Source of the DNA: Spirochaetia bacterium
GTDB taxonomy: Bacteria; Spirochaetota; Spirochaetia; DSM-2461
Assembly (NCBI GenBank): GCA_963666985.2
Contig: CAXXIA010000001.1
Span: 192,001 to 256,000, forward strand
DNA length: 64,000 bases
Direction: 5' to 3'
Position 1 is the stretch's first letter. Each line of letters opens with the position of its first letter. Below, in pieces: positions 1 to 64,000 of the stretch. The notes beneath the pieces were generated by a model. That model made no database searches, was not told the DNA's origin, and saw only the letters and a list, made by a program, of their open reading frames with translations. The translations under genes were made by a program, and so were the position numbers.

Positions 1-1161
1 CAGGTTCTGACGACTCATATTGAGAGGGGCGGCGTTATTTACGCCTATGGTTCTCTGGAAATACTGCCCGACGGTTACGGATTTCTCCGGTCGCCTCAGA
101 ATTCCTACCTCCCGGGTACCGACGACATTTACATCTCACCGAGTCAAATCCGTCTGTTCAATTTAAAGACCGGCGATACGGTGTACGGACAGATCCGATC
201 ACCCAAGGAAGGAGAGCGATTCTTCGCCATGCTTCGGGTGGTCACCGTGAACTTTGATGAGCCGTCGGTTGCTCAAACCCGTGTATCTTTTGAAAATCTT
301 ACCCCGCTTTATCCCACCGAGCGGCTGAACATGGAGACGCGCGTCGGAGATCCTTCCACGCGGATTATCAATCTTTTCTGTCCCATCGGTAAGGGACAGC
401 GGGGACTGATCGTTTCGCCTCCCAAATCCGGTAAAACCATAATTCTTCAGAAAATCGCCAATGCGATTACCGAAAATCACCCGGAAGTGTATCTTATCGT
501 CCTTCTGATCGACGAGAGGCCCGAGGAAGTGACCGATATGCAGCGCAGCGTTCAGGGAGAAGTCATCGCTTCCACCTTTGACGAGCAGGCTACGCGTCAC
601 GTTCAGGTGGCCGAGATGGTTCTTGAAAAAGCCCGCCGATTGGTGGAGCACAAGAAGGATGTCGTTATTCTTCTGGATTCCATTACCCGCCTGGCCCGGG
701 CCTATAACCAGACGGTTCCCACCAGCGGAAAGATTCTTTCCGGAGGTGTGGATTCCAACGCACTGCACAAGCCGAAAAGATTCTTCGGGGCCGCCCGGAA
801 CATTGAGAACGGAGGCAGCCTGACCATCGTGGCTACGGCGCTGATCGAAACCGGCAGCCGCATGGACGAGGTTATTTTCGAAGAATTCAAGGGAACCGGC
901 AACATGGAGCTGTCCCTGGATCGCCGCCTGGCCGACAAGCGCGTCTATCCGGCTTTCAACGTTAAGAAGTCCAGTACGCGTAAGGAAGATTTGCTTTTGA
1001 CAACGGAAGAACTGAACAAGATGTGGATTCTGCGGAAGGTTATGAGCCCCATGGACGATTTGGAATCCACCGAAATGATCGTTGACAAGATGCGCAAGAC
1101 CAAGAATAATGAGGCGTTTCTCAAAGGAATGAATACGTCCGGCGCCGGAGCCCGTGATTAA
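1..1161 (+). CDS. rho: Transcription termination factor Rho (5' partial; frame open from window start)
   Basis: Frame 1 from base 1 reads [12 protein letters not shown]...[10 protein letters not shown]; contains [12 protein letters not shown]-loop [16 protein letters not shown] and [11 protein letters not shown]. Confidence 0.98.
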
Positions 1162-1198
1162 CGGCTTTTTTACCGGATTAATAGATTAGGAATTGAAT

Positions 1199-1408
1199 AT
1201 GAAGAAAGGCATCCATCCCGATTACAAGCCGTCGAAAGTGACATGCGCCTGTGGTAATACGTTCGATACTTTTTCCACGGTTGGGGACATGCAGGTGGAA
1301 ATTTGCTCCAGCTGTCATCCCTTTTTTACCGGAAAGCAGAAGCTTGTCGATACCGCAGGACGTGTGGAGCGATTTAACAAGAAGTACGGTATCAAGACTT
1401 CCTCATGA
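1199..1408 (+). CDS. rpmE: 50S ribosomal protein L31 (Zn-binding type)
   Basis: MKKGIHPDY...CACG...[13 protein letters not shown]...GRVERF. Confidence 0.97.
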
Positions 1409-1436
1409 GTTTGCCGGTTTCGGCCGGCGGTTCATG

Positions 1437-1470
1437 GAAAAGGGGAGCTTAAGGGCACCCCTTTTCTATT
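1437..1470 (+). terminator. Intrinsic terminator after rpmE
   Basis: GAAAAGGGG..GC-loop-GC..CCCCTTTTC inverted repeat followed by T-rich sequence. Confidence 0.6.
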
Positions 1471-1628
1471 TCGGTTGCTCTTTTTTTCTCCGTAAATCCT
1501 TCTTCTTCCCCCATTTCTCCCTGTTGGGTGTTATGATTAAGGAATCTCATGAATAAAATGCTTTTGTTGATTCCGCAACCATCTCGGCTTAGAATCGTGA
1601 ATAACCCCATACGATACGGCGGGTCCTT

Positions 1629-2786
1629 TTGATTAATCAAATCGCGGTGCAGCATGAGAAGGAATATGGTGAAAAACCCTCCGTCGTCACCAGTGCTCCG
1701 GGGAAAATCGATCTGCTCGGTGAACACGGGGAGATTGCCCAAGGATATGTTCTGTCTTTGGCCGTAGACCGCCGTTTTTACGTGGCGGCCTCCATGAGAT
1801 CCGATAATTCGCTTCGTTTCTATTCCTCAAATCTCAACGAACGGAAGAAATCCACGATTGCCGGATTGAAATTCCGCCGGGAAGACCGCTGGGCGAACTA
1901 CAGCAAGGGCGTTATCGACGCCATGATACACATGGGATTCGGGCTCAAGGGCATGAACATCACGCTGATGAGCGAGGTTCCGATGGCCATCGGACTGGCT
2001 TCCTCTTCGGCCATGACTGTTGCTACCGCTTGTGCCGTTCGGGAACTCTATAACCTGGATGTCTCCGATGCCCAGACCATCGAGGCCGCCCGGCTGTCGG
2101 AAAGCCGTTTCATGGGACTTCACGAAGGAATCCGTTCTCCGATGGTTTCCTATTACGCCAAAGCCGGCTTTCTTACCTTGCTCGATATGCGTTCGTTCAA
2201 TGTGGAGCATATTCCCGCTCCTTCTTCTCCGACAACACTCATCGTTACGGATTCGAGGGTGCAGGAAACCATGAACGATGAGGAAAAAGAGGAAATCGAA
2301 GATTCCTGCCGGGACTGCATCAATGTTATGGATTTGCGCGATTCGGGGCAGATCTTTCGTGATATCTCGGAGGAAGATTTATCGAGTACCGTCGAGGGCT
2401 TAAGCGAACGCTCCAGGCGGGTTTGCCTGCATATCATCAAAGAGAATCTCCGAGTCGCCGAATTCCGCCGTTCTCTGGAAGAATCGGACGTGGAATCGGC
2501 CGGACGAATCCTATTTCGTTCTCATGAAAGCCTGAGAGATCAGCTGGAAATATCCTGTCCCGAACTTGACTGGCTGGCGAAAAGGGCCGTGGAAACACCC
2601 GGGGTTTACGGATCCAGGATGATTGGGAACGGATACGGCGGATGTACCGTTACTCTTATGGATGAAACCCTGAAGGATAATTATCAGGAGCGGCTGGAGG
2701 AGTACGACAGAATCTTCGGCTTTAAAGCCAGCATCTTCTCCGTTCGGACCGGCGACGGGGCGAGCGTTCACCGTCTCGATTCTTGA
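1629..2786 (+). CDS. Galactokinase-family (GHMP) protein with degenerate active-site motifs
   Basis: APGKIDLLGEH, PMAIGLASSSA, SHESLRD..EISCPELD, GSRMIGNGYGGC; TTG start uncertain. Confidence 0.85.
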   Translation: MINQIAVQHEKEYGEKPSVVTSAPGKIDLLGEHGEIAQGYVLSLAVDRRFYVAASMRSDNSLRFYSSNLNERKKSTIAGLKFRREDRWANYSKGVIDAMIHMGFGLKGMNITLMSEVPMAIGLASSSAMTVATACAVRELYNLDVSDAQTIEAARLSESRFMGLHEGIRSPMVSYYAKAGFLTLLDMRSFNVEHIPAPSSPTTLIVTDSRVQETMNDEEKEEIEDSCRDCINVMDLRDSGQIFRDISEEDLSSTVEGLSERSRRVCLHIIKENLRVAEFRRSLEESDVESAGRILFRSHESLRDQLEISCPELDWLAKRAVETPGVYGSRMIGNGYGGCTVTLMDETLKDNYQERLEEYDRIFGFKASIFSVRTGDGASVHRLDS

Positions 2787-2997
2787 GCATGATACTGCCG
2801 ATTGCCGATGCCGGCGGTTTGGAATCTCCGGGAATCACAGTTTCGGAGGAAACCCATGAAGAACTTGAATCCCGGGTTGCCGCACCGGATTGCAGACCGG
2901 CGCTTCGGAACGGCTGTATTCCCATCGGTCCGATAACTTTGGAAGGGAGACTGGCCCCATGTGCCTCTATTCATGATACGATATCATGGAGGGGTGT

Positions 2998-3684
2998 ATG
3001 GAAATGAGTTTCCGGGAAGACGGAGTTCAGCTCTATGAAGAAGGGCGATATGCTTCGGCGCTGGAAATGTTTCTGGCCGAGGACATCAATCCCGCGGAGG
3101 ATTCGGAACTCTCGTATTACATGGGACTCTGTCACGCAAGGCTGGGAGAAACCGACGATGCGATGCGGCTTCTCGGCCTGACGTTTAAAACCGATACTAA
3201 TCTGGCCAGAATCTATCAGTCTCGAATGCTTTTTTCCTGGCTCCTTGTGGAACAGGGAGAGATCGAACAGGCCGAGCACAGCCTGAGAGAGGTTTTGCAG
3301 CAGGGATTCGAATCTCCCCAGGCCTGGGCGGCGCTGGGGTATTGCCAATGGCGCCGAGACCGCAGGGATCTGGCGCTGGAGAGCTATCGCAAGGCCGTGG
3401 AATTGGACCGGGAAAATTCAAACGCCGCCAACGGTTTGGGATATCTTCTTGCTGAAATCGGTGAAGATCCCGAAGAAGCCGTCGAACTTTGCCGTAGGGC
3501 CGTAGAGGCGGATTCTCATAACACAGCGTATCTGGATTCTTTGGGTTGGGCTCTTTTTCGCGCCGGCCGTCCGGCGGAAGCCGTACGCTATTTGACGGAA
3601 GCCCTTTCAAACAGTCCCGAAGACGGGACAATACGGAGTCATCTGGAGGCCATTCGAACACATGAGCAATCGGATCGCGGATAG
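2998..3684 (+). CDS. Tetratricopeptide repeat protein
   Basis: Repeated TPR units (AWAALGYCQW, AANGLGYLLA, AYLDSLGWALF); GGAGGGG SD before ATG 2998. Confidence 0.85.
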   Translation: MEMSFREDGVQLYEEGRYASALEMFLAEDINPAEDSELSYYMGLCHARLGETDDAMRLLGLTFKTDTNLARIYQSRMLFSWLLVEQGEIEQAEHSLREVLQQGFESPQAWAALGYCQWRRDRRDLALESYRKAVELDRENSNAANGLGYLLAEIGEDPEEAVELCRRAVEADSHNTAYLDSLGWALFRAGRPAEAVRYLTEALSNSPEDGTIRSHLEAIRTHEQSDRG

Positions 3685-5749
3685 TCTCCGTTTTACAGCA
3701 GCCGTTCTCTTTATCGTTTTTGCCGTTCTTCCTCGGACGGCGCTTGCTCAGGAAGTGAGCCTTGAAGCGGCCGAAGCCCTCGACGAATGGCGATGGGGAG
3801 TCATCGCGTATAACGACGCTCTTCCCGGTAAATCTCTTCTGGCCATGGAGAGAGCCGTTTCTTTGAATCCCTCCGATCCTGTTTTTGCCGAATGGCTGGG
3901 GCGCGCTTACTGGCGTTCGGGGATGGAAGATGCGGCCCTGAAGGTTTGGGACCGTTTGTTCGAGGAGAATGCCGGATCCTCGGCGCTGCGGATAAGAGCG
4001 GAAGCTCTTCGCCGCCGCCTCAGCGGCGAAGCCGAAATTCCCGTCGACGACGAATGGGTTCCTTTGACGGCGTTCGACGGGCAGGAAGGAAATATACGGT
4101 ATTTTGAGCGGCCATCGGCTTCGCGCAGCGCGGGAGATGGAAGCGGCGCCCTTCTTGTGTCTTCCTATGCCGGAGGCGAAATAATACGCATTGATGTCAA
4201 CGGGACGCTGGTGGACCGCTATGAGGGCGGAGTGGAAGGATTCGACAGACCCTTCGACATTCTGCCTACCGGTGACGGCCGGGTTCTTGTTTCGGAATTT
4301 CAATCGGACCGCATTACGGTGCTCTCCATGGCCGAATACGGCCAAAACGATTACGACCGCGGATACAGAATCGAAACTTGGGGAGAGAGCGGCACCCGGA
4401 GCGACCAATTCCTGGGACCGCAGTATATGGCTCTTTCTCCCGACGGCAAATTCGTTTACGTAAGCGATTGGGGCAATCGGCGTGTTTCAAAATGGGGACT
4501 GGACGGCCGGCATGTTCTGAATTTTAAGAAGGGAGGCCGTTTCGGAGGATTCGAGGGACCGACCGGAATCGCATGCGATGGAGAGAGAGTTTATGTAGCG
4601 GACTCCCTTCGCGGTCATATCGATGTTTTCGATCCTTCGGGAAACTACCTGGGACCGCTTGCCGAAGAGGGACTCGACGCTCCCGAGGGTTTGTGCGTTA
4701 CCGAAGACGGATATCTTCTTATCGCCGACGGGGCCGATATCAAGCGGATTGATCTTAATTCGGGTGCCGTTGATTTGGAAGCAACGCTGGGAGCGGGAGA
4801 ACATCGAATTACAACCGCCTTCCCCGATGAAAACGGCAATCTGGTTGTGTGTGATTTCGATACCAATCGCATTGTCCTTCTGACTCCTCTCTCCACGCTC
4901 TATGGCGGATTGGAGGTAACCTTGGACAGAGTCCGTGCCGACGCCTTCCCGGACATGGCCGTCGATTTGACGGTCCGCGACCGGCGGGGCCGGCCGATTT
5001 CCGGTCTTGATGCGTCGAATTTCAGAGTTTTCGACGGTGATTTGGCCATAGGTCAGCCCATGCTGGACTGGAGTTCCTCCGTACCCGGAGTGGACGATTT
5101 GGATATCGCCGCCGTTATCGACTTGCATGGCAATTCCGGGGATATCCGCTCTTTAATCGCCGGAATCGATGATTTAACCGGTGAATTGCGTGCGGACGAC
5201 TCTTTCTTTCTTATCGGTGCGGGCGAAGATGCCGTTGTCAGAGATATCGTCCCGGGCGGCGGTTCCGACGCCTTTGAAAATCTCTTGAAAAGTCCCGCGG
5301 GAAACCGTCCCGTTGCCTGGGATGCGTCTTTGCGGCTGGCGGCGACGAGGCTTGCGCCGAGTCGAAACAGAAAGGCTATTGTCGCTTTTGTGAATCAACC
5401 GCCTTCATCAACCGCTTTCGACAAGTATGGACTGATGGAAACGGCAAGGCTCATGGCCAATAACGGCGTTGTTTTCTATCCCGTTTATGCGGATGATTCG
5501 ATTGAAAGTCGGGAGCTGAATTATATCGCCGAGCAAACAGGCGGAGAGCCTTCCTATCTCTATAGGCCTGAGGGAAGCGGAATTATCGCGCGAAATTTGA
5601 GGAAATCCGCCGTCGGACGCTACACCGTTACCTGGCGTTCTCCGAGAGATTCCGGATTCGGCAGGGAATTTCTTCCCGTTTCGGTGGAAGTCATCTACAT
5701 CAATAAGAGCGGACGGGACGAATCCGGCACTTTTACTCCTCTCCACTGA
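3662..5749 (+). CDS. Secreted TPR + NHL-repeat beta-propeller + vWA-like domain protein
   Basis: Signal peptide; NHL repeats (FDRPFDI, FLGPQYMA, FEGPTGIA, LDAPEGL); C-terminal VRDRRGRPISGLDASNFRV vWA-type region. Confidence 0.8.
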   Translation: MSNRIADSLRFTAAVLFIVFAVLPRTALAQEVSLEAAEALDEWRWGVIAYNDALPGKSLLAMERAVSLNPSDPVFAEWLGRAYWRSGMEDAALKVWDRLFEENAGSSALRIRAEALRRRLSGEAEIPVDDEWVPLTAFDGQEGNIRYFERPSASRSAGDGSGALLVSSYAGGEIIRIDVNGTLVDRYEGGVEGFDRPFDILPTGDGRVLVSEFQSDRITVLSMAEYGQNDYDRGYRIETWGESGTRSDQFLGPQYMALSPDGKFVYVSDWGNRRVSKWGLDGRHVLNFKKGGRFGGFEGPTGIACDGERVYVADSLRGHIDVFDPSGNYLGPLAEEGLDAPEGLCVTEDGYLLIADGADIKRIDLNSGAVDLEATLGAGEHRITTAFPDENGNLVVCDFDTNRIVLLTPLSTLYGGLEVTLDRVRADAFPDMAVDLTVRDRRGRPISGLDASNFRVFDGDLAIGQPMLDWSSSVPGVDDLDIAAVIDLHGNSGDIRSLIAGIDDLTGELRADDSFFLIGAGEDAVVRDIVPGGGSDAFENLLKSPAGNRPVAWDASLRLAATRLAPSRNRKAIVAFVNQPPSSTAFDKYGLMETARLMANNGVVFYPVYADDSIESRELNYIAEQTGGEPSYLYRPEGSGIIARNLRKSAVGRYTVTWRSPRDSGFGREFLPVSVEVIYINKSGRDESGTFTPLH

Positions 5750-5756
5750 CGGTCCG

Positions 5757-6077
5757 GTGCCGATGTTTCACAAAACCGATAAACGCTGGGAATCCCATTG
5801 CTGCCGCTGCGGTCTCTGCTGTTATGAAAAAATCCGTCATCCCGGGGGAACGTGGACTCTTGATTTATCACGCCCCTGTCCCTGGCTGGATGAAAAAACA
5901 AAGCTTTGCCGTATTTATGAGAGGCGTCTTAAGGTTTATCCACGATGCCGCCGCGTTACGCTCTTTATGGCTTTGTTTGCCCGTTTCCTTCCCCCCACGT
6001 GCGGTTACGTTCGGAATCTCCGTCCGCGTTTTTTCCCTTCGTCAAAACTGATTTTGGAAGATACTGCCGACGAGTGA
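5757..6077 (+). CDS. YkgJ/UPF0153-family CxxCxxCC cysteine-cluster protein
   Basis: CCRCGLCC...PCPWLD..TKLCRIYERR...C. Confidence 0.8.
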   Translation: MPMFHKTDKRWESHCCRCGLCCYEKIRHPGGTWTLDLSRPCPWLDEKTKLCRIYERRLKVYPRCRRVTLFMALFARFLPPTCGYVRNLRPRFFPSSKLILEDTADE

Positions 6078-6283
6078 GGGAGTCTCCGAAGAGTCAGGAT
6101 CTTTTTTCTTTCCCTCAGGCCGTTTAACAGCGTGAAAGAACGAGATTCGGGCGGCCGTAACGCAAAGCGATATGACGAACCCGGCGGCCGCTCCAAAAGC
6201 CCGCCTGAAAAAAGAACACGGGCCTTCTTTCAGGCCCGCGGTGAACGGGATTTCCTTTTGAATATGCGCTGTATTCGCCGGCT

Positions 6284-6955
6284 TTAAAAAACAGGTCCGA
6301 TAGCGGCCAAACGCCATCCTTCCGGGAAATTTCGGAAATAGAAACCCATCTTTTGAGACCAGAACGTTACCTCCGGGAGAGCGTTTTCGTATCCCGGGCG
6401 GGTTTCCACGTCCAATCGCCAATATCCGTTGTCCAAAGGCGTCGTTTCAATGCCGTCCATGTAAAACACATCAGCCGGAGCGATGGAAAATAGATCGTAT
6501 TCATTGAAAAGCCGTCCGACCTCATCGGTAACTTCTTCACGGCTGAGCCCGGAGTCGAAAAGCGGGAGATACAGCGTTTCGGACATAACGGAGATTGTTA
6601 AACTGAGATTCTCATTAAAAACGCCTCTGAGAAGTTTGTTGAAGTAGTAATAGGAGGCATCGGCACCCGCGGGATCCGGGGCCGTTTTTTCGGGCCGTGA
6701 AGATACAATGGGTTTTGCTTCTTCGGCCGGGCGCTGGATTTCACCGAATCCGGGAAAAATCACCCGAACCATGGAGCGAAATTCTTCCGATCTTTTATGC
6801 TGATCAAGCTCATCAAACCGATCGGCGACCTTGTTGTAGGCATCGGCCAGATCGTAGCGCTGTACGTCGCTGAGTTGACCGAAAAAGGGTTCCGCAGCAC
6901 CGATCAGTCCGGTTAATGCAATCAATACGGCGATGAGAACAATGATGCGTTTCAT
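6284..6955 (-). CDS. Hypothetical exported protein
   Basis: GGGAGG SD then MKRIIVLIAVLIALTGLIGAA signal peptide; no family recognised. Confidence 0.7.
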   Translation of the reverse strand: MKRIIVLIAVLIALTGLIGAAEPFFGQLSDVQRYDLADAYNKVADRFDELDQHKRSEEFRSMVRVIFPGFGEIQRPAEEAKPIVSSRPEKTAPDPAGADASYYYFNKLLRGVFNENLSLTISVMSETLYLPLFDSGLSREEVTDEVGRLFNEYDLFSIAPADVFYMDGIETTPLDNGYWRLDVETRPGYENALPEVTFWSQKMGFYFRNFPEGWRLAAIGPVF

Positions 6956-7099
6956 CAAGAACCTCCCATGCAGATTCCTTTTCATGATAGCGCAGGAACA
7001 ATTCGTTGCAAAGCCTCATCGGTATACAAGCGACTACATTCCCGGCATTCCGTCCTTCCCGATTGATAGTCTTTCATGAAAGTCGTAAATTCTCCCTAT

Positions 7100-7417
7100 A
7101 TGGCGGAAACACCCAATGAATATACGAACGGCGATCTTCTCGAGGACGTTCTTGATGATGTCAAAGAACCGGATATGTGGAAGGTGATTCTGTTGAACGA
7201 CGATTATACGCCGAGGGATTTCGTTGTTGAGATTTTGGTTTCCATATTTCATAAACCGCCCATTGAAGCGACGAAAATCATGCTGGAAGTGCATAACCGG
7301 GGACGGGGAATGGTCGGAATCTACCCGCATGATATTGGGCGCACCAGAGTGGCTCAAGTTACGATGATGGCCAGAGAGAGGGAATATCCCCTGAAAAGTA
7401 TTCTGGAGAGGGCATGA
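7100..7417 (+). CDS. clpS: ATP-dependent Clp protease adaptor ClpS
   Basis: KVILLNDDYTPRDFVV...IMLEVH..GRG...YPLK; start could be 7076. Confidence 0.95.
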   Translation: MAETPNEYTNGDLLEDVLDDVKEPDMWKVILLNDDYTPRDFVVEILVSIFHKPPIEATKIMLEVHNRGRGMVGIYPHDIGRTRVAQVTMMAREREYPLKSILERA

Positions 7418-10011
7418 AACCGACTGAAGAAGCCCAGGAAATTCTGAATTCTTCTTATCGCGAAGCGAAAGAAAAAGGGCACGAATACATTACGCCTGAG
7501 CATTTGCTCTATGTCGCGCTGGGTTTTGAAACGCCCAGAGTGGTTCTTGAAGAATGCGACGCCGATCCCGATGTTGTGCGGGAAAGTCTGTTGGGATATT
7601 TCGCGAAATATATTGAGATTGTCCAGGATGCCGAGCCGATCCCTACCGAAGGGTGGCAGGATGTTATCGAACGGACGGTTCTTCATATGCGGTCGGCGGG
7701 AAAAGATTTAATCTCCTCTTTGGACCTTCTGGTCGCCATTTATGATCTTGAGGATTCTTTCGCGTCTTTTTATTTGAAAAAAGCGGGAGTTTCCCGTATT
7801 CGGCTTCTTGAAATTGTTTCCCATGGCCTTGAAGAAGAAGATGACGAGGAAAACGAAGAGTTCCCGGACGAATTCGATGCCGTGAAGAATCCGTTCGAGG
7901 AAGACGGGGATGAGGCTGATGAGCGCTCCGAAGGCGGCGGGAAGGGGAAAAAGAGCGCCCTTGCAAAGTATGCCGCCGATCTGACGGCCAAGGCCGAGGC
8001 GGGTCGGCTTGAACCTCTCATCGGACGGGAGGATATTCTCGAGAGAACGATGCAGGTGCTCAGCCGGCGTCTGAAGAATAATCCCGTGCATGTCGGCGAC
8101 CCGGGAGTGGGGAAAACCGCCATAACCGAGGGGCTGGCCCGGAGAATTGTCGACGGCGATGTTCCGAGTTTCCTGAAAAATCAGAGAATCTGGTCTTTGG
8201 ATATGGGCTCGCTGCTTGCCGGAACGCGATACCGCGGCGACTTTGAGGAGCGCATAAAGAAAGTCCTGGCAGAATTGGCCGAAAGAGAGAACGTTATCCT
8301 TTTTATCGATGAAATCCATACGGTCATCGGAGCGGGAGCCACTTCCGGCGGAAGCATGGATGCCTCGAATCTCCTTAAACCCGCGCTGATGTCGGGTAAA
8401 ATCCGCTGCATCGGTTCGACAACCTATGATGAGTTTAAAAAGTTCTTTGAGAAAGATCATGCTCTGGCCAGGCGATTCCAGCGTATCGATGTTCCCGAAA
8501 CCACGAGAGAGGAAACCTATCGCATTCTTCTGGGACTCCGGGAAGCCTATGAGAATCATCACGGAGTCCGATATGAAGATGAAGCCCTGAGGGCCGCCGT
8601 CGATCTTTCGGATCAGTTTCTTAATGAAAAGCACCTGCCGGACAAAGCCATCGATCTGATCGACGAGGCCGGGGCCTGGAAACGGCTGAGCGAGGAGCGA
8701 AAGAAACGGTTCGGTCCGATGGAGGACCGAAAGGCCGGTGAGTCCGGCGAGGGTGTTACAAAGAAGTCTTCGGCCGCGGCCGATTCTGAATTGAAATTAA
8801 TCAATGAGCCCGGTGCCGGAGAGCTTTTTACGGATGCCGGTGATTCTCCGGTTTCGGAGTCCGTGATGCCCGTTACGGACTCAAAAGCAAAGAGCGGTAA
8901 CCAAACGGCTACAGGGGCTGCGGAATCGGCAGCAGCTCAAGTAATGGACGGAGGCGCTGCCGCATTCTCCGATGCCGAATCGGTATCGGGAGATACGGAA
9001 CGGGAAGAGAAACCGTTGGTAACCGTATCGGATATCGAGAAGGTTTTGGCAAAAATTGCCCGTATTCCGGAGAAGACCATCTCCGCCGGAGAAACGGACA
9101 GACTCAAGAACCTTGCCGATTCCCTGAAAAAGGCGATTTTCGGTCAGGACGGCGCCGTCGAGGACGTGGCTGCGGCCATTAAGCGCTCCAGGGCCGGTTT
9201 TCGGAATCCGAATAAACCCGTGGCCAGTTTCCTTTTCGTCGGTCCTACCGGCGTAGGCAAAACCGAATTGGCCCGCCGATTGAGCGAGGAACTCGGGGTG
9301 CCTCTGCACCGTTTCGACATGAGCGAGTATCAGGAGAAACACACGGTAAGCCGTCTTATCGGTTCACCGCCGGGATACGTGGGTTATGAAGAAGGCGGCA
9401 TTCTTACCGATGCCATCAGAAAGACACCCCACGCGGTTCTTCTTTTGGACGAAATAGAAAAGGCCCATCAGGATATTTACAATATTCTTCTGCAAATGAT
9501 GGATTACGCCACGGTGACCGACAACATGGGCCGGAAGGCCGATTTCAGGAATGTTGTGATCATCATGACCTCCAACGCAGGCGCACGGGAGATCGGGAAG
9601 CCGCGAATCGGCTTTGTCGGCGGAGAATTCAGCTACGGTGCCCTGGATGATGCCGTTCAGCGCGTGTTTTCTCCTGAATTCCGCAACCGTTTGGATAAGG
9701 TGATTAAATTTCAGCGGCTTGCCCCGGACGTCGTCGAGGATATCGTGCGCAAGGAAGTGGAAGAGTTCCGCGGTATGCTTGAGCCGAAGGGTGTTGTTCT
9801 GGAGGTTACCGAAGCGGCCGTGAAGTGGATTGGCGAAAAAGGGTATTCGCCTGAGTTCGGCGCGCGGAATATCGCGCGGATGGTGGAAGATAAAATCAAG
9901 GGATTTTTCGTCGACGAGGTGCTTTTCGGTTCGCTGATTTCCGGCGGCCGGGCCGTCGCCGACGTTGAGGGTGATGATATCAGGATACGGACAACCTCGG
10001 ATGGACGCTGA
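7414..10011 (+). CDS. clpA: ATP-dependent Clp protease ATP-binding subunit ClpA, with long inter-NBD insertion
   Basis: Two AAA+ modules ([16 protein letters not shown]), [21 protein letters not shown] loop; coupled to clpS. Confidence 0.95.
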
Positions 10012-10858
10012 TTTTCGGTTTTCACTATCGGATGCCGATATATGTTTCCCCAATCCCTTATCCGTCAAAGACGACGTGATAGCGGTTGGAGGCAACCTTG
10101 AACCGCCGATGCTTCTTTCGGCCTACAAACAGGGTATTTTTCCCTGGTTCTCCGAAGACGAACCCATCATCTGGTGGAGCTTGGATCCGCGATTCGTTAT
10201 TGTTCCCTCGCGGATGCATCTTTCGAAGAGTTTGAGAAAAAGCATACGCGGAAATCCTTTTCACCTGACTTTGGACAACTCTTTCGAGGAGGTGGTTCGG
10301 GGATGCGGATCCGCCCGGCGGCCCGGTCAGGACGGAACCTGGATTACCGATTCCATGGCGGAAGCCTATACGGTTCTGCACCGCGAAGGTTTCGCTCATT
10401 CGGTGGAGGCCTGGTATGAGGGAAAACTGGCCGGAGGACTGTACGGAGTGTCCCTGGGAGGGTGCTTTTATGGTGAATCCATGTTCTCTCTCCGACCGAA
10501 TGCTTCGAAAATCGCCTTCGCGGCATTGGGCGGAATTTTAACGGATGCCGGATTCGGTCTGATCGACTGCCAGCAGCATACCCGGCATTTGGCGTCGTTC
10601 GGGGCCTTCGATATGCGCCGCGAGGTTTTTCTTGAAGCTTTGAGCAAAGAGCTGGAGAAACCGACGCTTCGCGGCGACTGGTCCGGCCGTTTTCCCGATT
10701 TTCCCGCCTCGAATCTTTGGAACGGTATCCGGATGAAGGCGGAAAAGGGAAACGCGGAAGAACCCGAAGCCGGGCGGAATTGCATGGTCTCCGACCTTCT
10801 CCCGCGGGAGTCCTTGCCGCCGGCTTCCCGAAATTCCGGATCGGCGGTAAACCGATGA
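10001..10858 (+). CDS. aat: Leucyl/phenylalanyl-tRNA--protein transferase
   Basis: AYKQGIFPW, WWSLDPR, GTWIT, AHSVEAW, GGLYGV, GESMFS, LIDCQQ; completes the clpS-clpA-aat N-degron cluster. Confidence 0.95.
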   Translation: MDADFRFSLSDADICFPNPLSVKDDVIAVGGNLEPPMLLSAYKQGIFPWFSEDEPIIWWSLDPRFVIVPSRMHLSKSLRKSIRGNPFHLTLDNSFEEVVRGCGSARRPGQDGTWITDSMAEAYTVLHREGFAHSVEAWYEGKLAGGLYGVSLGGCFYGESMFSLRPNASKIAFAALGGILTDAGFGLIDCQQHTRHLASFGAFDMRREVFLEALSKELEKPTLRGDWSGRFPDFPASNLWNGIRMKAEKGNAEEPEAGRNCMVSDLLPRESLPPASRNSGSAVNR

Positions 10859-11904
10859 TTCGTTCCAAACTTTTTCTTCTTATTCCGCTGCTGATTCTGA
10901 TGGCGGCCGCCGCCGTTTCGGCGGAGCAAACGGCTGAAGCCTTATCCGCGGATGAAGATCTTCTTATCAGTGAGATGCGGGAAAAACTGGATGTATTGCT
11001 TGAACAGTCTCTCTCCGCGGCCGAAAAGGGGGAATGGGACAAGGCTCTGGAAATTCTCGACGAAGCCGAAGCCCTTGAAGTTCCCGACCCGCGAATCGCC
11101 TCCTACCGCAGATCCGTTCTTGAATTGAAGGCTCTTGATACGGCACAGGATTCCTGGGCCGCGGGAGAGCCCGCCGATGTTGTTCCTGCCGATCCGGAAG
11201 ACGAAGAACCAATCGACGAGGGAACACCGAAGTTCGTTATAGACCGAGGCGATAAAGATCAGGAAAGAAATCCTTCCGCTTTCCGGGATCGGTTTCGTAC
11301 GGGAGTTTCTTTCAAATTGCTTGCGGTAAATCCCGAAGAGTCATCGGGACACAATGTCTGGGGATCGGGTGATGAATTCCTTTACGCGTCCATACGAGCG
11401 GATGCGCTGTATTGGCTGCCGTTTCTCGGCAGAAGTCTCGGTTTTAATTTACGATATAACGGTTATTCATGGCCGCCGGGAGATCCGACTCTTTTATTCA
11501 ATGCTTTCGATGTCGGACTGAATATAAGAGGTTTTTTTCTTGAAATCCCGACTTCCCGTCTTGAGGTCGGCATCGATTTCGGCGTATCGATGAACTCGCT
11601 GAACACGATAGGAGCGGGTGTTGCCAGGCAGGCGGCCTTGTATCTGGGACTTTGGGTTTCGGATCCTGTTTTTTATCATCTTTTCGGTCTGGATACTTTT
11701 GAAAATCTGCTGTTTTCGGCCGGACTGCGAATCTATTCCTCCACCGCCGATGAGCTTTTGGAACGGATTGTCTATCGTTTGGACGGTTCCTGGCTGCTGG
11801 GGCATTGGATGATGGGCGCCCGATTGGAGTGGTGGGATCTCGGTGAGCTGACGGATACGAAAAACTTAATGTCGCTCTCCGTTTCTCTCGGATACCGATT
11901 TTAA
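10855..11904 (+). CDS. Hypothetical exported protein, candidate outer-membrane beta-barrel
   Basis: Signal peptide, helical N-terminus, amphipathic beta-strand-like C-terminal half ending LSVSLGYRF. Confidence 0.6.
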   Translation: MIRSKLFLLIPLLILMAAAAVSAEQTAEALSADEDLLISEMREKLDVLLEQSLSAAEKGEWDKALEILDEAEALEVPDPRIASYRRSVLELKALDTAQDSWAAGEPADVVPADPEDEEPIDEGTPKFVIDRGDKDQERNPSAFRDRFRTGVSFKLLAVNPEESSGHNVWGSGDEFLYASIRADALYWLPFLGRSLGFNLRYNGYSWPPGDPTLLFNAFDVGLNIRGFFLEIPTSRLEVGIDFGVSMNSLNTIGAGVARQAALYLGLWVSDPVFYHLFGLDTFENLLFSAGLRIYSSTADELLERIVYRLDGSWLLGHWMMGARLEWWDLGELTDTKNLMSLSVSLGYRF

Positions 11905-11925
11905 GAATGGACGGCTTTGCGTCTT

Positions 11926-11955
11926 GAGAATCCGGGTTCTCAGAGCCGGATTCTC
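11926..11955. terminator. Hairpin between convergent genes
   Basis: GAGAATCCGG...CCGGATTCTC inverted repeat; no clear U tract. Confidence 0.4.
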
Positions 11956-11960
11956 CGTAT

Positions 11961-13523
11961 TCAGCCGATTGCGAACAGCCTTTTCATTCGGCTCGGCTGA
12001 GCCCAGCCTTTCGTGCCCGCGCCGCCCATCGCAATAAGGTATTCTTCAACCTCTTGACTCGTGATTCGTTCAAAAGTTTTTTTCGCCGTTTGTTCATCCC
12101 AAAAAGAGAGCAGAGCATGCATGGCCTGGTTTCCCTGCCAGGGGCCGAATTCCATCGATGAAAGCAGAAGCGGACGGAAACGCCGGCATCCGTAGGCTTC
12201 CCAGGCGATTTTCCATGGAGCGAAGTTATAGGCCCCGACGCCCATTAAGGCCCACCAAAGTCCTTTGGAAATTCTGCGGTTTATTAAAGTTCCTTTACGC
12301 AGGAGGAGAGACTGCTTGTGCCGATTCAGCCATTCAAGGGCTCCGGGATAGTCTTTTAATTCTTCTTCTTTCAGTGCCGTGCCGGATTCACTGTACGGAA
12401 GGAAAATCCACCGCCGAGGTTTTCCCGGATCGCCTTCATGAGTCCTTGTGTGTTTGAAGTTTTCTCCGGTAAGGAGCGGGTAGACGAAGCGGCGGGGGAG
12501 AATACCGACAAAACCGTTTTTTGCCCGAGCTTCCACGGTTTCGGGACCGGCATCCACGATGTGTTCGATGATGAAGCTTCCCGACGCACCGCAGGCATTC
12601 ACTCCCTGGCGCGGTAAGGTTCCGCCGGGCACGGGGATTCGAGGCGGAACGGAAATCTTGGCTCCGATGGGAGAGGGCATGAGCGGCGAACCGATTCGGT
12701 CGACGGGACGTGCTTCCATTTGAGTCCATGTGCCGTTATCCTTCGCCGAGAACCAGGGGATTGGCCATTTTTGTTCCGTGTCCGCATGGTATACGGCAAA
12801 TGAACGTCTGGTTCCGGCGCCGGGGAAGGGGGCGCCGCCGTCCAGTTCACGGTATTCGGAAAGCGCGAAGCGGCGGCCTTCGGGAGAATCGAAGCGCCTG
12901 AAGGCTTCATGGGCGCCTTCGCCTCGATGAAGAGAGGCCGGGAGGAAAAAATAACAAACGGCCTTAGGCGCAGTATCCCGTCTGAGGGCCGTAGAGACAA
13001 AAAGCGCCGCGATATCGATGCGCGATCCCCCTAAAAGCAGACTTTTTGCGTTCGGAGCGAGTCCCGATGAACGGAAGAGATCCCGATAGGCGTCTTTATC
13101 CGAGTCATCAAGATCGGCAAACGTGGTCCATGGCGGATTCGAGAAAACGATATCCGCTTTAAATCGCGGATCGGCAAGAAGATAGTCGGCTATGAGAATT
13201 GAATCTTTCGGCAGTGAAATGCCGAGTTTATCGGCTTTCTGTTTAAAGCGCTTCACAGCCTTCTTGTCGCGCTCGATGCATTTAAGCCGCCGCAGGTCTG
13301 CGGTATTCGGAACAAAGCCGGAGTGCAGCGCCTTTCGCATAACAGCCAGGGAAAGAGCGCCGTCTCCGCATCCGGGGTCCAGGATGCGTGCTCCGTTTTT
13401 CCAAGAATCGGCGATGCCGTAAGTTTCTACGGCCCATTCTGCCCATTCTGCCGGTGTATAGACGGTTCCTTTCGGCGGAGCCTGAGATGATGATTCGGCG
13501 AGGTTGTTAGATGAATCTTTCAA
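11961..13523 (-). CDS. Amino (N6-adenine/N4-cytosine) DNA methyltransferase, gamma-type motif order
   Basis: VYTP motif X, ILDPGCGDG motif I, FSNPPW motif IV, long C-terminal TRD-like region. Confidence 0.75.
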   Translation of the reverse strand: MKDSSNNLAESSSQAPPKGTVYTPAEWAEWAVETYGIADSWKNGARILDPGCGDGALSLAVMRKALHSGFVPNTADLRRLKCIERDKKAVKRFKQKADKLGISLPKDSILIADYLLADPRFKADIVFSNPPWTTFADLDDSDKDAYRDLFRSSGLAPNAKSLLLGGSRIDIAALFVSTALRRDTAPKAVCYFFLPASLHRGEGAHEAFRRFDSPEGRRFALSEYRELDGGAPFPGAGTRRSFAVYHADTEQKWPIPWFSAKDNGTWTQMEARPVDRIGSPLMPSPIGAKISVPPRIPVPGGTLPRQGVNACGASGSFIIEHIVDAGPETVEARAKNGFVGILPRRFVYPLLTGENFKHTRTHEGDPGKPRRWIFLPYSESGTALKEEELKDYPGALEWLNRHKQSLLLRKGTLINRRISKGLWWALMGVGAYNFAPWKIAWEAYGCRRFRPLLLSSMEFGPWQGNQAMHALLSFWDEQTAKKTFERITSQEVEEYLIAMGGAGTKGWAQPSRMKRLFAIG

Positions 13524-14725
13524 GAAGTCTCGCCGCCGCCGTTTTCGGGAAGAAACGACCGGACCGATTTGCCTTCAACGGCGTTCTTTAATCCGTTTCG
13601 AATCGTCATTTCCGTAAAACCGTAATAGTGTTCTTCCCCGCTCAAACCGGCAACAACGCCGATAACGGCGGCGGCTTCCGTTTGCGATAAATCGCGGGCG
13701 GGTATGTATCCGTAAGGTTTACGATCAACCCGATGAACCAATCCTCCGTCCATAAGCCGTTCCAGAAGGATGTCGGCGTGCCGCTCATCCACACGCACAC
13801 GCGCGGCGAGAGTTTTGCTTCCGGGAGGTTTGGACCCCTTGAGAAAATCCTTGGAGAGTTCCAGGAAGAGCCGCCATCCGATATCCATTTCATGGGCCGG
13901 CGTGGCCGACTTCAGAGGCGGTCTGCGGCCCGCCTCCCTTTGATGGGCATAGGTAATTTCAGCCGCGGTGAGGACAATCAGCCAGGAAACGTTCAGCCAG
14001 ATAAGAAGGAGGGGCAAAAAAACCATGGAGCCGTATACGAGGGACTGACGAACCGAGTGGGACGTCCAGAGAGTGAATCCGACTTTTGCCGCCTGGAATC
14101 CGACGGCTCCGATTATGGAACCCAAAAGGGCGCTCCTTAAGCGGATTTTAGCCGAATTGAGAAGGCTGAACAGAAGTAATATTCCGGCCATGGCCCCCAA
14201 AAGAGACAAGATGTGTCCCAATATCCTTTGTCCGAGAGGCGGTACTTTATTCCAGGCTTCAAGCATGCCGGAGATGGGCCCGAAACCCGCGGCGAAAATG
14301 AAGGAGGTGAGAGCCAGGGAGGCAAGATATGTCAGAATCCGTTGAATCGGTCCTTTCCTCGGCCGGGTTTTGAAGATGGTGCTGAGGTGGATTTCCAACG
14401 AATTGAGCAGCATTACGGCCGTGCATAAGAAGAACAATGTTCCCCAAGCTCCCAGTTTTCGGGCATTGAAGGTAAAAGTGTTGAATGTTTGAAGAAGCGT
14501 ATCGTTTCCTTCCGGCATGAGAAAACGGCTGAGGGATTCAAGAATGCGGTATCCAAGCTGGTTGAAGCCGCCCACGGAAAAAATCACCATCGTGATGGGT
14601 ACTAAGGTAATCATCGTTGTGTATGCGATACCGGCGGAACGAAGAAAAACCTGATCGTCGATTATGCTGCGGAACACTGTTGAAAGAAAACGCCCGAGAC
14701 GCTTCCATAGAGTTTGATCTTCCAT
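13520..14725 (-). CDS. YihY/BrkB-family inner-membrane protein with C-terminal winged-helix extension
   Basis: SAGIAYTTMITLVP, VYGSMVFLPLLLIWLNVSWLIVL; multiple TM helices. Confidence 0.85.
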   Translation of the reverse strand: MEDQTLWKRLGRFLSTVFRSIIDDQVFLRSAGIAYTTMITLVPITMVIFSVGGFNQLGYRILESLSRFLMPEGNDTLLQTFNTFTFNARKLGAWGTLFFLCTAVMLLNSLEIHLSTIFKTRPRKGPIQRILTYLASLALTSFIFAAGFGPISGMLEAWNKVPPLGQRILGHILSLLGAMAGILLLFSLLNSAKIRLRSALLGSIIGAVGFQAAKVGFTLWTSHSVRQSLVYGSMVFLPLLLIWLNVSWLIVLTAAEITYAHQREAGRRPPLKSATPAHEMDIGWRLFLELSKDFLKGSKPPGSKTLAARVRVDERHADILLERLMDGGLVHRVDRKPYGYIPARDLSQTEAAAVIGVVAGLSGEEHYYGFTEMTIRNGLKNAVEGKSVRSFLPENGGGETS

Positions 14726-14836
14726 TTGGTTTTAAGTATACGGAGAGGGAGATTCGTCGCCAATGTCTTCTCGGGCTGTTGAAAAGGATATTGGAGGTTT
14801 GCGCTTCGAAGTTTTTCGTTTGCGTCCCGGAGCGTT

Positions 14837-15913
14837 TTAAAACAATCGGCGGTTTTCGATGATTTGGATTTCAAGATCGCGATCCGCAGGAGCGAAAATC
14901 TCGGCGGCGCCCTCGGTCATGTAAATTGATCCGTCTTCCGTGATAAACGCCGCTTCGACGCCTTCAAGGCTTATTGCCAATTCGGAGCCTTTTTCAAGCC
15001 CCAGGGCGAAGAGAGTCGTGGATAAGGCGTCTCCGTCAACCGAGCGGGCGGTTAGCACCGTAACAGCTTCCAATCCGCTGCTGACCGGATATCCGTTTTT
15101 CGTATTCAGGATATGGTGGTAGCGAACGCCGTTTCTTTCGAAGTAACGTTCATACACTCCCGAGGAAACCACCGAGGCGTCCGAAACTTCAAAGATTCCG
15201 ATGTAGCGTCCGGTTTCGGCAAAGGGCTTTTGCATTCCGATGCGAAAAGGCGTTCCGTCGGGCTTGCCCCCCGAAACAAGAATATTGCCGCCGAGGTTGA
15301 TAATGAAGTGCCTCAGGCCTTTCTGCCGGAGATATTCGGCCGTTTTATCGGCAATCCAGCCTTTGGCGACGGCTCCGAGATCGAGACTCATTCCGGGATC
15401 GGCTAAGCCGACCTTTTCTTCCTTTTCGTAAACGGCGACCTTATGATAGTCGACCAATGCCAAGGTTCGAGTAATCTCATAGGGTTCCGGGAGATGGGCA
15501 TTTTCAGTTCCGATTCCCCAAAGGTCCACCAGAGGACCTACGGTCGGATCAAAAAAGCCGCCGGACAGCCTGCTGTATTCCAGAGCGGTTTGAAGAACTT
15601 CAAGAGTTTCGGGCGAAACCGATACGGCGGTTCCCGCCGGGGCTTCATTAATTCGCGAGATATCGCTTCCTTCCCGATGGCGGCTGAAGAGATCCTCGTA
15701 TTGCCGAATAACGTCGAAGGCTCCTTCAAGCGCCTTTTTATCCCGGCTTTCATAAAGCCGTATCGTTACGACCGTATCCAGTAAAAGCCTGCTGTCTTCG
15801 ATGTCTCCGGGATTCTTTTTTTCTAAAAAAATCCCGACGCCGACGGCGGCGGCAATAATGACCACGGCCGCAAGAATTATATGAAGAGGAAGTTTTTTCC
15901 CGTTGTCCGACAT
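14837..15913 (-). CDS. apbE: FAD:protein FMN transferase (ApbE/Ftp)
   Basis: FDPTVGPLVDLWG, LDLGAVAKG, INLGGN, SSGVYERY, YHHIL, DALST. Confidence 0.93.
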   Translation of the reverse strand: MSDNGKKLPLHIILAAVVIIAAAVGVGIFLEKKNPGDIEDSRLLLDTVVTIRLYESRDKKALEGAFDVIRQYEDLFSRHREGSDISRINEAPAGTAVSVSPETLEVLQTALEYSRLSGGFFDPTVGPLVDLWGIGTENAHLPEPYEITRTLALVDYHKVAVYEKEEKVGLADPGMSLDLGAVAKGWIADKTAEYLRQKGLRHFIINLGGNILVSGGKPDGTPFRIGMQKPFAETGRYIGIFEVSDASVVSSGVYERYFERNGVRYHHILNTKNGYPVSSGLEAVTVLTARSVDGDALSTTLFALGLEKGSELAISLEGVEAAFITEDGSIYMTEGAAEIFAPADRDLEIQIIENRRLF

Positions 15914-16167
15914 AGCGGATATTCTCCGTTACCTTGCTTCAAAGGGTCAAGATTAGCCCATAAGGCGGCAAGGTTCTCATTTATGCGGCCCGTATGTATC
16001 CGGCGGCCGCCCCCCCTCCCTTCGGATTCGTTTTTTTTACCGGCTTTCCGACCGCCCTCCGCTCGGCGTTTGCGGCTTAAAGATGAAATAGCGAACAATT
16101 ATAGTTTTTTAGTTCGATCCCTTGAAAAAGCGAATAACAGTTCTCAAAATTTCATTGCGGAGAAATT

Positions 16168-16515
16168 ATGGCGGTTGCGCGAATAATCGACGAGAGCGGC
16201 AGAGGTGCTCCATGGATAACCATTTTAAAAGAGAGTCTGAGTGTGTCCGGATTTGAACTGACCACACAGGATGATGAGAGCGCCAATTTAACGATTTTAA
16301 TGCTTTCCTATGATCAAGAAGCGAAAGAGCGTCTTTTTCGCGGCGATCTTCTCGTACTTTCCATCCCTTCGGTTATTCGGCCTTATGATAAAGAGCAGTC
16401 GCGAATGGAAATAATAGGAACAAACAGAATCAAGGTGCGCTATACGCTATCGGACCCCGAAGAGGGGACCATCATGCCGGATGAGATCAAATCTTTGGTA
16501 AAATTGTTCATTTAA
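16168..16515 (+). CDS. Hypothetical protein
   Basis: ATG ORF with GGAG SD filling the gap before the DtxR gene. Confidence 0.55.
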   Translation: MAVARIIDESGRGAPWITILKESLSVSGFELTTQDDESANLTILMLSYDQEAKERLFRGDLLVLSIPSVIRPYDKEQSRMEIIGTNRIKVRYTLSDPEEGTIMPDEIKSLVKLFI

Positions 16516-16582
16516 GTGTTTATTTTTAAAATTAATTGTAATAAATTTGCTAAAATTAACTCAATAGTGAATAGTTATTATA

Positions 16583-17260
16583 ATGAACCTAAAAGAGCTC
16601 CATAATCAATTTCCAGCCGCACCGGAATATCTCAGCCAGATATTTCTTATCGATCGAAATTTCGGCACCGTTACGAATGCGCGTTTGGCCGACAGATTGG
16701 GTGTTTCCAGACCGGCCGTTTCTCAGGCGGTCGGTCGATTGAAGAAGCTCGGCTTGGTTGAACAGGACCGTTACGGCACCATTGGGCTTTCAACCGCCGG
16801 CCGAAAGGTCGCTGAAAATGTTGTAAAGCGGCATATACTCGTTGAACATCTTCTGGTCGGAGTTCTCGGATATCCCCGTGACAAATGCCATCCTGAAGCC
16901 GGTCTGCTTCAAGGCATTATTTCCGATGATTTTACCGATTTTCTCTCTGAAAAGCTGGGGAATCCGCAAACCTGCCCCCATGGGAATCCTTTGCCCGGAG
17001 CCGATATCGAGAAACGGTATTTGGAATCCCCTTCGCTAAATGAGGCGGAGGAAGGAATGTCTGTCAAGATTATCAGAATTACCGAAGAGGGGGAGTACCT
17101 GGACGGTATGCTGACATTCTGCCTGAAAAATGGATTTGTGCCCGGTACGGAATTGACCGTCGTGTCTCAAAAGAAGAATGGAACGGTGTGTTCCTGCGAA
17201 GGCCGAAATATCACCATCTCCGCGAGTTACGCACGATGCATCCAATGGGAAACGGTGTAA
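16583..17260 (+). CDS. DtxR/MntR/TroR-family metal-dependent repressor with FeoA-like C-terminus
   Basis: EYL..I, LADRLGVSRPAVS HTH, KRHILVE, CPHGNPLP. Confidence 0.88.
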   Translation: MNLKELHNQFPAAPEYLSQIFLIDRNFGTVTNARLADRLGVSRPAVSQAVGRLKKLGLVEQDRYGTIGLSTAGRKVAENVVKRHILVEHLLVGVLGYPRDKCHPEAGLLQGIISDDFTDFLSEKLGNPQTCPHGNPLPGADIEKRYLESPSLNEAEEGMSVKIIRITEEGEYLDGMLTFCLKNGFVPGTELTVVSQKKNGTVCSCEGRNITISASYARCIQWETV

Positions 17261-17328
17261 TCGGCGAACCGTAATCGACGGACGCCGAAACAGATCTGTC
17301 TTTTTGAGACTTCCCAGAGAACTCACAT

Positions 17329-18231
17329 TTATGATTCGGAGCATCCCGAGGAAGAATTTCCGGCTTCCAGAAGTTTTTTCAGCTGATTCCCCGCATGGTA
17401 GCTGGAGCGTACAAGAGGGCCCGATTCAACATGATCGAATCCCATTTGTTGAGCGGCTCGCGCCAATTCGACGAATTCGGCGGGCTTCCAATAGCGTTTA
17501 ACGGGCAGGTGCTTTCTCGTCGGCTGAAGGTATTGTCCGATGTTGACCAAACGGCATCCGGCATTTCTGATGTCGGCCAACGTTTCCAGAACTTCATCCG
17601 TTTCTTCGCCGAGTCCCAGCATGATGCTGCTTTTCAGAAGAAGGTCGCCGTTCAGCCGTCCGGCCGTTTTCAAAAAGTTCAAAGAGCGGTCGTAATCGCT
17701 TCGTGATCGGATGACGGGCGTGAGTCTTCGGACGGTTTCCACGTTATGACCCAAAATGTCGGGGCCTGATTCCACCAGGGCGGCGATGCTCTCTTGTTTC
17801 CCCATCATGTCCGACGATAAATATTCGACGGTAACGCCGGGACATTCCGCCTTTACCGCTCTTCCCGTCATGGCCAGGTATTTCGCGCCGCCGTCGGCCA
17901 AATCATCTCGGTCCACCATTGTAATAACGGCATGCCTGATGCCCAGTTCCTTTACCGAAGCGGCCACGCGGCCGGGTTCCGATTCGTCCGGTTCATCCGG
18001 CCGGCCTGTTTTCACGGCACAAAAGCGGCAGCTTCTGGTGCAGGTGTTGCCGAGAATCATAAACGTCGCGGTTCTGTAATGACTCCAGCATTCGTGGAGA
18101 TTCGGGCATTGAGCTTCCTCGCAGACCGTATGGAGTCCTTTTTCGCGTAAATCGCGGCGAACGGCCGCGGTATCGGCCGTCGTATCAAGTTTTATTTTCA
18201 GCCATTCGGGTTTGCGGAGGTATTCGGACAT
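17329..18231 (-). CDS. lipA: Lipoyl synthase
   Basis: RKPEWLK, CEEAQCPNLHECW, CTRSCRFC, GQYLQP, VRSSY. Confidence 0.97.
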   Translation of the reverse strand: MSEYLRKPEWLKIKLDTTADTAAVRRDLREKGLHTVCEEAQCPNLHECWSHYRTATFMILGNTCTRSCRFCAVKTGRPDEPDESEPGRVAASVKELGIRHAVITMVDRDDLADGGAKYLAMTGRAVKAECPGVTVEYLSSDMMGKQESIAALVESGPDILGHNVETVRRLTPVIRSRSDYDRSLNFLKTAGRLNGDLLLKSSIMLGLGEETDEVLETLADIRNAGCRLVNIGQYLQPTRKHLPVKRYWKPAEFVELARAAQQMGFDHVESGPLVRSSYHAGNQLKKLLEAGNSSSGCSES

Positions 18232-18374
18232 GTGTCAAAGGTAGTCGGTTGCGGCGGCTTTGGTAAATACAAAGACCGCGGATTTTGGAGAAGAGGCTTT
18301 TGGATCTTTCGTAAATCCGGGTAATACGGTAAGGTATGACGTTTTCCGGCATCCACGCGGAGGAGTCTTTTTTC

Positions 18375-19748
18375 ATGAAATATTTTATCCTGCCTTTCGG
18401 CTGCCAGATGAATCGCTCGGACGCCGAACGGGTCAGGACCGTTTTAAATTCCATGGGCTGCATCGAAGCGGATGATGAACAGGATCCCGAGGTCGGGATC
18501 AAAGGGATTATTGCCTGTTCGGTCAGGCAGAAGGCCATTGACCGCGTATACGGCAAGATTCGGAAGTGGAACAAAGAAAAGGAACATCGTTCGATGATCA
18601 CTTTCGTTTCCGGCTGTGTTCTGCCTGACGACCGGATTAAGTTTCTCAAAATGTTCGACCTTGTCTTCCCCATCGACCGGCTTTCCGATCTTCCCGATAT
18701 GATCCGGCAGTACGGCGTTCCCTCTTCGGCGAGCATGAATGTTCCCGCCGAGGTTCCCGAAGTCGGAGCTCCTGAAGTCGGCAGTCCGGGCCGTGAAGAG
18801 GCGGCCCGGCGAATTGAGGCCTTCTGGAAACTCGTTCCCGAATATTCCTCGGCGGTTGAGGCCTTTGTGCCCATACAGAACGGCTGCGATAAATTCTGTA
18901 CCTTCTGCGCGGTTCCCTACACGCGGGGGAGAGAGGTTTCCCGTCCCTCTTCCGATATTCTGAATGAGGTTCGATCCTTGGTGGATCAGGGCTGCAAATC
19001 CATCACCTTGCTGGGGCAGAACGTTAATTCCTACGGGCTGGACAAGAAGGGAAGAGAGCTTTCGTTTCCTCAGCTTATGAAGGCCATCGGAGAAATCGGC
19101 CGGGAAACCGGCGCGGATTTTTGGACCTATTTTACCTCGCCTCATCCCCGGGACATCACCCGGGATCTGCTGGAAACAATGGCACAATACGATGTGCTGG
19201 CCAAATGGGTTCATCTGCCTCTGCAGTCGGGAGACGATGACATTTTAAGGAAAATGAACCGCAGTTATTCAGTAAGCGATTACAGGTCCGTGGCGGAGGA
19301 TGTTCGAAAAATCCTTCCGGGATGTTCTCTTTTTACCGATATCATCGTCGGCTTCACCGGGGAAACGGAAGTCCAGTTTGAAGCCACGGCCGAAGCCATG
19401 CGGGAGTTTCGATACGATATGGCCTATATCGCCCGCTACAGTCCGAGACCGGGTGCCCTCAGCGCCCGGTGGGAGGATGATGTTCCTTTGGAAGAGAAAG
19501 CACGACGTTATCATCTTTTGAGTGATCTTTTAACGGAGCTCGCCTCTCCCGCCAACGCGGCTCGCGTGGGCGGCATCGAGAAAGTCCTTGTAACCGGAAG
19601 AGACCGGATGCCGGGCTTCCTCTCGGGCCACACCGAAGGACGCATCCCCGTGAGGCTTAAGGCCGACGGCGTTGAAATCGGCACGTTCGTTGAAGCGAAA
19701 ATAATCTCGGCGCGCCCTTTGAGCATTGAAGGCGTTTTGCCTTTATGA
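18375..19748 (+). CDS. miaB: tRNA-i6A37 methylthiotransferase
   Basis: FGCQMN..D, CSVRQKA, GCDKFCTFCAVPYTRG, LLGQNVNSYG, SPHP, TRAM domain. Confidence 0.92.
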   Translation: MKYFILPFGCQMNRSDAERVRTVLNSMGCIEADDEQDPEVGIKGIIACSVRQKAIDRVYGKIRKWNKEKEHRSMITFVSGCVLPDDRIKFLKMFDLVFPIDRLSDLPDMIRQYGVPSSASMNVPAEVPEVGAPEVGSPGREEAARRIEAFWKLVPEYSSAVEAFVPIQNGCDKFCTFCAVPYTRGREVSRPSSDILNEVRSLVDQGCKSITLLGQNVNSYGLDKKGRELSFPQLMKAIGEIGRETGADFWTYFTSPHPRDITRDLLETMAQYDVLAKWVHLPLQSGDDDILRKMNRSYSVSDYRSVAEDVRKILPGCSLFTDIIVGFTGETEVQFEATAEAMREFRYDMAYIARYSPRPGALSARWEDDVPLEEKARRYHLLSDLLTELASPANAARVGGIEKVLVTGRDRMPGFLSGHTEGRIPVRLKADGVEIGTFVEAKIISARPLSIEGVLPL

Positions 19749-19815
19749 CGGAGCACGGTGCAGTGAACTCTTCATCCCTAATCGCGTCCGCCCCCAAACC
19801 GCCGGGGGGTTCCCG

Positions 19816-21225
19816 ATGAGCGATTTGATGACAACCGGCGTTCTTGAGAGTCCTTTTTCGGAGAATCGAGCGCGGAAAGTGGTGTTTAAAACCCTGGGAT
19901 GTAAGCTCAATCAGGCCGAAACCGAGGCCCTGGCTGCGGGATTCAAGTCCCTCGGATGGAAGGTGGCGGCGTTCGGAACTGAAGAAGAAGTGGATGCCGT
20001 TGTTGTGAACAGCTGCACCGTTACCAATACCGCCGATAGAAAGAGCCGGGCGGCCATGAATCGGGCTCTTCGGATTGCCCGGGAGTCGGCCTCGGAGAAA
20101 ACCCTCGTCGTGATGACCGGCTGTTATGCCGACGGTCATCGGGAAACTCTTGAAGAGGACGGCAGAATATTCGTTGTGGGAAACGCCGGTAAATGCCGCG
20201 TTCCTCAGCTCGTGGATGCGTATTTCCGCGGTGAAATAGCGCTTGATCGGGAAGAAGGTAAACGCGATCCTTTCGGATTTCTACCTCCTGAAAGGGTCTT
20301 TAGAACCCGAGCCATGGTGAAAGTTCAGGACGGTTGTGATCATTTCTGTACGTATTGCATTATTCCTTTTGTACGTGGCCGCGCCGTCAGCCGACCCTTG
20401 GATGAAACGGTGAAGGCCGTTCGGGAAGCGGTGGCGGCCGGGTATCGGGAAGTCGTCCTGACCGGCGTTAATATGAGCCGGTGGAGGGAAGGGAAGGCCG
20501 GTTTCGCCGACTTGATCGCCGCCACTCTGGATGTTCGGGGCGATTTTCGGCTTCGGCTCGGATCTGTGGAGCCGGATTTGATTCGGGAAGATCTGTTTGA
20601 TTTGATGAGGCATCCCAAGATGACGCCGCACATGCATCTTTGTCTTCAGTCGGGATCGGAGAAAGTCCTGAAAGCCATGAGACGTCAGTACGGTGCGGCG
20701 GAATTCGAAAGCATCGCCGCAAAGCTGCGGAGCCGGATTCCTCATTTCAACATAACCACCGATGTTATCGTGGGATTCCCCGGCGAGACGGAAGAGGATT
20801 TCGCCGAAACCGCCGCTTTCTGTGAGCGCCTGCGTTTCGGACATATTCACACCTTTCCCTACTCCCGCCGTGAGGGTACCCGTGCCGACGAAATGCCGAA
20901 TCAGGTACCCGAAGAGGAAAAAAAGCGGCGTGCGCACATTATCAGGGAGCTTTCCGAGCGCACCAAGAGAATCTATCGGGAGAGTCTGATAGGTTCTTCG
21001 CAGAAAATCCTCGCGGAAAGCTGTAAGCGGGAATCGGATGGAAAACAGACGGCCCGGGGGCTCTCGGAATCTTATGTTCCGGTGAAATTTTCGCTCACCG
21101 GCGGCGGAAAACCCGAGAAGATTCGGAATCGATTCTTTACAGCCGTTATTGAAGGGGTTGCGGCGGGGGACGATCCGGATCTTTTCGGTTCCCTTATTCC
21201 TGAAGATTCTTCAGAAAGTCCTTAA
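19816..21225 (+). CDS. mtaB: tRNA t6A37 methylthiotransferase
   Basis: TLGCKLNQAE, NSCTVT..AD.KSR, KVQDGCDHFCTYCIIP, HTFPYSRREGT; start uncertain. Confidence 0.92.
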   Translation: MSDLMTTGVLESPFSENRARKVVFKTLGCKLNQAETEALAAGFKSLGWKVAAFGTEEEVDAVVVNSCTVTNTADRKSRAAMNRALRIARESASEKTLVVMTGCYADGHRETLEEDGRIFVVGNAGKCRVPQLVDAYFRGEIALDREEGKRDPFGFLPPERVFRTRAMVKVQDGCDHFCTYCIIPFVRGRAVSRPLDETVKAVREAVAAGYREVVLTGVNMSRWREGKAGFADLIAATLDVRGDFRLRLGSVEPDLIREDLFDLMRHPKMTPHMHLCLQSGSEKVLKAMRRQYGAAEFESIAAKLRSRIPHFNITTDVIVGFPGETEEDFAETAAFCERLRFGHIHTFPYSRREGTRADEMPNQVPEEEKKRRAHIIRELSERTKRIYRESLIGSSQKILAESCKRESDGKQTARGLSESYVPVKFSLTGGGKPEKIRNRFFTAVIEGVAAGDDPDLFGSLIPEDSSESP

Positions 21226-21673
21226 CCGATTCCCGGAGACTTAAGAGTTTCTCCGGAGGGTAGTCCATTTCCGCCACAAGGCTTTGGGGAACCTTCAGGG
21301 CTTTCCGTCTCAGCTCCCGGCCTTTTTGCGTCAGCCTGACGGTAACAACCCGTTCATCCGCACTCTCGCGCCGCCGCGTTATCAGTCCCTGCGATTCCAG
21401 GCGTTTGAGAAGCGGAGTCAGGGTATTCGTATTGAGAATCAGCGTGTCCGAAAGAAACTGTACCGGAACACCGTCTTTTTCCCAAAGTGCCAGCAGCACC
21501 AGATATTGAGGATAAGTCAGATCCATTTCCTCCAGAAGAGGCTGATATCGGCGGGTAATCAAGCGGCTGACGGCGTAGAAGGGAAAGCAAAGCTGGTTAT
21601 CCAGACGAAGCCATTCGTCATCCCTTTCGTCGGTATCTTCATCTTTTCTTGAGGCTTCCCGGCTGCCGCTCAT
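21194..21673 (-). CDS. ohrR: MarR-family organic hydroperoxide-sensing regulator (OhrR-like)
   Basis: LDNQLCF (redox Cys), LTYPQYLVL, TLTPLLKRLE, DER. Confidence 0.85.
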   Translation of the reverse strand: MSGSREASRKDEDTDERDDEWLRLDNQLCFPFYAVSRLITRRYQPLLEEMDLTYPQYLVLLALWEKDGVPVQFLSDTLILNTNTLTPLLKRLESQGLITRRRESADERVVTVRLTQKGRELRRKALKVPQSLVAEMDYPPEKLLSLRESVKDFLKNLQE

Positions 21674-22170
21674 GCCTCCAAAAGTCGGAGAATGTCCGCC
21701 TCGATGCTTTCCGGCTTAACCGCGGGAGCATACCGTTTCACCGGATTCCCATTGCGATCAACAAGAAATTTCGTAAAATTCCATTTGACTTTCTTGGAGC
21801 CGAAACGGCCTTTCATCCGTTCTTTCAGCCAGATGAAAACGGGATGAGTTCCACGGCCGTTCACTTCAATTTTCGCGAACATCGGAAAGCTTACCCCGTA
21901 ATTTAAAAGGCATCCCTGCCGGAGCGAGTCCGCATCCCCGGGTTCCTGATTGAGGAATTGGTTGCAGGGGAACCCGAGGACGAAAAAGCCCTTATCCTTA
22001 TGGAGCCGGTAGAGTTTCTCAAGTCCTTCGTATTGAGGTGTAAAGCCGCATTTGCTGGCGGTATTCACCACAAGAACGACTTTTCCTTTGAAGTCGGAGA
22101 AATCGACTGTCCGATTATCGAGAGAATTGGCCTGCAGACTGTAAAAGTCTTTTTTGCTGATGTTGTTCAT
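21670..22170 (-). CDS. Glutathione peroxidase-family protein (Cys type)
   Basis: VNTASKCGFTPQY, GFPCNQF, KWNFTKFL. Confidence 0.93.
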   Translation of the reverse strand: MNNISKKDFYSLQANSLDNRTVDFSDFKGKVVLVVNTASKCGFTPQYEGLEKLYRLHKDKGFFVLGFPCNQFLNQEPGDADSLRQGCLLNYGVSFPMFAKIEVNGRGTHPVFIWLKERMKGRFGSKKVKWNFTKFLVDRNGNPVKRYAPAVKPESIEADILRLLEA

Positions 22171-22177
22171 ATTGGGA

Positions 22178-22229
22178 AACATACTGTGCGCGAATAGAAA
22201 TGTCAAGCAAGATAATATCGCGTGCGATA
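22178..22229 (-). promoter_or_regulatory. Promoter of gpx-ohrR with palindromic candidate OhrR site
   Basis: TTGACA (22206-22201)-17-TATGTT (22183-22178); palindrome TATCGC-GT-GCGATA at 22216-22229. Confidence 0.55.
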
Positions 22230-22412
22230 AAAAAATAGATCTGGTCGTATCTCAGTTCATTAATTATATTTTCTTTATTGAATATTATGCGAAAGCAGGT
22301 TCAATAGAGTGTATTTGTGTTTGAAGACAAGGCCGACGATCGGCGCATTGCCCGGTACGGCCCTGATGAGGGAACAAAAACGTATTCTAAGAGACTTGAA
22401 GGAAGGTGATTT

Positions 22413-22850
22413 ATGAAAAAGCTGCTGTTCGTGTTCATGGCCATTTTGATCTCGATACCGCTGTTTGCGGCGCAGCATCGCGTTCTTATCGTTAAGGAAG
22501 ATACGGGATATAAAAAGGCCCTCGTCCAAGCTCTGACGGAAGAGCTTAAACGAGACGGTACCGAGGTGGTTGTGATCGATCATAAAAACGGAGAACTGGC
22601 GGGAGTCGATCCGGAGGATTATGATGCGGTTTTTATTACCAATTCGGGCGTTCAGGGCAGAGTCCGTCCCGATGTGGTTGAATGGCTTGATTCGGTTGCC
22701 GGCAGAGACGGCAACGTTATTCTCCATACGACACAAAGAAACGACTGGACTCCGGATGTTTCCGTGGATTCGATAACGTCGGCATCCCAAAAGAGCAACA
22801 TTAGCGAGCTTGTTGCCGATATTGCCGAAAGGATACGGAAGTTCTTCTGA
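22413..22850 (+). CDS. Hypothetical exported protein (possible flavodoxin-like fold)
   Basis: Signal peptide MKKLLFVFMAILISIPLFAA; GAAGGTG SD. Confidence 0.65.
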   Translation: MKKLLFVFMAILISIPLFAAQHRVLIVKEDTGYKKALVQALTEELKRDGTEVVVIDHKNGELAGVDPEDYDAVFITNSGVQGRVRPDVVEWLDSVAGRDGNVILHTTQRNDWTPDVSVDSITSASQKSNISELVADIAERIRKFF

Positions 22851-22851
22851 T

Positions 22852-24213
22852 ATGAGGGAATCTTCGGGAGCTGCCGGACGCATCGTGATTCTCTCGGTTC
22901 TATTTTTTCTCCTTCCGATGTTTTTTGCATCATTGTATTTTGCCGGAAACCTCTATTCGGCGGCGGAGATTGTCGAGCCGTATAATCTTTCCATCTTTTT
23001 CGGCGCGGCGGCGTATGTTCTGTTCATGGGGCAGTTTCTTCTTTCTTCCCGCATGAGGTTTCTGGAACGGTTTATTCCGCAGGATAGGCTTATTTCGATG
23101 CATTCCGTGTCCGGAATGATTATTGCCGGTTTTATTCTGATTCATTTTGTTTTGAAGTGGATTCTTGTTTTCGGATATACCGGGCCGACTCTTCAGGTAG
23201 CGCTGGGAGCCGCGGCCCTTGTACTTTACGCCGTTCTGGCGCCAATGGCCGTTTTTATCCTTCGCGGAAAGAGTGTCAAAGGGAAGAAAAGTCCGCCTTA
23301 TGAAAAGACAAAAACCTTCCATAATTTCTTCGCCCTCGCGGGTCTTTTTGCTGCTGCTCATGTTCTCTTTTCATCAAGTACCTGGTCCGCGGCTTTGAGA
23401 ATCTTCACCGCGGTTTGGGGAGTTCTGTGTCTGGGCGCCTATGTTCATCACAAAATTCTTCGTCCCCAAAAGCGCGCGAATCTGACTCTGGAAGAAATTG
23501 CCGAACTTACGCCGAATATTCATCGCTATCGTTTCGGCGGTGTGCTGCCGCCGACTCTGCAAAAACGCCGTCCCGGGCAGTTCGGCTATTGGTCCTTTAT
23601 CATCAATTGGGAAAAGAACAGCGATTGCGCCCGGTGTATCGGCCCCGAAGAACATCCTTTTACCTTTTCCACGCCGCCGGGAGAGAGTCTGGAAATTACC
23701 GTTCGATCCGATGGTGATTTTACACAATCCCTGCCGGCGCTCCCTTTGGGAACCGCGGTTTTTCTTGACGGTCCTTATGGAAGTTTCCGGCCCCGCGGAC
23801 TGCCTGAGGGAACTCCTCTGCTTTTTTTAGCGGGGGGAATCGGGATAACGCCCGTTTTAAGCGTTATTGCGGACACGGAGACTCGGCGGAAATATCCGAT
23901 GGCTCTGTTATGGAGCGTCAGGGACAAAGCCGAAGAATCGGCCGGAAGAGGATTGGCCGAATTCGCGGAGAACGATCAGATCTTCATGCGAACAATCAGA
24001 ACGCGGGAGTCCGTTTCCGAAGGAGCGTCCCGACATATCGATGCCACTCTGGTTCGGGAAGCTCTTGATTTCCTGGGAATCGGAAAGGGCCTTCACTCTT
24101 ATCCCGCCGTGTTCCTCTGCGGTCCTTCGGCGTTTTCCCAAAGCATGAAGCGTATTGCCCGTGAAATCGGTATTCCCCGAAGACGCATAACGGAGGAGCG
24201 ATTTTCCCGATAG
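22852..24213 (+). CDS. Ferric-reductase-like membrane oxidoreductase with FAD/NAD-binding domain
   Basis: TM helices with His pairs; EEHPFT, DGPYG, LAGGIGITP, FLCGP, EERF. Confidence 0.8.
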   Translation: MRESSGAAGRIVILSVLFFLLPMFFASLYFAGNLYSAAEIVEPYNLSIFFGAAAYVLFMGQFLLSSRMRFLERFIPQDRLISMHSVSGMIIAGFILIHFVLKWILVFGYTGPTLQVALGAAALVLYAVLAPMAVFILRGKSVKGKKSPPYEKTKTFHNFFALAGLFAAAHVLFSSSTWSAALRIFTAVWGVLCLGAYVHHKILRPQKRANLTLEEIAELTPNIHRYRFGGVLPPTLQKRRPGQFGYWSFIINWEKNSDCARCIGPEEHPFTFSTPPGESLEITVRSDGDFTQSLPALPLGTAVFLDGPYGSFRPRGLPEGTPLLFLAGGIGITPVLSVIADTETRRKYPMALLWSVRDKAEESAGRGLAEFAENDQIFMRTIRTRESVSEGASRHIDATLVREALDFLGIGKGLHSYPAVFLCGPSAFSQSMKRIAREIGIPRRRITEERFSR

Positions 24214-24407
24214 GATTCTCTTTCATCATGCTGAATTCGTTCCCGCGGATTCTGTGTTGTTCGGAGATCAAAAAAAAGCTCAATGGATTCGGGCGGTTAG
24301 CTTCTCCTTTGACGCCGAATTATGATTGTCTTAGGATTGATCCGATCCGGAGAATGAAGAGCCGGATTTGGCGGAGATTCCGCCGAAGGAGGAAGGCATA
24401 AGCCTCT

Positions 24408-26600
24408 ATGAATCCGATAAACGGTGAATGGTTTGAGATTGACGGTGTACGCGTCAAGCCCGGAAAGGCCGTTCCTTTCGGCGCGGCTCTCGTTCGGGAC
24501 GGAGTGCAGTTTTCCGTTTTTTCGCGTCATGCCACGGCCGTGTCCCTGCTTCTTTTCGATAATCCTCAGGACGTGAAACCTGCCCATGAAATCGTTCTAA
24601 AGCCCCGAATATTTCGAACCGGAGACTGCTGGCATGTTTTGGTGGAAGGTCTCGGCGCCGGTCAATTGTATCTGTATCGGGCCGACGGCCCATACAGTCC
24701 TGAAGAAGGGCACAGATTTAATCGGAATAAACTGCTTATCGATCCTTTTACCAAGGCTCTTACCGGAGATTTCCGCTGGGATTTAAGTGAATCCTTCGGC
24801 TACATCCCGGGGCATCCGGATGCCGATTTGTCTTTTTCCAAACGGGAAAATGCCGCCGTTTTTCCCAAATGCGTCGTCGTGGACGACGATTTCGATTGGC
24901 AGGGCGACAGGCCGCTGAATTATCCCCTGAATAAAACCATAATTTATGAAACCCATGTCCGCGGACTCACATCCCATCCGAGCGCCCGGGAACGTTTCGA
25001 CGTGAAGCATCAGGGGACATATCGGGGCGTTATGGAAATGATTCCCTTTTTGAGGGGACTCGGTGTAACCAGTTTGGAATTTCTGCCGGTTGCCGAATTC
25101 GACGAATACGAATACGAGGATCGAACCAATCCGATAAGCGGAGAACCGCTTAAAAATTACTGGGGATATTCGACAATCGCCTTTTTTGCTCCCAAAGGTT
25201 CTTACGCGACACTCAACACCCGCGGAGAACAGGTCGCCGAGTTTAAGGAAATGGTCCGGGAGCTCCATAAGGTCGGCATCGAGGTGATTCTGGATATCGT
25301 GTTTAATCATACCGGTGAAGGCGATCATATGGGACGGACCCTTTCGTTCAAGGGTCTGGATAACCGCATTTATTACATTTTGGATTCGAATCCCCGCTAC
25401 TATAAGAATTTTTCCGGATGCGGCAACACCTTGAACTGCAATCACCCGGTTGTTCGGGACATGATTATTCGCTGTCTCCGCTACTGGGTACAGGAAATGC
25501 ACGTGGACGGTTTCCGTTTTGATTTGGGATCTATTCTCGGGAGAGATCCTGAAGGCAATTTGATGGACAACCCCCCCGTTTTGGAAACCATCGCTCAAGA
25601 TCCGGTTCTTCGCGACACGAAGATAATCGCCGAGGCCTGGGACGCCGGAGGCGCCTATCAGGTCGGGCAGTTCCCCGGCGGCCGATGGGCCGAGTGGAAC
25701 GATCGGTTCCGGGACGATGTCCGTTCTTTTTGGCGTGGAGACGCCTCGAAAGTGAGCGCTCTCGCGACTCGTTTCAGCGGCAGCGCCGATCTTTATCTGC
25801 AAACGGGCCGCAAGCCTTACCACAGCATCAACTATGTAACGGCCCACGACGGATTTACCCTTTCGGATTTGGTCAGTTACTCAAAGAAGCATAATGAAGC
25901 GAACGGCGAGAACGGACGCGACGGCGCGGAGAATAACTTGAGCTGCAATTGGGGCGGCGAGGGTGAAGTCGGTATCGATAAGGTTTATTGGATGCGAAGC
26001 CGAATGACCCGCAACTTCCTGACGACATTGCTTCTTTCCAGCGGTACTCCGATGATTCTCGGCGGCGATGAAATCCGAAGAACTCAAGGCGGCAACAACA
26101 ACGCATACTGCCATGATAATGAAATCAACTGGTATGATTTTTCCCGCATGGATAAACATCCGGGAACCTATCGTTTCGCGCGGCTTCTTATCGCATTCCG
26201 AAACGCTCATCCGGCGTTTCAGCGGCAGGAGTTTTTCGTGGGGAGGGATTTGAGCAACAACGAGGTTCCCGATATCGGATGGTTCGATGAAAACGGTGCT
26301 CCCATGAATTGGGCGCGTTCGGAAAACATTTTGGCTTTGAGGATTGACGGCAGCCGGAAAGAAATTCATGCCGATGCCGATGATGTGGATATTCTGATTT
26401 TCTTTAACGCCTCGGGAGGAAGCGTCGATTTTTTGGTTCCCGAGCCGCATGACGATCAGCAATGGGTGCGTGTCATCGACACCGCCGAGCCCACGCCGAC
26501 GGATTTTCTGGAAGAAGGGGACGAAGAAAAACCGGTGGAGGCCGGAACCCGTTTCCGGGTTCGGGAAAGATCCATGGTTGTTCTCATCGGCATTCTTTAA
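24408..26600 (+). CDS. glgX: Glycogen debranching enzyme (GH13 isoamylase)
   Basis: NYWGYST, DIVFNHT, DGFRFDL, IAEAWD, TAHDGFTL, GNNNAYC. Confidence 0.95.
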   Translation: MNPINGEWFEIDGVRVKPGKAVPFGAALVRDGVQFSVFSRHATAVSLLLFDNPQDVKPAHEIVLKPRIFRTGDCWHVLVEGLGAGQLYLYRADGPYSPEEGHRFNRNKLLIDPFTKALTGDFRWDLSESFGYIPGHPDADLSFSKRENAAVFPKCVVVDDDFDWQGDRPLNYPLNKTIIYETHVRGLTSHPSARERFDVKHQGTYRGVMEMIPFLRGLGVTSLEFLPVAEFDEYEYEDRTNPISGEPLKNYWGYSTIAFFAPKGSYATLNTRGEQVAEFKEMVRELHKVGIEVILDIVFNHTGEGDHMGRTLSFKGLDNRIYYILDSNPRYYKNFSGCGNTLNCNHPVVRDMIIRCLRYWVQEMHVDGFRFDLGSILGRDPEGNLMDNPPVLETIAQDPVLRDTKIIAEAWDAGGAYQVGQFPGGRWAEWNDRFRDDVRSFWRGDASKVSALATRFSGSADLYLQTGRKPYHSINYVTAHDGFTLSDLVSYSKKHNEANGENGRDGAENNLSCNWGGEGEVGIDKVYWMRSRMTRNFLTTLLLSSGTPMILGGDEIRRTQGGNNNAYCHDNEINWYDFSRMDKHPGTYRFARLLIAFRNAHPAFQRQEFFVGRDLSNNEVPDIGWFDENGAPMNWARSENILALRIDGSRKEIHADADDVDILIFFNASGGSVDFLVPEPHDDQQWVRVIDTAEPTPTDFLEEGDEEKPVEAGTRFRVRERSMVVLIGIL

Positions 26601-26656
26601 AGAGTTTTACCTTTATCGTCTTAACGAGGAATGCCGCTCTTGTTATTCTTAAATCC

Positions 26657-27748
26657 ATGATTTATCGCGAATACCAAGGCAAAAAGACCGCCGCTCTCGG
26701 ATTCGGCGGCATGCGGTTCGAATCCCCCGAAGATATCGATAAAAGCGCGGCTACGGTGCTGCGGGCGCATGAAAAGGGCATTACCTATTTCGATACGGCT
26801 CCGGGTTACTGTAACGACCGTTCGGAAATCATCATGGGAACGGCCATTACGGAAATGAAGAAGAGCGGGAAGCCCTTTACCATTTCGACGAAATCCATGA
26901 AAAAAGACGGCGATGACTTGCGGAGTCAGCTGGAAGAATCTCTCCGAAGGCTCAATGTTGATCGAATCGATTATTTCAACTGCTGGTACGTTCTGACAAT
27001 GCGGGACTGGGAGAGCCGTAAGGCTCAAGGGGCCGTTGAGGCGATTCTGAAAGCGAAGGAAGAGGGGCTTATCGGGCACGCGGTGTTTTCCACGCATATG
27101 TCCGGTCCTGATATTCGGTCCGTTGTTGACGAAGGTTATTTCGAGGGTGTAACGCTGGGATATTCGGCGATCAATTTCCCGTTCCGACAAGAGGGCGTCC
27201 GTGCCGCGGCAAAGCGAGGCATGGGCGTGGTGGTGATGAATCCCCTTGGCGGCGGATTGATTACGTCCAATCCGGAATCTTTTGATTTCCTCAAAGTCCA
27301 TCCCGATCAGAGCATTCTGGAAGCCGCTCTTCATTTTCTTTTTTCCGATTCCCGGATAACCGTTTCTCTTGTCGGTTTTCGGAATGATGAAGACGTGGAT
27401 TCCGCCGCGGCCGCCGTGGAAAGCTTTCGGCCGTATTCGAAGGAGCGGATTTCCGATATCCGCGGGAAGGTTCAGCAGGAGTTCAATGCTCTCTGCACCG
27501 CCTGCATGTACTGTAAAGATTGTCCGGAGAATATTCCCGTTTGGGCGTTTATGGAAACCTGGAATCATATCAAGCTCTCCGGCGGCGATACGGCTTCGGG
27601 CCGTTTGGCGAATTACTGGGGTGTTGCTTTGGAAGAGCTTGAGAGGTGCACGCGCTGCGGGAAATGTGAGCGGGCCTGTACGCAGAAATTGCCGATTCTG
27701 GAGCGTTTTGAAGAGGTGAAGGCCGCTGCGGCGGAGAAGTCCGCGTGA
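26657..27748 (+). CDS. Aldo/keto reductase with C-terminal 4Fe-4S dicluster domain
   Basis: [34 protein letters not shown] and [11 protein letters not shown]. Confidence 0.88.
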
Positions 27749-28467
27749 TCCGCCCGCAAAAGGGAAATCCCATCGTTGTTCTGACCGGGGCCGGAATCTC
27801 CGCCGAATCCGGTATCCAGACCTTCCGCGGGGCCGACGGATTATGGGAAAACCATCGCGTCGAGGATGTGGCCACTCCCGAGGGATTCGCAAGAAATCCG
27901 GATTTGGTGCAGCGATTTTACAACGAACGGCGCCGTCAGCTCCTTTCGGGAAGCGTTGATCCGAATCCGGCGCATAAGGCTTTGGCCCGCCTCGAAAAAG
28001 ACTATCCGGGCCGTGTGACCGTGGTAACGCAGAATATCGATAATCTTCATGAGCGCGGCGGCAGTAAGAATATTATTCATATGCACGGTGAACTTCTTTC
28101 CGGTTTCTGCGCCTTCTGCGGCAGCCGATTCCCTCTGGAGGGCGATCTGCAAACCGGAGAAACTTGCGATTCCTGCGGAAGAATCGGCGGTTTGAGGCCG
28201 GACATTGTCTGGTTCGGTGAAATGCCCTACCGCATGGAAGAAATCTATGAATTGCTTGCCGAATGCGGTCTTTTTATTGCCGTCGGGACTTCCGGGAATG
28301 TCTATCCGGCATCCGGTTTCGTGGATATCGCCCGCAGCGGAGGGGCGGCAACTCTGGAAGTAAATCTGGAACCCTCATTGGTACGGAATCATTTTTCCGA
28401 TCACCGGTATGGCGAAGCCGGGACGATTCTGCCGGAAATCGTGGATGAAATCCTGGCCGCAAGCTGA
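27745..28467 (+). CDS. cobB: NAD-dependent protein deacylase (sirtuin)
   Basis: [51 protein letters not shown]. Confidence 0.95.
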
Positions 28468-28487
28468 GGAAGTTCTTGAGATTATGA

Positions 28488-28629
28488 GAGGCTCTTTCAA
28501 AAATAGTGGATTTGGTTTGTAGACAAGGCCGCCGGAGCGCAGAAAGCGCAGTGTAGTCGCTCTACAGGAGCATTTCGAGCACCGCCGAACGCTGTATACG
28601 AGTCAAAGGCGCATTTTTGAAAGAGCCTC
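28488..28629. mobile_element. 142-bp MITE-like non-autonomous element
   Basis: Perfect 17-bp TIRs GAGGCTCTTTCAAAAAT (28488-28504) / ATTTTTGAAAGAGCCTC (28613-28629); flanking direct repeat ATGA at 28484-28487 and 28630-28633; no transposase. Confidence 0.8.
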
Positions 28630-28710
28630 ATGACATAATGGATATCGGCGCTGTTGAGTGCATCGCATTGAAGAATATCAATCCCTGACCGGGAAAGGAG
28701 CGATCCGGCA

Positions 28711-29718
28711 ATGACGGAAAAAATGAAAGTCTTTATCGAGAATATGCCTAAGGCCGAGCTTCATCTTCATCTTGAGGGAAGTCTTGAGCCTGAGTTAAAA
28801 TTCAAACTGGCCAAAAGAAACAACCTGGAACTTCCCTATAAAACCGAGGGTGAGATGAGGGCTGCATATCATTTTGATGATCTTCCCTCTTTTCTGGCGG
28901 TCTATTATGAAGGCATGAGTGTCCTTCTTAAGGAAGAAGATTTTTACGATTTGACATACGCCTATCTGACAAAAGCCGCATCCCAGAATGTCCTCTATGC
29001 CGAACTTTTTTTTGATCCCCAGGCTCATTTGATTCGGGGCGTTGATTTCGACACGGTCATTCAGGGGATTCGAAAAGCCCAGATCGACGGAGAAAAAGAA
29101 CTGGGAATCCGAACGCAATTGGTTATGTGCTTCTTAAGGGATGAAAGTGCCGAATCGGCTCTGAGCACACTGGAACAGGCTCTTCCCTATAAGGACTGGA
29201 TTATCGGTGTGGGGCTGGATTCCAACGAAAAGGATAATCCTCCTGTAAAATTCAAAGATGTTTTTTCCCGGGCGGAGGCTGAAGGTTTTAAGAAAACCAT
29301 GCATTGCGACGTGGATCAGGAGAATTCGACAGTCCATCTTTGGCAGTGTCTTAATGAAATTAACGTTGACAGGATCGATCATGGAGTCAATTCCCTGGAA
29401 GATGAAACTCTTTGTGATGAAATAATTAAGAGAGAGCTGGGCTTAACGGTTTGTCCTATTTCCAACGGATATGTCGCCGCCTCCCTGAAAGCCGCCGAAA
29501 TCAAGAAAATGATTGAAAAAGGCATGAGGGTAACGGTTAATTCCGATGACCCGGCCTATTTCCCGGGGTATATGAACGAGAATCTGATGGCTGTTGCCGA
29601 TGAAGTCGATTTGTCGTATCAGGATTTGAAGAAACTGCAGGAGAACGCCTTCTTATCCGCATGGCTTCCGGTTGAAGATAAAAATCAATATCTCAATATA
29701 CTGGCCGACTATAACTAG
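28711..29718 (+). CDS. Adenosine-deaminase-family protein, probably adenine deaminase
   Basis: PKAELHLHLEGSLEPE, SFLAVYY, RIDHG, LTVCP.SN, VNSDDPAYF. Confidence 0.9.
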   Translation: MTEKMKVFIENMPKAELHLHLEGSLEPELKFKLAKRNNLELPYKTEGEMRAAYHFDDLPSFLAVYYEGMSVLLKEEDFYDLTYAYLTKAASQNVLYAELFFDPQAHLIRGVDFDTVIQGIRKAQIDGEKELGIRTQLVMCFLRDESAESALSTLEQALPYKDWIIGVGLDSNEKDNPPVKFKDVFSRAEAEGFKKTMHCDVDQENSTVHLWQCLNEINVDRIDHGVNSLEDETLCDEIIKRELGLTVCPISNGYVAASLKAAEIKKMIEKGMRVTVNSDDPAYFPGYMNENLMAVADEVDLSYQDLKKLQENAFLSAWLPVEDKNQYLNILADYN

Positions 29719-29829
29719 CCTATTTGTTTGCTGCGGATTTTTTTGCATCTGCGATTTGAAGCGAGCGATTTTTCCGCACAGGCAAATGGTGGAAAACACG
29801 GTTTCAGCAAAGCTTCGGGATTCGGACAA

Positions 29830-30717
29830 TCAGAGAAGTCCCGCTAAATAGAAACTCAGAGGGATTGTCAGAATCCCCAGGACGGTCGTTACCACAACCA
29901 TGGTGCCGCCGAAGTCCGCGTTCGATCCGTACCTGAGAGGAAGAACCGACGTAAAAACCGCAGAGGGAAGGCAGGAGGCAATAATAACCACGGTTCGGCC
30001 TAAATCCTCCAAACCGAAGAGTACCGATGCGCTCCAGCCGAAGAAAAAGTCCCCGATAAAGCGCAGAATAAGGGCGACGATAAGGTGTCGATTGAAATGG
30101 AAGCGCATTTCTCCGAGGGCCGCGCCGAGTGTAAAGGCGGCCAGAGGCGGCGCGGTGTTTCCTCCGAACTCCATCGCGTCTAAAAGGGAATTCGGAACGG
30201 GAATGGAGAGAATCTTAAATGTAAAGCCGAGAACAATGGCCCAGAGAATAGGTGATTTGATCATTTCTTTCAGACTGCGAGGACCGAATCCCCCGGTAAT
30301 GACGGCAATTCCCAGAGTGAAAATGTAGATGGTTTGAATCTGATCGTAGATAACAATCAGATTCATCGCCGCAAGACCTCCCCATAGCTTCATCAGGGGA
30401 ATCCCCAGAAAGCCTGAGTTCATGAAGATGACCGAAGGAGAGAACGTTCCGAAATCAATTCCGCAGATTTTCGAATAGATCCATGATGTCGCGAATAAAA
30501 GAAAAACGACAAAGGTTGTCGCTCCGGCCAGTTTGAAAATGAGCCCCGGAGAGGTATCGCCGGTATAGAGAGACTGGAAAATCAGAAGGGGCATCAAAAA
30601 ATCCGTAATGGCTTTAACAAGAGTATCCTGCGAGAGCGTGTGGAATCGGGAGAGAAGATATCCGCCTCCCACCAGAAGCAGAATGGGCAGCAGAAGCACG
30701 AAGGAATCGAGAATCAT
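29830..30717 (-). CDS. AEC (auxin efflux carrier) family transporter
   Basis: FMNSGFLGIP, about 10 hydrophobic helices, LPSAV. Confidence 0.85.
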   Translation of the reverse strand: MILDSFVLLLPILLLVGGGYLLSRFHTLSQDTLVKAITDFLMPLLIFQSLYTGDTSPGLIFKLAGATTFVVFLLFATSWIYSKICGIDFGTFSPSVIFMNSGFLGIPLMKLWGGLAAMNLIVIYDQIQTIYIFTLGIAVITGGFGPRSLKEMIKSPILWAIVLGFTFKILSIPVPNSLLDAMEFGGNTAPPLAAFTLGAALGEMRFHFNRHLIVALILRFIGDFFFGWSASVLFGLEDLGRTVVIIASCLPSAVFTSVLPLRYGSNADFGGTMVVVTTVLGILTIPLSFYLAGLL

Positions 30718-30737
30718 GAGAGTAGATCACCCCTGCT

Positions 30738-31565
30738 TTATTCGAGTAAAAGATGTTCGAGATTTACGACATCGGCGGCGGAAAGTTCCAAACCCTTTCG
30801 GATGTACTTTTTCAAATCGCCCCAGTGCTCGTCAATGGCGGCGAAGGCCGTTTCAAGGTAATCTTTCTCAACTCCCATAAGGGATCTGATAAGATCCGCC
30901 TTGATGCGGAACATCGACATGGCCCGGATTCTCCAGACCAGTTTCTCATTTTTACCGGCGATATAGGTGTTGGTTTTCAGATAATCCCGCATAACGGTTT
31001 CATGGGGAACTCCCAGGATGCGCATGAGAACGGCCGCCGCAAATCCCGTTCGATCTTTTCCGGCCGTACAATGGAAAACTTGAGGCAGAGCTTCGGAGTT
31101 TTCCAGGATATCATGAAGCCAATCACGGTATACGGCGGTGTATTCGGTTACAAAGAGCCGATTGACTTCATGGAGATACTGTTTGGGATCGGTATCGATT
31201 TTTCCTTTGACATAGGCTTCGAATTTTTCCCAGGCATCGGGACCCGCGACATCAATGGGACGTTTTTCGTGAAAAACACCTTCCGGAATTCGATTTGGGC
31301 GGCTTTCACGTTCCGCGGGGCCTCTGAAATCGGTGATTTTCTTGATTCCCAGTTTTCCGATGTAGTCCAAATCCGCGGAGGTGAGTTTCCCGAGATGATC
31401 GGAACGGTACAGGAGTCCCCATCGGAGGGTCCGTCCGCTCTGTGTTCGGTATCCTCCGATATCTCGGAAGTTAACCGTTCCGTCGAACGGAAGCCTGCGG
31501 AGATCTTCCCTTTTTTCCAAAGGAAGTTTATAGGGGATGGGGCGTGTTTTTCGAACTCTCGGCAT
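30738..31565 (-). CDS. Tyrosine-protein phosphatase (Y_phosphatase3/IphP-like)
   Basis: NFRDIGGY, LYRS, HCTAGKDRTG, DYLKTN. Confidence 0.9.
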   Translation of the reverse strand: MPRVRKTRPIPYKLPLEKREDLRRLPFDGTVNFRDIGGYRTQSGRTLRWGLLYRSDHLGKLTSADLDYIGKLGIKKITDFRGPAERESRPNRIPEGVFHEKRPIDVAGPDAWEKFEAYVKGKIDTDPKQYLHEVNRLFVTEYTAVYRDWLHDILENSEALPQVFHCTAGKDRTGFAAAVLMRILGVPHETVMRDYLKTNTYIAGKNEKLVWRIRAMSMFRIKADLIRSLMGVEKDYLETAFAAIDEHWGDLKKYIRKGLELSAADVVNLEHLLLE

Positions 31566-31737
31566 GATACGGAATCATGCCATGATTTCCATGAGAAAAC
31601 GAATAGGACGCGGAAGAAACCGTCCTCTTTTTGGGATTTTTTCGTAAATCAATGGAGATATGCCATGGAAAATAGTGTGTATGGGCTACTCCGTTGCTCT
31701 TTACCGTCGTTTCGAATATGAGCAGTATTGTGATGTA

Positions 31738-32418
31738 ATGGATATTGCTATGAATTCCAAAGAAACCGACGACGGGGCTCACGCTTCCGTTCATCATTCA
31801 GTCGAAGAGAAACTGAACTCCATCACGCATGGTATCGGCGCCGGTATGAGCATCGCGGGGATGATTTTTCTTTTAACCCTTACCGGATTGAACTCCGGCG
31901 GCGAAATGCGTTATGTCACTTTCAGCCTTTACGGTGCTTTTCAGATTTTGCTTTATCTTTCATCAGCGTTTACCCATGCGTTTACCGACCGGCCCGGAAT
32001 CCACAGACCCTTACGCGTACTGGATCAGGCGTCCGTTTACCTTCTCATCGCGGGCACCTACACGCCTGTTGCGCTTATTGCCTTAAGAGGTTCTTGGGGA
32101 TGGAGCATTTTCGGCATTATTTGGGGCCTGGCGATTGCCGGTATTCTGATGAAAACCGTTCTTCTTCCGGGGAAAAACATCGCGTCGGATCTTCTCTACA
32201 TCCCTATGGGCTGGCTTATAATCATCGCGTTCAAGCCCTTGCGGGACGCGGCTCCGAACGGATTCGTAATGTGGACCATGCTCGGCGGAGGACTCTATAC
32301 CGGCGGGATGGTTTTTTATCTGCTCAAAAAAATGCCGTTCAGTCATGTAATCTGGCATCTTTTTGTGCTGGCCGGCGGCGTTTCGTTTTACCTGGGATTT
32401 GCCAAGTATTTAACTTAA
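31738..32418 (+). CDS. Hemolysin III / PAQR-family membrane protein
   Basis: EEKLNSITHG, LDQASVYLLIAGTYTP, HVIWHLFVLAG. Confidence 0.9.
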   Translation: MDIAMNSKETDDGAHASVHHSVEEKLNSITHGIGAGMSIAGMIFLLTLTGLNSGGEMRYVTFSLYGAFQILLYLSSAFTHAFTDRPGIHRPLRVLDQASVYLLIAGTYTPVALIALRGSWGWSIFGIIWGLAIAGILMKTVLLPGKNIASDLLYIPMGWLIIIAFKPLRDAAPNGFVMWTMLGGGLYTGGMVFYLLKKMPFSHVIWHLFVLAGGVSFYLGFAKYLT

Positions 32419-32501
32419 AGAGGTTTTCGGCGCGCGGATGTTTTGTGGGGGCGGTGAGCTTTTACCTTCGACAAAAATGATCGTTCGGGTATAATTCGGC
32501 C

Positions 32502-33128
32502 ATGAACACCGCTCGATACATCGCTGTTCCGGCATCTTCCGGTGATTTTTCCCGTCTGGGACGCATTGAAGCGGCAGGTGATGCTCAGTTCCCGCCGGGG
32601 AGATTTCCCGGCGAGCCTGGAAGCGACAATGTTCCTTTAAGTGAATTGGAGAAGGCTCTTTCCGACGGGTTGCTTTGGATAGCCGTTGAAGAACGCGCCG
32701 TAGAAGAAAACGCCGAGGCGCCGTGGACCGCGGATGGTGAAGAGCTTCGGGATTCACATAACTCGAGGATTTCCTCCGGCGCGGATCGGGCTTTGGGTTT
32801 CGCCGTTTGTATCCGCCGCGCCGATCATCTTCATCTCCGGCAGATTGTCGTTGATCCTCCGTCGCAGCGCCGAGGGATTGGAAAATTGTTGCTTGAGCGG
32901 ATTTTCTCCGAAGCTCAGGAGCTGGGCTGCGCGGCGGTTACTCTTACCACATTCGCCGACATTCCGTGGAACGCTCCTTACTACCGCCTCCGCGGTTTTC
33001 TGACTGTCGAAGAGAGCGATTTAACGTCGGCTTTACGGAAAGATTTGGAAGAAGAACGGGCCGCCGGCATGTTTCGCCGCATTGCGATGATTCGGCCGAC
33101 GGGGATGTCATCTTTTTTTATTCCGTAA
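32502..33128 (+). CDS. GNAT-family N-acetyltransferase
   Basis: VDPPSQRRGIG, TLTTFADIPWNAPYYRLRGF. Confidence 0.88.
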   Translation: MNTARYIAVPASSGDFSRLGRIEAAGDAQFPPGRFPGEPGSDNVPLSELEKALSDGLLWIAVEERAVEENAEAPWTADGEELRDSHNSRISSGADRALGFAVCIRRADHLHLRQIVVDPPSQRRGIGKLLLERIFSEAQELGCAAVTLTTFADIPWNAPYYRLRGFLTVEESDLTSALRKDLEEERAAGMFRRIAMIRPTGMSSFFIP

Positions 33129-34290
33129 CCGCCATTTCTACAATAACAACCTCATGCCGGCCCGCTGTCCGGGGATACCAGAGGGAAATTCCCGAACCGC
33201 TGGAAACATCAAGGACTAAAGATCCGATTCGAGAGGTTCCGAAATGCCGCCCTTTCAAAATGTGCCGGAGCATTACATTCATGGGAAAGACCGGGCCGCC
33301 GTGCGTGTGGCCGGAGAGCTGAAGACGGACGCCCGCGGCGGCGGCCTCTTCCGCAAGTATCGGCTTATGGTTGATGAGGATCGTCGGCTGTTCCGTATCC
33401 AGTCCGGCCAGAGTTTTTCGGGCCGCCTTTTCGTCGGCGAGAGAGTACGGACGAAGTCCGACGAAGACGACGCCGTCCATGATAATTGATTCGTTTTCCA
33501 AGAAACGCCAGGGCAGAATGTTCATCACTCGAGCCAGTTGGGAGGTTTCAATAAAGGGCATTTCTTTCCGGTGCCGCTGATTATTCAAGAGCTGCCGGGA
33601 AGAGCCGGGGATGCTCAAGTAGTAGTAGTCATGATTTCCGAGAACCGCCAGCACACCAATCGGTGCTTTTATCCGCGATAAAGTCTTTAATATCGCCTCC
33701 ACATCACCGCCGGGGCCGTCGAAAAGATCTCCCCCGCAGATGATTAAATCCGGTGCCTCTTTCTCAGTTATCTTAACCAGGCGTTCGGCCATGTTCGGGC
33801 CGTTGAGGGAACCGTAATGCGTATCGGAGAAAAACAGGATGCGTCTGCCGTTCCAGGAGTCAGGGAATCCGGCGGCGATAAACGGGACACGCCTGATTGT
33901 CAGACGGCGGGCGTTGATGAGTCCCCAAACAACATGGATCAGGGCGAGAGTATAGATGAGCTTGAAGCCCCAAGCGCTTGTGGGAACGGAAAAGCCGAGG
34001 AAATGGAGCACCGGTAGGGAAATTACCCGAATCGCCAGATACGCCAGAGATGCCATAAAAAGATCCAGAGTCAGTACAAAGGAAATCATGGAAATCCGGT
34101 AGATCATGCGGGCCGCCTGAGTATCTTTTTTAAAGGCGATATCACGGCCGAAAACAAGCAGGAGGGACTGGAACGCCGCAGTTCCGATAACCGCCGGTAT
34201 CCAGTCGCCCGGCGGCAGGGGAGCAAAGCGGATGATGGTCCAGGTCGGGAGGGCGTGCAACAGGAAGACGGCTATGAATTGCGGAATCAT
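33118..34290 (-). CDS. Membrane-anchored metallophosphoesterase (YkuE-like)
   Basis: N-terminal TMs; DTH, GGD, GNHD, GHTHGG. Confidence 0.88.
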   Translation of the reverse strand: MIPQFIAVFLLHALPTWTIIRFAPLPPGDWIPAVIGTAAFQSLLLVFGRDIAFKKDTQAARMIYRISMISFVLTLDLFMASLAYLAIRVISLPVLHFLGFSVPTSAWGFKLIYTLALIHVVWGLINARRLTIRRVPFIAAGFPDSWNGRRILFFSDTHYGSLNGPNMAERLVKITEKEAPDLIICGGDLFDGPGGDVEAILKTLSRIKAPIGVLAVLGNHDYYYLSIPGSSRQLLNNQRHRKEMPFIETSQLARVMNILPWRFLENESIIMDGVVFVGLRPYSLADEKAARKTLAGLDTEQPTILINHKPILAEEAAAAGVRLQLSGHTHGGPVFPMNVMLRHILKGRHFGTSRIGSLVLDVSSGSGISLWYPRTAGRHEVVIVEMAVTE

Positions 34291-34727
34291 CGAATGTAGG
34301 ATAACGGCTGGAAAACATGGTGTTCAACCGGCGGGCACGGATTGTCACGGATACATTCGGTGTCGAAGTTTGTTTCGGCGTTCGGCAGAATATTCGCGGC
34401 TTTATACTTCTTTCCTTCTCTTCATAGTAAATCATGAAATGATTACCGAGATAAATAACGAGCCAATAGGAGTTCTTTCCTTGGGAAAAGTGTTTCCATG
34501 CAGGTCGGGTGATTACTAAGTGTCCGACCTGCAAGGAGATATCCAAATTATCGAGTTTAATATGCTCAAACGAAACCTAAGCGGATCAATTCGTCTGATT
34601 TCGGCAGGCTCATCGTAAAGACTCTCTTCGCCGATCGAATCATTTTGACGGGAGATCCTTTCCATGGTTTCGCAGTGGTTGGCTTTTTAAAAATAGTGAG
34701 TATCGAGAACTTTTATGAAACAAATAT

Positions 34728-34756
34728 TTGACATGGTTACATAGCCGGTATAGTAT
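34728..34756 (+). promoter_or_regulatory. sigma70-type promoter of dctPQM
   Basis: TTGACA-17-TAGTAT. Confidence 0.65.
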
Positions 34757-34768
34757 GAATGCCGATGA

Positions 34769-34795
34769 GAGAAACCGCTTACATATATATATCAT
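34769..34795 (+). promoter_or_regulatory. Island operator copy 1
   Basis: GAGAAACCGCTTACAT-ATATAT-ATCAT. Confidence 0.8.
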
Positions 34796-34985
34796 TAAGT
34801 CTTCTCTTCCGCTGCCGGATCGACGTGTCCGAAAGGCGGATGTCGGTTGACGGCAAAAAGCAATGGAAAAGACGTCGGCTCGGAATAACGGAATAAGCTT
34901 TTGTTTTATGGTGAAAAGTATAATTATCCCTGTTCTATGAAGGGGAAATTGTATAAAAAAAAACTCAAAAGGAAGAGGAGCAAAA

Positions 34986-36035
34986 ATGAAAAAAGGACTT
35001 TACATCACACTCGCATTGGTTCTTGTTTTCGCGTTTTTAACGGGTTGTGATAATAAGAAGGCTGAGGATACGTCTGATAAGGAGAAAAAGGTAAATCTTA
35101 CATTCGCCATGTATCTGCCTGATTTTGACGCCAGCACCAAGGACTGTGTTAAATACCTTGAAATGATCAAGGAAGCGACCGGCGGAACCGTTGATTACAC
35201 CTTGTATGCCGGCAGTCAGTTGTGTGCCGCCAACGAAGAACTTGACGCCGTGAGAAGCGGACTGGCCGATGTTGCTTTTTTCCCGGTTGCTTACGGCTCC
35301 GGCAACTTGCCTGAAAGCTTCCTTATGGAATATCCCGGCGTCAAATTTGTCAACGGAAAAGCCGCCTCCTATACCGTTATGGACTGGTTCAATCAGGTCC
35401 GACCCGAGGAACTCTCCGACTTCAAGCTTCTGTTTGCGCTGGGGCAGGGCAACGGCTGCGTTATGACGACCTTCCCTGTTGAAAAATTTGAGGATTTGGC
35501 CGGACATCAGATCCGTTCGGGCGACTCTCAGGCTCCCATTATTACGGCTTACGGAGCCACCCCGACCGTTATGGTGTTCTCCGAGGTTTATGAAGGTTTA
35601 AGAACAGGCGTTGTCGAGGGATTCTACGGGCTGGCTTGTGCCGGCAACAGTGTTAAGCTTTATGAAGTTACAGATTACGCCGTTAAAGATCCTTACTACA
35701 TGGGAACCTATATCATGGTTATGAATCAGGATGTCTGGAATTCTCTCTCTGAAGATCAGCAGACAGCAATCACAGAGACGACCGCCACCGCTTTTGAAGA
35801 GTTTCTCGCCGCCGGCAGAGATGCCGACGCGCAGGTTGCATACGACAATTTTAAAGCCAACGGCCTGACGGTCGTAGATTTTGATCAGGAAAACCTTGAG
35901 AAAATGATCGGTGCTTCCGGCTATTTGCAGGAAGATTATGCCGCCGGCCTTGATGCGCAGGGTTTTGACGGCACGGGCAACCTTGAGCTCTTCAAGAAGC
36001 TTGCGGAAAAGTACAACGCTGAATATGCCGACTGA
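34986..36035 (+). CDS. dctP: TRAP transporter substrate-binding lipoprotein DctP
   Basis: Lipobox LTGC; FEDLAGHQIR (conserved Arg), FSEVYEGLRTGVVEG, MNQDVWNSLSED. Confidence 0.9.
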   Translation: MKKGLYITLALVLVFAFLTGCDNKKAEDTSDKEKKVNLTFAMYLPDFDASTKDCVKYLEMIKEATGGTVDYTLYAGSQLCAANEELDAVRSGLADVAFFPVAYGSGNLPESFLMEYPGVKFVNGKAASYTVMDWFNQVRPEELSDFKLLFALGQGNGCVMTTFPVEKFEDLAGHQIRSGDSQAPIITAYGATPTVMVFSEVYEGLRTGVVEGFYGLACAGNSVKLYEVTDYAVKDPYYMGTYIMVMNQDVWNSLSEDQQTAITETTATAFEEFLAAGRDADAQVAYDNFKANGLTVVDFDQENLEKMIGASGYLQEDYAAGLDAQGFDGTGNLELFKKLAEKYNAEYAD

Positions 36036-36077
36036 TTTCTGAGAAAGTAATTAATCTATACGGCGTCTGATATTACG

Positions 36078-36107
36078 CTCACCGGGGCGTCCCAGCGTTT
36101 CGGTGAG
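36078..36107 (+). other. Stem-loop between dctP and dctQ
   Basis: CTCACCGGGGCG...CGTTTCGGTGAG; position typical of a binding-protein mRNA stabiliser. Confidence 0.45.
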
Positions 36108-36211
36108 TCTTGATTATTGGTTTGCATATCTTAGCAAACGCAAAATATAACTTACCATATCATATGTTGTATGTTATGCCTCGACTTTGAGGCGAGAGAG
36201 GTTGCGGCAAA

Positions 36212-36760
36212 ATGAAAAAATTTGTCTCAATGTTTTCCATGATGACCTCATGGTTAGCAAAGCTATCGGGAATCTTATTGTTTCTTATAAGCATTCTTGT
36301 ATGCGCCCATGTCATACTGCGCGGATTCTTTAACGCCGGTATACTCGGAACGTATGAATTAGTGCAATACGGTATGCTTGTCATTGTCTCGCTGACGCTT
36401 GCGGAAAACGAATTGACGGGCGGCAATATCATCGTCAATTTCGTTCTGGATAAAATGAAGCCTCGCACGGCCAGCGTTATCAGCATCATTATGTATTTTA
36501 TTACAATCATTTTTATGTCATACGTTCTTTACAATCAGGTCGGTATGATAGGAAGGAAGCTGGCCGACGGCTCAGTAACAGGTACGTTGGGCATACCTCA
36601 CTGGATTCTCGTCATCCTAATCTGCATCGGGCTTTTCTTCTTTGTCATCGCTTTTATCATCAGAGTCTACAACATGATTATAAATCACGGAAATATCGAG
36701 AATAAAAAGCTCTCTCGTGATGAAATAGCGGCCAATACCGAAATTAAATCCGAGTTTTAA
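36212..36760 (+). CDS. dctQ: TRAP transporter small permease DctQ
   Basis: Four TM helices, HVILRG, GTYELV; between dctP and dctM. Confidence 0.85.
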   Translation: MKKFVSMFSMMTSWLAKLSGILLFLISILVCAHVILRGFFNAGILGTYELVQYGMLVIVSLTLAENELTGGNIIVNFVLDKMKPRTASVISIIMYFITIIFMSYVLYNQVGMIGRKLADGSVTGTLGIPHWILVILICIGLFFFVIAFIIRVYNMIINHGNIENKKLSRDEIAANTEIKSEF

Positions 36761-36778
36761 GGAAGGGAAAAAATCGAT

Positions 36779-38092
36779 ATGGACCCTGTAACAATAGGCA
36801 TTTTGATGCTTATCGGATTTGTTGTTTTTATGTTTCTCGGCCTCCCAGTTCCGATCTCAATGATGCTTTTTTCCGTTGTGGGAATGGTTTTAATAAAATC
36901 ACCCGCCGCCGCTTTTCAGGCGGTCGCTTCGGATATCTTCATAAACTTTGCGTCTTATACGCTTACGGTTGCGCCTATATTCGGCCTTATGGGATTTTTA
37001 GCCAGTTATTCGGGTATAGGAGAAAGCCTGTTTAACGCCGCCGACAAATTTATAGGTCATAAGCGAGGCGGTATCGCTTCTTCCGTTCAGGTAGCCAGCG
37101 CCATTTTCGGCGCCATCTGCGGCTCCATTCCCGCCACGATGGGTACGATGGTTACCGTCGCTTTGCCTGAAATGGAAAAGCGTCATTATAAACCGAGTCT
37201 TTCAACCGCCGCTATCGCCGCCGGTTCCTCGCTGGCCGTACTGATTCCGCCCAGCGCCACGATGATCATCTATGGCGTTACCGCGGAGGAATCCATAGGC
37301 AGGCTGTTTATGGCCGGCGTCTTTCCCGGCGTTCTCCTGATGTTATTCCAGATTGCCGCGATCTATATCGTTGTTAAACGGCATCCCGAATATGCGCCCA
37401 TGTCGGAAAAATCCACCTGGGCGGAACGCTGGAACGCGATTCTCAAGGGCGGACTTTTAGAGGTTATCATCATTTTCCTGCTGTCGATCGGCGGTATGTT
37501 CATCGGCTGGTTTACTCCGACCGAAGCTGCGTCCGTCGGAGCCATGGGCATGCTGATTATCGGCCTTGTTGAGCGGAAAATTAATTGGCAGAAGCTTATG
37601 ACCTGCCTTGTCGCTTCCGCCAAACTTGCCGCCATGGTTTTCTTCATAATCACCTGCGGTACACTGTTCGGCCGTATGTTCACGCTTTCCACGATTCCCT
37701 CGGCATTGGCGAACTTCGTAACAACACTCAATGTGGCTCCATGGGTTCTCATGGGCATTATCCTTCTGCTTTATTTTGTGCTGGGTATGTTTATAGACGG
37801 CATAGCGATCATTCTGATTACCGTCCCTATTTTTACGCCCATTTTGAGCGGTCTTGGCTACGATGCCGTCTGGTACGGCGTTCTGATCGTTTTGGTTCTC
37901 TGCCTCGGCGGCCTAACACCGCCAGTCGGACTCAACTGTTTCTATATGAAGGGATTTGCCAAGCATGTTCCGCTTTCCACGATTTTTTCAGGCGTTTGGC
38001 CGTTCGTCTTCTCGATTCTCCTGGCGATGATTGTCATCATGCTCTTTCCGGGGCTGGCCACATGGCTGCCGACGGCTCTTTACGGGGTTTGA
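36779..38092 (+). CDS. dctM: TRAP transporter large permease DctM
   Basis: FGAICGS, LIPPS, SIGRLFMAGVFPG, FTPTEAA, LTPPVGLN. Confidence 0.93.
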   Translation: MDPVTIGILMLIGFVVFMFLGLPVPISMMLFSVVGMVLIKSPAAAFQAVASDIFINFASYTLTVAPIFGLMGFLASYSGIGESLFNAADKFIGHKRGGIASSVQVASAIFGAICGSIPATMGTMVTVALPEMEKRHYKPSLSTAAIAAGSSLAVLIPPSATMIIYGVTAEESIGRLFMAGVFPGVLLMLFQIAAIYIVVKRHPEYAPMSEKSTWAERWNAILKGGLLEVIIIFLLSIGGMFIGWFTPTEAASVGAMGMLIIGLVERKINWQKLMTCLVASAKLAAMVFFIITCGTLFGRMFTLSTIPSALANFVTTLNVAPWVLMGIILLLYFVLGMFIDGIAIILITVPIFTPILSGLGYDAVWYGVLIVLVLCLGGLTPPVGLNCFYMKGFAKHVPLSTIFSGVWPFVFSILLAMIVIMLFPGLATWLPTALYGV

Positions 38093-38148
38093 CGGTTTTA
38101 AACCGGTCTATATCGGCTGCAATTTTCCGCATCTCTTCAGAGAAATTG

Positions 38149-38188
38149 AAAAGGGGGCTGTCCCATAAAGGGCGGCCCCTTTCTTTTT
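38149..38188 (+). terminator. Terminator after dctM
   Basis: GGGGCTGTCCC-ATAAA-GGGCGGCCCC followed by TTTCTTTTT. Confidence 0.65.
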
Positions 38189-38274
38189 CCGATAAAAAAA
38201 CTTCCCGTTTTTCAAGAAAATATCTTTTTATGATGAAGCCGAAGAAAACCTCTTGAATTTGGTCGTTCCCTAAT

Positions 38275-38319
38275 AATAAAAAAACGGGGCTGTCTTAAAA
38301 ATGATAAGACAACCCCGTT
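38275..38319 (-). terminator. Terminator of the isomerase-like gene
   Basis: AACGGGGCTGTCTTA...TAAGACAACCCCGTT with an A run on the left (U tract on minus strand). Confidence 0.65.
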
Positions 38320-38410
38320 AAAATAAAACAAGAAAACCTGGCTGAATGCCATCAAGATTGAACGATCACCGATCATCCCATCTTGAAAAGTCAAAACAAA
38401 AGACCTGACC

Positions 38411-39928
38411 TTACACTGTAAGCAGCTCAAAGCCCAGTATTTTACCAAGCCTGACCATTTGATTAAAACAGTCTCCGTAGACCAGCGGCGTGTGGTTGCC
38501 AACTTGGCTTAATTTATCGAAAAAATCATCGGAATCAACAACCTGGAAAATAACTCCCTCGGTACAATTCTGTTTGTCATAGCCAATACCGCAGACCACA
38601 GTCCCTCTGGCAATGAAAAGCTTGCCGCAGGTGGGATCGATTCGACACATGGTGATAGGTTGTCCTTTGTCTTGGTTGAAGTTATAGCGTATGGTTGCTC
38701 CCCAGCCGCTATAGGCAAACGAACGTATCGCATAGGAACCGTTAGGTTTATCGAATCCTTTCAATTTCCGATTGGGAACCGAATGCCAGGTAAGAACCAG
38801 GTTTTCCATATTTTGAAGCTTTTTCTCCACCTCTTTTTCATCAAAATTACCCATCTCATTGTTTTTGATCGGATTGGTAATGGTGTTCCCCATGTAAGGA
38901 GCGGATCGAGCCGTATTCGACAGCATTACCATGGAAAGGAGAGCCGGGATATCATATTCACAGGAGGAGGGGATACCATTTTCATTATTCAGCGAATGGT
39001 TGAGGCAGAACGTAAACTTTTCCTCATTGAATCTTCTGGTGGCGCAGATATCGAAACAGGGAGCGGTAAAGGCGTTGCAGCCGGTTTTTTCCATCAATTT
39101 GTTGATAAGGTAATGGGCTTTCAGTGAGGGATAGACATTCTCGGGCGTCATATCACATTCCTCTGCGCCTTCAATAAACTCATTCGTCAGTCTTTTGATT
39201 TTTGTTTCGTCTGTATCGTTTATGTTGGGCTCATCTTTTCCGGGAGCGGTCGGGTTTTCACCGCTTGGAACATTATGAAGCTGGTCGAAAAACTCATGAA
39301 TATTATAATAAATGAAGCGCACGCCTAATTTGTCACTGACATCATCCAGGGACAGAAAGGCGTCGATCATGCCCGGAGCCCTGCCTGAATTAAGACGGTT
39401 GAACGCCAGAACCCTGGTTTGAGAAAGAGCTTTGCGAACCCTGAGCGCTTTAATAACATCAACAGCATCGTCTATGGTCTGACAGGGATAAACTTCATAT
39501 CCCCTGGCCAGCAGTGAAGCCGTAGATACGGTGTTAAGGCATCTGCCCAGAACGATCATCGGTTTTTTATATTTCCGGGGGAATTCCAACAGTAAATCCG
39601 TTACGGCGCCCTTAAAAATGTACAGGTCAACCTGATCGCTGTCTTTTCCCACCAAATCGAGATCGGCATCGGTTACCAGGAAACTTTCATCATACTGAAA
39701 ATGAATCGGTTCCAGGATATTGGCTTCATCAGTCGGAACCGCGCTCATAACACTCTCTATAAATGATTTATGTTTTTCGTCGTTTGCCCGTAAATCGTGT
39801 TCCTTTTTCAGCTTTTCACCCTCTTCAAAGCGGCAGGGCCCTTCAAATACGTAATTGTGGTACAGGCTGAGCGTTACCGGTCTGACATTGAGTTTGATCC
39901 CGAGGGTTGTGTTGATTTTAAAATCCAT
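38411..39928 (-). CDS. L-fucose/L-arabinose isomerase-like protein
   Basis: SSCEYD, YMGN, LTWHS, GQPITMCR, NCTEG, GNHTPLVYGD; AAAGGA SD before ATG 39928. Confidence 0.7.
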   Translation of the reverse strand: MDFKINTTLGIKLNVRPVTLSLYHNYVFEGPCRFEEGEKLKKEHDLRANDEKHKSFIESVMSAVPTDEANILEPIHFQYDESFLVTDADLDLVGKDSDQVDLYIFKGAVTDLLLEFPRKYKKPMIVLGRCLNTVSTASLLARGYEVYPCQTIDDAVDVIKALRVRKALSQTRVLAFNRLNSGRAPGMIDAFLSLDDVSDKLGVRFIYYNIHEFFDQLHNVPSGENPTAPGKDEPNINDTDETKIKRLTNEFIEGAEECDMTPENVYPSLKAHYLINKLMEKTGCNAFTAPCFDICATRRFNEEKFTFCLNHSLNNENGIPSSCEYDIPALLSMVMLSNTARSAPYMGNTITNPIKNNEMGNFDEKEVEKKLQNMENLVLTWHSVPNRKLKGFDKPNGSYAIRSFAYSGWGATIRYNFNQDKGQPITMCRIDPTCGKLFIARGTVVCGIGYDKQNCTEGVIFQVVDSDDFFDKLSQVGNHTPLVYGDCFNQMVRLGKILGFELLTV

Positions 39929-40093
39929 ATTTTTTCCTTTTACATTTTGGGGATGATAAGCAGCAAGCAAAGCGAGGTAAAATCCAAGCTTTTTTAATTT
40001 ATCTCCTCCATGTGCTTTCTTTTGGCGGGAGTCCATTTTTTTAAGTGTCACATTTTCTGAATCTCATAAATTATTTCAGGTTATTAATAGTTT

Positions 40094-40120
40094 ATGATAA
40101 ATAAATGTAAGCGTTATCTC
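40094..40120 (-). promoter_or_regulatory. Island operator copy 2
   Basis: Minus strand GAGATAACGCTTACAT-TTATTT-ATCAT. Confidence 0.8.
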
Positions 40121-40131
40121 TTATATCCTGC

Positions 40132-40173
40132 ATATTGTACTCCTTTTCCCGTTATGTCAATCAATTGTTACAT
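40132..40173 (-). promoter_or_regulatory. Promoter of the isomerase-like gene
   Basis: TTGACA (40160-40155), -10 TACAAT/CAATAT at 15/17 spacing; 20-mer ATGTAACAATTGATTGACAT shared with 49379-49398. Confidence 0.6.
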
Positions 40174-40744
40174 TTGTTACATTTTAACTCTCTGCTTTTA
40201 GGAGTTCACAAAGCCATGCGAGATTGTCGGAAGAATGCATGGTTCAGAGTGATTTTGCCGATGGATGGAACTCTAGAGATGAGTTTTTCGAAATCAGACG
40301 ATATAGCCGTTTTGGGATCTGGATAGGTTTACACGAATCAGGTTCCGGAAAACGATTCACTTCATCAGCTTTTTGTTCAAGCGGTTTTTCCTTCGAAAGG
40401 GAGTGCAAGAATGAATTGTGAGGTGTTTTGGAACCTCATTTTCTTCATACTTCTTTTGAAAATGTATTCAAATGTCTTAAACGGTAAGTTTTTTCATCTT
40501 CGAAATGTACAAAAATGCTGAAAATTTATTTCATCGCCGTCAAAGCCGCCTCTCCGGATTTTGTTATGAAAATGCGGTTTCAGCTAGACATCTTCGGTAT
40601 AATTCCGCGCTTACGGCTGTGGTCCGATTTCGGATTAGAAAGATCTTTGGTTATTAATGATTATCCCTGTTGCTGGAAAACAACCGGAAGTCGGCGCGGT
40701 CATATTTTTGATTGATGCAGCGAACGGTGTACGGAAGCAATTGC

Positions 40745-40773
40745 TTGACTTCCAATTTGAACAAGTATAGAAT
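40745..40773 (+). promoter_or_regulatory. Promoter of catabolic operon A
   Basis: TTGACT-17-TAGAAT. Confidence 0.65.
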
Positions 40774-40774
40774 C

Positions 40775-40801
40775 AGGGAAGCGCTTACATAATAGTATCA
40801 T
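40775..40801 (+). promoter_or_regulatory. Island operator copy 3
   Basis: AGGGAAGCGCTTACAT-AATAGT-ATCAT. Confidence 0.8.
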
Positions 40802-40973
40802 AAATTGTAGCGGCAAGCTGAAAAGCTTTAATCATATTAAAATGATGAGAAATCAAACAGCGGCTTTTATGGACGCGGCCTGTCGCTGTTTTAAGGCCTG
40901 ATTCGTCCTTATGACAGATTTATGAATGGCCCGTTTCAATCGGCACCGAAAGGTATTGGAGAAGAAAACCATA

Positions 40974-42938
40974 ATGGGAAAATTTGATCATGTGCTGTCA
41001 CCGTTTACAATCGGCAATGTTAAGCTGAAGAACAGGATTGAGCTGGCTCCTGCCTGTTACATGCTCGCCAGTCACGACGGGTATGTTACGCGGGAAATGG
41101 TTGCCTATTACCAGAATCTGGCGCGCGGCGGCGCCGGGATTATTACCATCGGTGAGTCTCCGATCGATCTTGAGTATGCCAGCGGCCATGAATTTCAGCT
41201 GAATCTGAACGATCCCAAGGTGATTAACGGCCTGAGCGTTATAGCCGAGAACGTTCATCGCTATGGAGCCAAGCTGTCGATAGAGATGACGCATTGCGGC
41301 CGTTACGTACTGAACAACAAGCAGACCATCGGCCCGAGCAATATCCCTGCTGAGATGGAAATACTCAAGGCAAGAAGGGAAGGCCGAAAGGTGAGACAAG
41401 TGATCGAGATGGACCAGGATATGATCGACAGAGTCGTCGAGCATTATGCCATCGCGGCCCATAACTGTCAGAGAGCAGGCTTGGAAATGATTATGATTCA
41501 TGCGGCTCACGGACATCTCATCCCCCAGTTCTTATCACCGATGACCAATAAACGGACGGACCGCTACGGCGGGAGCCTCGAAAACAGGGCGAGATTTGCC
41601 GTCGAGATTCTTAATGCCATTCGGGCCAGGGTTGGAAACAAGCTGGCGATTGAATGGCGTATCAGTGCCAACGAGCTTGTACCCGACGGACTGGTTGAAG
41701 AGGATACCATCGAATTCGTAAAGCTTATTGAAGACAAAATCGATTTGCTGCATGTTTCGGCGGGTCTTTTGAATGAGTCTCGCGTTATCCCTCATATGAT
41801 TCAGCCGACATATTTCCCGCATTGCTACAATGTGCACCGTGCCGAGAAGCTGAAAAAGGCTCTGAAGATACCGGTCGCTGCGATTGGGTCCATACACGAT
41901 ATGAGCGAGGCCGAGGAGGTTGTCGCCACGGGAAAGGCCGACATCGTTGCCATGGCCAGGGCCATCCTCGTGGATCCCGAGATTGTGAATAAAGCCAGAG
42001 CGGGTCTGGAAGAAGATATACGGCCTTGCTTGCGCTGCCATAATTGCAACAAATTGACGGCTGCTTTTTATCCGATTCGCTGCGCGGTTAATCCTATTCT
42101 GGGCCGAGAGTTGACATATATCCCGCTGGGTAAAGCCGAGACGAAGAAAAAGGTTGTAATCGTCGGCGGCGGCCCCGGCGGCATGCAGGCGGCGCTGACG
42201 GCCTCCCAAAGAGGACACGATGTTGTCCTGTTTGAAAAAAACGACAAACTCGGCGGTAATCTGCTTTTGGCGGCGGGCCTTAAAATCAAGGCGGATATGA
42301 GAGAATATCTGGCTTGGCTGATCCGTCAGGCTCAAAAAGCCGAAGGTGTTCTCTTGAAGGTGGGAACGGAAGCCACCGTTGATAATGTGAAAGCCGAAAA
42401 GCCGGACGCCATTATCGTCGCGGCCGGTTCCGAACCCCTTATCCCGCGTATCCCCGGATTTGACGGTGAAAATGTCGTCTGGGTCGGTGATGTCGATGCC
42501 GGATGCGCCGCGGTCGGACAAAATGTCGTTATTGCGGGAGGCGGCGCAACGGGTGCCGAGGCGGCACTTCAACTGGCCAAGGACGGCCATAATGTAACGA
42601 TGATCGATATGCTTGATTTTGGTACGCTGACTCCCGAATACCCCAGAGGACTTTTATTCCTGCTGGAGGATTATAAGGTTGATATGCGATTTGGCGTCAA
42701 GCTTGAGGAAATTACCGAGAAAGGCGTTACGGTTCTTGATTCCAAATGGAATCGGGTTGAGATTCCGGCGGATACGGTTGTCCTCTCCTTCGGATTTAAG
42801 CCGCGTACGGCGATGGTTGAAGCGTTTATGGCTTTGGAATCGCCCGTTACAAGGGTTTACCCGGTCGGCGACTGCCTGAAACCGCAGAACATCAAGGATG
42901 CCGTCCACGGTGGGTTCAACACGGCGGTGGAAATTTAA
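40974..42938 (+). CDS. OYE-family NADH:flavin oxidoreductase with FeS and FAD domains (2,4-dienoyl-CoA reductase/BaiCD-like architecture) #1
   Basis: LKNRI, ARGGAG, HAAHGHL..QFLSP..NKRTDRYGGSLENR, CLRCHNC..C, VGGGPGG, AGGGATG. Confidence 0.9.
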   Translation: MGKFDHVLSPFTIGNVKLKNRIELAPACYMLASHDGYVTREMVAYYQNLARGGAGIITIGESPIDLEYASGHEFQLNLNDPKVINGLSVIAENVHRYGAKLSIEMTHCGRYVLNNKQTIGPSNIPAEMEILKARREGRKVRQVIEMDQDMIDRVVEHYAIAAHNCQRAGLEMIMIHAAHGHLIPQFLSPMTNKRTDRYGGSLENRARFAVEILNAIRARVGNKLAIEWRISANELVPDGLVEEDTIEFVKLIEDKIDLLHVSAGLLNESRVIPHMIQPTYFPHCYNVHRAEKLKKALKIPVAAIGSIHDMSEAEEVVATGKADIVAMARAILVDPEIVNKARAGLEEDIRPCLRCHNCNKLTAAFYPIRCAVNPILGRELTYIPLGKAETKKKVVIVGGGPGGMQAALTASQRGHDVVLFEKNDKLGGNLLLAAGLKIKADMREYLAWLIRQAQKAEGVLLKVGTEATVDNVKAEKPDAIIVAAGSEPLIPRIPGFDGENVVWVGDVDAGCAAVGQNVVIAGGGATGAEAALQLAKDGHNVTMIDMLDFGTLTPEYPRGLLFLLEDYKVDMRFGVKLEEITEKGVTVLDSKWNRVEIPADTVVLSFGFKPRTAMVEAFMALESPVTRVYPVGDCLKPQNIKDAVHGGFNTAVEI

Positions 42939-43048
42939 CCGACAGAAAATCCTCCTGCCCGCCATCCGACGAGAGTTATTGAGCGGCTATTTACGATGAG
43001 GATTTGTGAAAAAATGACTGATATTCTGCCGTAAGTGAGGATATTAAT

Positions 43049-43543
43049 GTGGAAAACTCCGAAACGAAATACGGACGGCACATTGTGCAGTATCCCGCCG
43101 ATGTCTCGTTATGCGCGGGATGCGGGACGTGCGAAGCCGTGTGCGGCCTCATACACGAAGGCGTCACAAGTCCGTCGATAAAAAGAATTTTTTTAGTTCG
43201 CGATACGACGATGACGGAGGACATGCATAAAATTTATGCCTGTCAGCAATGTACCGACCATCCCTGCTATGATGCCTGCCCTAAAAAAGACAGCGCGATG
43301 TGTATTGACGAGGAAACGGGAGTCGTCTATGTCGATGCCGAATACTGTATCGGCTGCAAGCTGTGCTGGAAGGCCTGCCCGTTTGAGCCGAAACGCATTG
43401 CGTTTACCCTTGAAAAGCCGCGTAAGGCCCTGAAGTGCGACCTGTGCCGCGGAAGGCCGGAGGGCCCGGCCTGCGTGGAATACTGTCAGGTGCGCTGCAT
43501 CGGCCTGAGCGATCAGCCCGTACCCGGAAAGGAAGCGGAATAA
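43049..43543 (+). CDS. 4x[4Fe-4S] electron-transfer subunit (AOR partner) #1
   Basis: CAGCGTCEAVC, CQQCTDHPCYDACP, CIGCKLCWKACP, KCDLC..PACVEYC. Confidence 0.9.
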   Translation: MENSETKYGRHIVQYPADVSLCAGCGTCEAVCGLIHEGVTSPSIKRIFLVRDTTMTEDMHKIYACQQCTDHPCYDACPKKDSAMCIDEETGVVYVDAEYCIGCKLCWKACPFEPKRIAFTLEKPRKALKCDLCRGRPEGPACVEYCQVRCIGLSDQPVPGKEAE

Positions 43544-45615
43544 TGGATCAGCTTTACGGATATGTCGGGAAAATCGCCCGTATTAATCTCACCGACGGGA
43601 AGGTGACCCATGTGCCGACCGCCGATTACGTGCCCAAATACATCGGAGGGCGCGGTGTCTGTAATAAAATTTTCTGGGACGAGGTCGGCCCGGGGGTGGG
43701 GGCCTTCGATACCGAAAACAAGCTGATTTTCATGACCGGCGCAACGACCGCAACGGGTATCCCTACCGGCGGCCGGAGCACCATGTGCTCCATTTCCCCC
43801 AATAACATGCCCGAGCAGTATTGCTGGAGCGGTATCGGCGGCTGGTTCGGCACGATGGTGAAGTTTGCCGGTTACGACGGGTTTATCATTGAAGGAAAGG
43901 CTGCGGAGCCGGCATATATTTTTATCGACGATGATAAAATCACCGTTCACCCCGCCGGAGATTTGTGGGGGATGCTGGTGCATCAGACACAGAAGAAGCT
44001 CGAGGAAATCCTCGGAGACGATATCAACAGCATCGTAATCGGGCCGGCGGGTGAACATCTTGTGCGTAATTCCAGCATCACGACGAGTAACGACAGCGTC
44101 GCCGCCAAAGCGGGTTTCGGTGCCGTATTCGGATCGAAGAATCTCAAAGCCGTCTCCGTGAGGGGTACGGGGCAGGTTAGGGCCGGCAACGTCGAGAAAA
44201 TCCTGAAACTGCATAAAACGATGGGCAAACCGATCGGCAAGTTGAATCCGATCCAATACAAGGATTCGTTCACGCCGAGGCCCCATATTAATTTCCCTGT
44301 GCCCGGCGGCGTTAAGCAAGGCCAAGTGGCATGCAGCTACGGCTGCAATCAGCATTGCAATCTGATTCTTCTGGACGTGAAGGCGGGTATCGGCGGCAAT
44401 GAAAAAGGACGAACCAATGTCGTCAACAAGTGCGTGGGCATCTATGCGTACAAGATGATGGAAGACAGCGGATGGACACCGCAGATGTCCTACAATACGC
44501 CGCAAAACGATTATTCCGGCTGCCGATTCATATCCGGGGACGGTTTCACACCGGACAAGACCGACCCGGCCTTGCAGCAAGGTTATATGGAGCGCCATCT
44601 CGGCGACATCGTCAACTACTGGGACGGCGACTATGACCGGGGCAACGTTATCAACGATCTGTGCACCCAATATGGAATCGATCGTTGGGATGTTGTCGTT
44701 TGGTATATGTCCTGGCTGGCTATGGGGAAAAAGGAAGGCGTCCTGGACGATATCGACTTTGGACTCGGTATGGAGATTGATCCGTCCTCCGAAGAGTTCA
44801 TGAAGCGCTTTTTGGAAATGGTTGTTTACCGCAGGGGGTATTACGGCAACATTTTTGCCGAGGGAATGGCGCGGGCCATACGGACTCTCGGCATGGAGAA
44901 ATACGGCAAGACGATCTATAACGGCCGCATATCCCAGCGGACCGGCAACAAGCAGATGATTCCGATCAGTCTGGAATCGGCCTGGGGGCATTGCTGTCAC
45001 TGGGCCGGGCGCGGTTTTCAGGGTGCCAACGATATTACCTGCTGGCTGCCGATTGCCATGGAGCTGATGACTTCGACACGAGACGCGCAGACGAACACGC
45101 ATCATCATGATTCCTTTGAATATTACCTCGAGGTTAAAAATGACCCTTGCCACAATCCTCGGGTGGCCTCCTCGACGATTTTTAACGAGCATTGCGCCGA
45201 GTTGAAGGAATCGCTCATGAGCTGTGAATTCCAGCTGCCGCAGGTTTTTGATGCGGATATTGAAAGCGAGATGTACGAGGCCGCGACGGGAATAAAGCTG
45301 ACTCATGACGAGATTTATCAGGCGGCCGAACGCAACAAAAATCTCTTCCGCGCCATTTTGATCCGTAACTACGGACGAACGAGAGACCTGGAGGTAGGCC
45401 AGGTTTATCCGATCCTTACATATCCCGACGCCGACGGCCGGACCGTTTCGTGGGAGGATTTCAACGATCTGGTCGACATGTATTACGAGCAGAGAGGCTG
45501 GGACAAGAAGACCGGCTGGCCGACGCGCGAAACATACGAAAAACTGGGACTTAAAGACGTGGCCGACGAGCTGGAGTCCATCGGCAGGCTGCCCGACGAC
45601 CGGGATAAGGCATGA
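43543..45615 (+). CDS. Aldehyde:ferredoxin oxidoreductase-family W/Mo enzyme, atypical (YdhV/BamB-like) #1
   Basis: GYVGKIARINLT, YIGGRG, KFAGYDG, IGPAGE, GAVFGSKNLKA, YYEQRGWD..GWPT; TAATG overlap with the ferredoxin gene. Confidence 0.9.
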   Translation: MDQLYGYVGKIARINLTDGKVTHVPTADYVPKYIGGRGVCNKIFWDEVGPGVGAFDTENKLIFMTGATTATGIPTGGRSTMCSISPNNMPEQYCWSGIGGWFGTMVKFAGYDGFIIEGKAAEPAYIFIDDDKITVHPAGDLWGMLVHQTQKKLEEILGDDINSIVIGPAGEHLVRNSSITTSNDSVAAKAGFGAVFGSKNLKAVSVRGTGQVRAGNVEKILKLHKTMGKPIGKLNPIQYKDSFTPRPHINFPVPGGVKQGQVACSYGCNQHCNLILLDVKAGIGGNEKGRTNVVNKCVGIYAYKMMEDSGWTPQMSYNTPQNDYSGCRFISGDGFTPDKTDPALQQGYMERHLGDIVNYWDGDYDRGNVINDLCTQYGIDRWDVVVWYMSWLAMGKKEGVLDDIDFGLGMEIDPSSEEFMKRFLEMVVYRRGYYGNIFAEGMARAIRTLGMEKYGKTIYNGRISQRTGNKQMIPISLESAWGHCCHWAGRGFQGANDITCWLPIAMELMTSTRDAQTNTHHHDSFEYYLEVKNDPCHNPRVASSTIFNEHCAELKESLMSCEFQLPQVFDADIESEMYEAATGIKLTHDEIYQAAERNKNLFRAILIRNYGRTRDLEVGQVYPILTYPDADGRTVSWEDFNDLVDMYYEQRGWDKKTGWPTRETYEKLGLKDVADELESIGRLPDDRDKA

Positions 45616-46979
45616 GCGCCGATACAAAATTATTACTGGAACTCGGCAGGCGGCTGGAATTCATCCGCTATAGCCGATTGCCCCAAAAAACCGTCGACAA
45701 AGCGAAGATTGCCGTATTGAACTTCTTCGGCGGTTGCCTTGCCGGTGCAAGAGATTCATTGGTGCTGGCTGAAAAGGCCCTCTGGAAAAGCCAGAACTGC
45801 GGCGGCGACTGCGTCATACTGGGCAGCCGAGAGAGGATGTCTCCCTTGGCTGCGGCATCCGTCAACGCGCTCATGGGGCAGATTTTCCTTCTGGAGGACT
45901 GCCATGAAAACACAATCAGCCACCCCGGTGTTGTTGTTATTCCCATTGCCCTGGCGCTGGGGCAGAGCCTGAAGACCGACGGTCGTCGGGTTATCGAAGC
46001 GATCGTCGCGGGTTACGAGGGATTGGGACGAATCGGCTCCGTCCTGATCGCGCCGGGCTTCCCGGATTATGGCCTGCGCCCGGCCAGTACAATGGCGCCC
46101 TTTGGAGGCGCGGCCGCGGCGGCAAAGATGATGAATTTGCCGGCCGAAGGTTTCGCAGGCGCCTTGTCGATTGCCGGCAACACGGCGTCCGGAGTTATGG
46201 AATTTGTCAATGCCGGGACGCCTGATATCTGTATCCAAAATTGCTTTGCCGCCCAAAATTCCATGAAGGCGGCGATGCTGGCCGCAAACGGTATTGAAGC
46301 GTCTCCGGCGATATTGGACGGCCGATTCGGCCTGGGCCGGGCCCTAAACAGGCGGGACCTTGACTGGAGCCGTGCATTGGAAGAGCGGCCTGATTTTATG
46401 ATCGATGAATCGTTCATTAAGCGCTTCCCCGGCTGCGGCCATGTATTGGCGACGGCTCAAGCCTCATCGTCACTGGTCGGCCGTTATAAGATTAATCCCG
46501 ATGCTGTGGAGAAGGTGACCGTTTGGGTTCCCAGACATCGAAAGGAATTCCCGGGCGTGGATAATCCAGGGCCGTATTCCGGCACGATATCCGCGATGAT
46601 GAGCCACCAGTTCATGGCTGCCTCGGCCCTCGTTTTCGGGGAAATCAGCGTAAGCACTGTAAAAAAGTATCATCATCCCGAAATTACCCGGATGGCTCAA
46701 AGAGTTTTTATCGAGATCGATGAAGCTTCTCCTGATGGAGAGGGTGGACATGAAGCGGGTTCAAGACTTGAACTCCGGCTTAATAACGGAGAAACGTTCA
46801 CTGATTTTCAGGAGGACCAGCTACCGATGAATGCCGAAGAGGTCATCGTGCGCTTCAAGAAACATGCCGAAAGTTTTATGAAAGAAAATCAGGCTGACGA
46901 GGTTGTCGATAAAACGCTGAATCTTGATTCCCTGGAATCGGTCGGGAGTTTAATGAATCTTTTAGAGGCTGAAAATTAG
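45612..46979 (+). CDS. MmgE/PrpD-family protein #1 (divergent)
   Basis: EDCH...SHPG, AIVAGYE, ALSIAG, LDGRFG, IKRFPGC. Confidence 0.8.
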   Translation: MSADTKLLLELGRRLEFIRYSRLPQKTVDKAKIAVLNFFGGCLAGARDSLVLAEKALWKSQNCGGDCVILGSRERMSPLAAASVNALMGQIFLLEDCHENTISHPGVVVIPIALALGQSLKTDGRRVIEAIVAGYEGLGRIGSVLIAPGFPDYGLRPASTMAPFGGAAAAAKMMNLPAEGFAGALSIAGNTASGVMEFVNAGTPDICIQNCFAAQNSMKAAMLAANGIEASPAILDGRFGLGRALNRRDLDWSRALEERPDFMIDESFIKRFPGCGHVLATAQASSSLVGRYKINPDAVEKVTVWVPRHRKEFPGVDNPGPYSGTISAMMSHQFMAASALVFGEISVSTVKKYHHPEITRMAQRVFIEIDEASPDGEGGHEAGSRLELRLNNGETFTDFQEDQLPMNAEEVIVRFKKHAESFMKENQADEVVDKTLNLDSLESVGSLMNLLEAEN

Positions 46980-47032
46980 CGCTGCATAGCAGGCAAAGAT
47001 TTACGCACAAATCATATTTTGGAGATATAAAA

Positions 47033-47821
47033 ATGGACAGACTTAAAGGTAAAATCGCGATTATAACGGGTGCCGGTTCCGGCATGGGAAAAGCGACGGC
47101 GATCAAATTTGCGCAGGAAGGCGCGAAGGTTGTTGTTGCCGACATTGCAGGCGACAAAGCGGAGACCGTAGCCGCCGAAATACGTGCGGCCGGAGGGCAG
47201 GCCGTGGCCTGCCAAGCCGATATTTCTAAAAGTGAGGACTGCCGGAAGATGGTCAACGAGGCCGTTAAGGCTTTCGGCGGCCTGAATGTTTTGTACAACA
47301 ACGCAGCCTTGCCCCAGAAGGAAATCGAGTTTCAAAACTGCTCGGATGAAGAGTTTGAGCGCATTATGCGTGTTAACGTCCAGGGTGCGTTTATGGCATG
47401 CAAGGCGGCATATCCTCACTTTGTAAAAGCCGGCGGCGGGGCTTTTCTTGCAACGGCTTCCCTCGGCGCGATCATGCCGCGCGGCAAGAGCATCGCGTAT
47501 TCTCCTTCGAAGGCGGCAGTTATCTGTATGTATAAGGTGCTTGCCAGCGAGCTGGCCGGGGACAATATTCGTGCCAACGTGATTCTGCCTGGCCCGACAT
47601 CAAGTCCCATGCTCAAGCAGTTCATGGCAGGTGACCGCGCGTCGATGTCGGATAAGGATATCGCCGATGTCGTCAGTGCTTCGATGCCGTTCGGCAGCTG
47701 CGTCGAACCGACGGATATTGCCGATGCCGCCGTATTCCTCGCTTCCGATGAGGCCAGGATGATTACCGGAGAGACCCTCCTTGTGGACGGCGGACGCAGT
47801 GTTGCCCGCGGCAGGGACTGA
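47033..47821 (+). CDS. Short-chain dehydrogenase/reductase #1
   Basis: TGAGSGMG, NNA, YSPSK, IRANVILPG, ITGETLLVDGG. Confidence 0.92.
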   Translation: MDRLKGKIAIITGAGSGMGKATAIKFAQEGAKVVVADIAGDKAETVAAEIRAAGGQAVACQADISKSEDCRKMVNEAVKAFGGLNVLYNNAALPQKEIEFQNCSDEEFERIMRVNVQGAFMACKAAYPHFVKAGGGAFLATASLGAIMPRGKSIAYSPSKAAVICMYKVLASELAGDNIRANVILPGPTSSPMLKQFMAGDRASMSDKDIADVVSASMPFGSCVEPTDIADAAVFLASDEARMITGETLLVDGGRSVARGRD

Positions 47822-47842
47822 CATATAGGCCTCGTAAACTTT

Positions 47843-47883
47843 AAAAGCCGCCGCGGACTGAAAAGGTTTGTGGCGGCTTTTTT
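47843..47883. terminator. Bidirectional terminator ending operon A
   Basis: AAAAGCCGCCGCGGAC...GTTTGTGGCGGCTTTTTT. Confidence 0.75.
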
Positions 47884-48033
47884 ATATGATTGTTAAAGAA
47901 AAACAAGGCTTTGCCGTGAATGAATGAGCCCTTCACGGATTTTACCGCAAAGTGACACGACGATGTCCCTATCGGCGTTAGTGAAAGCCGCAATGGTAAG
48001 AATCTCGGGCAAGCCCCGGGAACTTATATGAAA

Positions 48034-49029
48034 TTAGGTGCTTTCGCGGATAACAAGTTCCGGTGTAACGGATAAAAGTTTTGTCGTCTCCTTTTTTTCC
48101 AAAACCGTCTGGAGCAGCTTGACCGAAAGGCTTCCCATGATATCCGTTTTATTGTCGACGGTAGTCAGCTGCGGATCACAGCAGATGGAAGAAGAGGTGT
48201 TGTTGTAGCCGATAATGGCGACATCTTCGGGAACCTTGTACCCCGCCTTTTTTAATGCGAACAATCCGCCCGCCGCCGTGATATCGTCGCCGAAAATAAT
48301 CGCGGAGAAGCTTTTGCCGGCGGCAATGATTTCCTTTACTGCCGCCAAACCGCCTTCAAAGCTGCGGTAGGTGTTGAAGATGGATTTTTCGTCCACAGGC
48401 AGTCCCAAAAGGTTCATGGCTTCGCGGAAGGCCTGCTTTTTTCGTTCGCCGCTGTACGTATCCGCGTCTTTAATATAAAGAATATTACTGTGACCTTTTT
48501 CCTTAAGATGTTCGACGCACAGTCTTACTCCGTGTGTTTCGTCTATAACGACCGAATACGTATTATTGGCCGGTATCTGGCAGTGGCTGAGTATGAATGG
48601 AATGTTTGAGAATTCGGAAAGCATAATCGTTTCCTGAAGCGTGTTCTTGAAAACGGAACCGATGCAGATGATACCGCAGACGCCAAGGTTGATCAGCATA
48701 TGCAGATATTCTTTGTTTTTTTCTATACTGCCGCCGGTATTGCATAAGATGGAGCTGTAACCGATTTGAAAGAGCTCACGCTCCATGGCGGCGGCCGTTC
48801 TTGTATAGTTGGGCGCCGTAATGTCTGTTGCCAGTATACCGATCGTTTTCGTGTGCTTTAGGACAAGGCCCCTTGCGATCGCGCTGGGACGGTAGCCGAG
48901 CTGACTGATGGCATCCTGAACTTTTTGTCGGGTTTCGGGTGAAACCCTGATTTTATTGTTAAGCACACGAGATACGGTGGCCGTTGAAACGTTTGCGATG
49001 CGGGCCACATCATAAATATTGATCTTCAT
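48034..49029 (-). CDS. LacI-family transcriptional regulator with CcpA-like HTH
   Basis: IYDVARIANVSTATVSRVLN, LGYRPSAIARGL, VPEDVAIIGYN, PQLTTV, LVIREST. Confidence 0.95.
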   Translation of the reverse strand: MKINIYDVARIANVSTATVSRVLNNKIRVSPETRQKVQDAISQLGYRPSAIARGLVLKHTKTIGILATDITAPNYTRTAAAMERELFQIGYSSILCNTGGSIEKNKEYLHMLINLGVCGIICIGSVFKNTLQETIMLSEFSNIPFILSHCQIPANNTYSVVIDETHGVRLCVEHLKEKGHSNILYIKDADTYSGERKKQAFREAMNLLGLPVDEKSIFNTYRSFEGGLAAVKEIIAAGKSFSAIIFGDDITAAGGLFALKKAGYKVPEDVAIIGYNNTSSSICCDPQLTTVDNKTDIMGSLSVKLLQTVLEKKETTKLLSVTPELVIREST

Positions 49030-49391
49030 TGAAAAATCACCACTGTTTTTTAGTTTGAGTTATATTCAGATATTGTACAGCCGCATCGGGATAATGCCGT
49101 TCAAAACATAAATAGACACATTATATCTTTATATGAGCAGAGGGCTTTCTGTCAACATTGCGTTGAGGCATTTCGTCACCCCCCATTTTTTTATGCCCAA
49201 AAATCGTAAGACATCATTGTACGGACAATCCCGGTTTCCTGGCCGTGTAACTTTCAAACGCTTTGCCGTCAATCGCCAAATCCTATCCAATTCCATCGCG
49301 GATCGCGAATCCATATTACGTGGTTTTTTGATTTTTTTCTGTATTCATTGCCACTGATTTGGATGCCGAGAAGCTTTCATGTAACAATTGA

Positions 49392-49420
49392 TTGACATGT
49401 TTTCAGAATAAGGGTAATTT
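49392..49420 (+). promoter_or_regulatory. Promoter of catabolic operon B
   Basis: TTGACA-17-TAATTT. Confidence 0.65.
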
Positions 49421-49431
49421 TATGAAACAAA

Positions 49432-49458
49432 GAGGAAACGCTTACATAATAATATCAT
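49432..49458 (+). promoter_or_regulatory. Island operator copy 4
   Basis: GAGGAAACGCTTACAT-AATAAT-ATCAT. Confidence 0.8.
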
Positions 49459-49547
49459 TTCATGTCAAAGAGGCTGCGTCGCGGCCGCATTGTTTTTGCA
49501 TAAATTGAGATCCGTAAAAAAATAATTCTATGAGGAAGACAAAAAAG

Positions 49548-50978
49548 ATGAGTCAACAAGCGAAGGAAACCGTGAATAAGAAACCGATAGCCGAGCAGAT
49601 TGCCGAGATTAGCGTCAATCTGAAGCTGGAGGACATTGACCGGAGAACCTTAGATAATGCGAAGATTTTTTTGCTGGACTGCCTGGGCTGTATCCTTTCC
49701 GGAAGTCAGGTTAATTCGGCCTTGTCGGTAAGAGCGGCCGGAAGCGAAATCGACGGTGACGGCGAGTGTACCATCATCGGGACAAACGGAAAAACAAATC
49801 CGATGCTGGCGGCCTTGATCAACGGAACGACGGGTCATAGTCAGGATTATGACGATGATCACCGTGAGGGTACGCAGCACTCTTCGGTCGCGGTTCTTCC
49901 GGGGGTGCTGGCTCTGGCTGAAAAATATGGGAAGAGCGGAAAAGAGACGCTTTTAGCCTATATTATCGGCTCCGATATGACGATTCGAGCCGGCGAGGCC
50001 TTTAACGGAACGTCGTATTACGCGGGCTGGCATCTGACCGGAACATGCGGCGTTTTCGGTTCGGCGGCCGGCGCGGCCAAAATCATGGGCCTCAACGTTG
50101 AGCAGACGGTCAACGCGCTGGGCGTGGCCGGCAGCACATCGGCCGGTCTGGGGGAATTCAACTCCTGCGGTGCATGGACAAAGCGTTTTCATGCCGGACG
50201 GGCATCCATGGACGGCGTTATGGCGGCTTACATGGGCAAAAATAACTATTTCGGCCCGCCGACGGTCTTTGAAGGTGACGAAGGCTTCCTTGTGTGTTTC
50301 TCGTTTAAGGGCACGGAGGAACATCCGGATCCGAACGGCGACTATAATGCCGATAAACTGATACGGAACTTCGGTAAAAAATGGGAGATGGCGGACAACA
50401 GCATAAAGCTGCACTCCTGCTGCCGTTTTACAAACAACTTCTGTGACTGTGCCATCGACATCAAAAATCAGGGCTGCGACATATCGAAAATTAAATCCAT
50501 TCATGCCGAATGTAATAAATTCACCGATACGAAACTGTGTCGGCCCACGGATGTTAAGCGACATCCTGTCAACATCGTCAACGCGCAGTTCTCACTGTTT
50601 TACGAAATTGCCTGTGGGCTCGTTAAAGGCCGCGTGCTTCCTGAATCATTCACTGAAGAAGCAATCAAGGACAAGGAAATCAATCGTCTGTGCGATCTGA
50701 TTACCTGGGAGATCAACCCCGATTTTGAGGCCGTTTACCCCGAAAAGTATCCGGCCCGTGTAACGGTGACGATGGAAGACGGCTCCACATATGTCGGCGA
50801 GGTGGAGTATCCCAAGGGCGATCCCGAGTACCCCGCAACCCGTGAAGAGGTTGTTGAGAAATTTCGCAACAACGCCGCCAATACAATCGGCAGCGTGAAG
50901 GCCGAGCGCATCATTAAACTCGTGGATAAATTTGAAACGCTTCCCAATCTCGACGAGCTGTTTGAGTGCTTAAAATAA
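49548..50978 (+). CDS. MmgE/PrpD-family protein #2
   Basis: HSQDYDDDH...HSS, GWHLTG, TKRFHAG, VFEG..GF, KLHSCC, PKGDPE. Confidence 0.9.
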   Translation: MSQQAKETVNKKPIAEQIAEISVNLKLEDIDRRTLDNAKIFLLDCLGCILSGSQVNSALSVRAAGSEIDGDGECTIIGTNGKTNPMLAALINGTTGHSQDYDDDHREGTQHSSVAVLPGVLALAEKYGKSGKETLLAYIIGSDMTIRAGEAFNGTSYYAGWHLTGTCGVFGSAAGAAKIMGLNVEQTVNALGVAGSTSAGLGEFNSCGAWTKRFHAGRASMDGVMAAYMGKNNYFGPPTVFEGDEGFLVCFSFKGTEEHPDPNGDYNADKLIRNFGKKWEMADNSIKLHSCCRFTNNFCDCAIDIKNQGCDISKIKSIHAECNKFTDTKLCRPTDVKRHPVNIVNAQFSLFYEIACGLVKGRVLPESFTEEAIKDKEINRLCDLITWEINPDFEAVYPEKYPARVTVTMEDGSTYVGEVEYPKGDPEYPATREEVVEKFRNNAANTIGSVKAERIIKLVDKFETLPNLDELFECLK

Positions 50979-51029
50979 TCTGAGTTCGGTATTTCGGTTT
51001 GTAATGTTATCAATATGGAGGCGGTTGGC

Positions 51030-52178
51030 ATGATTCATTCTGAGAGCATGCGGATTTACTGCGTTATTATGCGGTGCGGGACAAGTAAGGGCATTTTTCT
51101 TAATGAAAACGACCTGCCGCAAAATCCCGTACAGCGCGACAAAGCTATTTTATCTATTTTTGGAAGCCCCGATCCGCGGCAGATTGATGGACTGGGCGGT
51201 GCTGAAATGCTGACCAGTAAGCTGGGACTTGTTTCAGCGACGACGCGGACGGACGCCGACGTGGAATTTTCCTTCGGCCAGGTTGAGATTGACAAGCCCG
51301 AAATTTTCTATGACGGACTCTGCGGCAATATCGCCTCCGGCGTCGGTACATACGCGATAGGGGAGGGGCTTGTTAAAGCTGTTGAGCCTGTAACAAAGGT
51401 GCGCATATACAGCCGGAATACCGACCAGATTTATGTAACGGAGGTCCCCGTCAAAGACGGGCAGCCGCTTGTTAACGGAGATTATGAAATCGCCGGAGTG
51501 CCGGGAACGGGCGCTCAGATTAAGATTGATATGGCCGGGACCGTCGGATCCAGGACCGGGAGGCTTTTACCGACGGGAAATCCCGTGGATAAGCTGGATA
51601 TTGAAGGATTCGGCCCGCTCGATGTGTCCATGCTGGATGTTGTTAACCCCTGTATTTTTGTGCGGGCTTCGGACATCGGCATGAAGGGCGATGAGAAGCC
51701 GTCGGACGTTGATGGAAACGAAGAGCTGATGCGGCTTATCGATAACATTCGCGTCGCGGCCGTTAAGGCAATGGACCTGAAAGGCTGGGAGCTTAAAAAC
51801 CCGACGCCGTTCGTGGTTTTTGTATCACCGCCGAAAGATTACACGGACCATCTTACAGGCAAGTTGATTAAAGCCGGAGATGTTGATTTCCTCGCGCGGA
51901 TGATCATGTTCCGGAAAATGCATCAGACATACGCCGGCAGTGTGTCCTGCGTTACGGGTATGGCGGGCGTCGTGCCCGGCACGGTCGTGAACGAAATGGC
52001 AAAGCCGGCGGCCGATCGGAAGGTTATCCGAATCGGCCACCCCGCCGGGATTATCGATGTCGAGGCGGAGTGCGACTTCACCGAAGATGGCGTTGTGGCG
52101 CGGCGCGTTGCATATTCGCGAACGGCGCGCCGCATAATGGAAGGGTACGTTTTTGTTCCCAACCGTGTTTTTGAGTAA
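51030..52178 (+). CDS. PrpF-family isomerase (3-methylitaconate isomerase Mii-like)
   Basis: MRCGTSKG, GSPDPRQIDGLGG, LTSK, LCGN, LLPTGN, IGHPAG, RTARRIMEG. Confidence 0.9.
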   Translation: MIHSESMRIYCVIMRCGTSKGIFLNENDLPQNPVQRDKAILSIFGSPDPRQIDGLGGAEMLTSKLGLVSATTRTDADVEFSFGQVEIDKPEIFYDGLCGNIASGVGTYAIGEGLVKAVEPVTKVRIYSRNTDQIYVTEVPVKDGQPLVNGDYEIAGVPGTGAQIKIDMAGTVGSRTGRLLPTGNPVDKLDIEGFGPLDVSMLDVVNPCIFVRASDIGMKGDEKPSDVDGNEELMRLIDNIRVAAVKAMDLKGWELKNPTPFVVFVSPPKDYTDHLTGKLIKAGDVDFLARMIMFRKMHQTYAGSVSCVTGMAGVVPGTVVNEMAKPAADRKVIRIGHPAGIIDVEAECDFTEDGVVARRVAYSRTARRIMEGYVFVPNRVFE

Positions 52179-52196
52179 TCCGGGAGAAAACTGATA

Positions 52197-53462
52197 ATGG
52201 GAATGACGATGTCGGAAAAAATCCTGGCGCGTCATGCGGGTGTATCGGCGGCCGGCGCCGGCGATATTCTCACGTGCCGGGTGGACGTGGCGGCCTGTCA
52301 CGATATGTTCTTCACGGTTGCCGGACAGATTGATTTTGAACGGGTAAATAAAATTGATAATCCCGATAAATGCGTGGTTCTTTTGGACCATGCGGTACCG
52401 GCTCCGACGGGCAGGGACGCGCTCGGAGCCGTCAAAGCCAGAGAGTTTGTAAAAAAGCACGGGATTAAAAATTTTTATGACGTGGGCGAGCATGCCGTTA
52501 TTCACCAATTGCTCGTTGAAAGGGGTTTTGCCGCACCGGGTAAGCTCATCGCGGCCGGTGATTCGCACACATGCGCGGCCGGTGCGATGAATGCGGCAGC
52601 CCGCGGTTTCGGTCCCGCTGAAATGATGTACGTGTGGTGCAAGGGCGAAACGTGGTATCAGGTTAGCCCAACGCTGTTATACAGGCTGCACGGCGGCTTT
52701 TCGAGCCGAGCCGTAACCGGCAAGGATTTATTTTTATATATTGCCGGCGTATACGGCGACGCAACCAACATGAACGTGGAGTTCGGCGGCGAGGGAGTGG
52801 GCAATCTGACCATTCCTCAGCGTCAGAGCGTTGCGACCATGTGCGCGGAAATTAACGCTGAATTTGCTCTTTTTCCCTGCGACGACAGGCTGCGGGATTT
52901 CCTGAAAGAGCGCGGCGACACGGTGATGGACGGAGTTGATGCGGACGCCGATGCCCTCTATCACGATGTTCGGGATATCGACCTTGACAGCCTTGTGCCC
53001 TACATTGCGCTTCCGCATTTTATCCCGAAAAATTGCCGCCCCGTTACCGAGGTTGAGGGCACGGAAATCCATCAGGTTTTGGTAGGCTCATGCTCAAACG
53101 GCCGCATGGAAGATATCGCGCTGATAGCGGATATCGTTAAAGGAAAACATGTTGCCAAGGGAGTGCGTTTCATCGTAACCCCGGCATCGCAGAAAATTTA
53201 TCTTGAAGCGCTCAAGGCCGGATATCTCGAAACGCTCGTCGAAGCGGGCGCTGTTGTTACAAACGCTACCTGCGGAGCATGCTACGGCGGGCACATGGGT
53301 CTGCTCGGCCCCGGCGAGCGCTGTCTTTCCACTACAACAAGAAACTTCAAAGCGCGGATGGGCGACGCCGCCAGTGAGGTGATGCTGTGTTCGCCGGCTA
53401 CCGCCGCGGCATCGGCCCTGACGGGCAGAATCACCGATCCCAGAGAGATTTTGGTTGCATAG
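52197..53462 (+). CDS. Aconitase-family [4Fe-4S] hydratase large subunit (LeuC/DmdA-like)
   Basis: MTMSEKIL, DH, GDSHT, GSCSNGR, TCGACYG, TTRNFKARMG. Confidence 0.9.
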   Translation: MGMTMSEKILARHAGVSAAGAGDILTCRVDVAACHDMFFTVAGQIDFERVNKIDNPDKCVVLLDHAVPAPTGRDALGAVKAREFVKKHGIKNFYDVGEHAVIHQLLVERGFAAPGKLIAAGDSHTCAAGAMNAAARGFGPAEMMYVWCKGETWYQVSPTLLYRLHGGFSSRAVTGKDLFLYIAGVYGDATNMNVEFGGEGVGNLTIPQRQSVATMCAEINAEFALFPCDDRLRDFLKERGDTVMDGVDADADALYHDVRDIDLDSLVPYIALPHFIPKNCRPVTEVEGTEIHQVLVGSCSNGRMEDIALIADIVKGKHVAKGVRFIVTPASQKIYLEALKAGYLETLVEAGAVVTNATCGACYGGHMGLLGPGERCLSTTTRNFKARMGDAASEVMLCSPATAAASALTGRITDPREILVA

Positions 53463-53596
53463 GGTGAAAGGTTTTAGGTCGTGCCGCATTGTTCTGTTTT
53501 TTTCCCGCCTTTGGCGGTAGCCGAAATTGACGGACTACCTCCCATGCCCGGGAGGCTCTCAGGGACTGATTACGTAAGGCGCATGGGAGGCAGTAT

Positions 53597-54088
53597 ATGA
53601 AGATTAAAGGCAGAGTTTGGGTGTTCGGGGATGAAATCAACACCGATCTGATATTCCCCCACAGTGCGTTCCGCGTTTCGCCTGAGGAACAGGCAAAGCT
53701 TGTGTTCAGCGACAACAGACCCGGCTGGTCCTCGCTTGTGGAACCGGGCGATATCCTCATTGCCGGGAAAAACTTCGGTACGGGTTCCAGCAGGCCCGGC
53801 GCCGTACTGCTGCGGCGGTTGGGGCTTGCGGGCATGGCGGCGGACAGCATCAACGGGCTTTTTTACCGCAACGCGATCAGTTACGGCTTTTCGGCGCTGC
53901 AATGTCCCGGTGTGTCCGAGATGTTTGAGGAAGGCGATATCGCGGAAATCGATCTTTTGGCCGGAACGGTTAAAAACGAGCGGACCGGTGAGGTGCGCAC
54001 GGGAAGCAGGCTGTCCGAATCGATGGCCGATATCATTACGGCCGGCGGGATTGAGGAGCTGCTCACTCAGCAAGGTTATATGGAATAG
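53597..54088 (+). CDS. Aconitase-family hydratase small subunit (LeuD/DmdB-like)
   Basis: FGDEINTDLI, AGKNFGTGSSR, FYRNAI. Confidence 0.88.
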   Translation: MKIKGRVWVFGDEINTDLIFPHSAFRVSPEEQAKLVFSDNRPGWSSLVEPGDILIAGKNFGTGSSRPGAVLLRRLGLAGMAADSINGLFYRNAISYGFSALQCPGVSEMFEEGDIAEIDLLAGTVKNERTGEVRTGSRLSESMADIITAGGIEELLTQQGYME

Positions 54089-54149
54089 TGCTTCGTTTCG
54101 CCCGACAAAAAAGGTGCGGCGTAGCGCTTGAAGAGAAGGAGAAGTCCAA

Positions 54150-55034
54150 ATGCTTAAAAATCCAGGAAAAACGCTCAGAGAGCTGCTCGATAAGCCCGGT
54201 ATTATTATGGCACCGGGTGTTTATGACGGCATATCGGCCCGCGTAACGGAACAGGCCGGTTTTAAAGCCGGTTATCTTTCCGGCGCCGGCATCGCCACAA
54301 GCGGTCTCGGGGAGCCGGACATCGGCCTGACGACGATGAGCGATGTGGCAAGCATCGCTCGCACGCTGACGATTAAGGCCGAAATTCCTTATATATGCGA
54401 CGCGGATACCGGTTACGGCAACGCGCTCAATGTCATCCGGACCGTACACGAACTTGAGGCATCGGGCGTCGCGTCGATCCAGCTTGAGGATCAGGTTGCA
54501 CCGAAGCGCTGCGGCCATTTGGCCGGGAAGTCTTGCGTGCCGGCCGAAGAATTTGTTCAGAAAATCCGCGCCGCAAGCCGTGAGCGGTTCTATAAGGACA
54601 CACTGATTACGGCAAGGACCGACGCACGCGCGGTATACAGCCTCGAGGAAGCGATCGAGCGCGGCAAAATGTATATGGATGCCGGCGCGGATATTCTTTT
54701 TATCGAAGCGCCGCAGACGCTCGACGAGGTTGAACTGATCGGTAAAACGTTCGGCCATCAGATACCGCTTCTGGCCAATCAGGTGATCGGCGGAAAAACA
54801 CCCCGCTTAACGGAAAAGGAACTGGAGCAGCTCGGTTTTAAAATCCTGATATTCCCCGATGTGCTCAGCTTCGGCGCCAGCGTTTTGTTCCGTCGGATTC
54901 TCGACAAGGTTTACGCGGAAGGCTGCAGCTGGGACGCCATCCCTGACGCTCCGGACAGCCGCGAGCTGTTCAACACGATGGGAATGGCGGCCTGGCGGGA
55001 GACCGAGCAGCGATATAAGGAAGGCAGCAGATAA
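54150..55034 (+). CDS. Isocitrate lyase/PEP mutase-family C-C lyase (PrpB/2,3-dimethylmalate lyase-like)
   Basis: PGVYD, YLSGA, DADTGYG, LEDQVAPKRCGH, ARTDA. Confidence 0.9.
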   Translation: MLKNPGKTLRELLDKPGIIMAPGVYDGISARVTEQAGFKAGYLSGAGIATSGLGEPDIGLTTMSDVASIARTLTIKAEIPYICDADTGYGNALNVIRTVHELEASGVASIQLEDQVAPKRCGHLAGKSCVPAEEFVQKIRAASRERFYKDTLITARTDARAVYSLEEAIERGKMYMDAGADILFIEAPQTLDEVELIGKTFGHQIPLLANQVIGGKTPRLTEKELEQLGFKILIFPDVLSFGASVLFRRILDKVYAEGCSWDAIPDAPDSRELFNTMGMAAWRETEQRYKEGSR

Positions 55035-55056
55035 TTAAAGTTTCTAGGAGGTTGCT

Positions 55057-55788
55057 ATGTCGATATATAAAATTACACCGCTGCATTTGGGTGATATTAC
55101 TCGCCCGAAATCCAACATGATCCAAGACTACGAGGGAGCGGAGGTTTTGGATTTTCCCCTGATCGCTTACTACCTCGAGGGAGAACATAAGATTCTTGTG
55201 GACACCGGAGGCAGTCACCCCGAAAGCGAGCAGGGGAAAAAGGCGGCGCCCTATAAAAGGCCTCCCGAGCAGGAGCTGGACGCCGCGCTGAAGGCCGTCG
55301 GCGTTGATCCGGCTGATATAGACACGGTGATACTGACGCATCTCCATTGGGACCATGCGGCGAATAATCATCTGCTCCCGAACGCGAAATTAATGTGCCA
55401 GAAGATCGAGTACGAATCATTGTTTGATCCGTACACCCCTAAAAAAGGCTATGACACGGACAGTGTCCTTAAATTCACGTACGAACTGCTGGACGGAGAT
55501 CAAAAGGTTTTTGACGGGGTTTCCGTGATGCTTACGCCAGGCCATACGCTGGGAATGCAGAGCGTTATCGTCGATACCGAAATCGGCAAGGTCGTTTTGA
55601 CGGGCGACATGGTTACTCTCAGGGAGAGCCTCAGCTACGACCCGCCGAGAGCCAATGCCCTTCTCTACGATGATTCGGCTATCGGGATTATGCGGGAAAG
55701 CCTTAAAAAAATACTGCCTATTTCTCGGAATATCCTTCCCGGTCATGATCCGTCCGTATTTTCACCGGGAATGGGCCTGACGAAATAA
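55057..55788 (+). CDS. Metallo-beta-lactamase-fold hydrolase, AHL-lactonase/4-pyridoxolactonase-like
   Basis: ILVDTG, THLHWDH, TPGHT, TGD, PGHD. Confidence 0.85.
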   Translation: MSIYKITPLHLGDITRPKSNMIQDYEGAEVLDFPLIAYYLEGEHKILVDTGGSHPESEQGKKAAPYKRPPEQELDAALKAVGVDPADIDTVILTHLHWDHAANNHLLPNAKLMCQKIEYESLFDPYTPKKGYDTDSVLKFTYELLDGDQKVFDGVSVMLTPGHTLGMQSVIVDTEIGKVVLTGDMVTLRESLSYDPPRANALLYDDSAIGIMRESLKKILPISRNILPGHDPSVFSPGMGLTK

Positions 55789-55840
55789 GCCCGATATCGC
55801 GGCATTTTGCCGACATGACACTGCCGGAGGAGATGATGCC

Positions 55841-56356
55841 ATGAATGAAAAGAAACAAGGAATCAAGGACAGGCCGGCAGAGGAGCTGGGCAGGCATATC
55901 ATCCAGTGGGATCCTGACATATCTTTGTGTACCGGCTGCGGTGCATGCGAGATTGTCTGCAGTCTTATCCACGAAGGTGTCAGCGGGTCACGCTCGCGCC
56001 GTATTTTTTTCGAGCACGACAGTGTTCAGCTGATGCACAAGGTTTATGCCTGCCAACAGTGCCTGGATCATCCGTGCTATAACGCCTGCCCGAAAAAAGA
56101 CAGCGCCATGTGCATCGATCCGGAAACGGACATCGTTTACGTCAATCAGGACGCGTGCATCGGCTGCGGCCTGTGTGTCAGGGCTTGCCCGTTCGAGCCT
56201 AAGCGCCTGCAGCTTAACAGGAATAAAAAGGCCGTAAAGTGCGATTTATGCCGCGGCCGGGAAAACGGACCGGCCTGTATCGAATACTGTCAGTGCCTGG
56301 CTATAGGGATGAGCGATGATGAACCGCCCGTGCCCGGCGTCATCGTAAAGGATTAG
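55841..56356 (+). CDS. 4x[4Fe-4S] electron-transfer subunit (AOR partner) #2
   Basis: CTGCGACEIVC, CQQCLDHPCYNACP, CIGCGLCVRACP, KCDLC..PACIEYC. Confidence 0.9.
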   Translation: MNEKKQGIKDRPAEELGRHIIQWDPDISLCTGCGACEIVCSLIHEGVSGSRSRRIFFEHDSVQLMHKVYACQQCLDHPCYNACPKKDSAMCIDPETDIVYVNQDACIGCGLCVRACPFEPKRLQLNRNKKAVKCDLCRGRENGPACIEYCQCLAIGMSDDEPPVPGVIVKD

Positions 56357-56368
56357 GGGGGCAGCCGT

Positions 56369-58438
56369 ATGTCGGAACAGAATACTTTACCAAGTTACGG
56401 ATATGTCGGAAAAATCGCATGGATTGATCTGACAAGCCGCTCTTTTAACATGATCCCGACAAGCGATTACGCGCCGAAATTTATCGGGGGCCGCGCCATC
56501 GCCACGAAAATATATTGGGATGTCACAAAGCCCGGCATGAAGGCTCTTGATCCTGAAAATCCGCTGATGTTCATGACGGGCCCCGTCGGTGCTACCGGTA
56601 TTCCGACCGGCGGAAGGACGGCCGTGTGCGCCATGGCTCCCAATAATCTGCCCGAACAGTTTTGCTGGGGTAATATCGGCGGCTGGTTCGGCGCAAAGCT
56701 GAAATTTGCCGGTGTTGACGGAATTGTTCTCGTCGGAAAGGCCGATGAACCGGTTTACGTTGTGATCGACGACGGGGAAATCACGTTTCAGGCCGCCGGG
56801 GATCTGTGGGGCACTCTGACGCACGACTGCCAGGAAAAGCTGCGCGCCGTCTACGGAGGTGACTCCGTGAGTGCCGTAATCGGTCCGGCCGGCGAAAATC
56901 TCTGCCGCAACGCCAGCATCAACACCTCAAACGACAACGTGGCGGCCAAGGCGGGCTTCGGCGCGGTGATGGGCTCGAAAAAACTCAAGGCCGTTGTTGT
57001 ACGAGGCACGGGAGATGTTCGCCCCTACAGCGTCGAGCAGGTTTTAAAGCTTCGGAAAACAATGGGCGATCCGCAGCGTAAGGCCAATCCGGTCGAGCAT
57101 CTGGATCGCTGCGCGTTCAGGGCCCATATCAATTTCGAAACACCACCCGGCGCCGTTAAAAAGGCCAATGTGTCGTGCAGTCATGGCTGCAACATGCGCT
57201 GCAGTCTCTTTGTGCTGGATACGAAATCAGCGTTTCCGCGCAAATATACCAATCAGGTGCACAAATGCATCGGAGTTTACGCATTTCAAATGACGGAAGA
57301 CTGCGGTATGTCGCCGACCATGTTTTTCCATACGGAAAAAAATCATAACCAGGCTTGTCTTGGACAGGGAGCCCAGGTTCCGCCGCCGCCGGACACCTCC
57401 GACCCTCATCTGGAGGAGTTGACGACCCGTCGACGCGGCAGCGATATGGACTTCTGGGACGGTGATTACGACCGAGGCAACGTGATCAACGACTTGTGCA
57501 CGCAGTACGGCATCGATAAATGGGACGTTATCGTGTGGCTGATGACCTGGCTTGTGATGGGAAAGCGTACGGGCGTTTTAAAAGATGTGGACCTCGGTAT
57601 GGAGATTGATCCCGGCAGCGAGGAGTTCATGAAACACCTCTTGGAAATAATCACGTACCGAAAGGGCTATTGGGGCAACCTCTTCGCGGAGGGCATGGCC
57701 CGTACGATCCGTACGCTCGGACAGGAAAAGTACGGCGATACGATCTACAAAGGTATCGTATCCAACGTCGTTCCCGGTTTGCAGCTGGATATCCCGATCA
57801 GCTTCGCGTCCTCGTGGGGTCATTCTTTTCACTGGCAGGGGCGCGGCTTCCAAGGCAGCACACCGCCGGGAGGTTATCTTTCGGCGACGCTGATGCTCAT
57901 GACCAACACGCGCGATGCCCAAACGAATTCCCACGTCCACGGGACACTCGATTATATGAAGGAAACGATGGATGCCCATAAAGCGTGTCGGAACAGGAAG
58001 GTCGCCGAAAACGCCTTTATGGGAGAGATCAAAGCGGAAATGAAGGAGTGTGTGACATGCTGCGACCTTCAAAGCCCGCAGATCTACTGGCCGGACATGG
58101 AGTGCCGGATGCTGGAGGCGGCTACCGGCGTCAAAATGTCGGTTGACGAACTGTATCTGGCCTGCGAGCGCTCTAAAAATCTCTTCAGGGCTATTTTAAT
58201 GCGTGATTCCGATCGTTCAAGGGCTCAGGAAGAGCCTGAGGCGTACAGACCTCTGCAATACCCGGACTGTGAAGGACAGGTTGTCGAACCCGAAGAATTT
58301 TCAAGGCTTGTGGACCTGTATTACGACGTGTGGGGATGGGATAAGGAAACCGGCTGGCCTACCCGTGAGACGTGGCTTCGGTGCGGGCTGGAGGATGTGG
58401 CCGAGGAAATGGAAAAAATCGGCAAGCTCCCGTCCTGA
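56369..58438 (+). CDS. Aldehyde:ferredoxin oxidoreductase-family W/Mo enzyme, atypical (YdhV/BamB-like) #2
   Basis: GYVGKIAWIDLT, FIGGR, LKFAGVDG, IGPAGEN, GAVMGSKKLKA, GWDKETGWPT; clear paralog of 43543-45615. Confidence 0.9.
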   Translation: MSEQNTLPSYGYVGKIAWIDLTSRSFNMIPTSDYAPKFIGGRAIATKIYWDVTKPGMKALDPENPLMFMTGPVGATGIPTGGRTAVCAMAPNNLPEQFCWGNIGGWFGAKLKFAGVDGIVLVGKADEPVYVVIDDGEITFQAAGDLWGTLTHDCQEKLRAVYGGDSVSAVIGPAGENLCRNASINTSNDNVAAKAGFGAVMGSKKLKAVVVRGTGDVRPYSVEQVLKLRKTMGDPQRKANPVEHLDRCAFRAHINFETPPGAVKKANVSCSHGCNMRCSLFVLDTKSAFPRKYTNQVHKCIGVYAFQMTEDCGMSPTMFFHTEKNHNQACLGQGAQVPPPPDTSDPHLEELTTRRRGSDMDFWDGDYDRGNVINDLCTQYGIDKWDVIVWLMTWLVMGKRTGVLKDVDLGMEIDPGSEEFMKHLLEIITYRKGYWGNLFAEGMARTIRTLGQEKYGDTIYKGIVSNVVPGLQLDIPISFASSWGHSFHWQGRGFQGSTPPGGYLSATLMLMTNTRDAQTNSHVHGTLDYMKETMDAHKACRNRKVAENAFMGEIKAEMKECVTCCDLQSPQIYWPDMECRMLEAATGVKMSVDELYLACERSKNLFRAILMRDSDRSRAQEEPEAYRPLQYPDCEGQVVEPEEFSRLVDLYYDVWGWDKETGWPTRETWLRCGLEDVAEEMEKIGKLPS

Positions 58439-58486
58439 AAAACCTGAGTTCGAATCATCTGTATCTGTGAAAAAAGGAGACTTGAG

Positions 58487-58795
58487 ATGATATTGCTTCA
58501 TGTGAAATACAAGTTAAAGCCCAATGTGCGCGATGAATTCATCGCCAAGCTGAATAAGCACGACTTGGCCGGCCAGTATAGAAAGTTATCTGGAAATATG
58601 AGTTACGAATACTTTGTCCCGATTGCCGAATCCGACGTTTTGTTCGTAGTCGACGCCTGGAAAGACGAGGCCTCATTCGAAGCCCATCTGACATGCCCGG
58701 CGGCCGACATCCTCGGTCCGCTTAAAAAGGAGTTTGTTCTGGAATCGGAGGTTAAGCGATTCGAGCTCCCGGACAGTCGGTTTCAGACATTGTGA
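58487..58795 (+). CDS. ABM-domain (YgiN/LsrG-like) protein
   Basis: 102 aa; KYKLKP..RDEF, GN.SYEY, DAWKDEASFEAH. Confidence 0.75.
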   Translation: MILLHVKYKLKPNVRDEFIAKLNKHDLAGQYRKLSGNMSYEYFVPIAESDVLFVVDAWKDEASFEAHLTCPAADILGPLKKEFVLESEVKRFELPDSRFQTL

Positions 58796-58851
58796 TTCTT
58801 AGTAAGGCAAACACACGTTCGATGCCCTGATGCTTAATTAATGAGGTGGAT

Positions 58852-60234
58852 ATGTCAGTTGAAGATTTGAGTTACAGCCAAAAAATCGCGCAGTTTTACG
58901 TGAATGCGGACATCGACGCGATTCCGCAGCGCGTTTTCGAACATACGAAGAATGTCATCGCCGACTGGGCCGGATGCGGCATCGGCGGGGCGGATATCGA
59001 ATCGACAAAAATGGTAAAGGAAGTCTTTTTGTCGGATCAGGGTCGACATGAGTGCACTGTGTTCTGCGGCCAGAAAGCCTCTGTGGAGCATGCCGCGTTT
59101 ATCAACGGTGCGGCCAGCCACGGACTGGAAATGGACGATGCAAGCTACGATGCCGGCGGTCATCCGGCCGTTGTTATCCTGCCGGCCGCCATGGCCATGG
59201 CTGAGACTGCGAATTCCAAGGGAAAGGATTTTCTCCTGGCGGTTATCTGGGGCTACGATATGATGACGCGTGTCGGTCGCGGTGTCGTACCGGACAACTG
59301 CTTTGAGCGCGGATGGCATCCCACTGCCGTGTGCGGGATATTCGGGGCGACTGTGGCGGCGGCCTGGCTGTTAAAGCTGGATGCGTTTCAGATTGCCAAT
59401 GCGTTGGGAATCGCCGGCGGTTTTGCATCGGGGAATTTGGAATGTTATGCCGACGGTTCGCTGACAAAACGACTCAATCCCGCCAATGCGGCGATGGGAG
59501 GGGTTAACGCGGCGCGTTTGGCGGCGGCCGGCTATACGGGTCCGAAGTGGGTGTTTGAGGGTAAACACGGATTCTTCCGCTCTTACACGGACAATCCGAC
59601 GCCGGAACGCATGCTTGAAAAGCTGGACACCAGCGAATTCCCCATCGAAATCGCATCTTTCAAGCCGTATGCGTGTTGCCGCTATAATCATGCGCCGATC
59701 GATTCGATCCTGAAAATCATGAGCGATAACAGCCTTAAGGCAGACGATATCGAAAAAATTGTTGTCGATACCTGCAACATGGCCATCAGGGCCGTCGTGG
59801 AACCGGCACAGATTAAGTACAATCCGCCCAACGTGGCTGCGGCGCAGTTCAGTCTGCCGTACACGGCGACATGCGCGGCTCTCTTCGGTGATGTATCCGT
59901 GGAACAGTTTACGGATGAGAAGCTGATCGATCCCTCCGTTAAAGGCTTTATAAACAAGGTTGAGATGGTTCACACCGGCGAGATGGATCAGTATCTGCCG
60001 GATATCTTCGCGGCATTCGTTACGATTCGCACTAAGGACGGCAAGGCTTATACGCAGCTGACGAAGTTCAGTAAGGGCGATCCCGAAAACCCGATGACAA
60101 AGAAGGATATAAAGGAAAAGTTTCTCTCGCTTTCTCAGATGACCGTCAGCGTCAACAAGGCGCGGAAAATTTACGACACGATTATGGACATCGACAATCT
60201 CTCCACGATCAAGGATCTGACAAGGCTTTTATAG
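58852..60234 (+). CDS. MmgE/PrpD-family protein #3
   Basis: SHGLEMDD...GHP, RGWHPT, TKRLNPA, VFEGKHGF, FKPYACC, KGDPENP. Confidence 0.9.
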   Translation: MSVEDLSYSQKIAQFYVNADIDAIPQRVFEHTKNVIADWAGCGIGGADIESTKMVKEVFLSDQGRHECTVFCGQKASVEHAAFINGAASHGLEMDDASYDAGGHPAVVILPAAMAMAETANSKGKDFLLAVIWGYDMMTRVGRGVVPDNCFERGWHPTAVCGIFGATVAAAWLLKLDAFQIANALGIAGGFASGNLECYADGSLTKRLNPANAAMGGVNAARLAAAGYTGPKWVFEGKHGFFRSYTDNPTPERMLEKLDTSEFPIEIASFKPYACCRYNHAPIDSILKIMSDNSLKADDIEKIVVDTCNMAIRAVVEPAQIKYNPPNVAAAQFSLPYTATCAALFGDVSVEQFTDEKLIDPSVKGFINKVEMVHTGEMDQYLPDIFAAFVTIRTKDGKAYTQLTKFSKGDPENPMTKKDIKEKFLSLSQMTVSVNKARKIYDTIMDIDNLSTIKDLTRLL

Positions 60235-60289
60235 AGTAAGCACTGATAAAAAAACGGCGGCGCCGCCGCCTGATGAAAGGAATGGTTTT

Positions 60290-61057
60290 ATGGCTAGACT
60301 GAATAATAAGGTTGCACTGATTACCGGAGCGGGCTCAGGCATGGGCCGCGCATCTTCGCTGCTTTTTTCAAAGGAGGGCGCCAAGATTGTCGTCGTCGAT
60401 TTCAACGAGGAGAACGGCAGAAAAGTTGTTGAGGAAGTCAAGGTCCAGGGCGGCGAGGCCGCTTTTGTCTTTGCCGACGTTTCCAAGGGTGAGTATTGCA
60501 AGGGTGCCGTTGATTTTGCCGTCGAGACGTATGGAAAGCTCGATGTCGTATTCTGTTGCGCCGGTGTGGCTCAGAAAGCTGCGATGATTTGGGATCTGGA
60601 TGAGAGCGAGTTTGACAAGATGATGAATATCAATACGAAATCAAGCTGGCTGATGGCAAAGTATTCCGCATTGGAGCTTAAGAAAAATAACGGTTCGTTA
60701 ATTCTCATCGGCTCCACGGCGGCCGTTCGGCCCCGTGCTACACAAGGTTTGTACGGCGCGTGCAAGGCGGCCAACAACAATTTGGCGATCGGCTTGGCGG
60801 CGGAGCTTGCGCCCGAGGCGCGCTGCAACTGCATCAATCCGGGCCCCACGGCTACGCCGATGCTCCCGACCTTCGTGCAGAGTTATAACGATAATGTGGC
60901 CGACGAAATCGCCGGAAGCACTCTCTTAAAACATCTTGTTGATCCGATGGACATTGCCAATGCCGCGCTGTTTTTCGCCTGTGACGAATCCAGGAGCGTT
61001 ACGGGGGTGTCTATGCTGGTTGATTCCGGAGCGGACAAGGCGCGCGGCAAGAACTGA
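60290..61057 (+). CDS. Short-chain dehydrogenase/reductase #2
   Basis: TGAGSGMG, YGACK, RCNCINPG, VTGVSMLVDSG. Confidence 0.9.
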   Translation: MARLNNKVALITGAGSGMGRASSLLFSKEGAKIVVVDFNEENGRKVVEEVKVQGGEAAFVFADVSKGEYCKGAVDFAVETYGKLDVVFCCAGVAQKAAMIWDLDESEFDKMMNINTKSSWLMAKYSALELKKNNGSLILIGSTAAVRPRATQGLYGACKAANNNLAIGLAAELAPEARCNCINPGPTATPMLPTFVQSYNDNVADEIAGSTLLKHLVDPMDIANAALFFACDESRSVTGVSMLVDSGADKARGKN

Positions 61058-61095
61058 TCCATTGTGTAAACGGGTGTGGAATCGGACCATATGAG

Positions 61096-61917
61096 ATGAT
61101 AACCATAAAAGAAGCGGAACAGGGCAATGTCTACGAGGACTGCAGAGTCGTTGAATTCAATAAAAAAAACGGCTTTGTCACGATGACCGAAACCAAAAGA
61201 AAGGTCATCAAAGAGGTGTCGTTGAAGATTTATGTCAATGAACAGGAGCTCATTCCGGTGATTTGCCTGAACCGGCAGTACAAGGAGCTTGCTCTCGGAC
61301 TGCTGTACAATGAAGGTGTTATCCATTCGATGGACGATATCAAAAGTATCGAATACGGTGAAAAGCCGACGGCCGTCAGGATTCTCCTCAGGGAAGGTCT
61401 CGAGCCGGATCGGCATGAGACCCCGGGGAATATCACATCCGAATTCGGCAAAAGCCAAATGTTCCTAAATCCGTTTAAAAAGAATCCATCTAACACGATC
61501 GCCGACGAAAGAACATATTCGGCCGGTGCTCTTTTAGAGGAGATGGATGCGTTTGTTTCCATGTCCGAGATTTATAATTCGGTCGGCGGAACCCACAGCG
61601 TAAAGTTTTGTTCGGGTGATTATGCATTGCTTATCGACGACATCAGTCGGCACAACTGTTTCGATAAGTTAACAGGCATTCTTCTTGAAGAAAACAAGCT
61701 CGATTTGGCCGTCGGCGGCATCTTGTACGTCAGCGGAAGGCTGACGTCTGAAATGCTGATGAAAATGATGCGTTTGGGGCTGTCCGTCGCCATATCGAAA
61801 TCTTCACCGACATCAGCGGCGCTGAAGCTGGCACGTGAGTTCCATATAACGATACTCGGCTACGTTAAGGGCGATAACGGCATTATTTATTCATGTCCGG
61901 AACGGATTATCCCGTAG
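61096..61917 (+). CDS. fdhD: FdhD-family cofactor accessory/sulfurtransferase-like protein lacking the usual loop Cys
   Basis: ELALGLLYNEG, GGTHS, DISRHNCFDKL, SGRLTSEM, SKSSPT. Confidence 0.8.
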   Translation: MITIKEAEQGNVYEDCRVVEFNKKNGFVTMTETKRKVIKEVSLKIYVNEQELIPVICLNRQYKELALGLLYNEGVIHSMDDIKSIEYGEKPTAVRILLREGLEPDRHETPGNITSEFGKSQMFLNPFKKNPSNTIADERTYSAGALLEEMDAFVSMSEIYNSVGGTHSVKFCSGDYALLIDDISRHNCFDKLTGILLEENKLDLAVGGILYVSGRLTSEMLMKMMRLGLSVAISKSSPTSAALKLAREFHITILGYVKGDNGIIYSCPERIIP

Positions 61918-61996
61918 AGTCGGCCGGTGTAGGCCAAGGTATAGGCCAATCTGAATTAGCGTTGAAAGGAGAGCGCGTTGAAACGCGTTATATATT

Positions 61997-63964
61997 ATGG
62001 AAGCTTTAAAATACCCCCATCTTTTTGAACCGATTTCGGTGGCCGGCAGTTTTTTTGCCAACAGAATCATCGCTTCCGCCACCGGTCATCTCGATACCAT
62101 CGGCAGCCGTGAGAGCGGATATTATCATACGCCCCAAAACGCCGCCTATTATGAGCGTCTGGCCGCCGGCGGGGCCGGCATGGTCACCGTGGGAAGCTGC
62201 TACGTAGACAAGAAATACGGCGACTTCGGCAACTATCACGTTTTTTTGGACGATCCCCTATCGATCCACTCGTTTTACAGCATCGCCAATTCCATTACCC
62301 GTTACGGCGCCGTGGCCTCCGCGGAGATTATCCATTGCGGTCTCTACGCCAACAGAGCAACCGGCGAGCCGTCTTACGGACCTGTCGCCATGGAAGACAA
62401 CGGCCGGCCCGTCTTTGAAATGGACGATGCTTATATCATCGCGCTCATTGACCGATTCGCCAATGCAGCCGCTTTTGCCAAAAAATGCGGTTTCGGCATG
62501 GTCACCATTCATGGCGGTCACGGCTGGCTCATCTCCCAGTTCGTCAATCCGGCGCTCAATACCCGAAAGGACAAATGGGGCGGCGCACCGATAGAAAATC
62601 GTGCGCGACTGGCCGTCGAAATCTGTAAGGCCATCCGCAAAAAGACGGGTCCGAGGTTTCCCATAGAGATGCGCATCAGCGGCTCGGAGTGCTACTCGGG
62701 CGGTTACGGGATAGATGAGGGTATCGCCCTGGCCAAACAATTGGACGGCTACGCCGACATGATCCACGTTTCGGCCGGAAGCCACGAACGGGACGAGGTT
62801 TTTACGATTACACACCCCAGCATGTTTCTGGAGGAAGGCTGCAACGCAGTCTACGCGGCCGAAATTAAAAAAAACATCTCGCAGTCGAAGGTCGTCACAG
62901 TTGGGGGGTTCAGCGAACCCGCAATCATGGAGGAGATTCTCGCTTCCGGGCAAGCCGATTTCATCGCAATGGCACGTTCTCTGATAGCCGATCATGATCT
63001 TCCCAACAAGTTCCGTCTGGGGCGGGAGGATGAAATCATCAAGTGCATGCGATGTCTGCACTGTTTTTCAAACGTTCAGACCTACGGTAAGTTCTATTGC
63101 GCCATCAATCCCACGACGGGTCATGAATATGAAGAAAAGTTTGATATCCCCGCCGCGACGAGAAAGAAGGTCCTGGTTGTCGGCGGCGGGATCGGCGGCA
63201 TGCAGGCGGCACTGACGTGCGCCGAGCGCGGGCACGAGGTTACCCTGTGTGAAAAAACATCTCGTCTCGGCGGTGCCTTGCGCTGCGAGGAAAAGGTTCC
63301 GTTCAAAAAGAACTTGGACCGTTATTTAAACGCGCAGGAGAAGGCCGTGATGAACAACCCGGCGATCACGGTGAGGCTGAATACAGCCGTTACGCCGGAG
63401 CTTGCCAAGAGCATCGGCGCCGACGTTCTCATTGCCGCTTTGGGCGCCCGTCCCGTCAAACCGCCTATCAAGGGCATCGACGGCAAAAACGTCATATCGG
63501 CAGAAGACATCTATTTAAATCCGGAGAGGACCGGCGGCTCATGCGTTATTCTCGGGGGAGGGCTTGTGGGCATAGAGCTCGGAATCTTCCTCGCGCAGAT
63601 GGGCAAAAAGATCACCGTCATTGAGATGATGGACGCGCTTAATCATGGCGGTAATCATCTGCATGCCAAGGGACTGGCCGTCCAGATCGAAAAATACGGG
63701 ATAGACGTTAATCTCAACACCAAGGCGCTTGAGATTACAGATAAAGGTGTGATCGGCGAAAGCGACCGAGAACAACGATTGTATGAGGCCGAAACGGTTA
63801 TTTATGCCGTCGGGCAAAGTCCGCTCCAAGAGGAAACAATGGCCCTTCACGACTGTGCGCCGGAATATCATGTACTGGGCGACTGCGTGACGCCCAGAAA
63901 CATAGCCAACGCGACGAGTGCCGCCTATGAGATATCGCGTATGATCGGGAGAAACGGCCTTTAA
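61997..63964 (+). CDS. OYE-family NADH:flavin oxidoreductase with FeS and FAD domains #2
   Basis: ANRI, AAGGAG, HGGHGWL..QF..N.RKDKWGG, CMRCLHC..C, VGGGIGG, LGGGLVG. Confidence 0.9.
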   Translation: MEALKYPHLFEPISVAGSFFANRIIASATGHLDTIGSRESGYYHTPQNAAYYERLAAGGAGMVTVGSCYVDKKYGDFGNYHVFLDDPLSIHSFYSIANSITRYGAVASAEIIHCGLYANRATGEPSYGPVAMEDNGRPVFEMDDAYIIALIDRFANAAAFAKKCGFGMVTIHGGHGWLISQFVNPALNTRKDKWGGAPIENRARLAVEICKAIRKKTGPRFPIEMRISGSECYSGGYGIDEGIALAKQLDGYADMIHVSAGSHERDEVFTITHPSMFLEEGCNAVYAAEIKKNISQSKVVTVGGFSEPAIMEEILASGQADFIAMARSLIADHDLPNKFRLGREDEIIKCMRCLHCFSNVQTYGKFYCAINPTTGHEYEEKFDIPAATRKKVLVVGGGIGGMQAALTCAERGHEVTLCEKTSRLGGALRCEEKVPFKKNLDRYLNAQEKAVMNNPAITVRLNTAVTPELAKSIGADVLIAALGARPVKPPIKGIDGKNVISAEDIYLNPERTGGSCVILGGGLVGIELGIFLAQMGKKITVIEMMDALNHGGNHLHAKGLAVQIEKYGIDVNLNTKALEITDKGVIGESDREQRLYEAETVIYAVGQSPLQEETMALHDCAPEYHVLGDCVTPRNIANATSAAYEISRMIGRNGL

Positions 63965-64000
63965 CCACCGGCGGTTGATTTATAAGAATAAACGGCCGCC

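Follow-up and report, generated by a model that had tools for sequence, protein, structure and literature searches.

Gene content and organization

The window, the 64,000-nucleotide stretch of spirochaete DNA analysed here, holds a cluster of 23 genes (Table 1). All were confirmed with the content originally listed, by Pfam and NCBIfam profiles or, for the isomerase-like gene, by look-alikes and homologue names. The families are DctPQM, two long OYEs, two FeS and two AFOR proteins, three MmgE/PrpD proteins, two SDRs, PrpF, LeuC/LeuD, an ICL/PEP-mutase lyase, MBL, ABM, FdhD and LacI. Families for CoA ligases, CoA transferases, dioxygenases and B12 mutases, reported as absent in the original prediction, are indeed missing from these 23 proteins and from 28 other long open reading frames scanned in the window, and no PF01642 mutase was found genome-wide (genome 93% complete).

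Table 1. Features of the cluster, numbered from the first letter of the window
Feature	Position	Strand	Basis
Sigma-70-type promoter (-35 at 34728), LacI-type operator 34769-34794, dctPQM	34728..34794	+	motif matrix
DctP1, TRAP solute-binding protein	34986..36035	+	NF037995 over cut-off
DctQ1	36212..36760	+	PF04290
DctM1	36779..38092	+	TIGR00786 over cut-off
Terminator-like hairpin 3′ of DctM1	38151-38182		
Fucose-isomerase-like protein, 505 aa from ATG at 39928	38411..39928	-	look-alikes, homologue names
Operator 40095-40120 and promoter, isomerase-like gene	40095..40173	-	motif matrix
Promoter and operator 40775-40800, operon A	40745..40800	+	motif matrix
OYE_A, long FMN/FeS/FAD flavoenzyme	40974..42938	+	family profiles
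FeS_A, 4Fe-4S partner of AOR_A	43049..43543	+	Pfam
AOR_A, divergent aldehyde:ferredoxin oxidoreductase family	43543..45615	+	PF02730, PF01314
PrpD_A, MmgE/PrpD protein	45612..46979	+	Pfam; residue alignment
SDR_A, NAD-type SDR	47033..47821	+	NF005559 over cut-off
LacI-family repressor	48034..49029	-	Pfam/NCBIfam
Promoter region and operator 49432-49457, operon B	49379..49457	+	motif matrix
PrpD_B1, core MmgE/PrpD protein	49548..50978	+	residue alignment
PrpF-family isomerase	51015..52178	+	best PDB match 3g7k, E 2e-110
LeuC1, large subunit of maleate-type hydratase	52197..53462	+	profiles, pocket motifs
LeuD1, hydratase small subunit	53597..54088	+	TIGR02087 over cut-off
ICL/PEP-mutase-family C-C lyase	54150..55034	+	PDB matches, alignment
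MBL1, AHL-lactonase-like metallo-hydrolase	55057..55788	+	profiles
FeS_B, 4Fe-4S partner of AOR_B	55841..56356	+	Pfam
AOR_B, divergent AFOR-family enzyme	56369..58438	+	Pfam; CxxGCxxxC
ABM-domain protein	58487..58795	+	PF03992
PrpD_B2, MmgE/PrpD protein	58846..60234	+	Pfam; residue alignment
SDR_B, NAD-type SDR	60290..61057	+	Pfam/NCBIfam
FdhD-like sulfurtransferase	61096..61917	+	PF02634
OYE_B, long flavoenzyme	61997..63964	+	Pfam/NCBIfam

As had been suspected, the cluster runs on past the window end, for ∼10 kb, and there adds a PrpR-like activator gene, the remnant of an OYE gene and a second set each of dctPQM, leuCD and MBL. Because this downstream unit has a sigma-54-like site and the operator matrix scan finds no LacI operator in it, it is predicted to be a second, sigma-54/PrpR-controlled regulon.

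Promoters and operators

At each of the four promoters an operator of the form AA(n)CGCTTACAT-n-ATCA lies directly behind a TTGAC -35 box. In the promoter of the isomerase-like gene, positions 40154-40173 repeat 20 nt of the operon B promoter region without a mismatch. The operator occurs at no further genomic position: its matrix scores the four cluster sites at 34.6-39.1 bits, against 21.0 bits for the next-best genomic site. In leave-one-out scans, 3 or 4 of 9,713,902 positions reach the score of each held-out site, counts that include the held-out site itself and the training sites. Orthologous sites are found for the dctPQM operator in loci L013/L015/L026, for operon A in L027, L031 and L037, and for operon B in L013, L015, L044 and also L014. 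The syntenic Peptococcaceae clusters carry the operator at all three orthologous promoters, and their LacI repressors are 84-85% identical to that of the window. The sequence data support the prediction that the four transcription units form one LacI-type regulon.

Core enzymes

Gene neighbours were counted over 26 locus groups, in which many sampled loci end at contig ends. The conserved core is MmgE/PrpD-PrpF-LeuCD-lyase-lactonase: PrpF occurs in 26/26 groups, LeuC in 24/26, LeuD and the lyase in 23/26 each, and MBL1 in 19/26, compared with 11/26 in which the lactonase accompanies redox genes. On gene context, MBL1 is assigned to the lower core and not to the redox genes. The AOR, OYE, SDR and transporter genes vary between groups. 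Homologues co-occur, as anticipated, both in this core and in the Peptococcaceae clusters.

Against the conserved MmgE/PrpD residue set of PMC12290011, PrpD_B1 (His111 and Tyr157) is of the two-base type, as is IDS epimerase, and PrpD_B2, with Phe in place of the second-base Tyr, is of the one-base type. In PrpD_A, three of the conserved residues that bind carboxylate are replaced (His to Gln, His to Arg and a changed Lys). Characterised substrates of this family are all 1,4-dicarboxylates with C2/C3 substituents, one being an N-substituted succinate (PMC12290011). The closest solved structure to PrpF is 3-methylitaconate isomerase, and PrpF scores below both the PrpF and the OMA tautomerase cut-offs. 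LeuC1 has altered pocket motifs, LeuD1 has GSSRPGA in place of GSSREHA with the loop Arg retained, and across the window clade the PrpF, LeuC and LeuD motifs all deviate from the canonical ones.

The lyase has a KRCGH loop and Phe184/Ile234/Pro236, and 2,3-dimethylmalate lyase ranks third among its PDB matches. In alignment, the PrpB specificity triad (PMC13692135), or methyl pocket, is retained, while Phe occupies the position of E. coli Arg241. This combination points to a 2-methyl-3-R-malate as the substrate, cleaved to pyruvate and an acid as happens in nicotinate fermentation by Eubacterium barkeri, here with no B12 mutase.

We favour, with a probability of roughly three in four, a core that takes a 2,3-disubstituted C4 diacid or lactone, which would be opened, isomerised, hydrated and cleaved, with the SDR + AOR enzymes and OYEs acting upstream. 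MBL1 would open the lactone, the MmgE/PrpD proteins would epimerise or eliminate, PrpF would move the double bond to give 2-methyl-3-R-maleate, LeuCD would hydrate this product, and the lyase would split it into pyruvate and R-CH2-COO-. In favour of this reading, pyruvate:ferredoxin oxidoreductase adjoins the core in 2/26 locus groups. Upstream, two SDR + AOR pairs would turn two CH2OH groups into carboxylates, and the two OYEs would consume part of the electrons. The earlier proposal of a route that uses neither CoA nor O2 and finishes with isomerisation, hydration and cleavage is supported. A furan or pyrone, also proposed, would be a poor fit, since a 2,3-disubstituted C4 diacid is what the core requires.

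Redox enzymes, transporter and isomerase-like gene

AOR_A and AOR_B are 55% identical. They resemble the AOR/WOR family (AOR, FOR, WOR5, WOR83, BamB, YdhV) in their AFOR N and C domains, FeS cysteines and FeS partner, but form a separate group with more than 120 full-length relatives at no less than 42% identity and no close solved member. The AOR fold matches all nine significant PDB chains, at 17-23% identity in fold alignments, and the YdhV-type model scores 277 and 232 (cut-off 868). Mo is the more likely metal than W in the spirochaete host. In OYE enzymes a Tyr usually acts as proton donor; this position is His in OYE_A and Trp in OYE_B. Both hit the long bilirubin reductase model, with scores of 410 and 355 that fall short of its cut-off of 750.

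The best single-domain PDB match of SDR_A is TsaC, which oxidises an aryl-CH2OH; among its 28 PDB matches at E≤1e-36, secoisolariciresinol dehydrogenase is 26th and pyridoxal 4-dehydrogenase is absent. DctP1 retains the carboxylate Arg motif (QIRS), and its best PDB matches (4n6d, 7nr2, 4pgn, 4nap and 4p56; E 1e-27 to 1e-20) have ligands that we take to be aromatic monocarboxylates.

The isomerase-like gene has no match in Pfam, NCBIfam or PDB, and is called fucose-isomerase-like from language-model look-alikes and homologue names. It has no match in five cluster-bearing genomes and adjoins the core cassette in 0/26 locus groups, and its family has several copies per genome, often near transporter, flavoenzyme and SufS-like genes. 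Originally listed as one of the transcription units, it falls outside the conserved set and is, on this context, accessory, though under the common LacI operator.

Comparison with known pathways

Literature searches found no described pathway with the whole gene set, as had been claimed, but the lower half is close to the Mii, DmdAB and Dml module in the lower part of Eubacterium barkeri nicotinate fermentation and is therefore not without precedent. Both have a PrpF-type isomerase, a LeuCD-type hydratase and an ICL-family lyase acting on free acids. The 23 window genes, however, include no B12 mutase, xanthine-dehydrogenase-type hydroxylase or enamidase; they add three MmgE/PrpD proteins, a lactonase, two AORs, two SDRs and two OYEs, and the pockets are remodelled. 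The 2-methylcitrate cycle (PrpC, PrpD or AcnD/PrpF, PrpB) shares the same four families, and the downstream unit has a PrpR-like activator. The window cluster nevertheless has no methylcitrate synthase, its three MmgE proteins score far under PrpD cut-offs and PrpF under its own, and its lyase, without Arg241, scores 265 against a PrpB cut-off of 354. The pseudomonad cluster for itaconate and methylsuccinate (Ict, Ich, Ccl, Mcd, Msi; PMC12290011) resembles it in having an MmgE/PrpD isomerase of the two-base type and a lactonase and in handling branched C4 diacids, but uses CoA esters in aerobic hosts, whereas the window cluster has no CoA enzyme.

Candidate substrates

Among the proposed substrates, vitamin B6 appears the best stoichiometric fit, and we tentatively suggest a bis(hydroxymethyl) N-heteroaromatic, i.e., vitamin B6 or 4-pyridoxate. 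The balance, drawn up with the gene list already known, would be pyridoxine + 4 H2O -> pyruvate + 3-hydroxy-4-oxopentanoate + NH3 + 4[H]. It would take four oxidation steps, two reductions, a C-N elimination and a hydration, with the leftover acyloin passing to the isomerase-like protein. The closeness of PrpF to the nicotinate-pathway isomerase, the TsaC match of SDR_A and the presumed aromatic ligands of the DctP1 matches favour this reading. N-heterocycles are also suggested by a distant aerobic locus with lyase, LeuCD and MmgE genes, where genes for a hydantoinase and a cysteine hydrolase and a pair of Asp/Glu-racemase genes are found, and by another locus with what are presumably a racemase-like and a cyclase-like gene. 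Aerobic vitamin B6 degradation includes two side-chain oxidations. Its enzymes PLDH and PDLA are of the SDR and MBL families (bioRxiv 10.64898/2026.01.20.700305), both present in the cluster, and 4-pyridoxolactonase is the second NCBIfam match of MBL1, albeit at 75.6 against a cut-off of 325. Unlike the aerobic system, the window cluster has AOR and OYE enzymes and no ring oxygenase.

Several points weigh against vitamin B6. No cluster enzyme reaches the cut-off of a B6-pathway family, pyridoxal 4-dehydrogenase is missing from the SDR_A matches, and no B6 salvage or transport genes are seen among related loci by their gene annotation. The upper modules vary, and the query used finds no AOR clade in the core-bearing genomes G203, G055 and G178. 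The isomerase-like gene is at the core in none of the 26 groups, and other core neighbours suggest phenolics. Vitamin B6 is also a trace nutrient, and we know of no citable precedent for reduction of a hydroxypyridine ring by an OYE.

These neighbours bring in one of the two main rivals, itself doubtful, a plant phenolic with a 2,3-disubstituted C4 linker (lignan, lignin beta-beta fragment, 8-8′ diferulate or aryl-paraconate). The OYEs would act as reductases on a benzylic ether or arylidene bond, both CH2OH groups would be oxidised by the SDR + AOR pairs, and the core would cut the linker to arylpropionate plus pyruvate or arylpyruvate. In genome G1225 the core has as neighbours a pair of LigM/DesA-like genes, a gene for a corrinoid protein and several for Mo enzymes; the Mo enzyme compared is closest to acetylene hydratase, as are catechol dehydroxylases (PMC7028382). 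Such Mo-dehydroxylase-like neighbours occur in just 1/26 locus groups. In loci L019 and L021, AOR-clade genes have corrinoid or methyltransferase genes close by, yet a tblastn search of the host genome with the demethylase components of L021 gives no match. Accessory flavoproteins that resemble fumarate reductase and vinylphenol reductase occur in 5/26 groups, and Ber, the pinoresinol reductase of the gut, also resembles fumarate reductase (10.1101/357640). The non-canonical PrpF, LeuC and LeuD pockets also favour a phenolic, but the small methyl pocket retained by the lyase disfavours a symmetrical bis(arylmethyl)malate, and secoisolariciresinol dehydrogenase ranks low for SDR_A. Known lignan metabolism (gut Ber/Edl; aerobic PinZYXWVU) shares SDR alcohol oxidation and flavin reduction on the C4 linker; the gut pathway, unlike the proposed route, leaves the linker uncleaved, and the Novosphingobium route, unlike the window cluster, has decarboxylation and a dioxygenase homologue.

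The other main rival, also unlikely, is a small branched compound without an aromatic ring, whether lactone, diol or diacid, fermented CoA-free via citraconate- and citramalate-type intermediates (paraconates, itaconate, methylsuccinate, itatartarate, or a branched sugar acid or polyol such as 2-C-methylerythritol). The LacI regulator and the fucose-isomerase-like gene under the same operator fit such a compound, although the isomerase family is multicopy, with the recurring neighbours named above. The same core families, with no redox genes, occur in simpler PrpR-linked cassettes; among these, LeuCD motifs are canonical in G143 and G352 and PrpF motifs in G143, G352 and L071. A 2-hydroxyacid dehydrogenase adjoins in 3/26 groups. 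That itaconate fermenters are not yet known (PMC12290011) was also counted in favour. Two AORs, two OYEs, the remodelled window-clade pockets and the DctP1 match set would be left unexplained.

Less probable still is a further N-heterocycle that shows the methyl/R pattern, for example a maleimide or pyrrolinone derived from tetrapyrroles (hematinic acid, ethylmethylmaleimide) or an alkylpyridine acid. Every ring of heme or chlorophyll gives a 2-methyl-3-R-maleate skeleton, the LeuD loop Arg is retained, and accessory CocE, cyclase, DUF6282 and racemase genes recur. The OYE matches to bilirubin reductase would agree but are below cut-off, no amidohydrolase is encoded in the window cluster, and its lyase is without Arg241.

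Equally improbable is a bundle of modules under one repressor, each for different compounds, in which alcohol/aldehyde oxidation would supply electrons, the OYEs would take them up and a third module would funnel diacids: SDR + FeS + AOR units stand alone in L018, L020, L021, L103 and L104 and occur in four copies in G041, the core is without AOR in 15/26 groups as sampled and PrpF is located apart in three Peptococcaceae genomes, but many loci end at contig ends, the operator is conserved at all three orthologous promoters, and the AOR pair (80-89%), the SDR pair (70-91%) and the full trio of MmgE/PrpD proteins (58-86%) stay together in G041, G043, G044 and the window.

Distribution and origin

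Proteins of the syntenic Peptococcaceae clusters are 70-91% identical to those of the window. Base composition (0.44-0.56 GC in 2-kb steps, genome value 0.51) does not support calling the cluster an island, but its distribution does. The key gene of the cluster was found in no other genome among 400 sampled from the host phylum and its protein nests among Bacillota proteins, so transfer is likely. Taken on its sequence, the cluster looks built to serve as a LacI-repressed fermentation pathway on free acids, O2-independent and CoA-free, in which a ring-shaped substrate would be oxidised, opened and cleaved to give pyruvate and an acid, and the spirochaete has probably borrowed the pathway from anaerobic Firmicutes/Bacillota.

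Operator and regulon boundaries

A repeat search recovered one motif ahead of dctP, operon A and operon B and, on the opposite strand, ahead of the isomerase-like gene. Scored with the matrix built from it, the four operator sites reach 34.6-39.1 bits, against 21.0 for the next best site in the 4.86 Mb genome, and in a leave-one-out analysis each was equalled by only 3-4 of 9.7 million positions, a count that includes the site itself and the training sites. The predicted LacI operator is common to every cluster promoter and absent from the rest of the genome. In Peptococcaceae clusters of three genomes, the promoters orthologous to those of operon A, operon B and dctP carry the same operator (27-38 bits), and its presence at all four promoters together with this conservation supports, at sequence level, the original prediction of a single regulon. 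In the Oscillospiraceae cluster (genome G044, loci L022-L024), which has a LacI of 56% identity, the operator was not found and no site reaches 14 bits. A generic promoter scan gave 14 sites against 17.9 expected and is no evidence by itself. Elsewhere in the host genome, two perfect LacI-type palindromes lack the downstream ATCA element and likely belong to other LacI regulons. Judged from sequence, the cluster is a real, conserved regulon that would serve an apparently undescribed, CoA-free anaerobic route.

The genes run on to window-equivalent 73,722, as had been considered possible for the cluster's far end. The unit past the window contains an OYE remnant of 181 aa, a leuCD2 pair 63-64% identical to leuCD1, and a TRAP system whose DctP has Glu at the usual carboxylate Arg position. 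Its sigma-54-like site is 1 of 21 such matches genome-wide, an RpoN gene is present, and the operator matrix found no LacI operator within it; this unit is a predicted second regulon. Within the first regulon, a strong hairpin separates dctP1 from dctQ1 and may lift DctP above the membrane subunits.

Locations of the transcription units and of other features observed in the host genome and in related loci
Feature	Location	Strand	Content
Operon A	window 40974-47821		OYE_A, FeS_A, AOR_A, PrpD_A, SDR_A
Operon B	window 49548-63964		PrpD_B1, PrpF, LeuC1/LeuD1, lyase, MBL1, FeS_B, AOR_B, ABM, PrpD_B2, SDR_B, FdhD, OYE_B
dctP1-dctQ1 hairpin	window 36077-36108		
Second unit	L001 6797-15722 (window-equivalent 64797-73722)		PrpR-like activator, OYE remnant, dctPQM2, leuCD2, MBL2
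PrpR-like activator gene		plus	
Sigma-54-like site	66,850		
Radical SAM genes	window 17329-21225		lipoyl-synthase-like gene opposite two tandem MiaB/RimO-like genes
LacI-type palindromes	host genome C1:965763 and C2:921080		
Further catabolic-looking host loci	host genome C2:1243773-1255745 and C2:849652-856654		Mo enzymes with TRAP system and amidohydrolase-like gene; an OYE-TRAP-OYE unit
Gene for 227-aa protein	L056 1055-1738		
Neighbours of simple cassette in G352	L086 8133-15311		BCCT-like transporter, histidine ammonia-lyase-like, HisD-like and PrpR-like genes

Family assignments and active sites

The predicted ORF positions were confirmed, and Pfam and NCBIfam supported all the families named except that of the isomerase-like gene. 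Searches of Pfam, NCBIfam and the PDB matched it to nothing, L-fucose isomerase included, and the name fucose-isomerase-like comes solely from Atlas look-alikes and homologue names. A scan of 28 further long ORFs in the window turned up no CoA ligase, dioxygenase or mutase, as first stated. None of the cluster's metabolic enzymes reaches a single-function cut-off; OYE_A (410/418) and OYE_B (355/367), for example, miss the NCBIfam bilirubin reductase/BaiCD cut-offs of 750/825.

According to PMC12290011, every MmgE/PrpD substrate characterised is a 1,4-dicarboxylate with substitution at C2/C3, and the isomerases of the family employ His plus Tyr. The catalytic His and Tyr of the two-base type (IDS epimerase, Msi) are present in PrpD_B1 only; PrpD_B2 has Phe in place of Tyr, and in PrpD_A three conserved carboxylate ligands are substituted. 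The nearest match of PrpF is 3-methylitaconate isomerase. In PrpB, Arg241 and Arg270 serve the third carboxylate, and our alignment places Phe and Ser at these positions of the lyase, where an Arg at 271 makes the loss of Arg270 uncertain. The KRCGH motif is kept, as is the PrpB methyl triad (Phe186/Leu234/Pro236; PMC13692135), here Phe184/Ile234/Pro236. This pattern is consistent with cleavage of a 2-methyl-3-R-malate into pyruvate plus an acid that lacks a third carboxylate, although an Arg in the LeuD loop speaks mildly against such an acid.

Among the redox enzymes, both SDRs are NAD-type, and the usual proton-donor Tyr is replaced in both OYEs, by His and Trp. The AORs match the AOR/AFOR family in their AFOR_N and AFOR_C domains, FeS cysteine motif and fold, and are remote from every solved member; the predicted AOR_B model is weak (mean pLDDT 60) and confirmed the family only. 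The host genome gave no tblastn match to TupA/TupB and has a ModA-family match and Moco genes, so molybdenum is the likelier predicted AOR metal over tungsten.

Comparison with known pathways

In Eubacterium barkeri, nicotinate breakdown ends in the Mii/DmdAB/Dml reactions, and the Mii-like isomerase, DmdAB-like hydratase and Dml-like lyase are matched here at family level only. Unlike E. barkeri, with its B12-dependent 2-methyleneglutarate mutase, the host (one genome, 93% complete) has no PF01642 match, where the control matched in 8/14, and the 23 cluster proteins include neither the nicotinate dehydrogenase nor the enamidase family. Membership of the nicotinate pathway was rejected on these absences; by analogy, the lower half works like Mii/DmdAB/Dml but belongs to another pathway. 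The 2-methylcitrate cycle shares the PrpB methyl triad, but the PrpB, PrpD and PrpF equivalog cut-offs are all missed and Phe replaces Arg241, and it too was rejected. We regard the general mechanism of the core as probable.

Literature searches, largely confined to open papers, on this gene set, on anaerobic B6 degradation and on anaerobic lignan/diferulate cleavage found no matching pathway. They covered lignan papers on the gut pinoresinol reductase Ber (10.1101/357640) and on a Novosphingobium pinoresinol route (PMC12997858). The idea that pinoresinol catabolism opens a ring by elimination proved wrong: PinX is a decarboxylase (PMC12997858).

Distribution and modular composition

Full-length AOR_B relatives were found in none of 40 kin genomes, 13 of which had matches that covered the N-terminal domain only. 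PrpD_B1 occurs in 1/401 genomes of the host phylum, namely the host itself, whose three FlaA-family genes suggest that it is a spirochaete; in the family of G044 it occurs in 7/401, and in the class of G041, another cluster-bearing genome, in 4/112. Peptococcaceae MAGs keep the gene order at 70-91% identity. A quick tree of 44 rows places the window PrpD_B1 within a clade of 100% support in which every named member belongs to Bacillota. The GC content profile shows no island signal, and plasmid searches returned only distant relatives (at most 54% identity). Aerobic actinobacterial, haloarchaeal and rhizobial plasmids (loci L130, L132, L133, L136) carry related lyase and LeuCD modules, some of which also hold PrpF and as many as four MmgE/PrpD genes.

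For comparison across loci, 21 of 36 metagenome loci were annotated, short or redundant ones being omitted, and merged by hand with genome regions into 26 locus groups after AOR-only loci and five further redundant or short metagenome loci were dropped. Searches with PrpD_B1 or AOR located these groups, and contig ends truncate many of them, which biases the counts: PrpF (26), PrpD_B1 (25), LeuC (24), LeuD (23), lyase (23), MBL1 (19), PrpD_B2 (13), the AOR clade (11), LacI (8), each OYE (7) and PrpD_A (6). The isomerase-like gene occurs in 0 of the 26; two 36% relatives lie on other contigs of genome G178. Transporters beside the cassettes vary (TRAP, DASS, ABC, sodium:solute or TTT). In 4/26 groups, a CocE/NonD hydrolase and a protein of 227 aa, which matches no known family and has relatives in L070, L079 and L094, recur together next to the core.

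Three PrpR-linked cassettes without redox genes keep the canonical motifs, in LeuCD of genomes G143 and G352 and in PrpF of G143, G352 and locus L071. The PrpF, LeuC and LeuD motifs are altered together in the window clade, a change that points to another substituent on the predicted substrate, probably one that is larger or more polar. In G352, transport and histidine-metabolism-like genes adjoin the simple cassette (table). Small units of SDR, FeS, AOR and LysR genes, with an AOR from the same group, occur without the core (L018, L020, L021, L103, L104) and are probably stand-alone alcohol-to-acid modules. The isomerase-like family (L108-L127) reaches 5 copies per genome and occurs in 26/301 genomes of the family of G044; in several of 20 loci it adjoins a gene that we take to be SufS-like, or TRAP, OYE or PucR-like genes. 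Instead of sugar isomerases, its members may be enzymes that depend on sulfur or FeS.

Candidate substrates

Vitamin B6 bears CH2OH groups at two neighbouring ring carbons and forms a lactone. A balance calculated after seeing the genes converts it to pyruvate, an acyloin acid and ammonia by four oxidations, two reductions, one elimination and one hydration. The uncharacterised AOR group would oxidise two aryl aldehydes, the OYEs would dearomatise a hydroxypyridine, MmgE/PrpD proteins would serve as C-N lyase and epimerase, and the products would funnel into the nicotinate-like, pyruvate-forming end. Slight hints in favour are the TsaC match of SDR_A, the DctP1 PDB matches, whose ligands are presumably aromatic monocarboxylates, and the amidohydrolase and racemase genes that lie next to distant aerobic modules. 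Another slight hint is that aerobic B6 enzymes are of SDR and MBL families (bioRxiv 10.64898/2026.01.20.700305). Against B6, MBL1 scores 75.6 bits where the 4-pyridoxolactonase profile NF047925 has a cut-off of 325, and the upper modules vary between loci. B6 is a tentative assignment. The full reading, O2- and CoA-independent B6 degradation through an uncharacterised AOR group, OYEs and MmgE/PrpD proteins, carried by anaerobic Bacillota that would have handed it to a spirochaete, has a probability of 0.27.

Genome G1225 also bears against B6: its core sits among demethylase-like and Mo-dehydroxylase-like genes (PMC7028382 for the latter), a context that favours phenolics instead. Over an 80-kb region (L094-L097), the core cassette is accompanied by two genes of the AOR clade and two of LigM/DesA-like type, a corrinoid protein, a NuoF-like module and about five Mo enzymes that resemble acetylene hydratase; the whole genome has five AOR-clade genes. 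The lyase methyl pocket speaks against symmetrical lignan cleavage, formerly the lead and lowered by the lyase alignment, and a phenolic substrate is doubtful. Small aliphatic lactones would be an unlikely substrate; other N-heterocycles, or a cluster that merely bundles unlinked modules, are both rather improbable. The furans and pyrones first suggested were discarded, as they would be expected to give linear rather than 2,3-branched C4 diacids, and so was phthalate, for which CoA-free benzene-ring reduction by an OYE would be implausible.

Significance

The operator delimits the genes of a predicted anaerobic catabolic route of which the literature searches found no description. The cluster assigns to one predicted pathway an AOR group that is unstudied, three MmgE/PrpD proteins that are each wired differently and a PrpF-LeuCD-lyase module with remodelled pockets, so that a single ligand screen could assign several families together. 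On the plainest reading the cluster still provides a way to break down itaconate-type acids without CoA; according to PMC12290011 (2025), fermenters of such acids are not yet known. Were the substrate a lignan or diferulate, the route would be an anaerobic way of cutting lignin beta-beta links; were it vitamin B6, it would fill a gap in anaerobic vitamin turnover.
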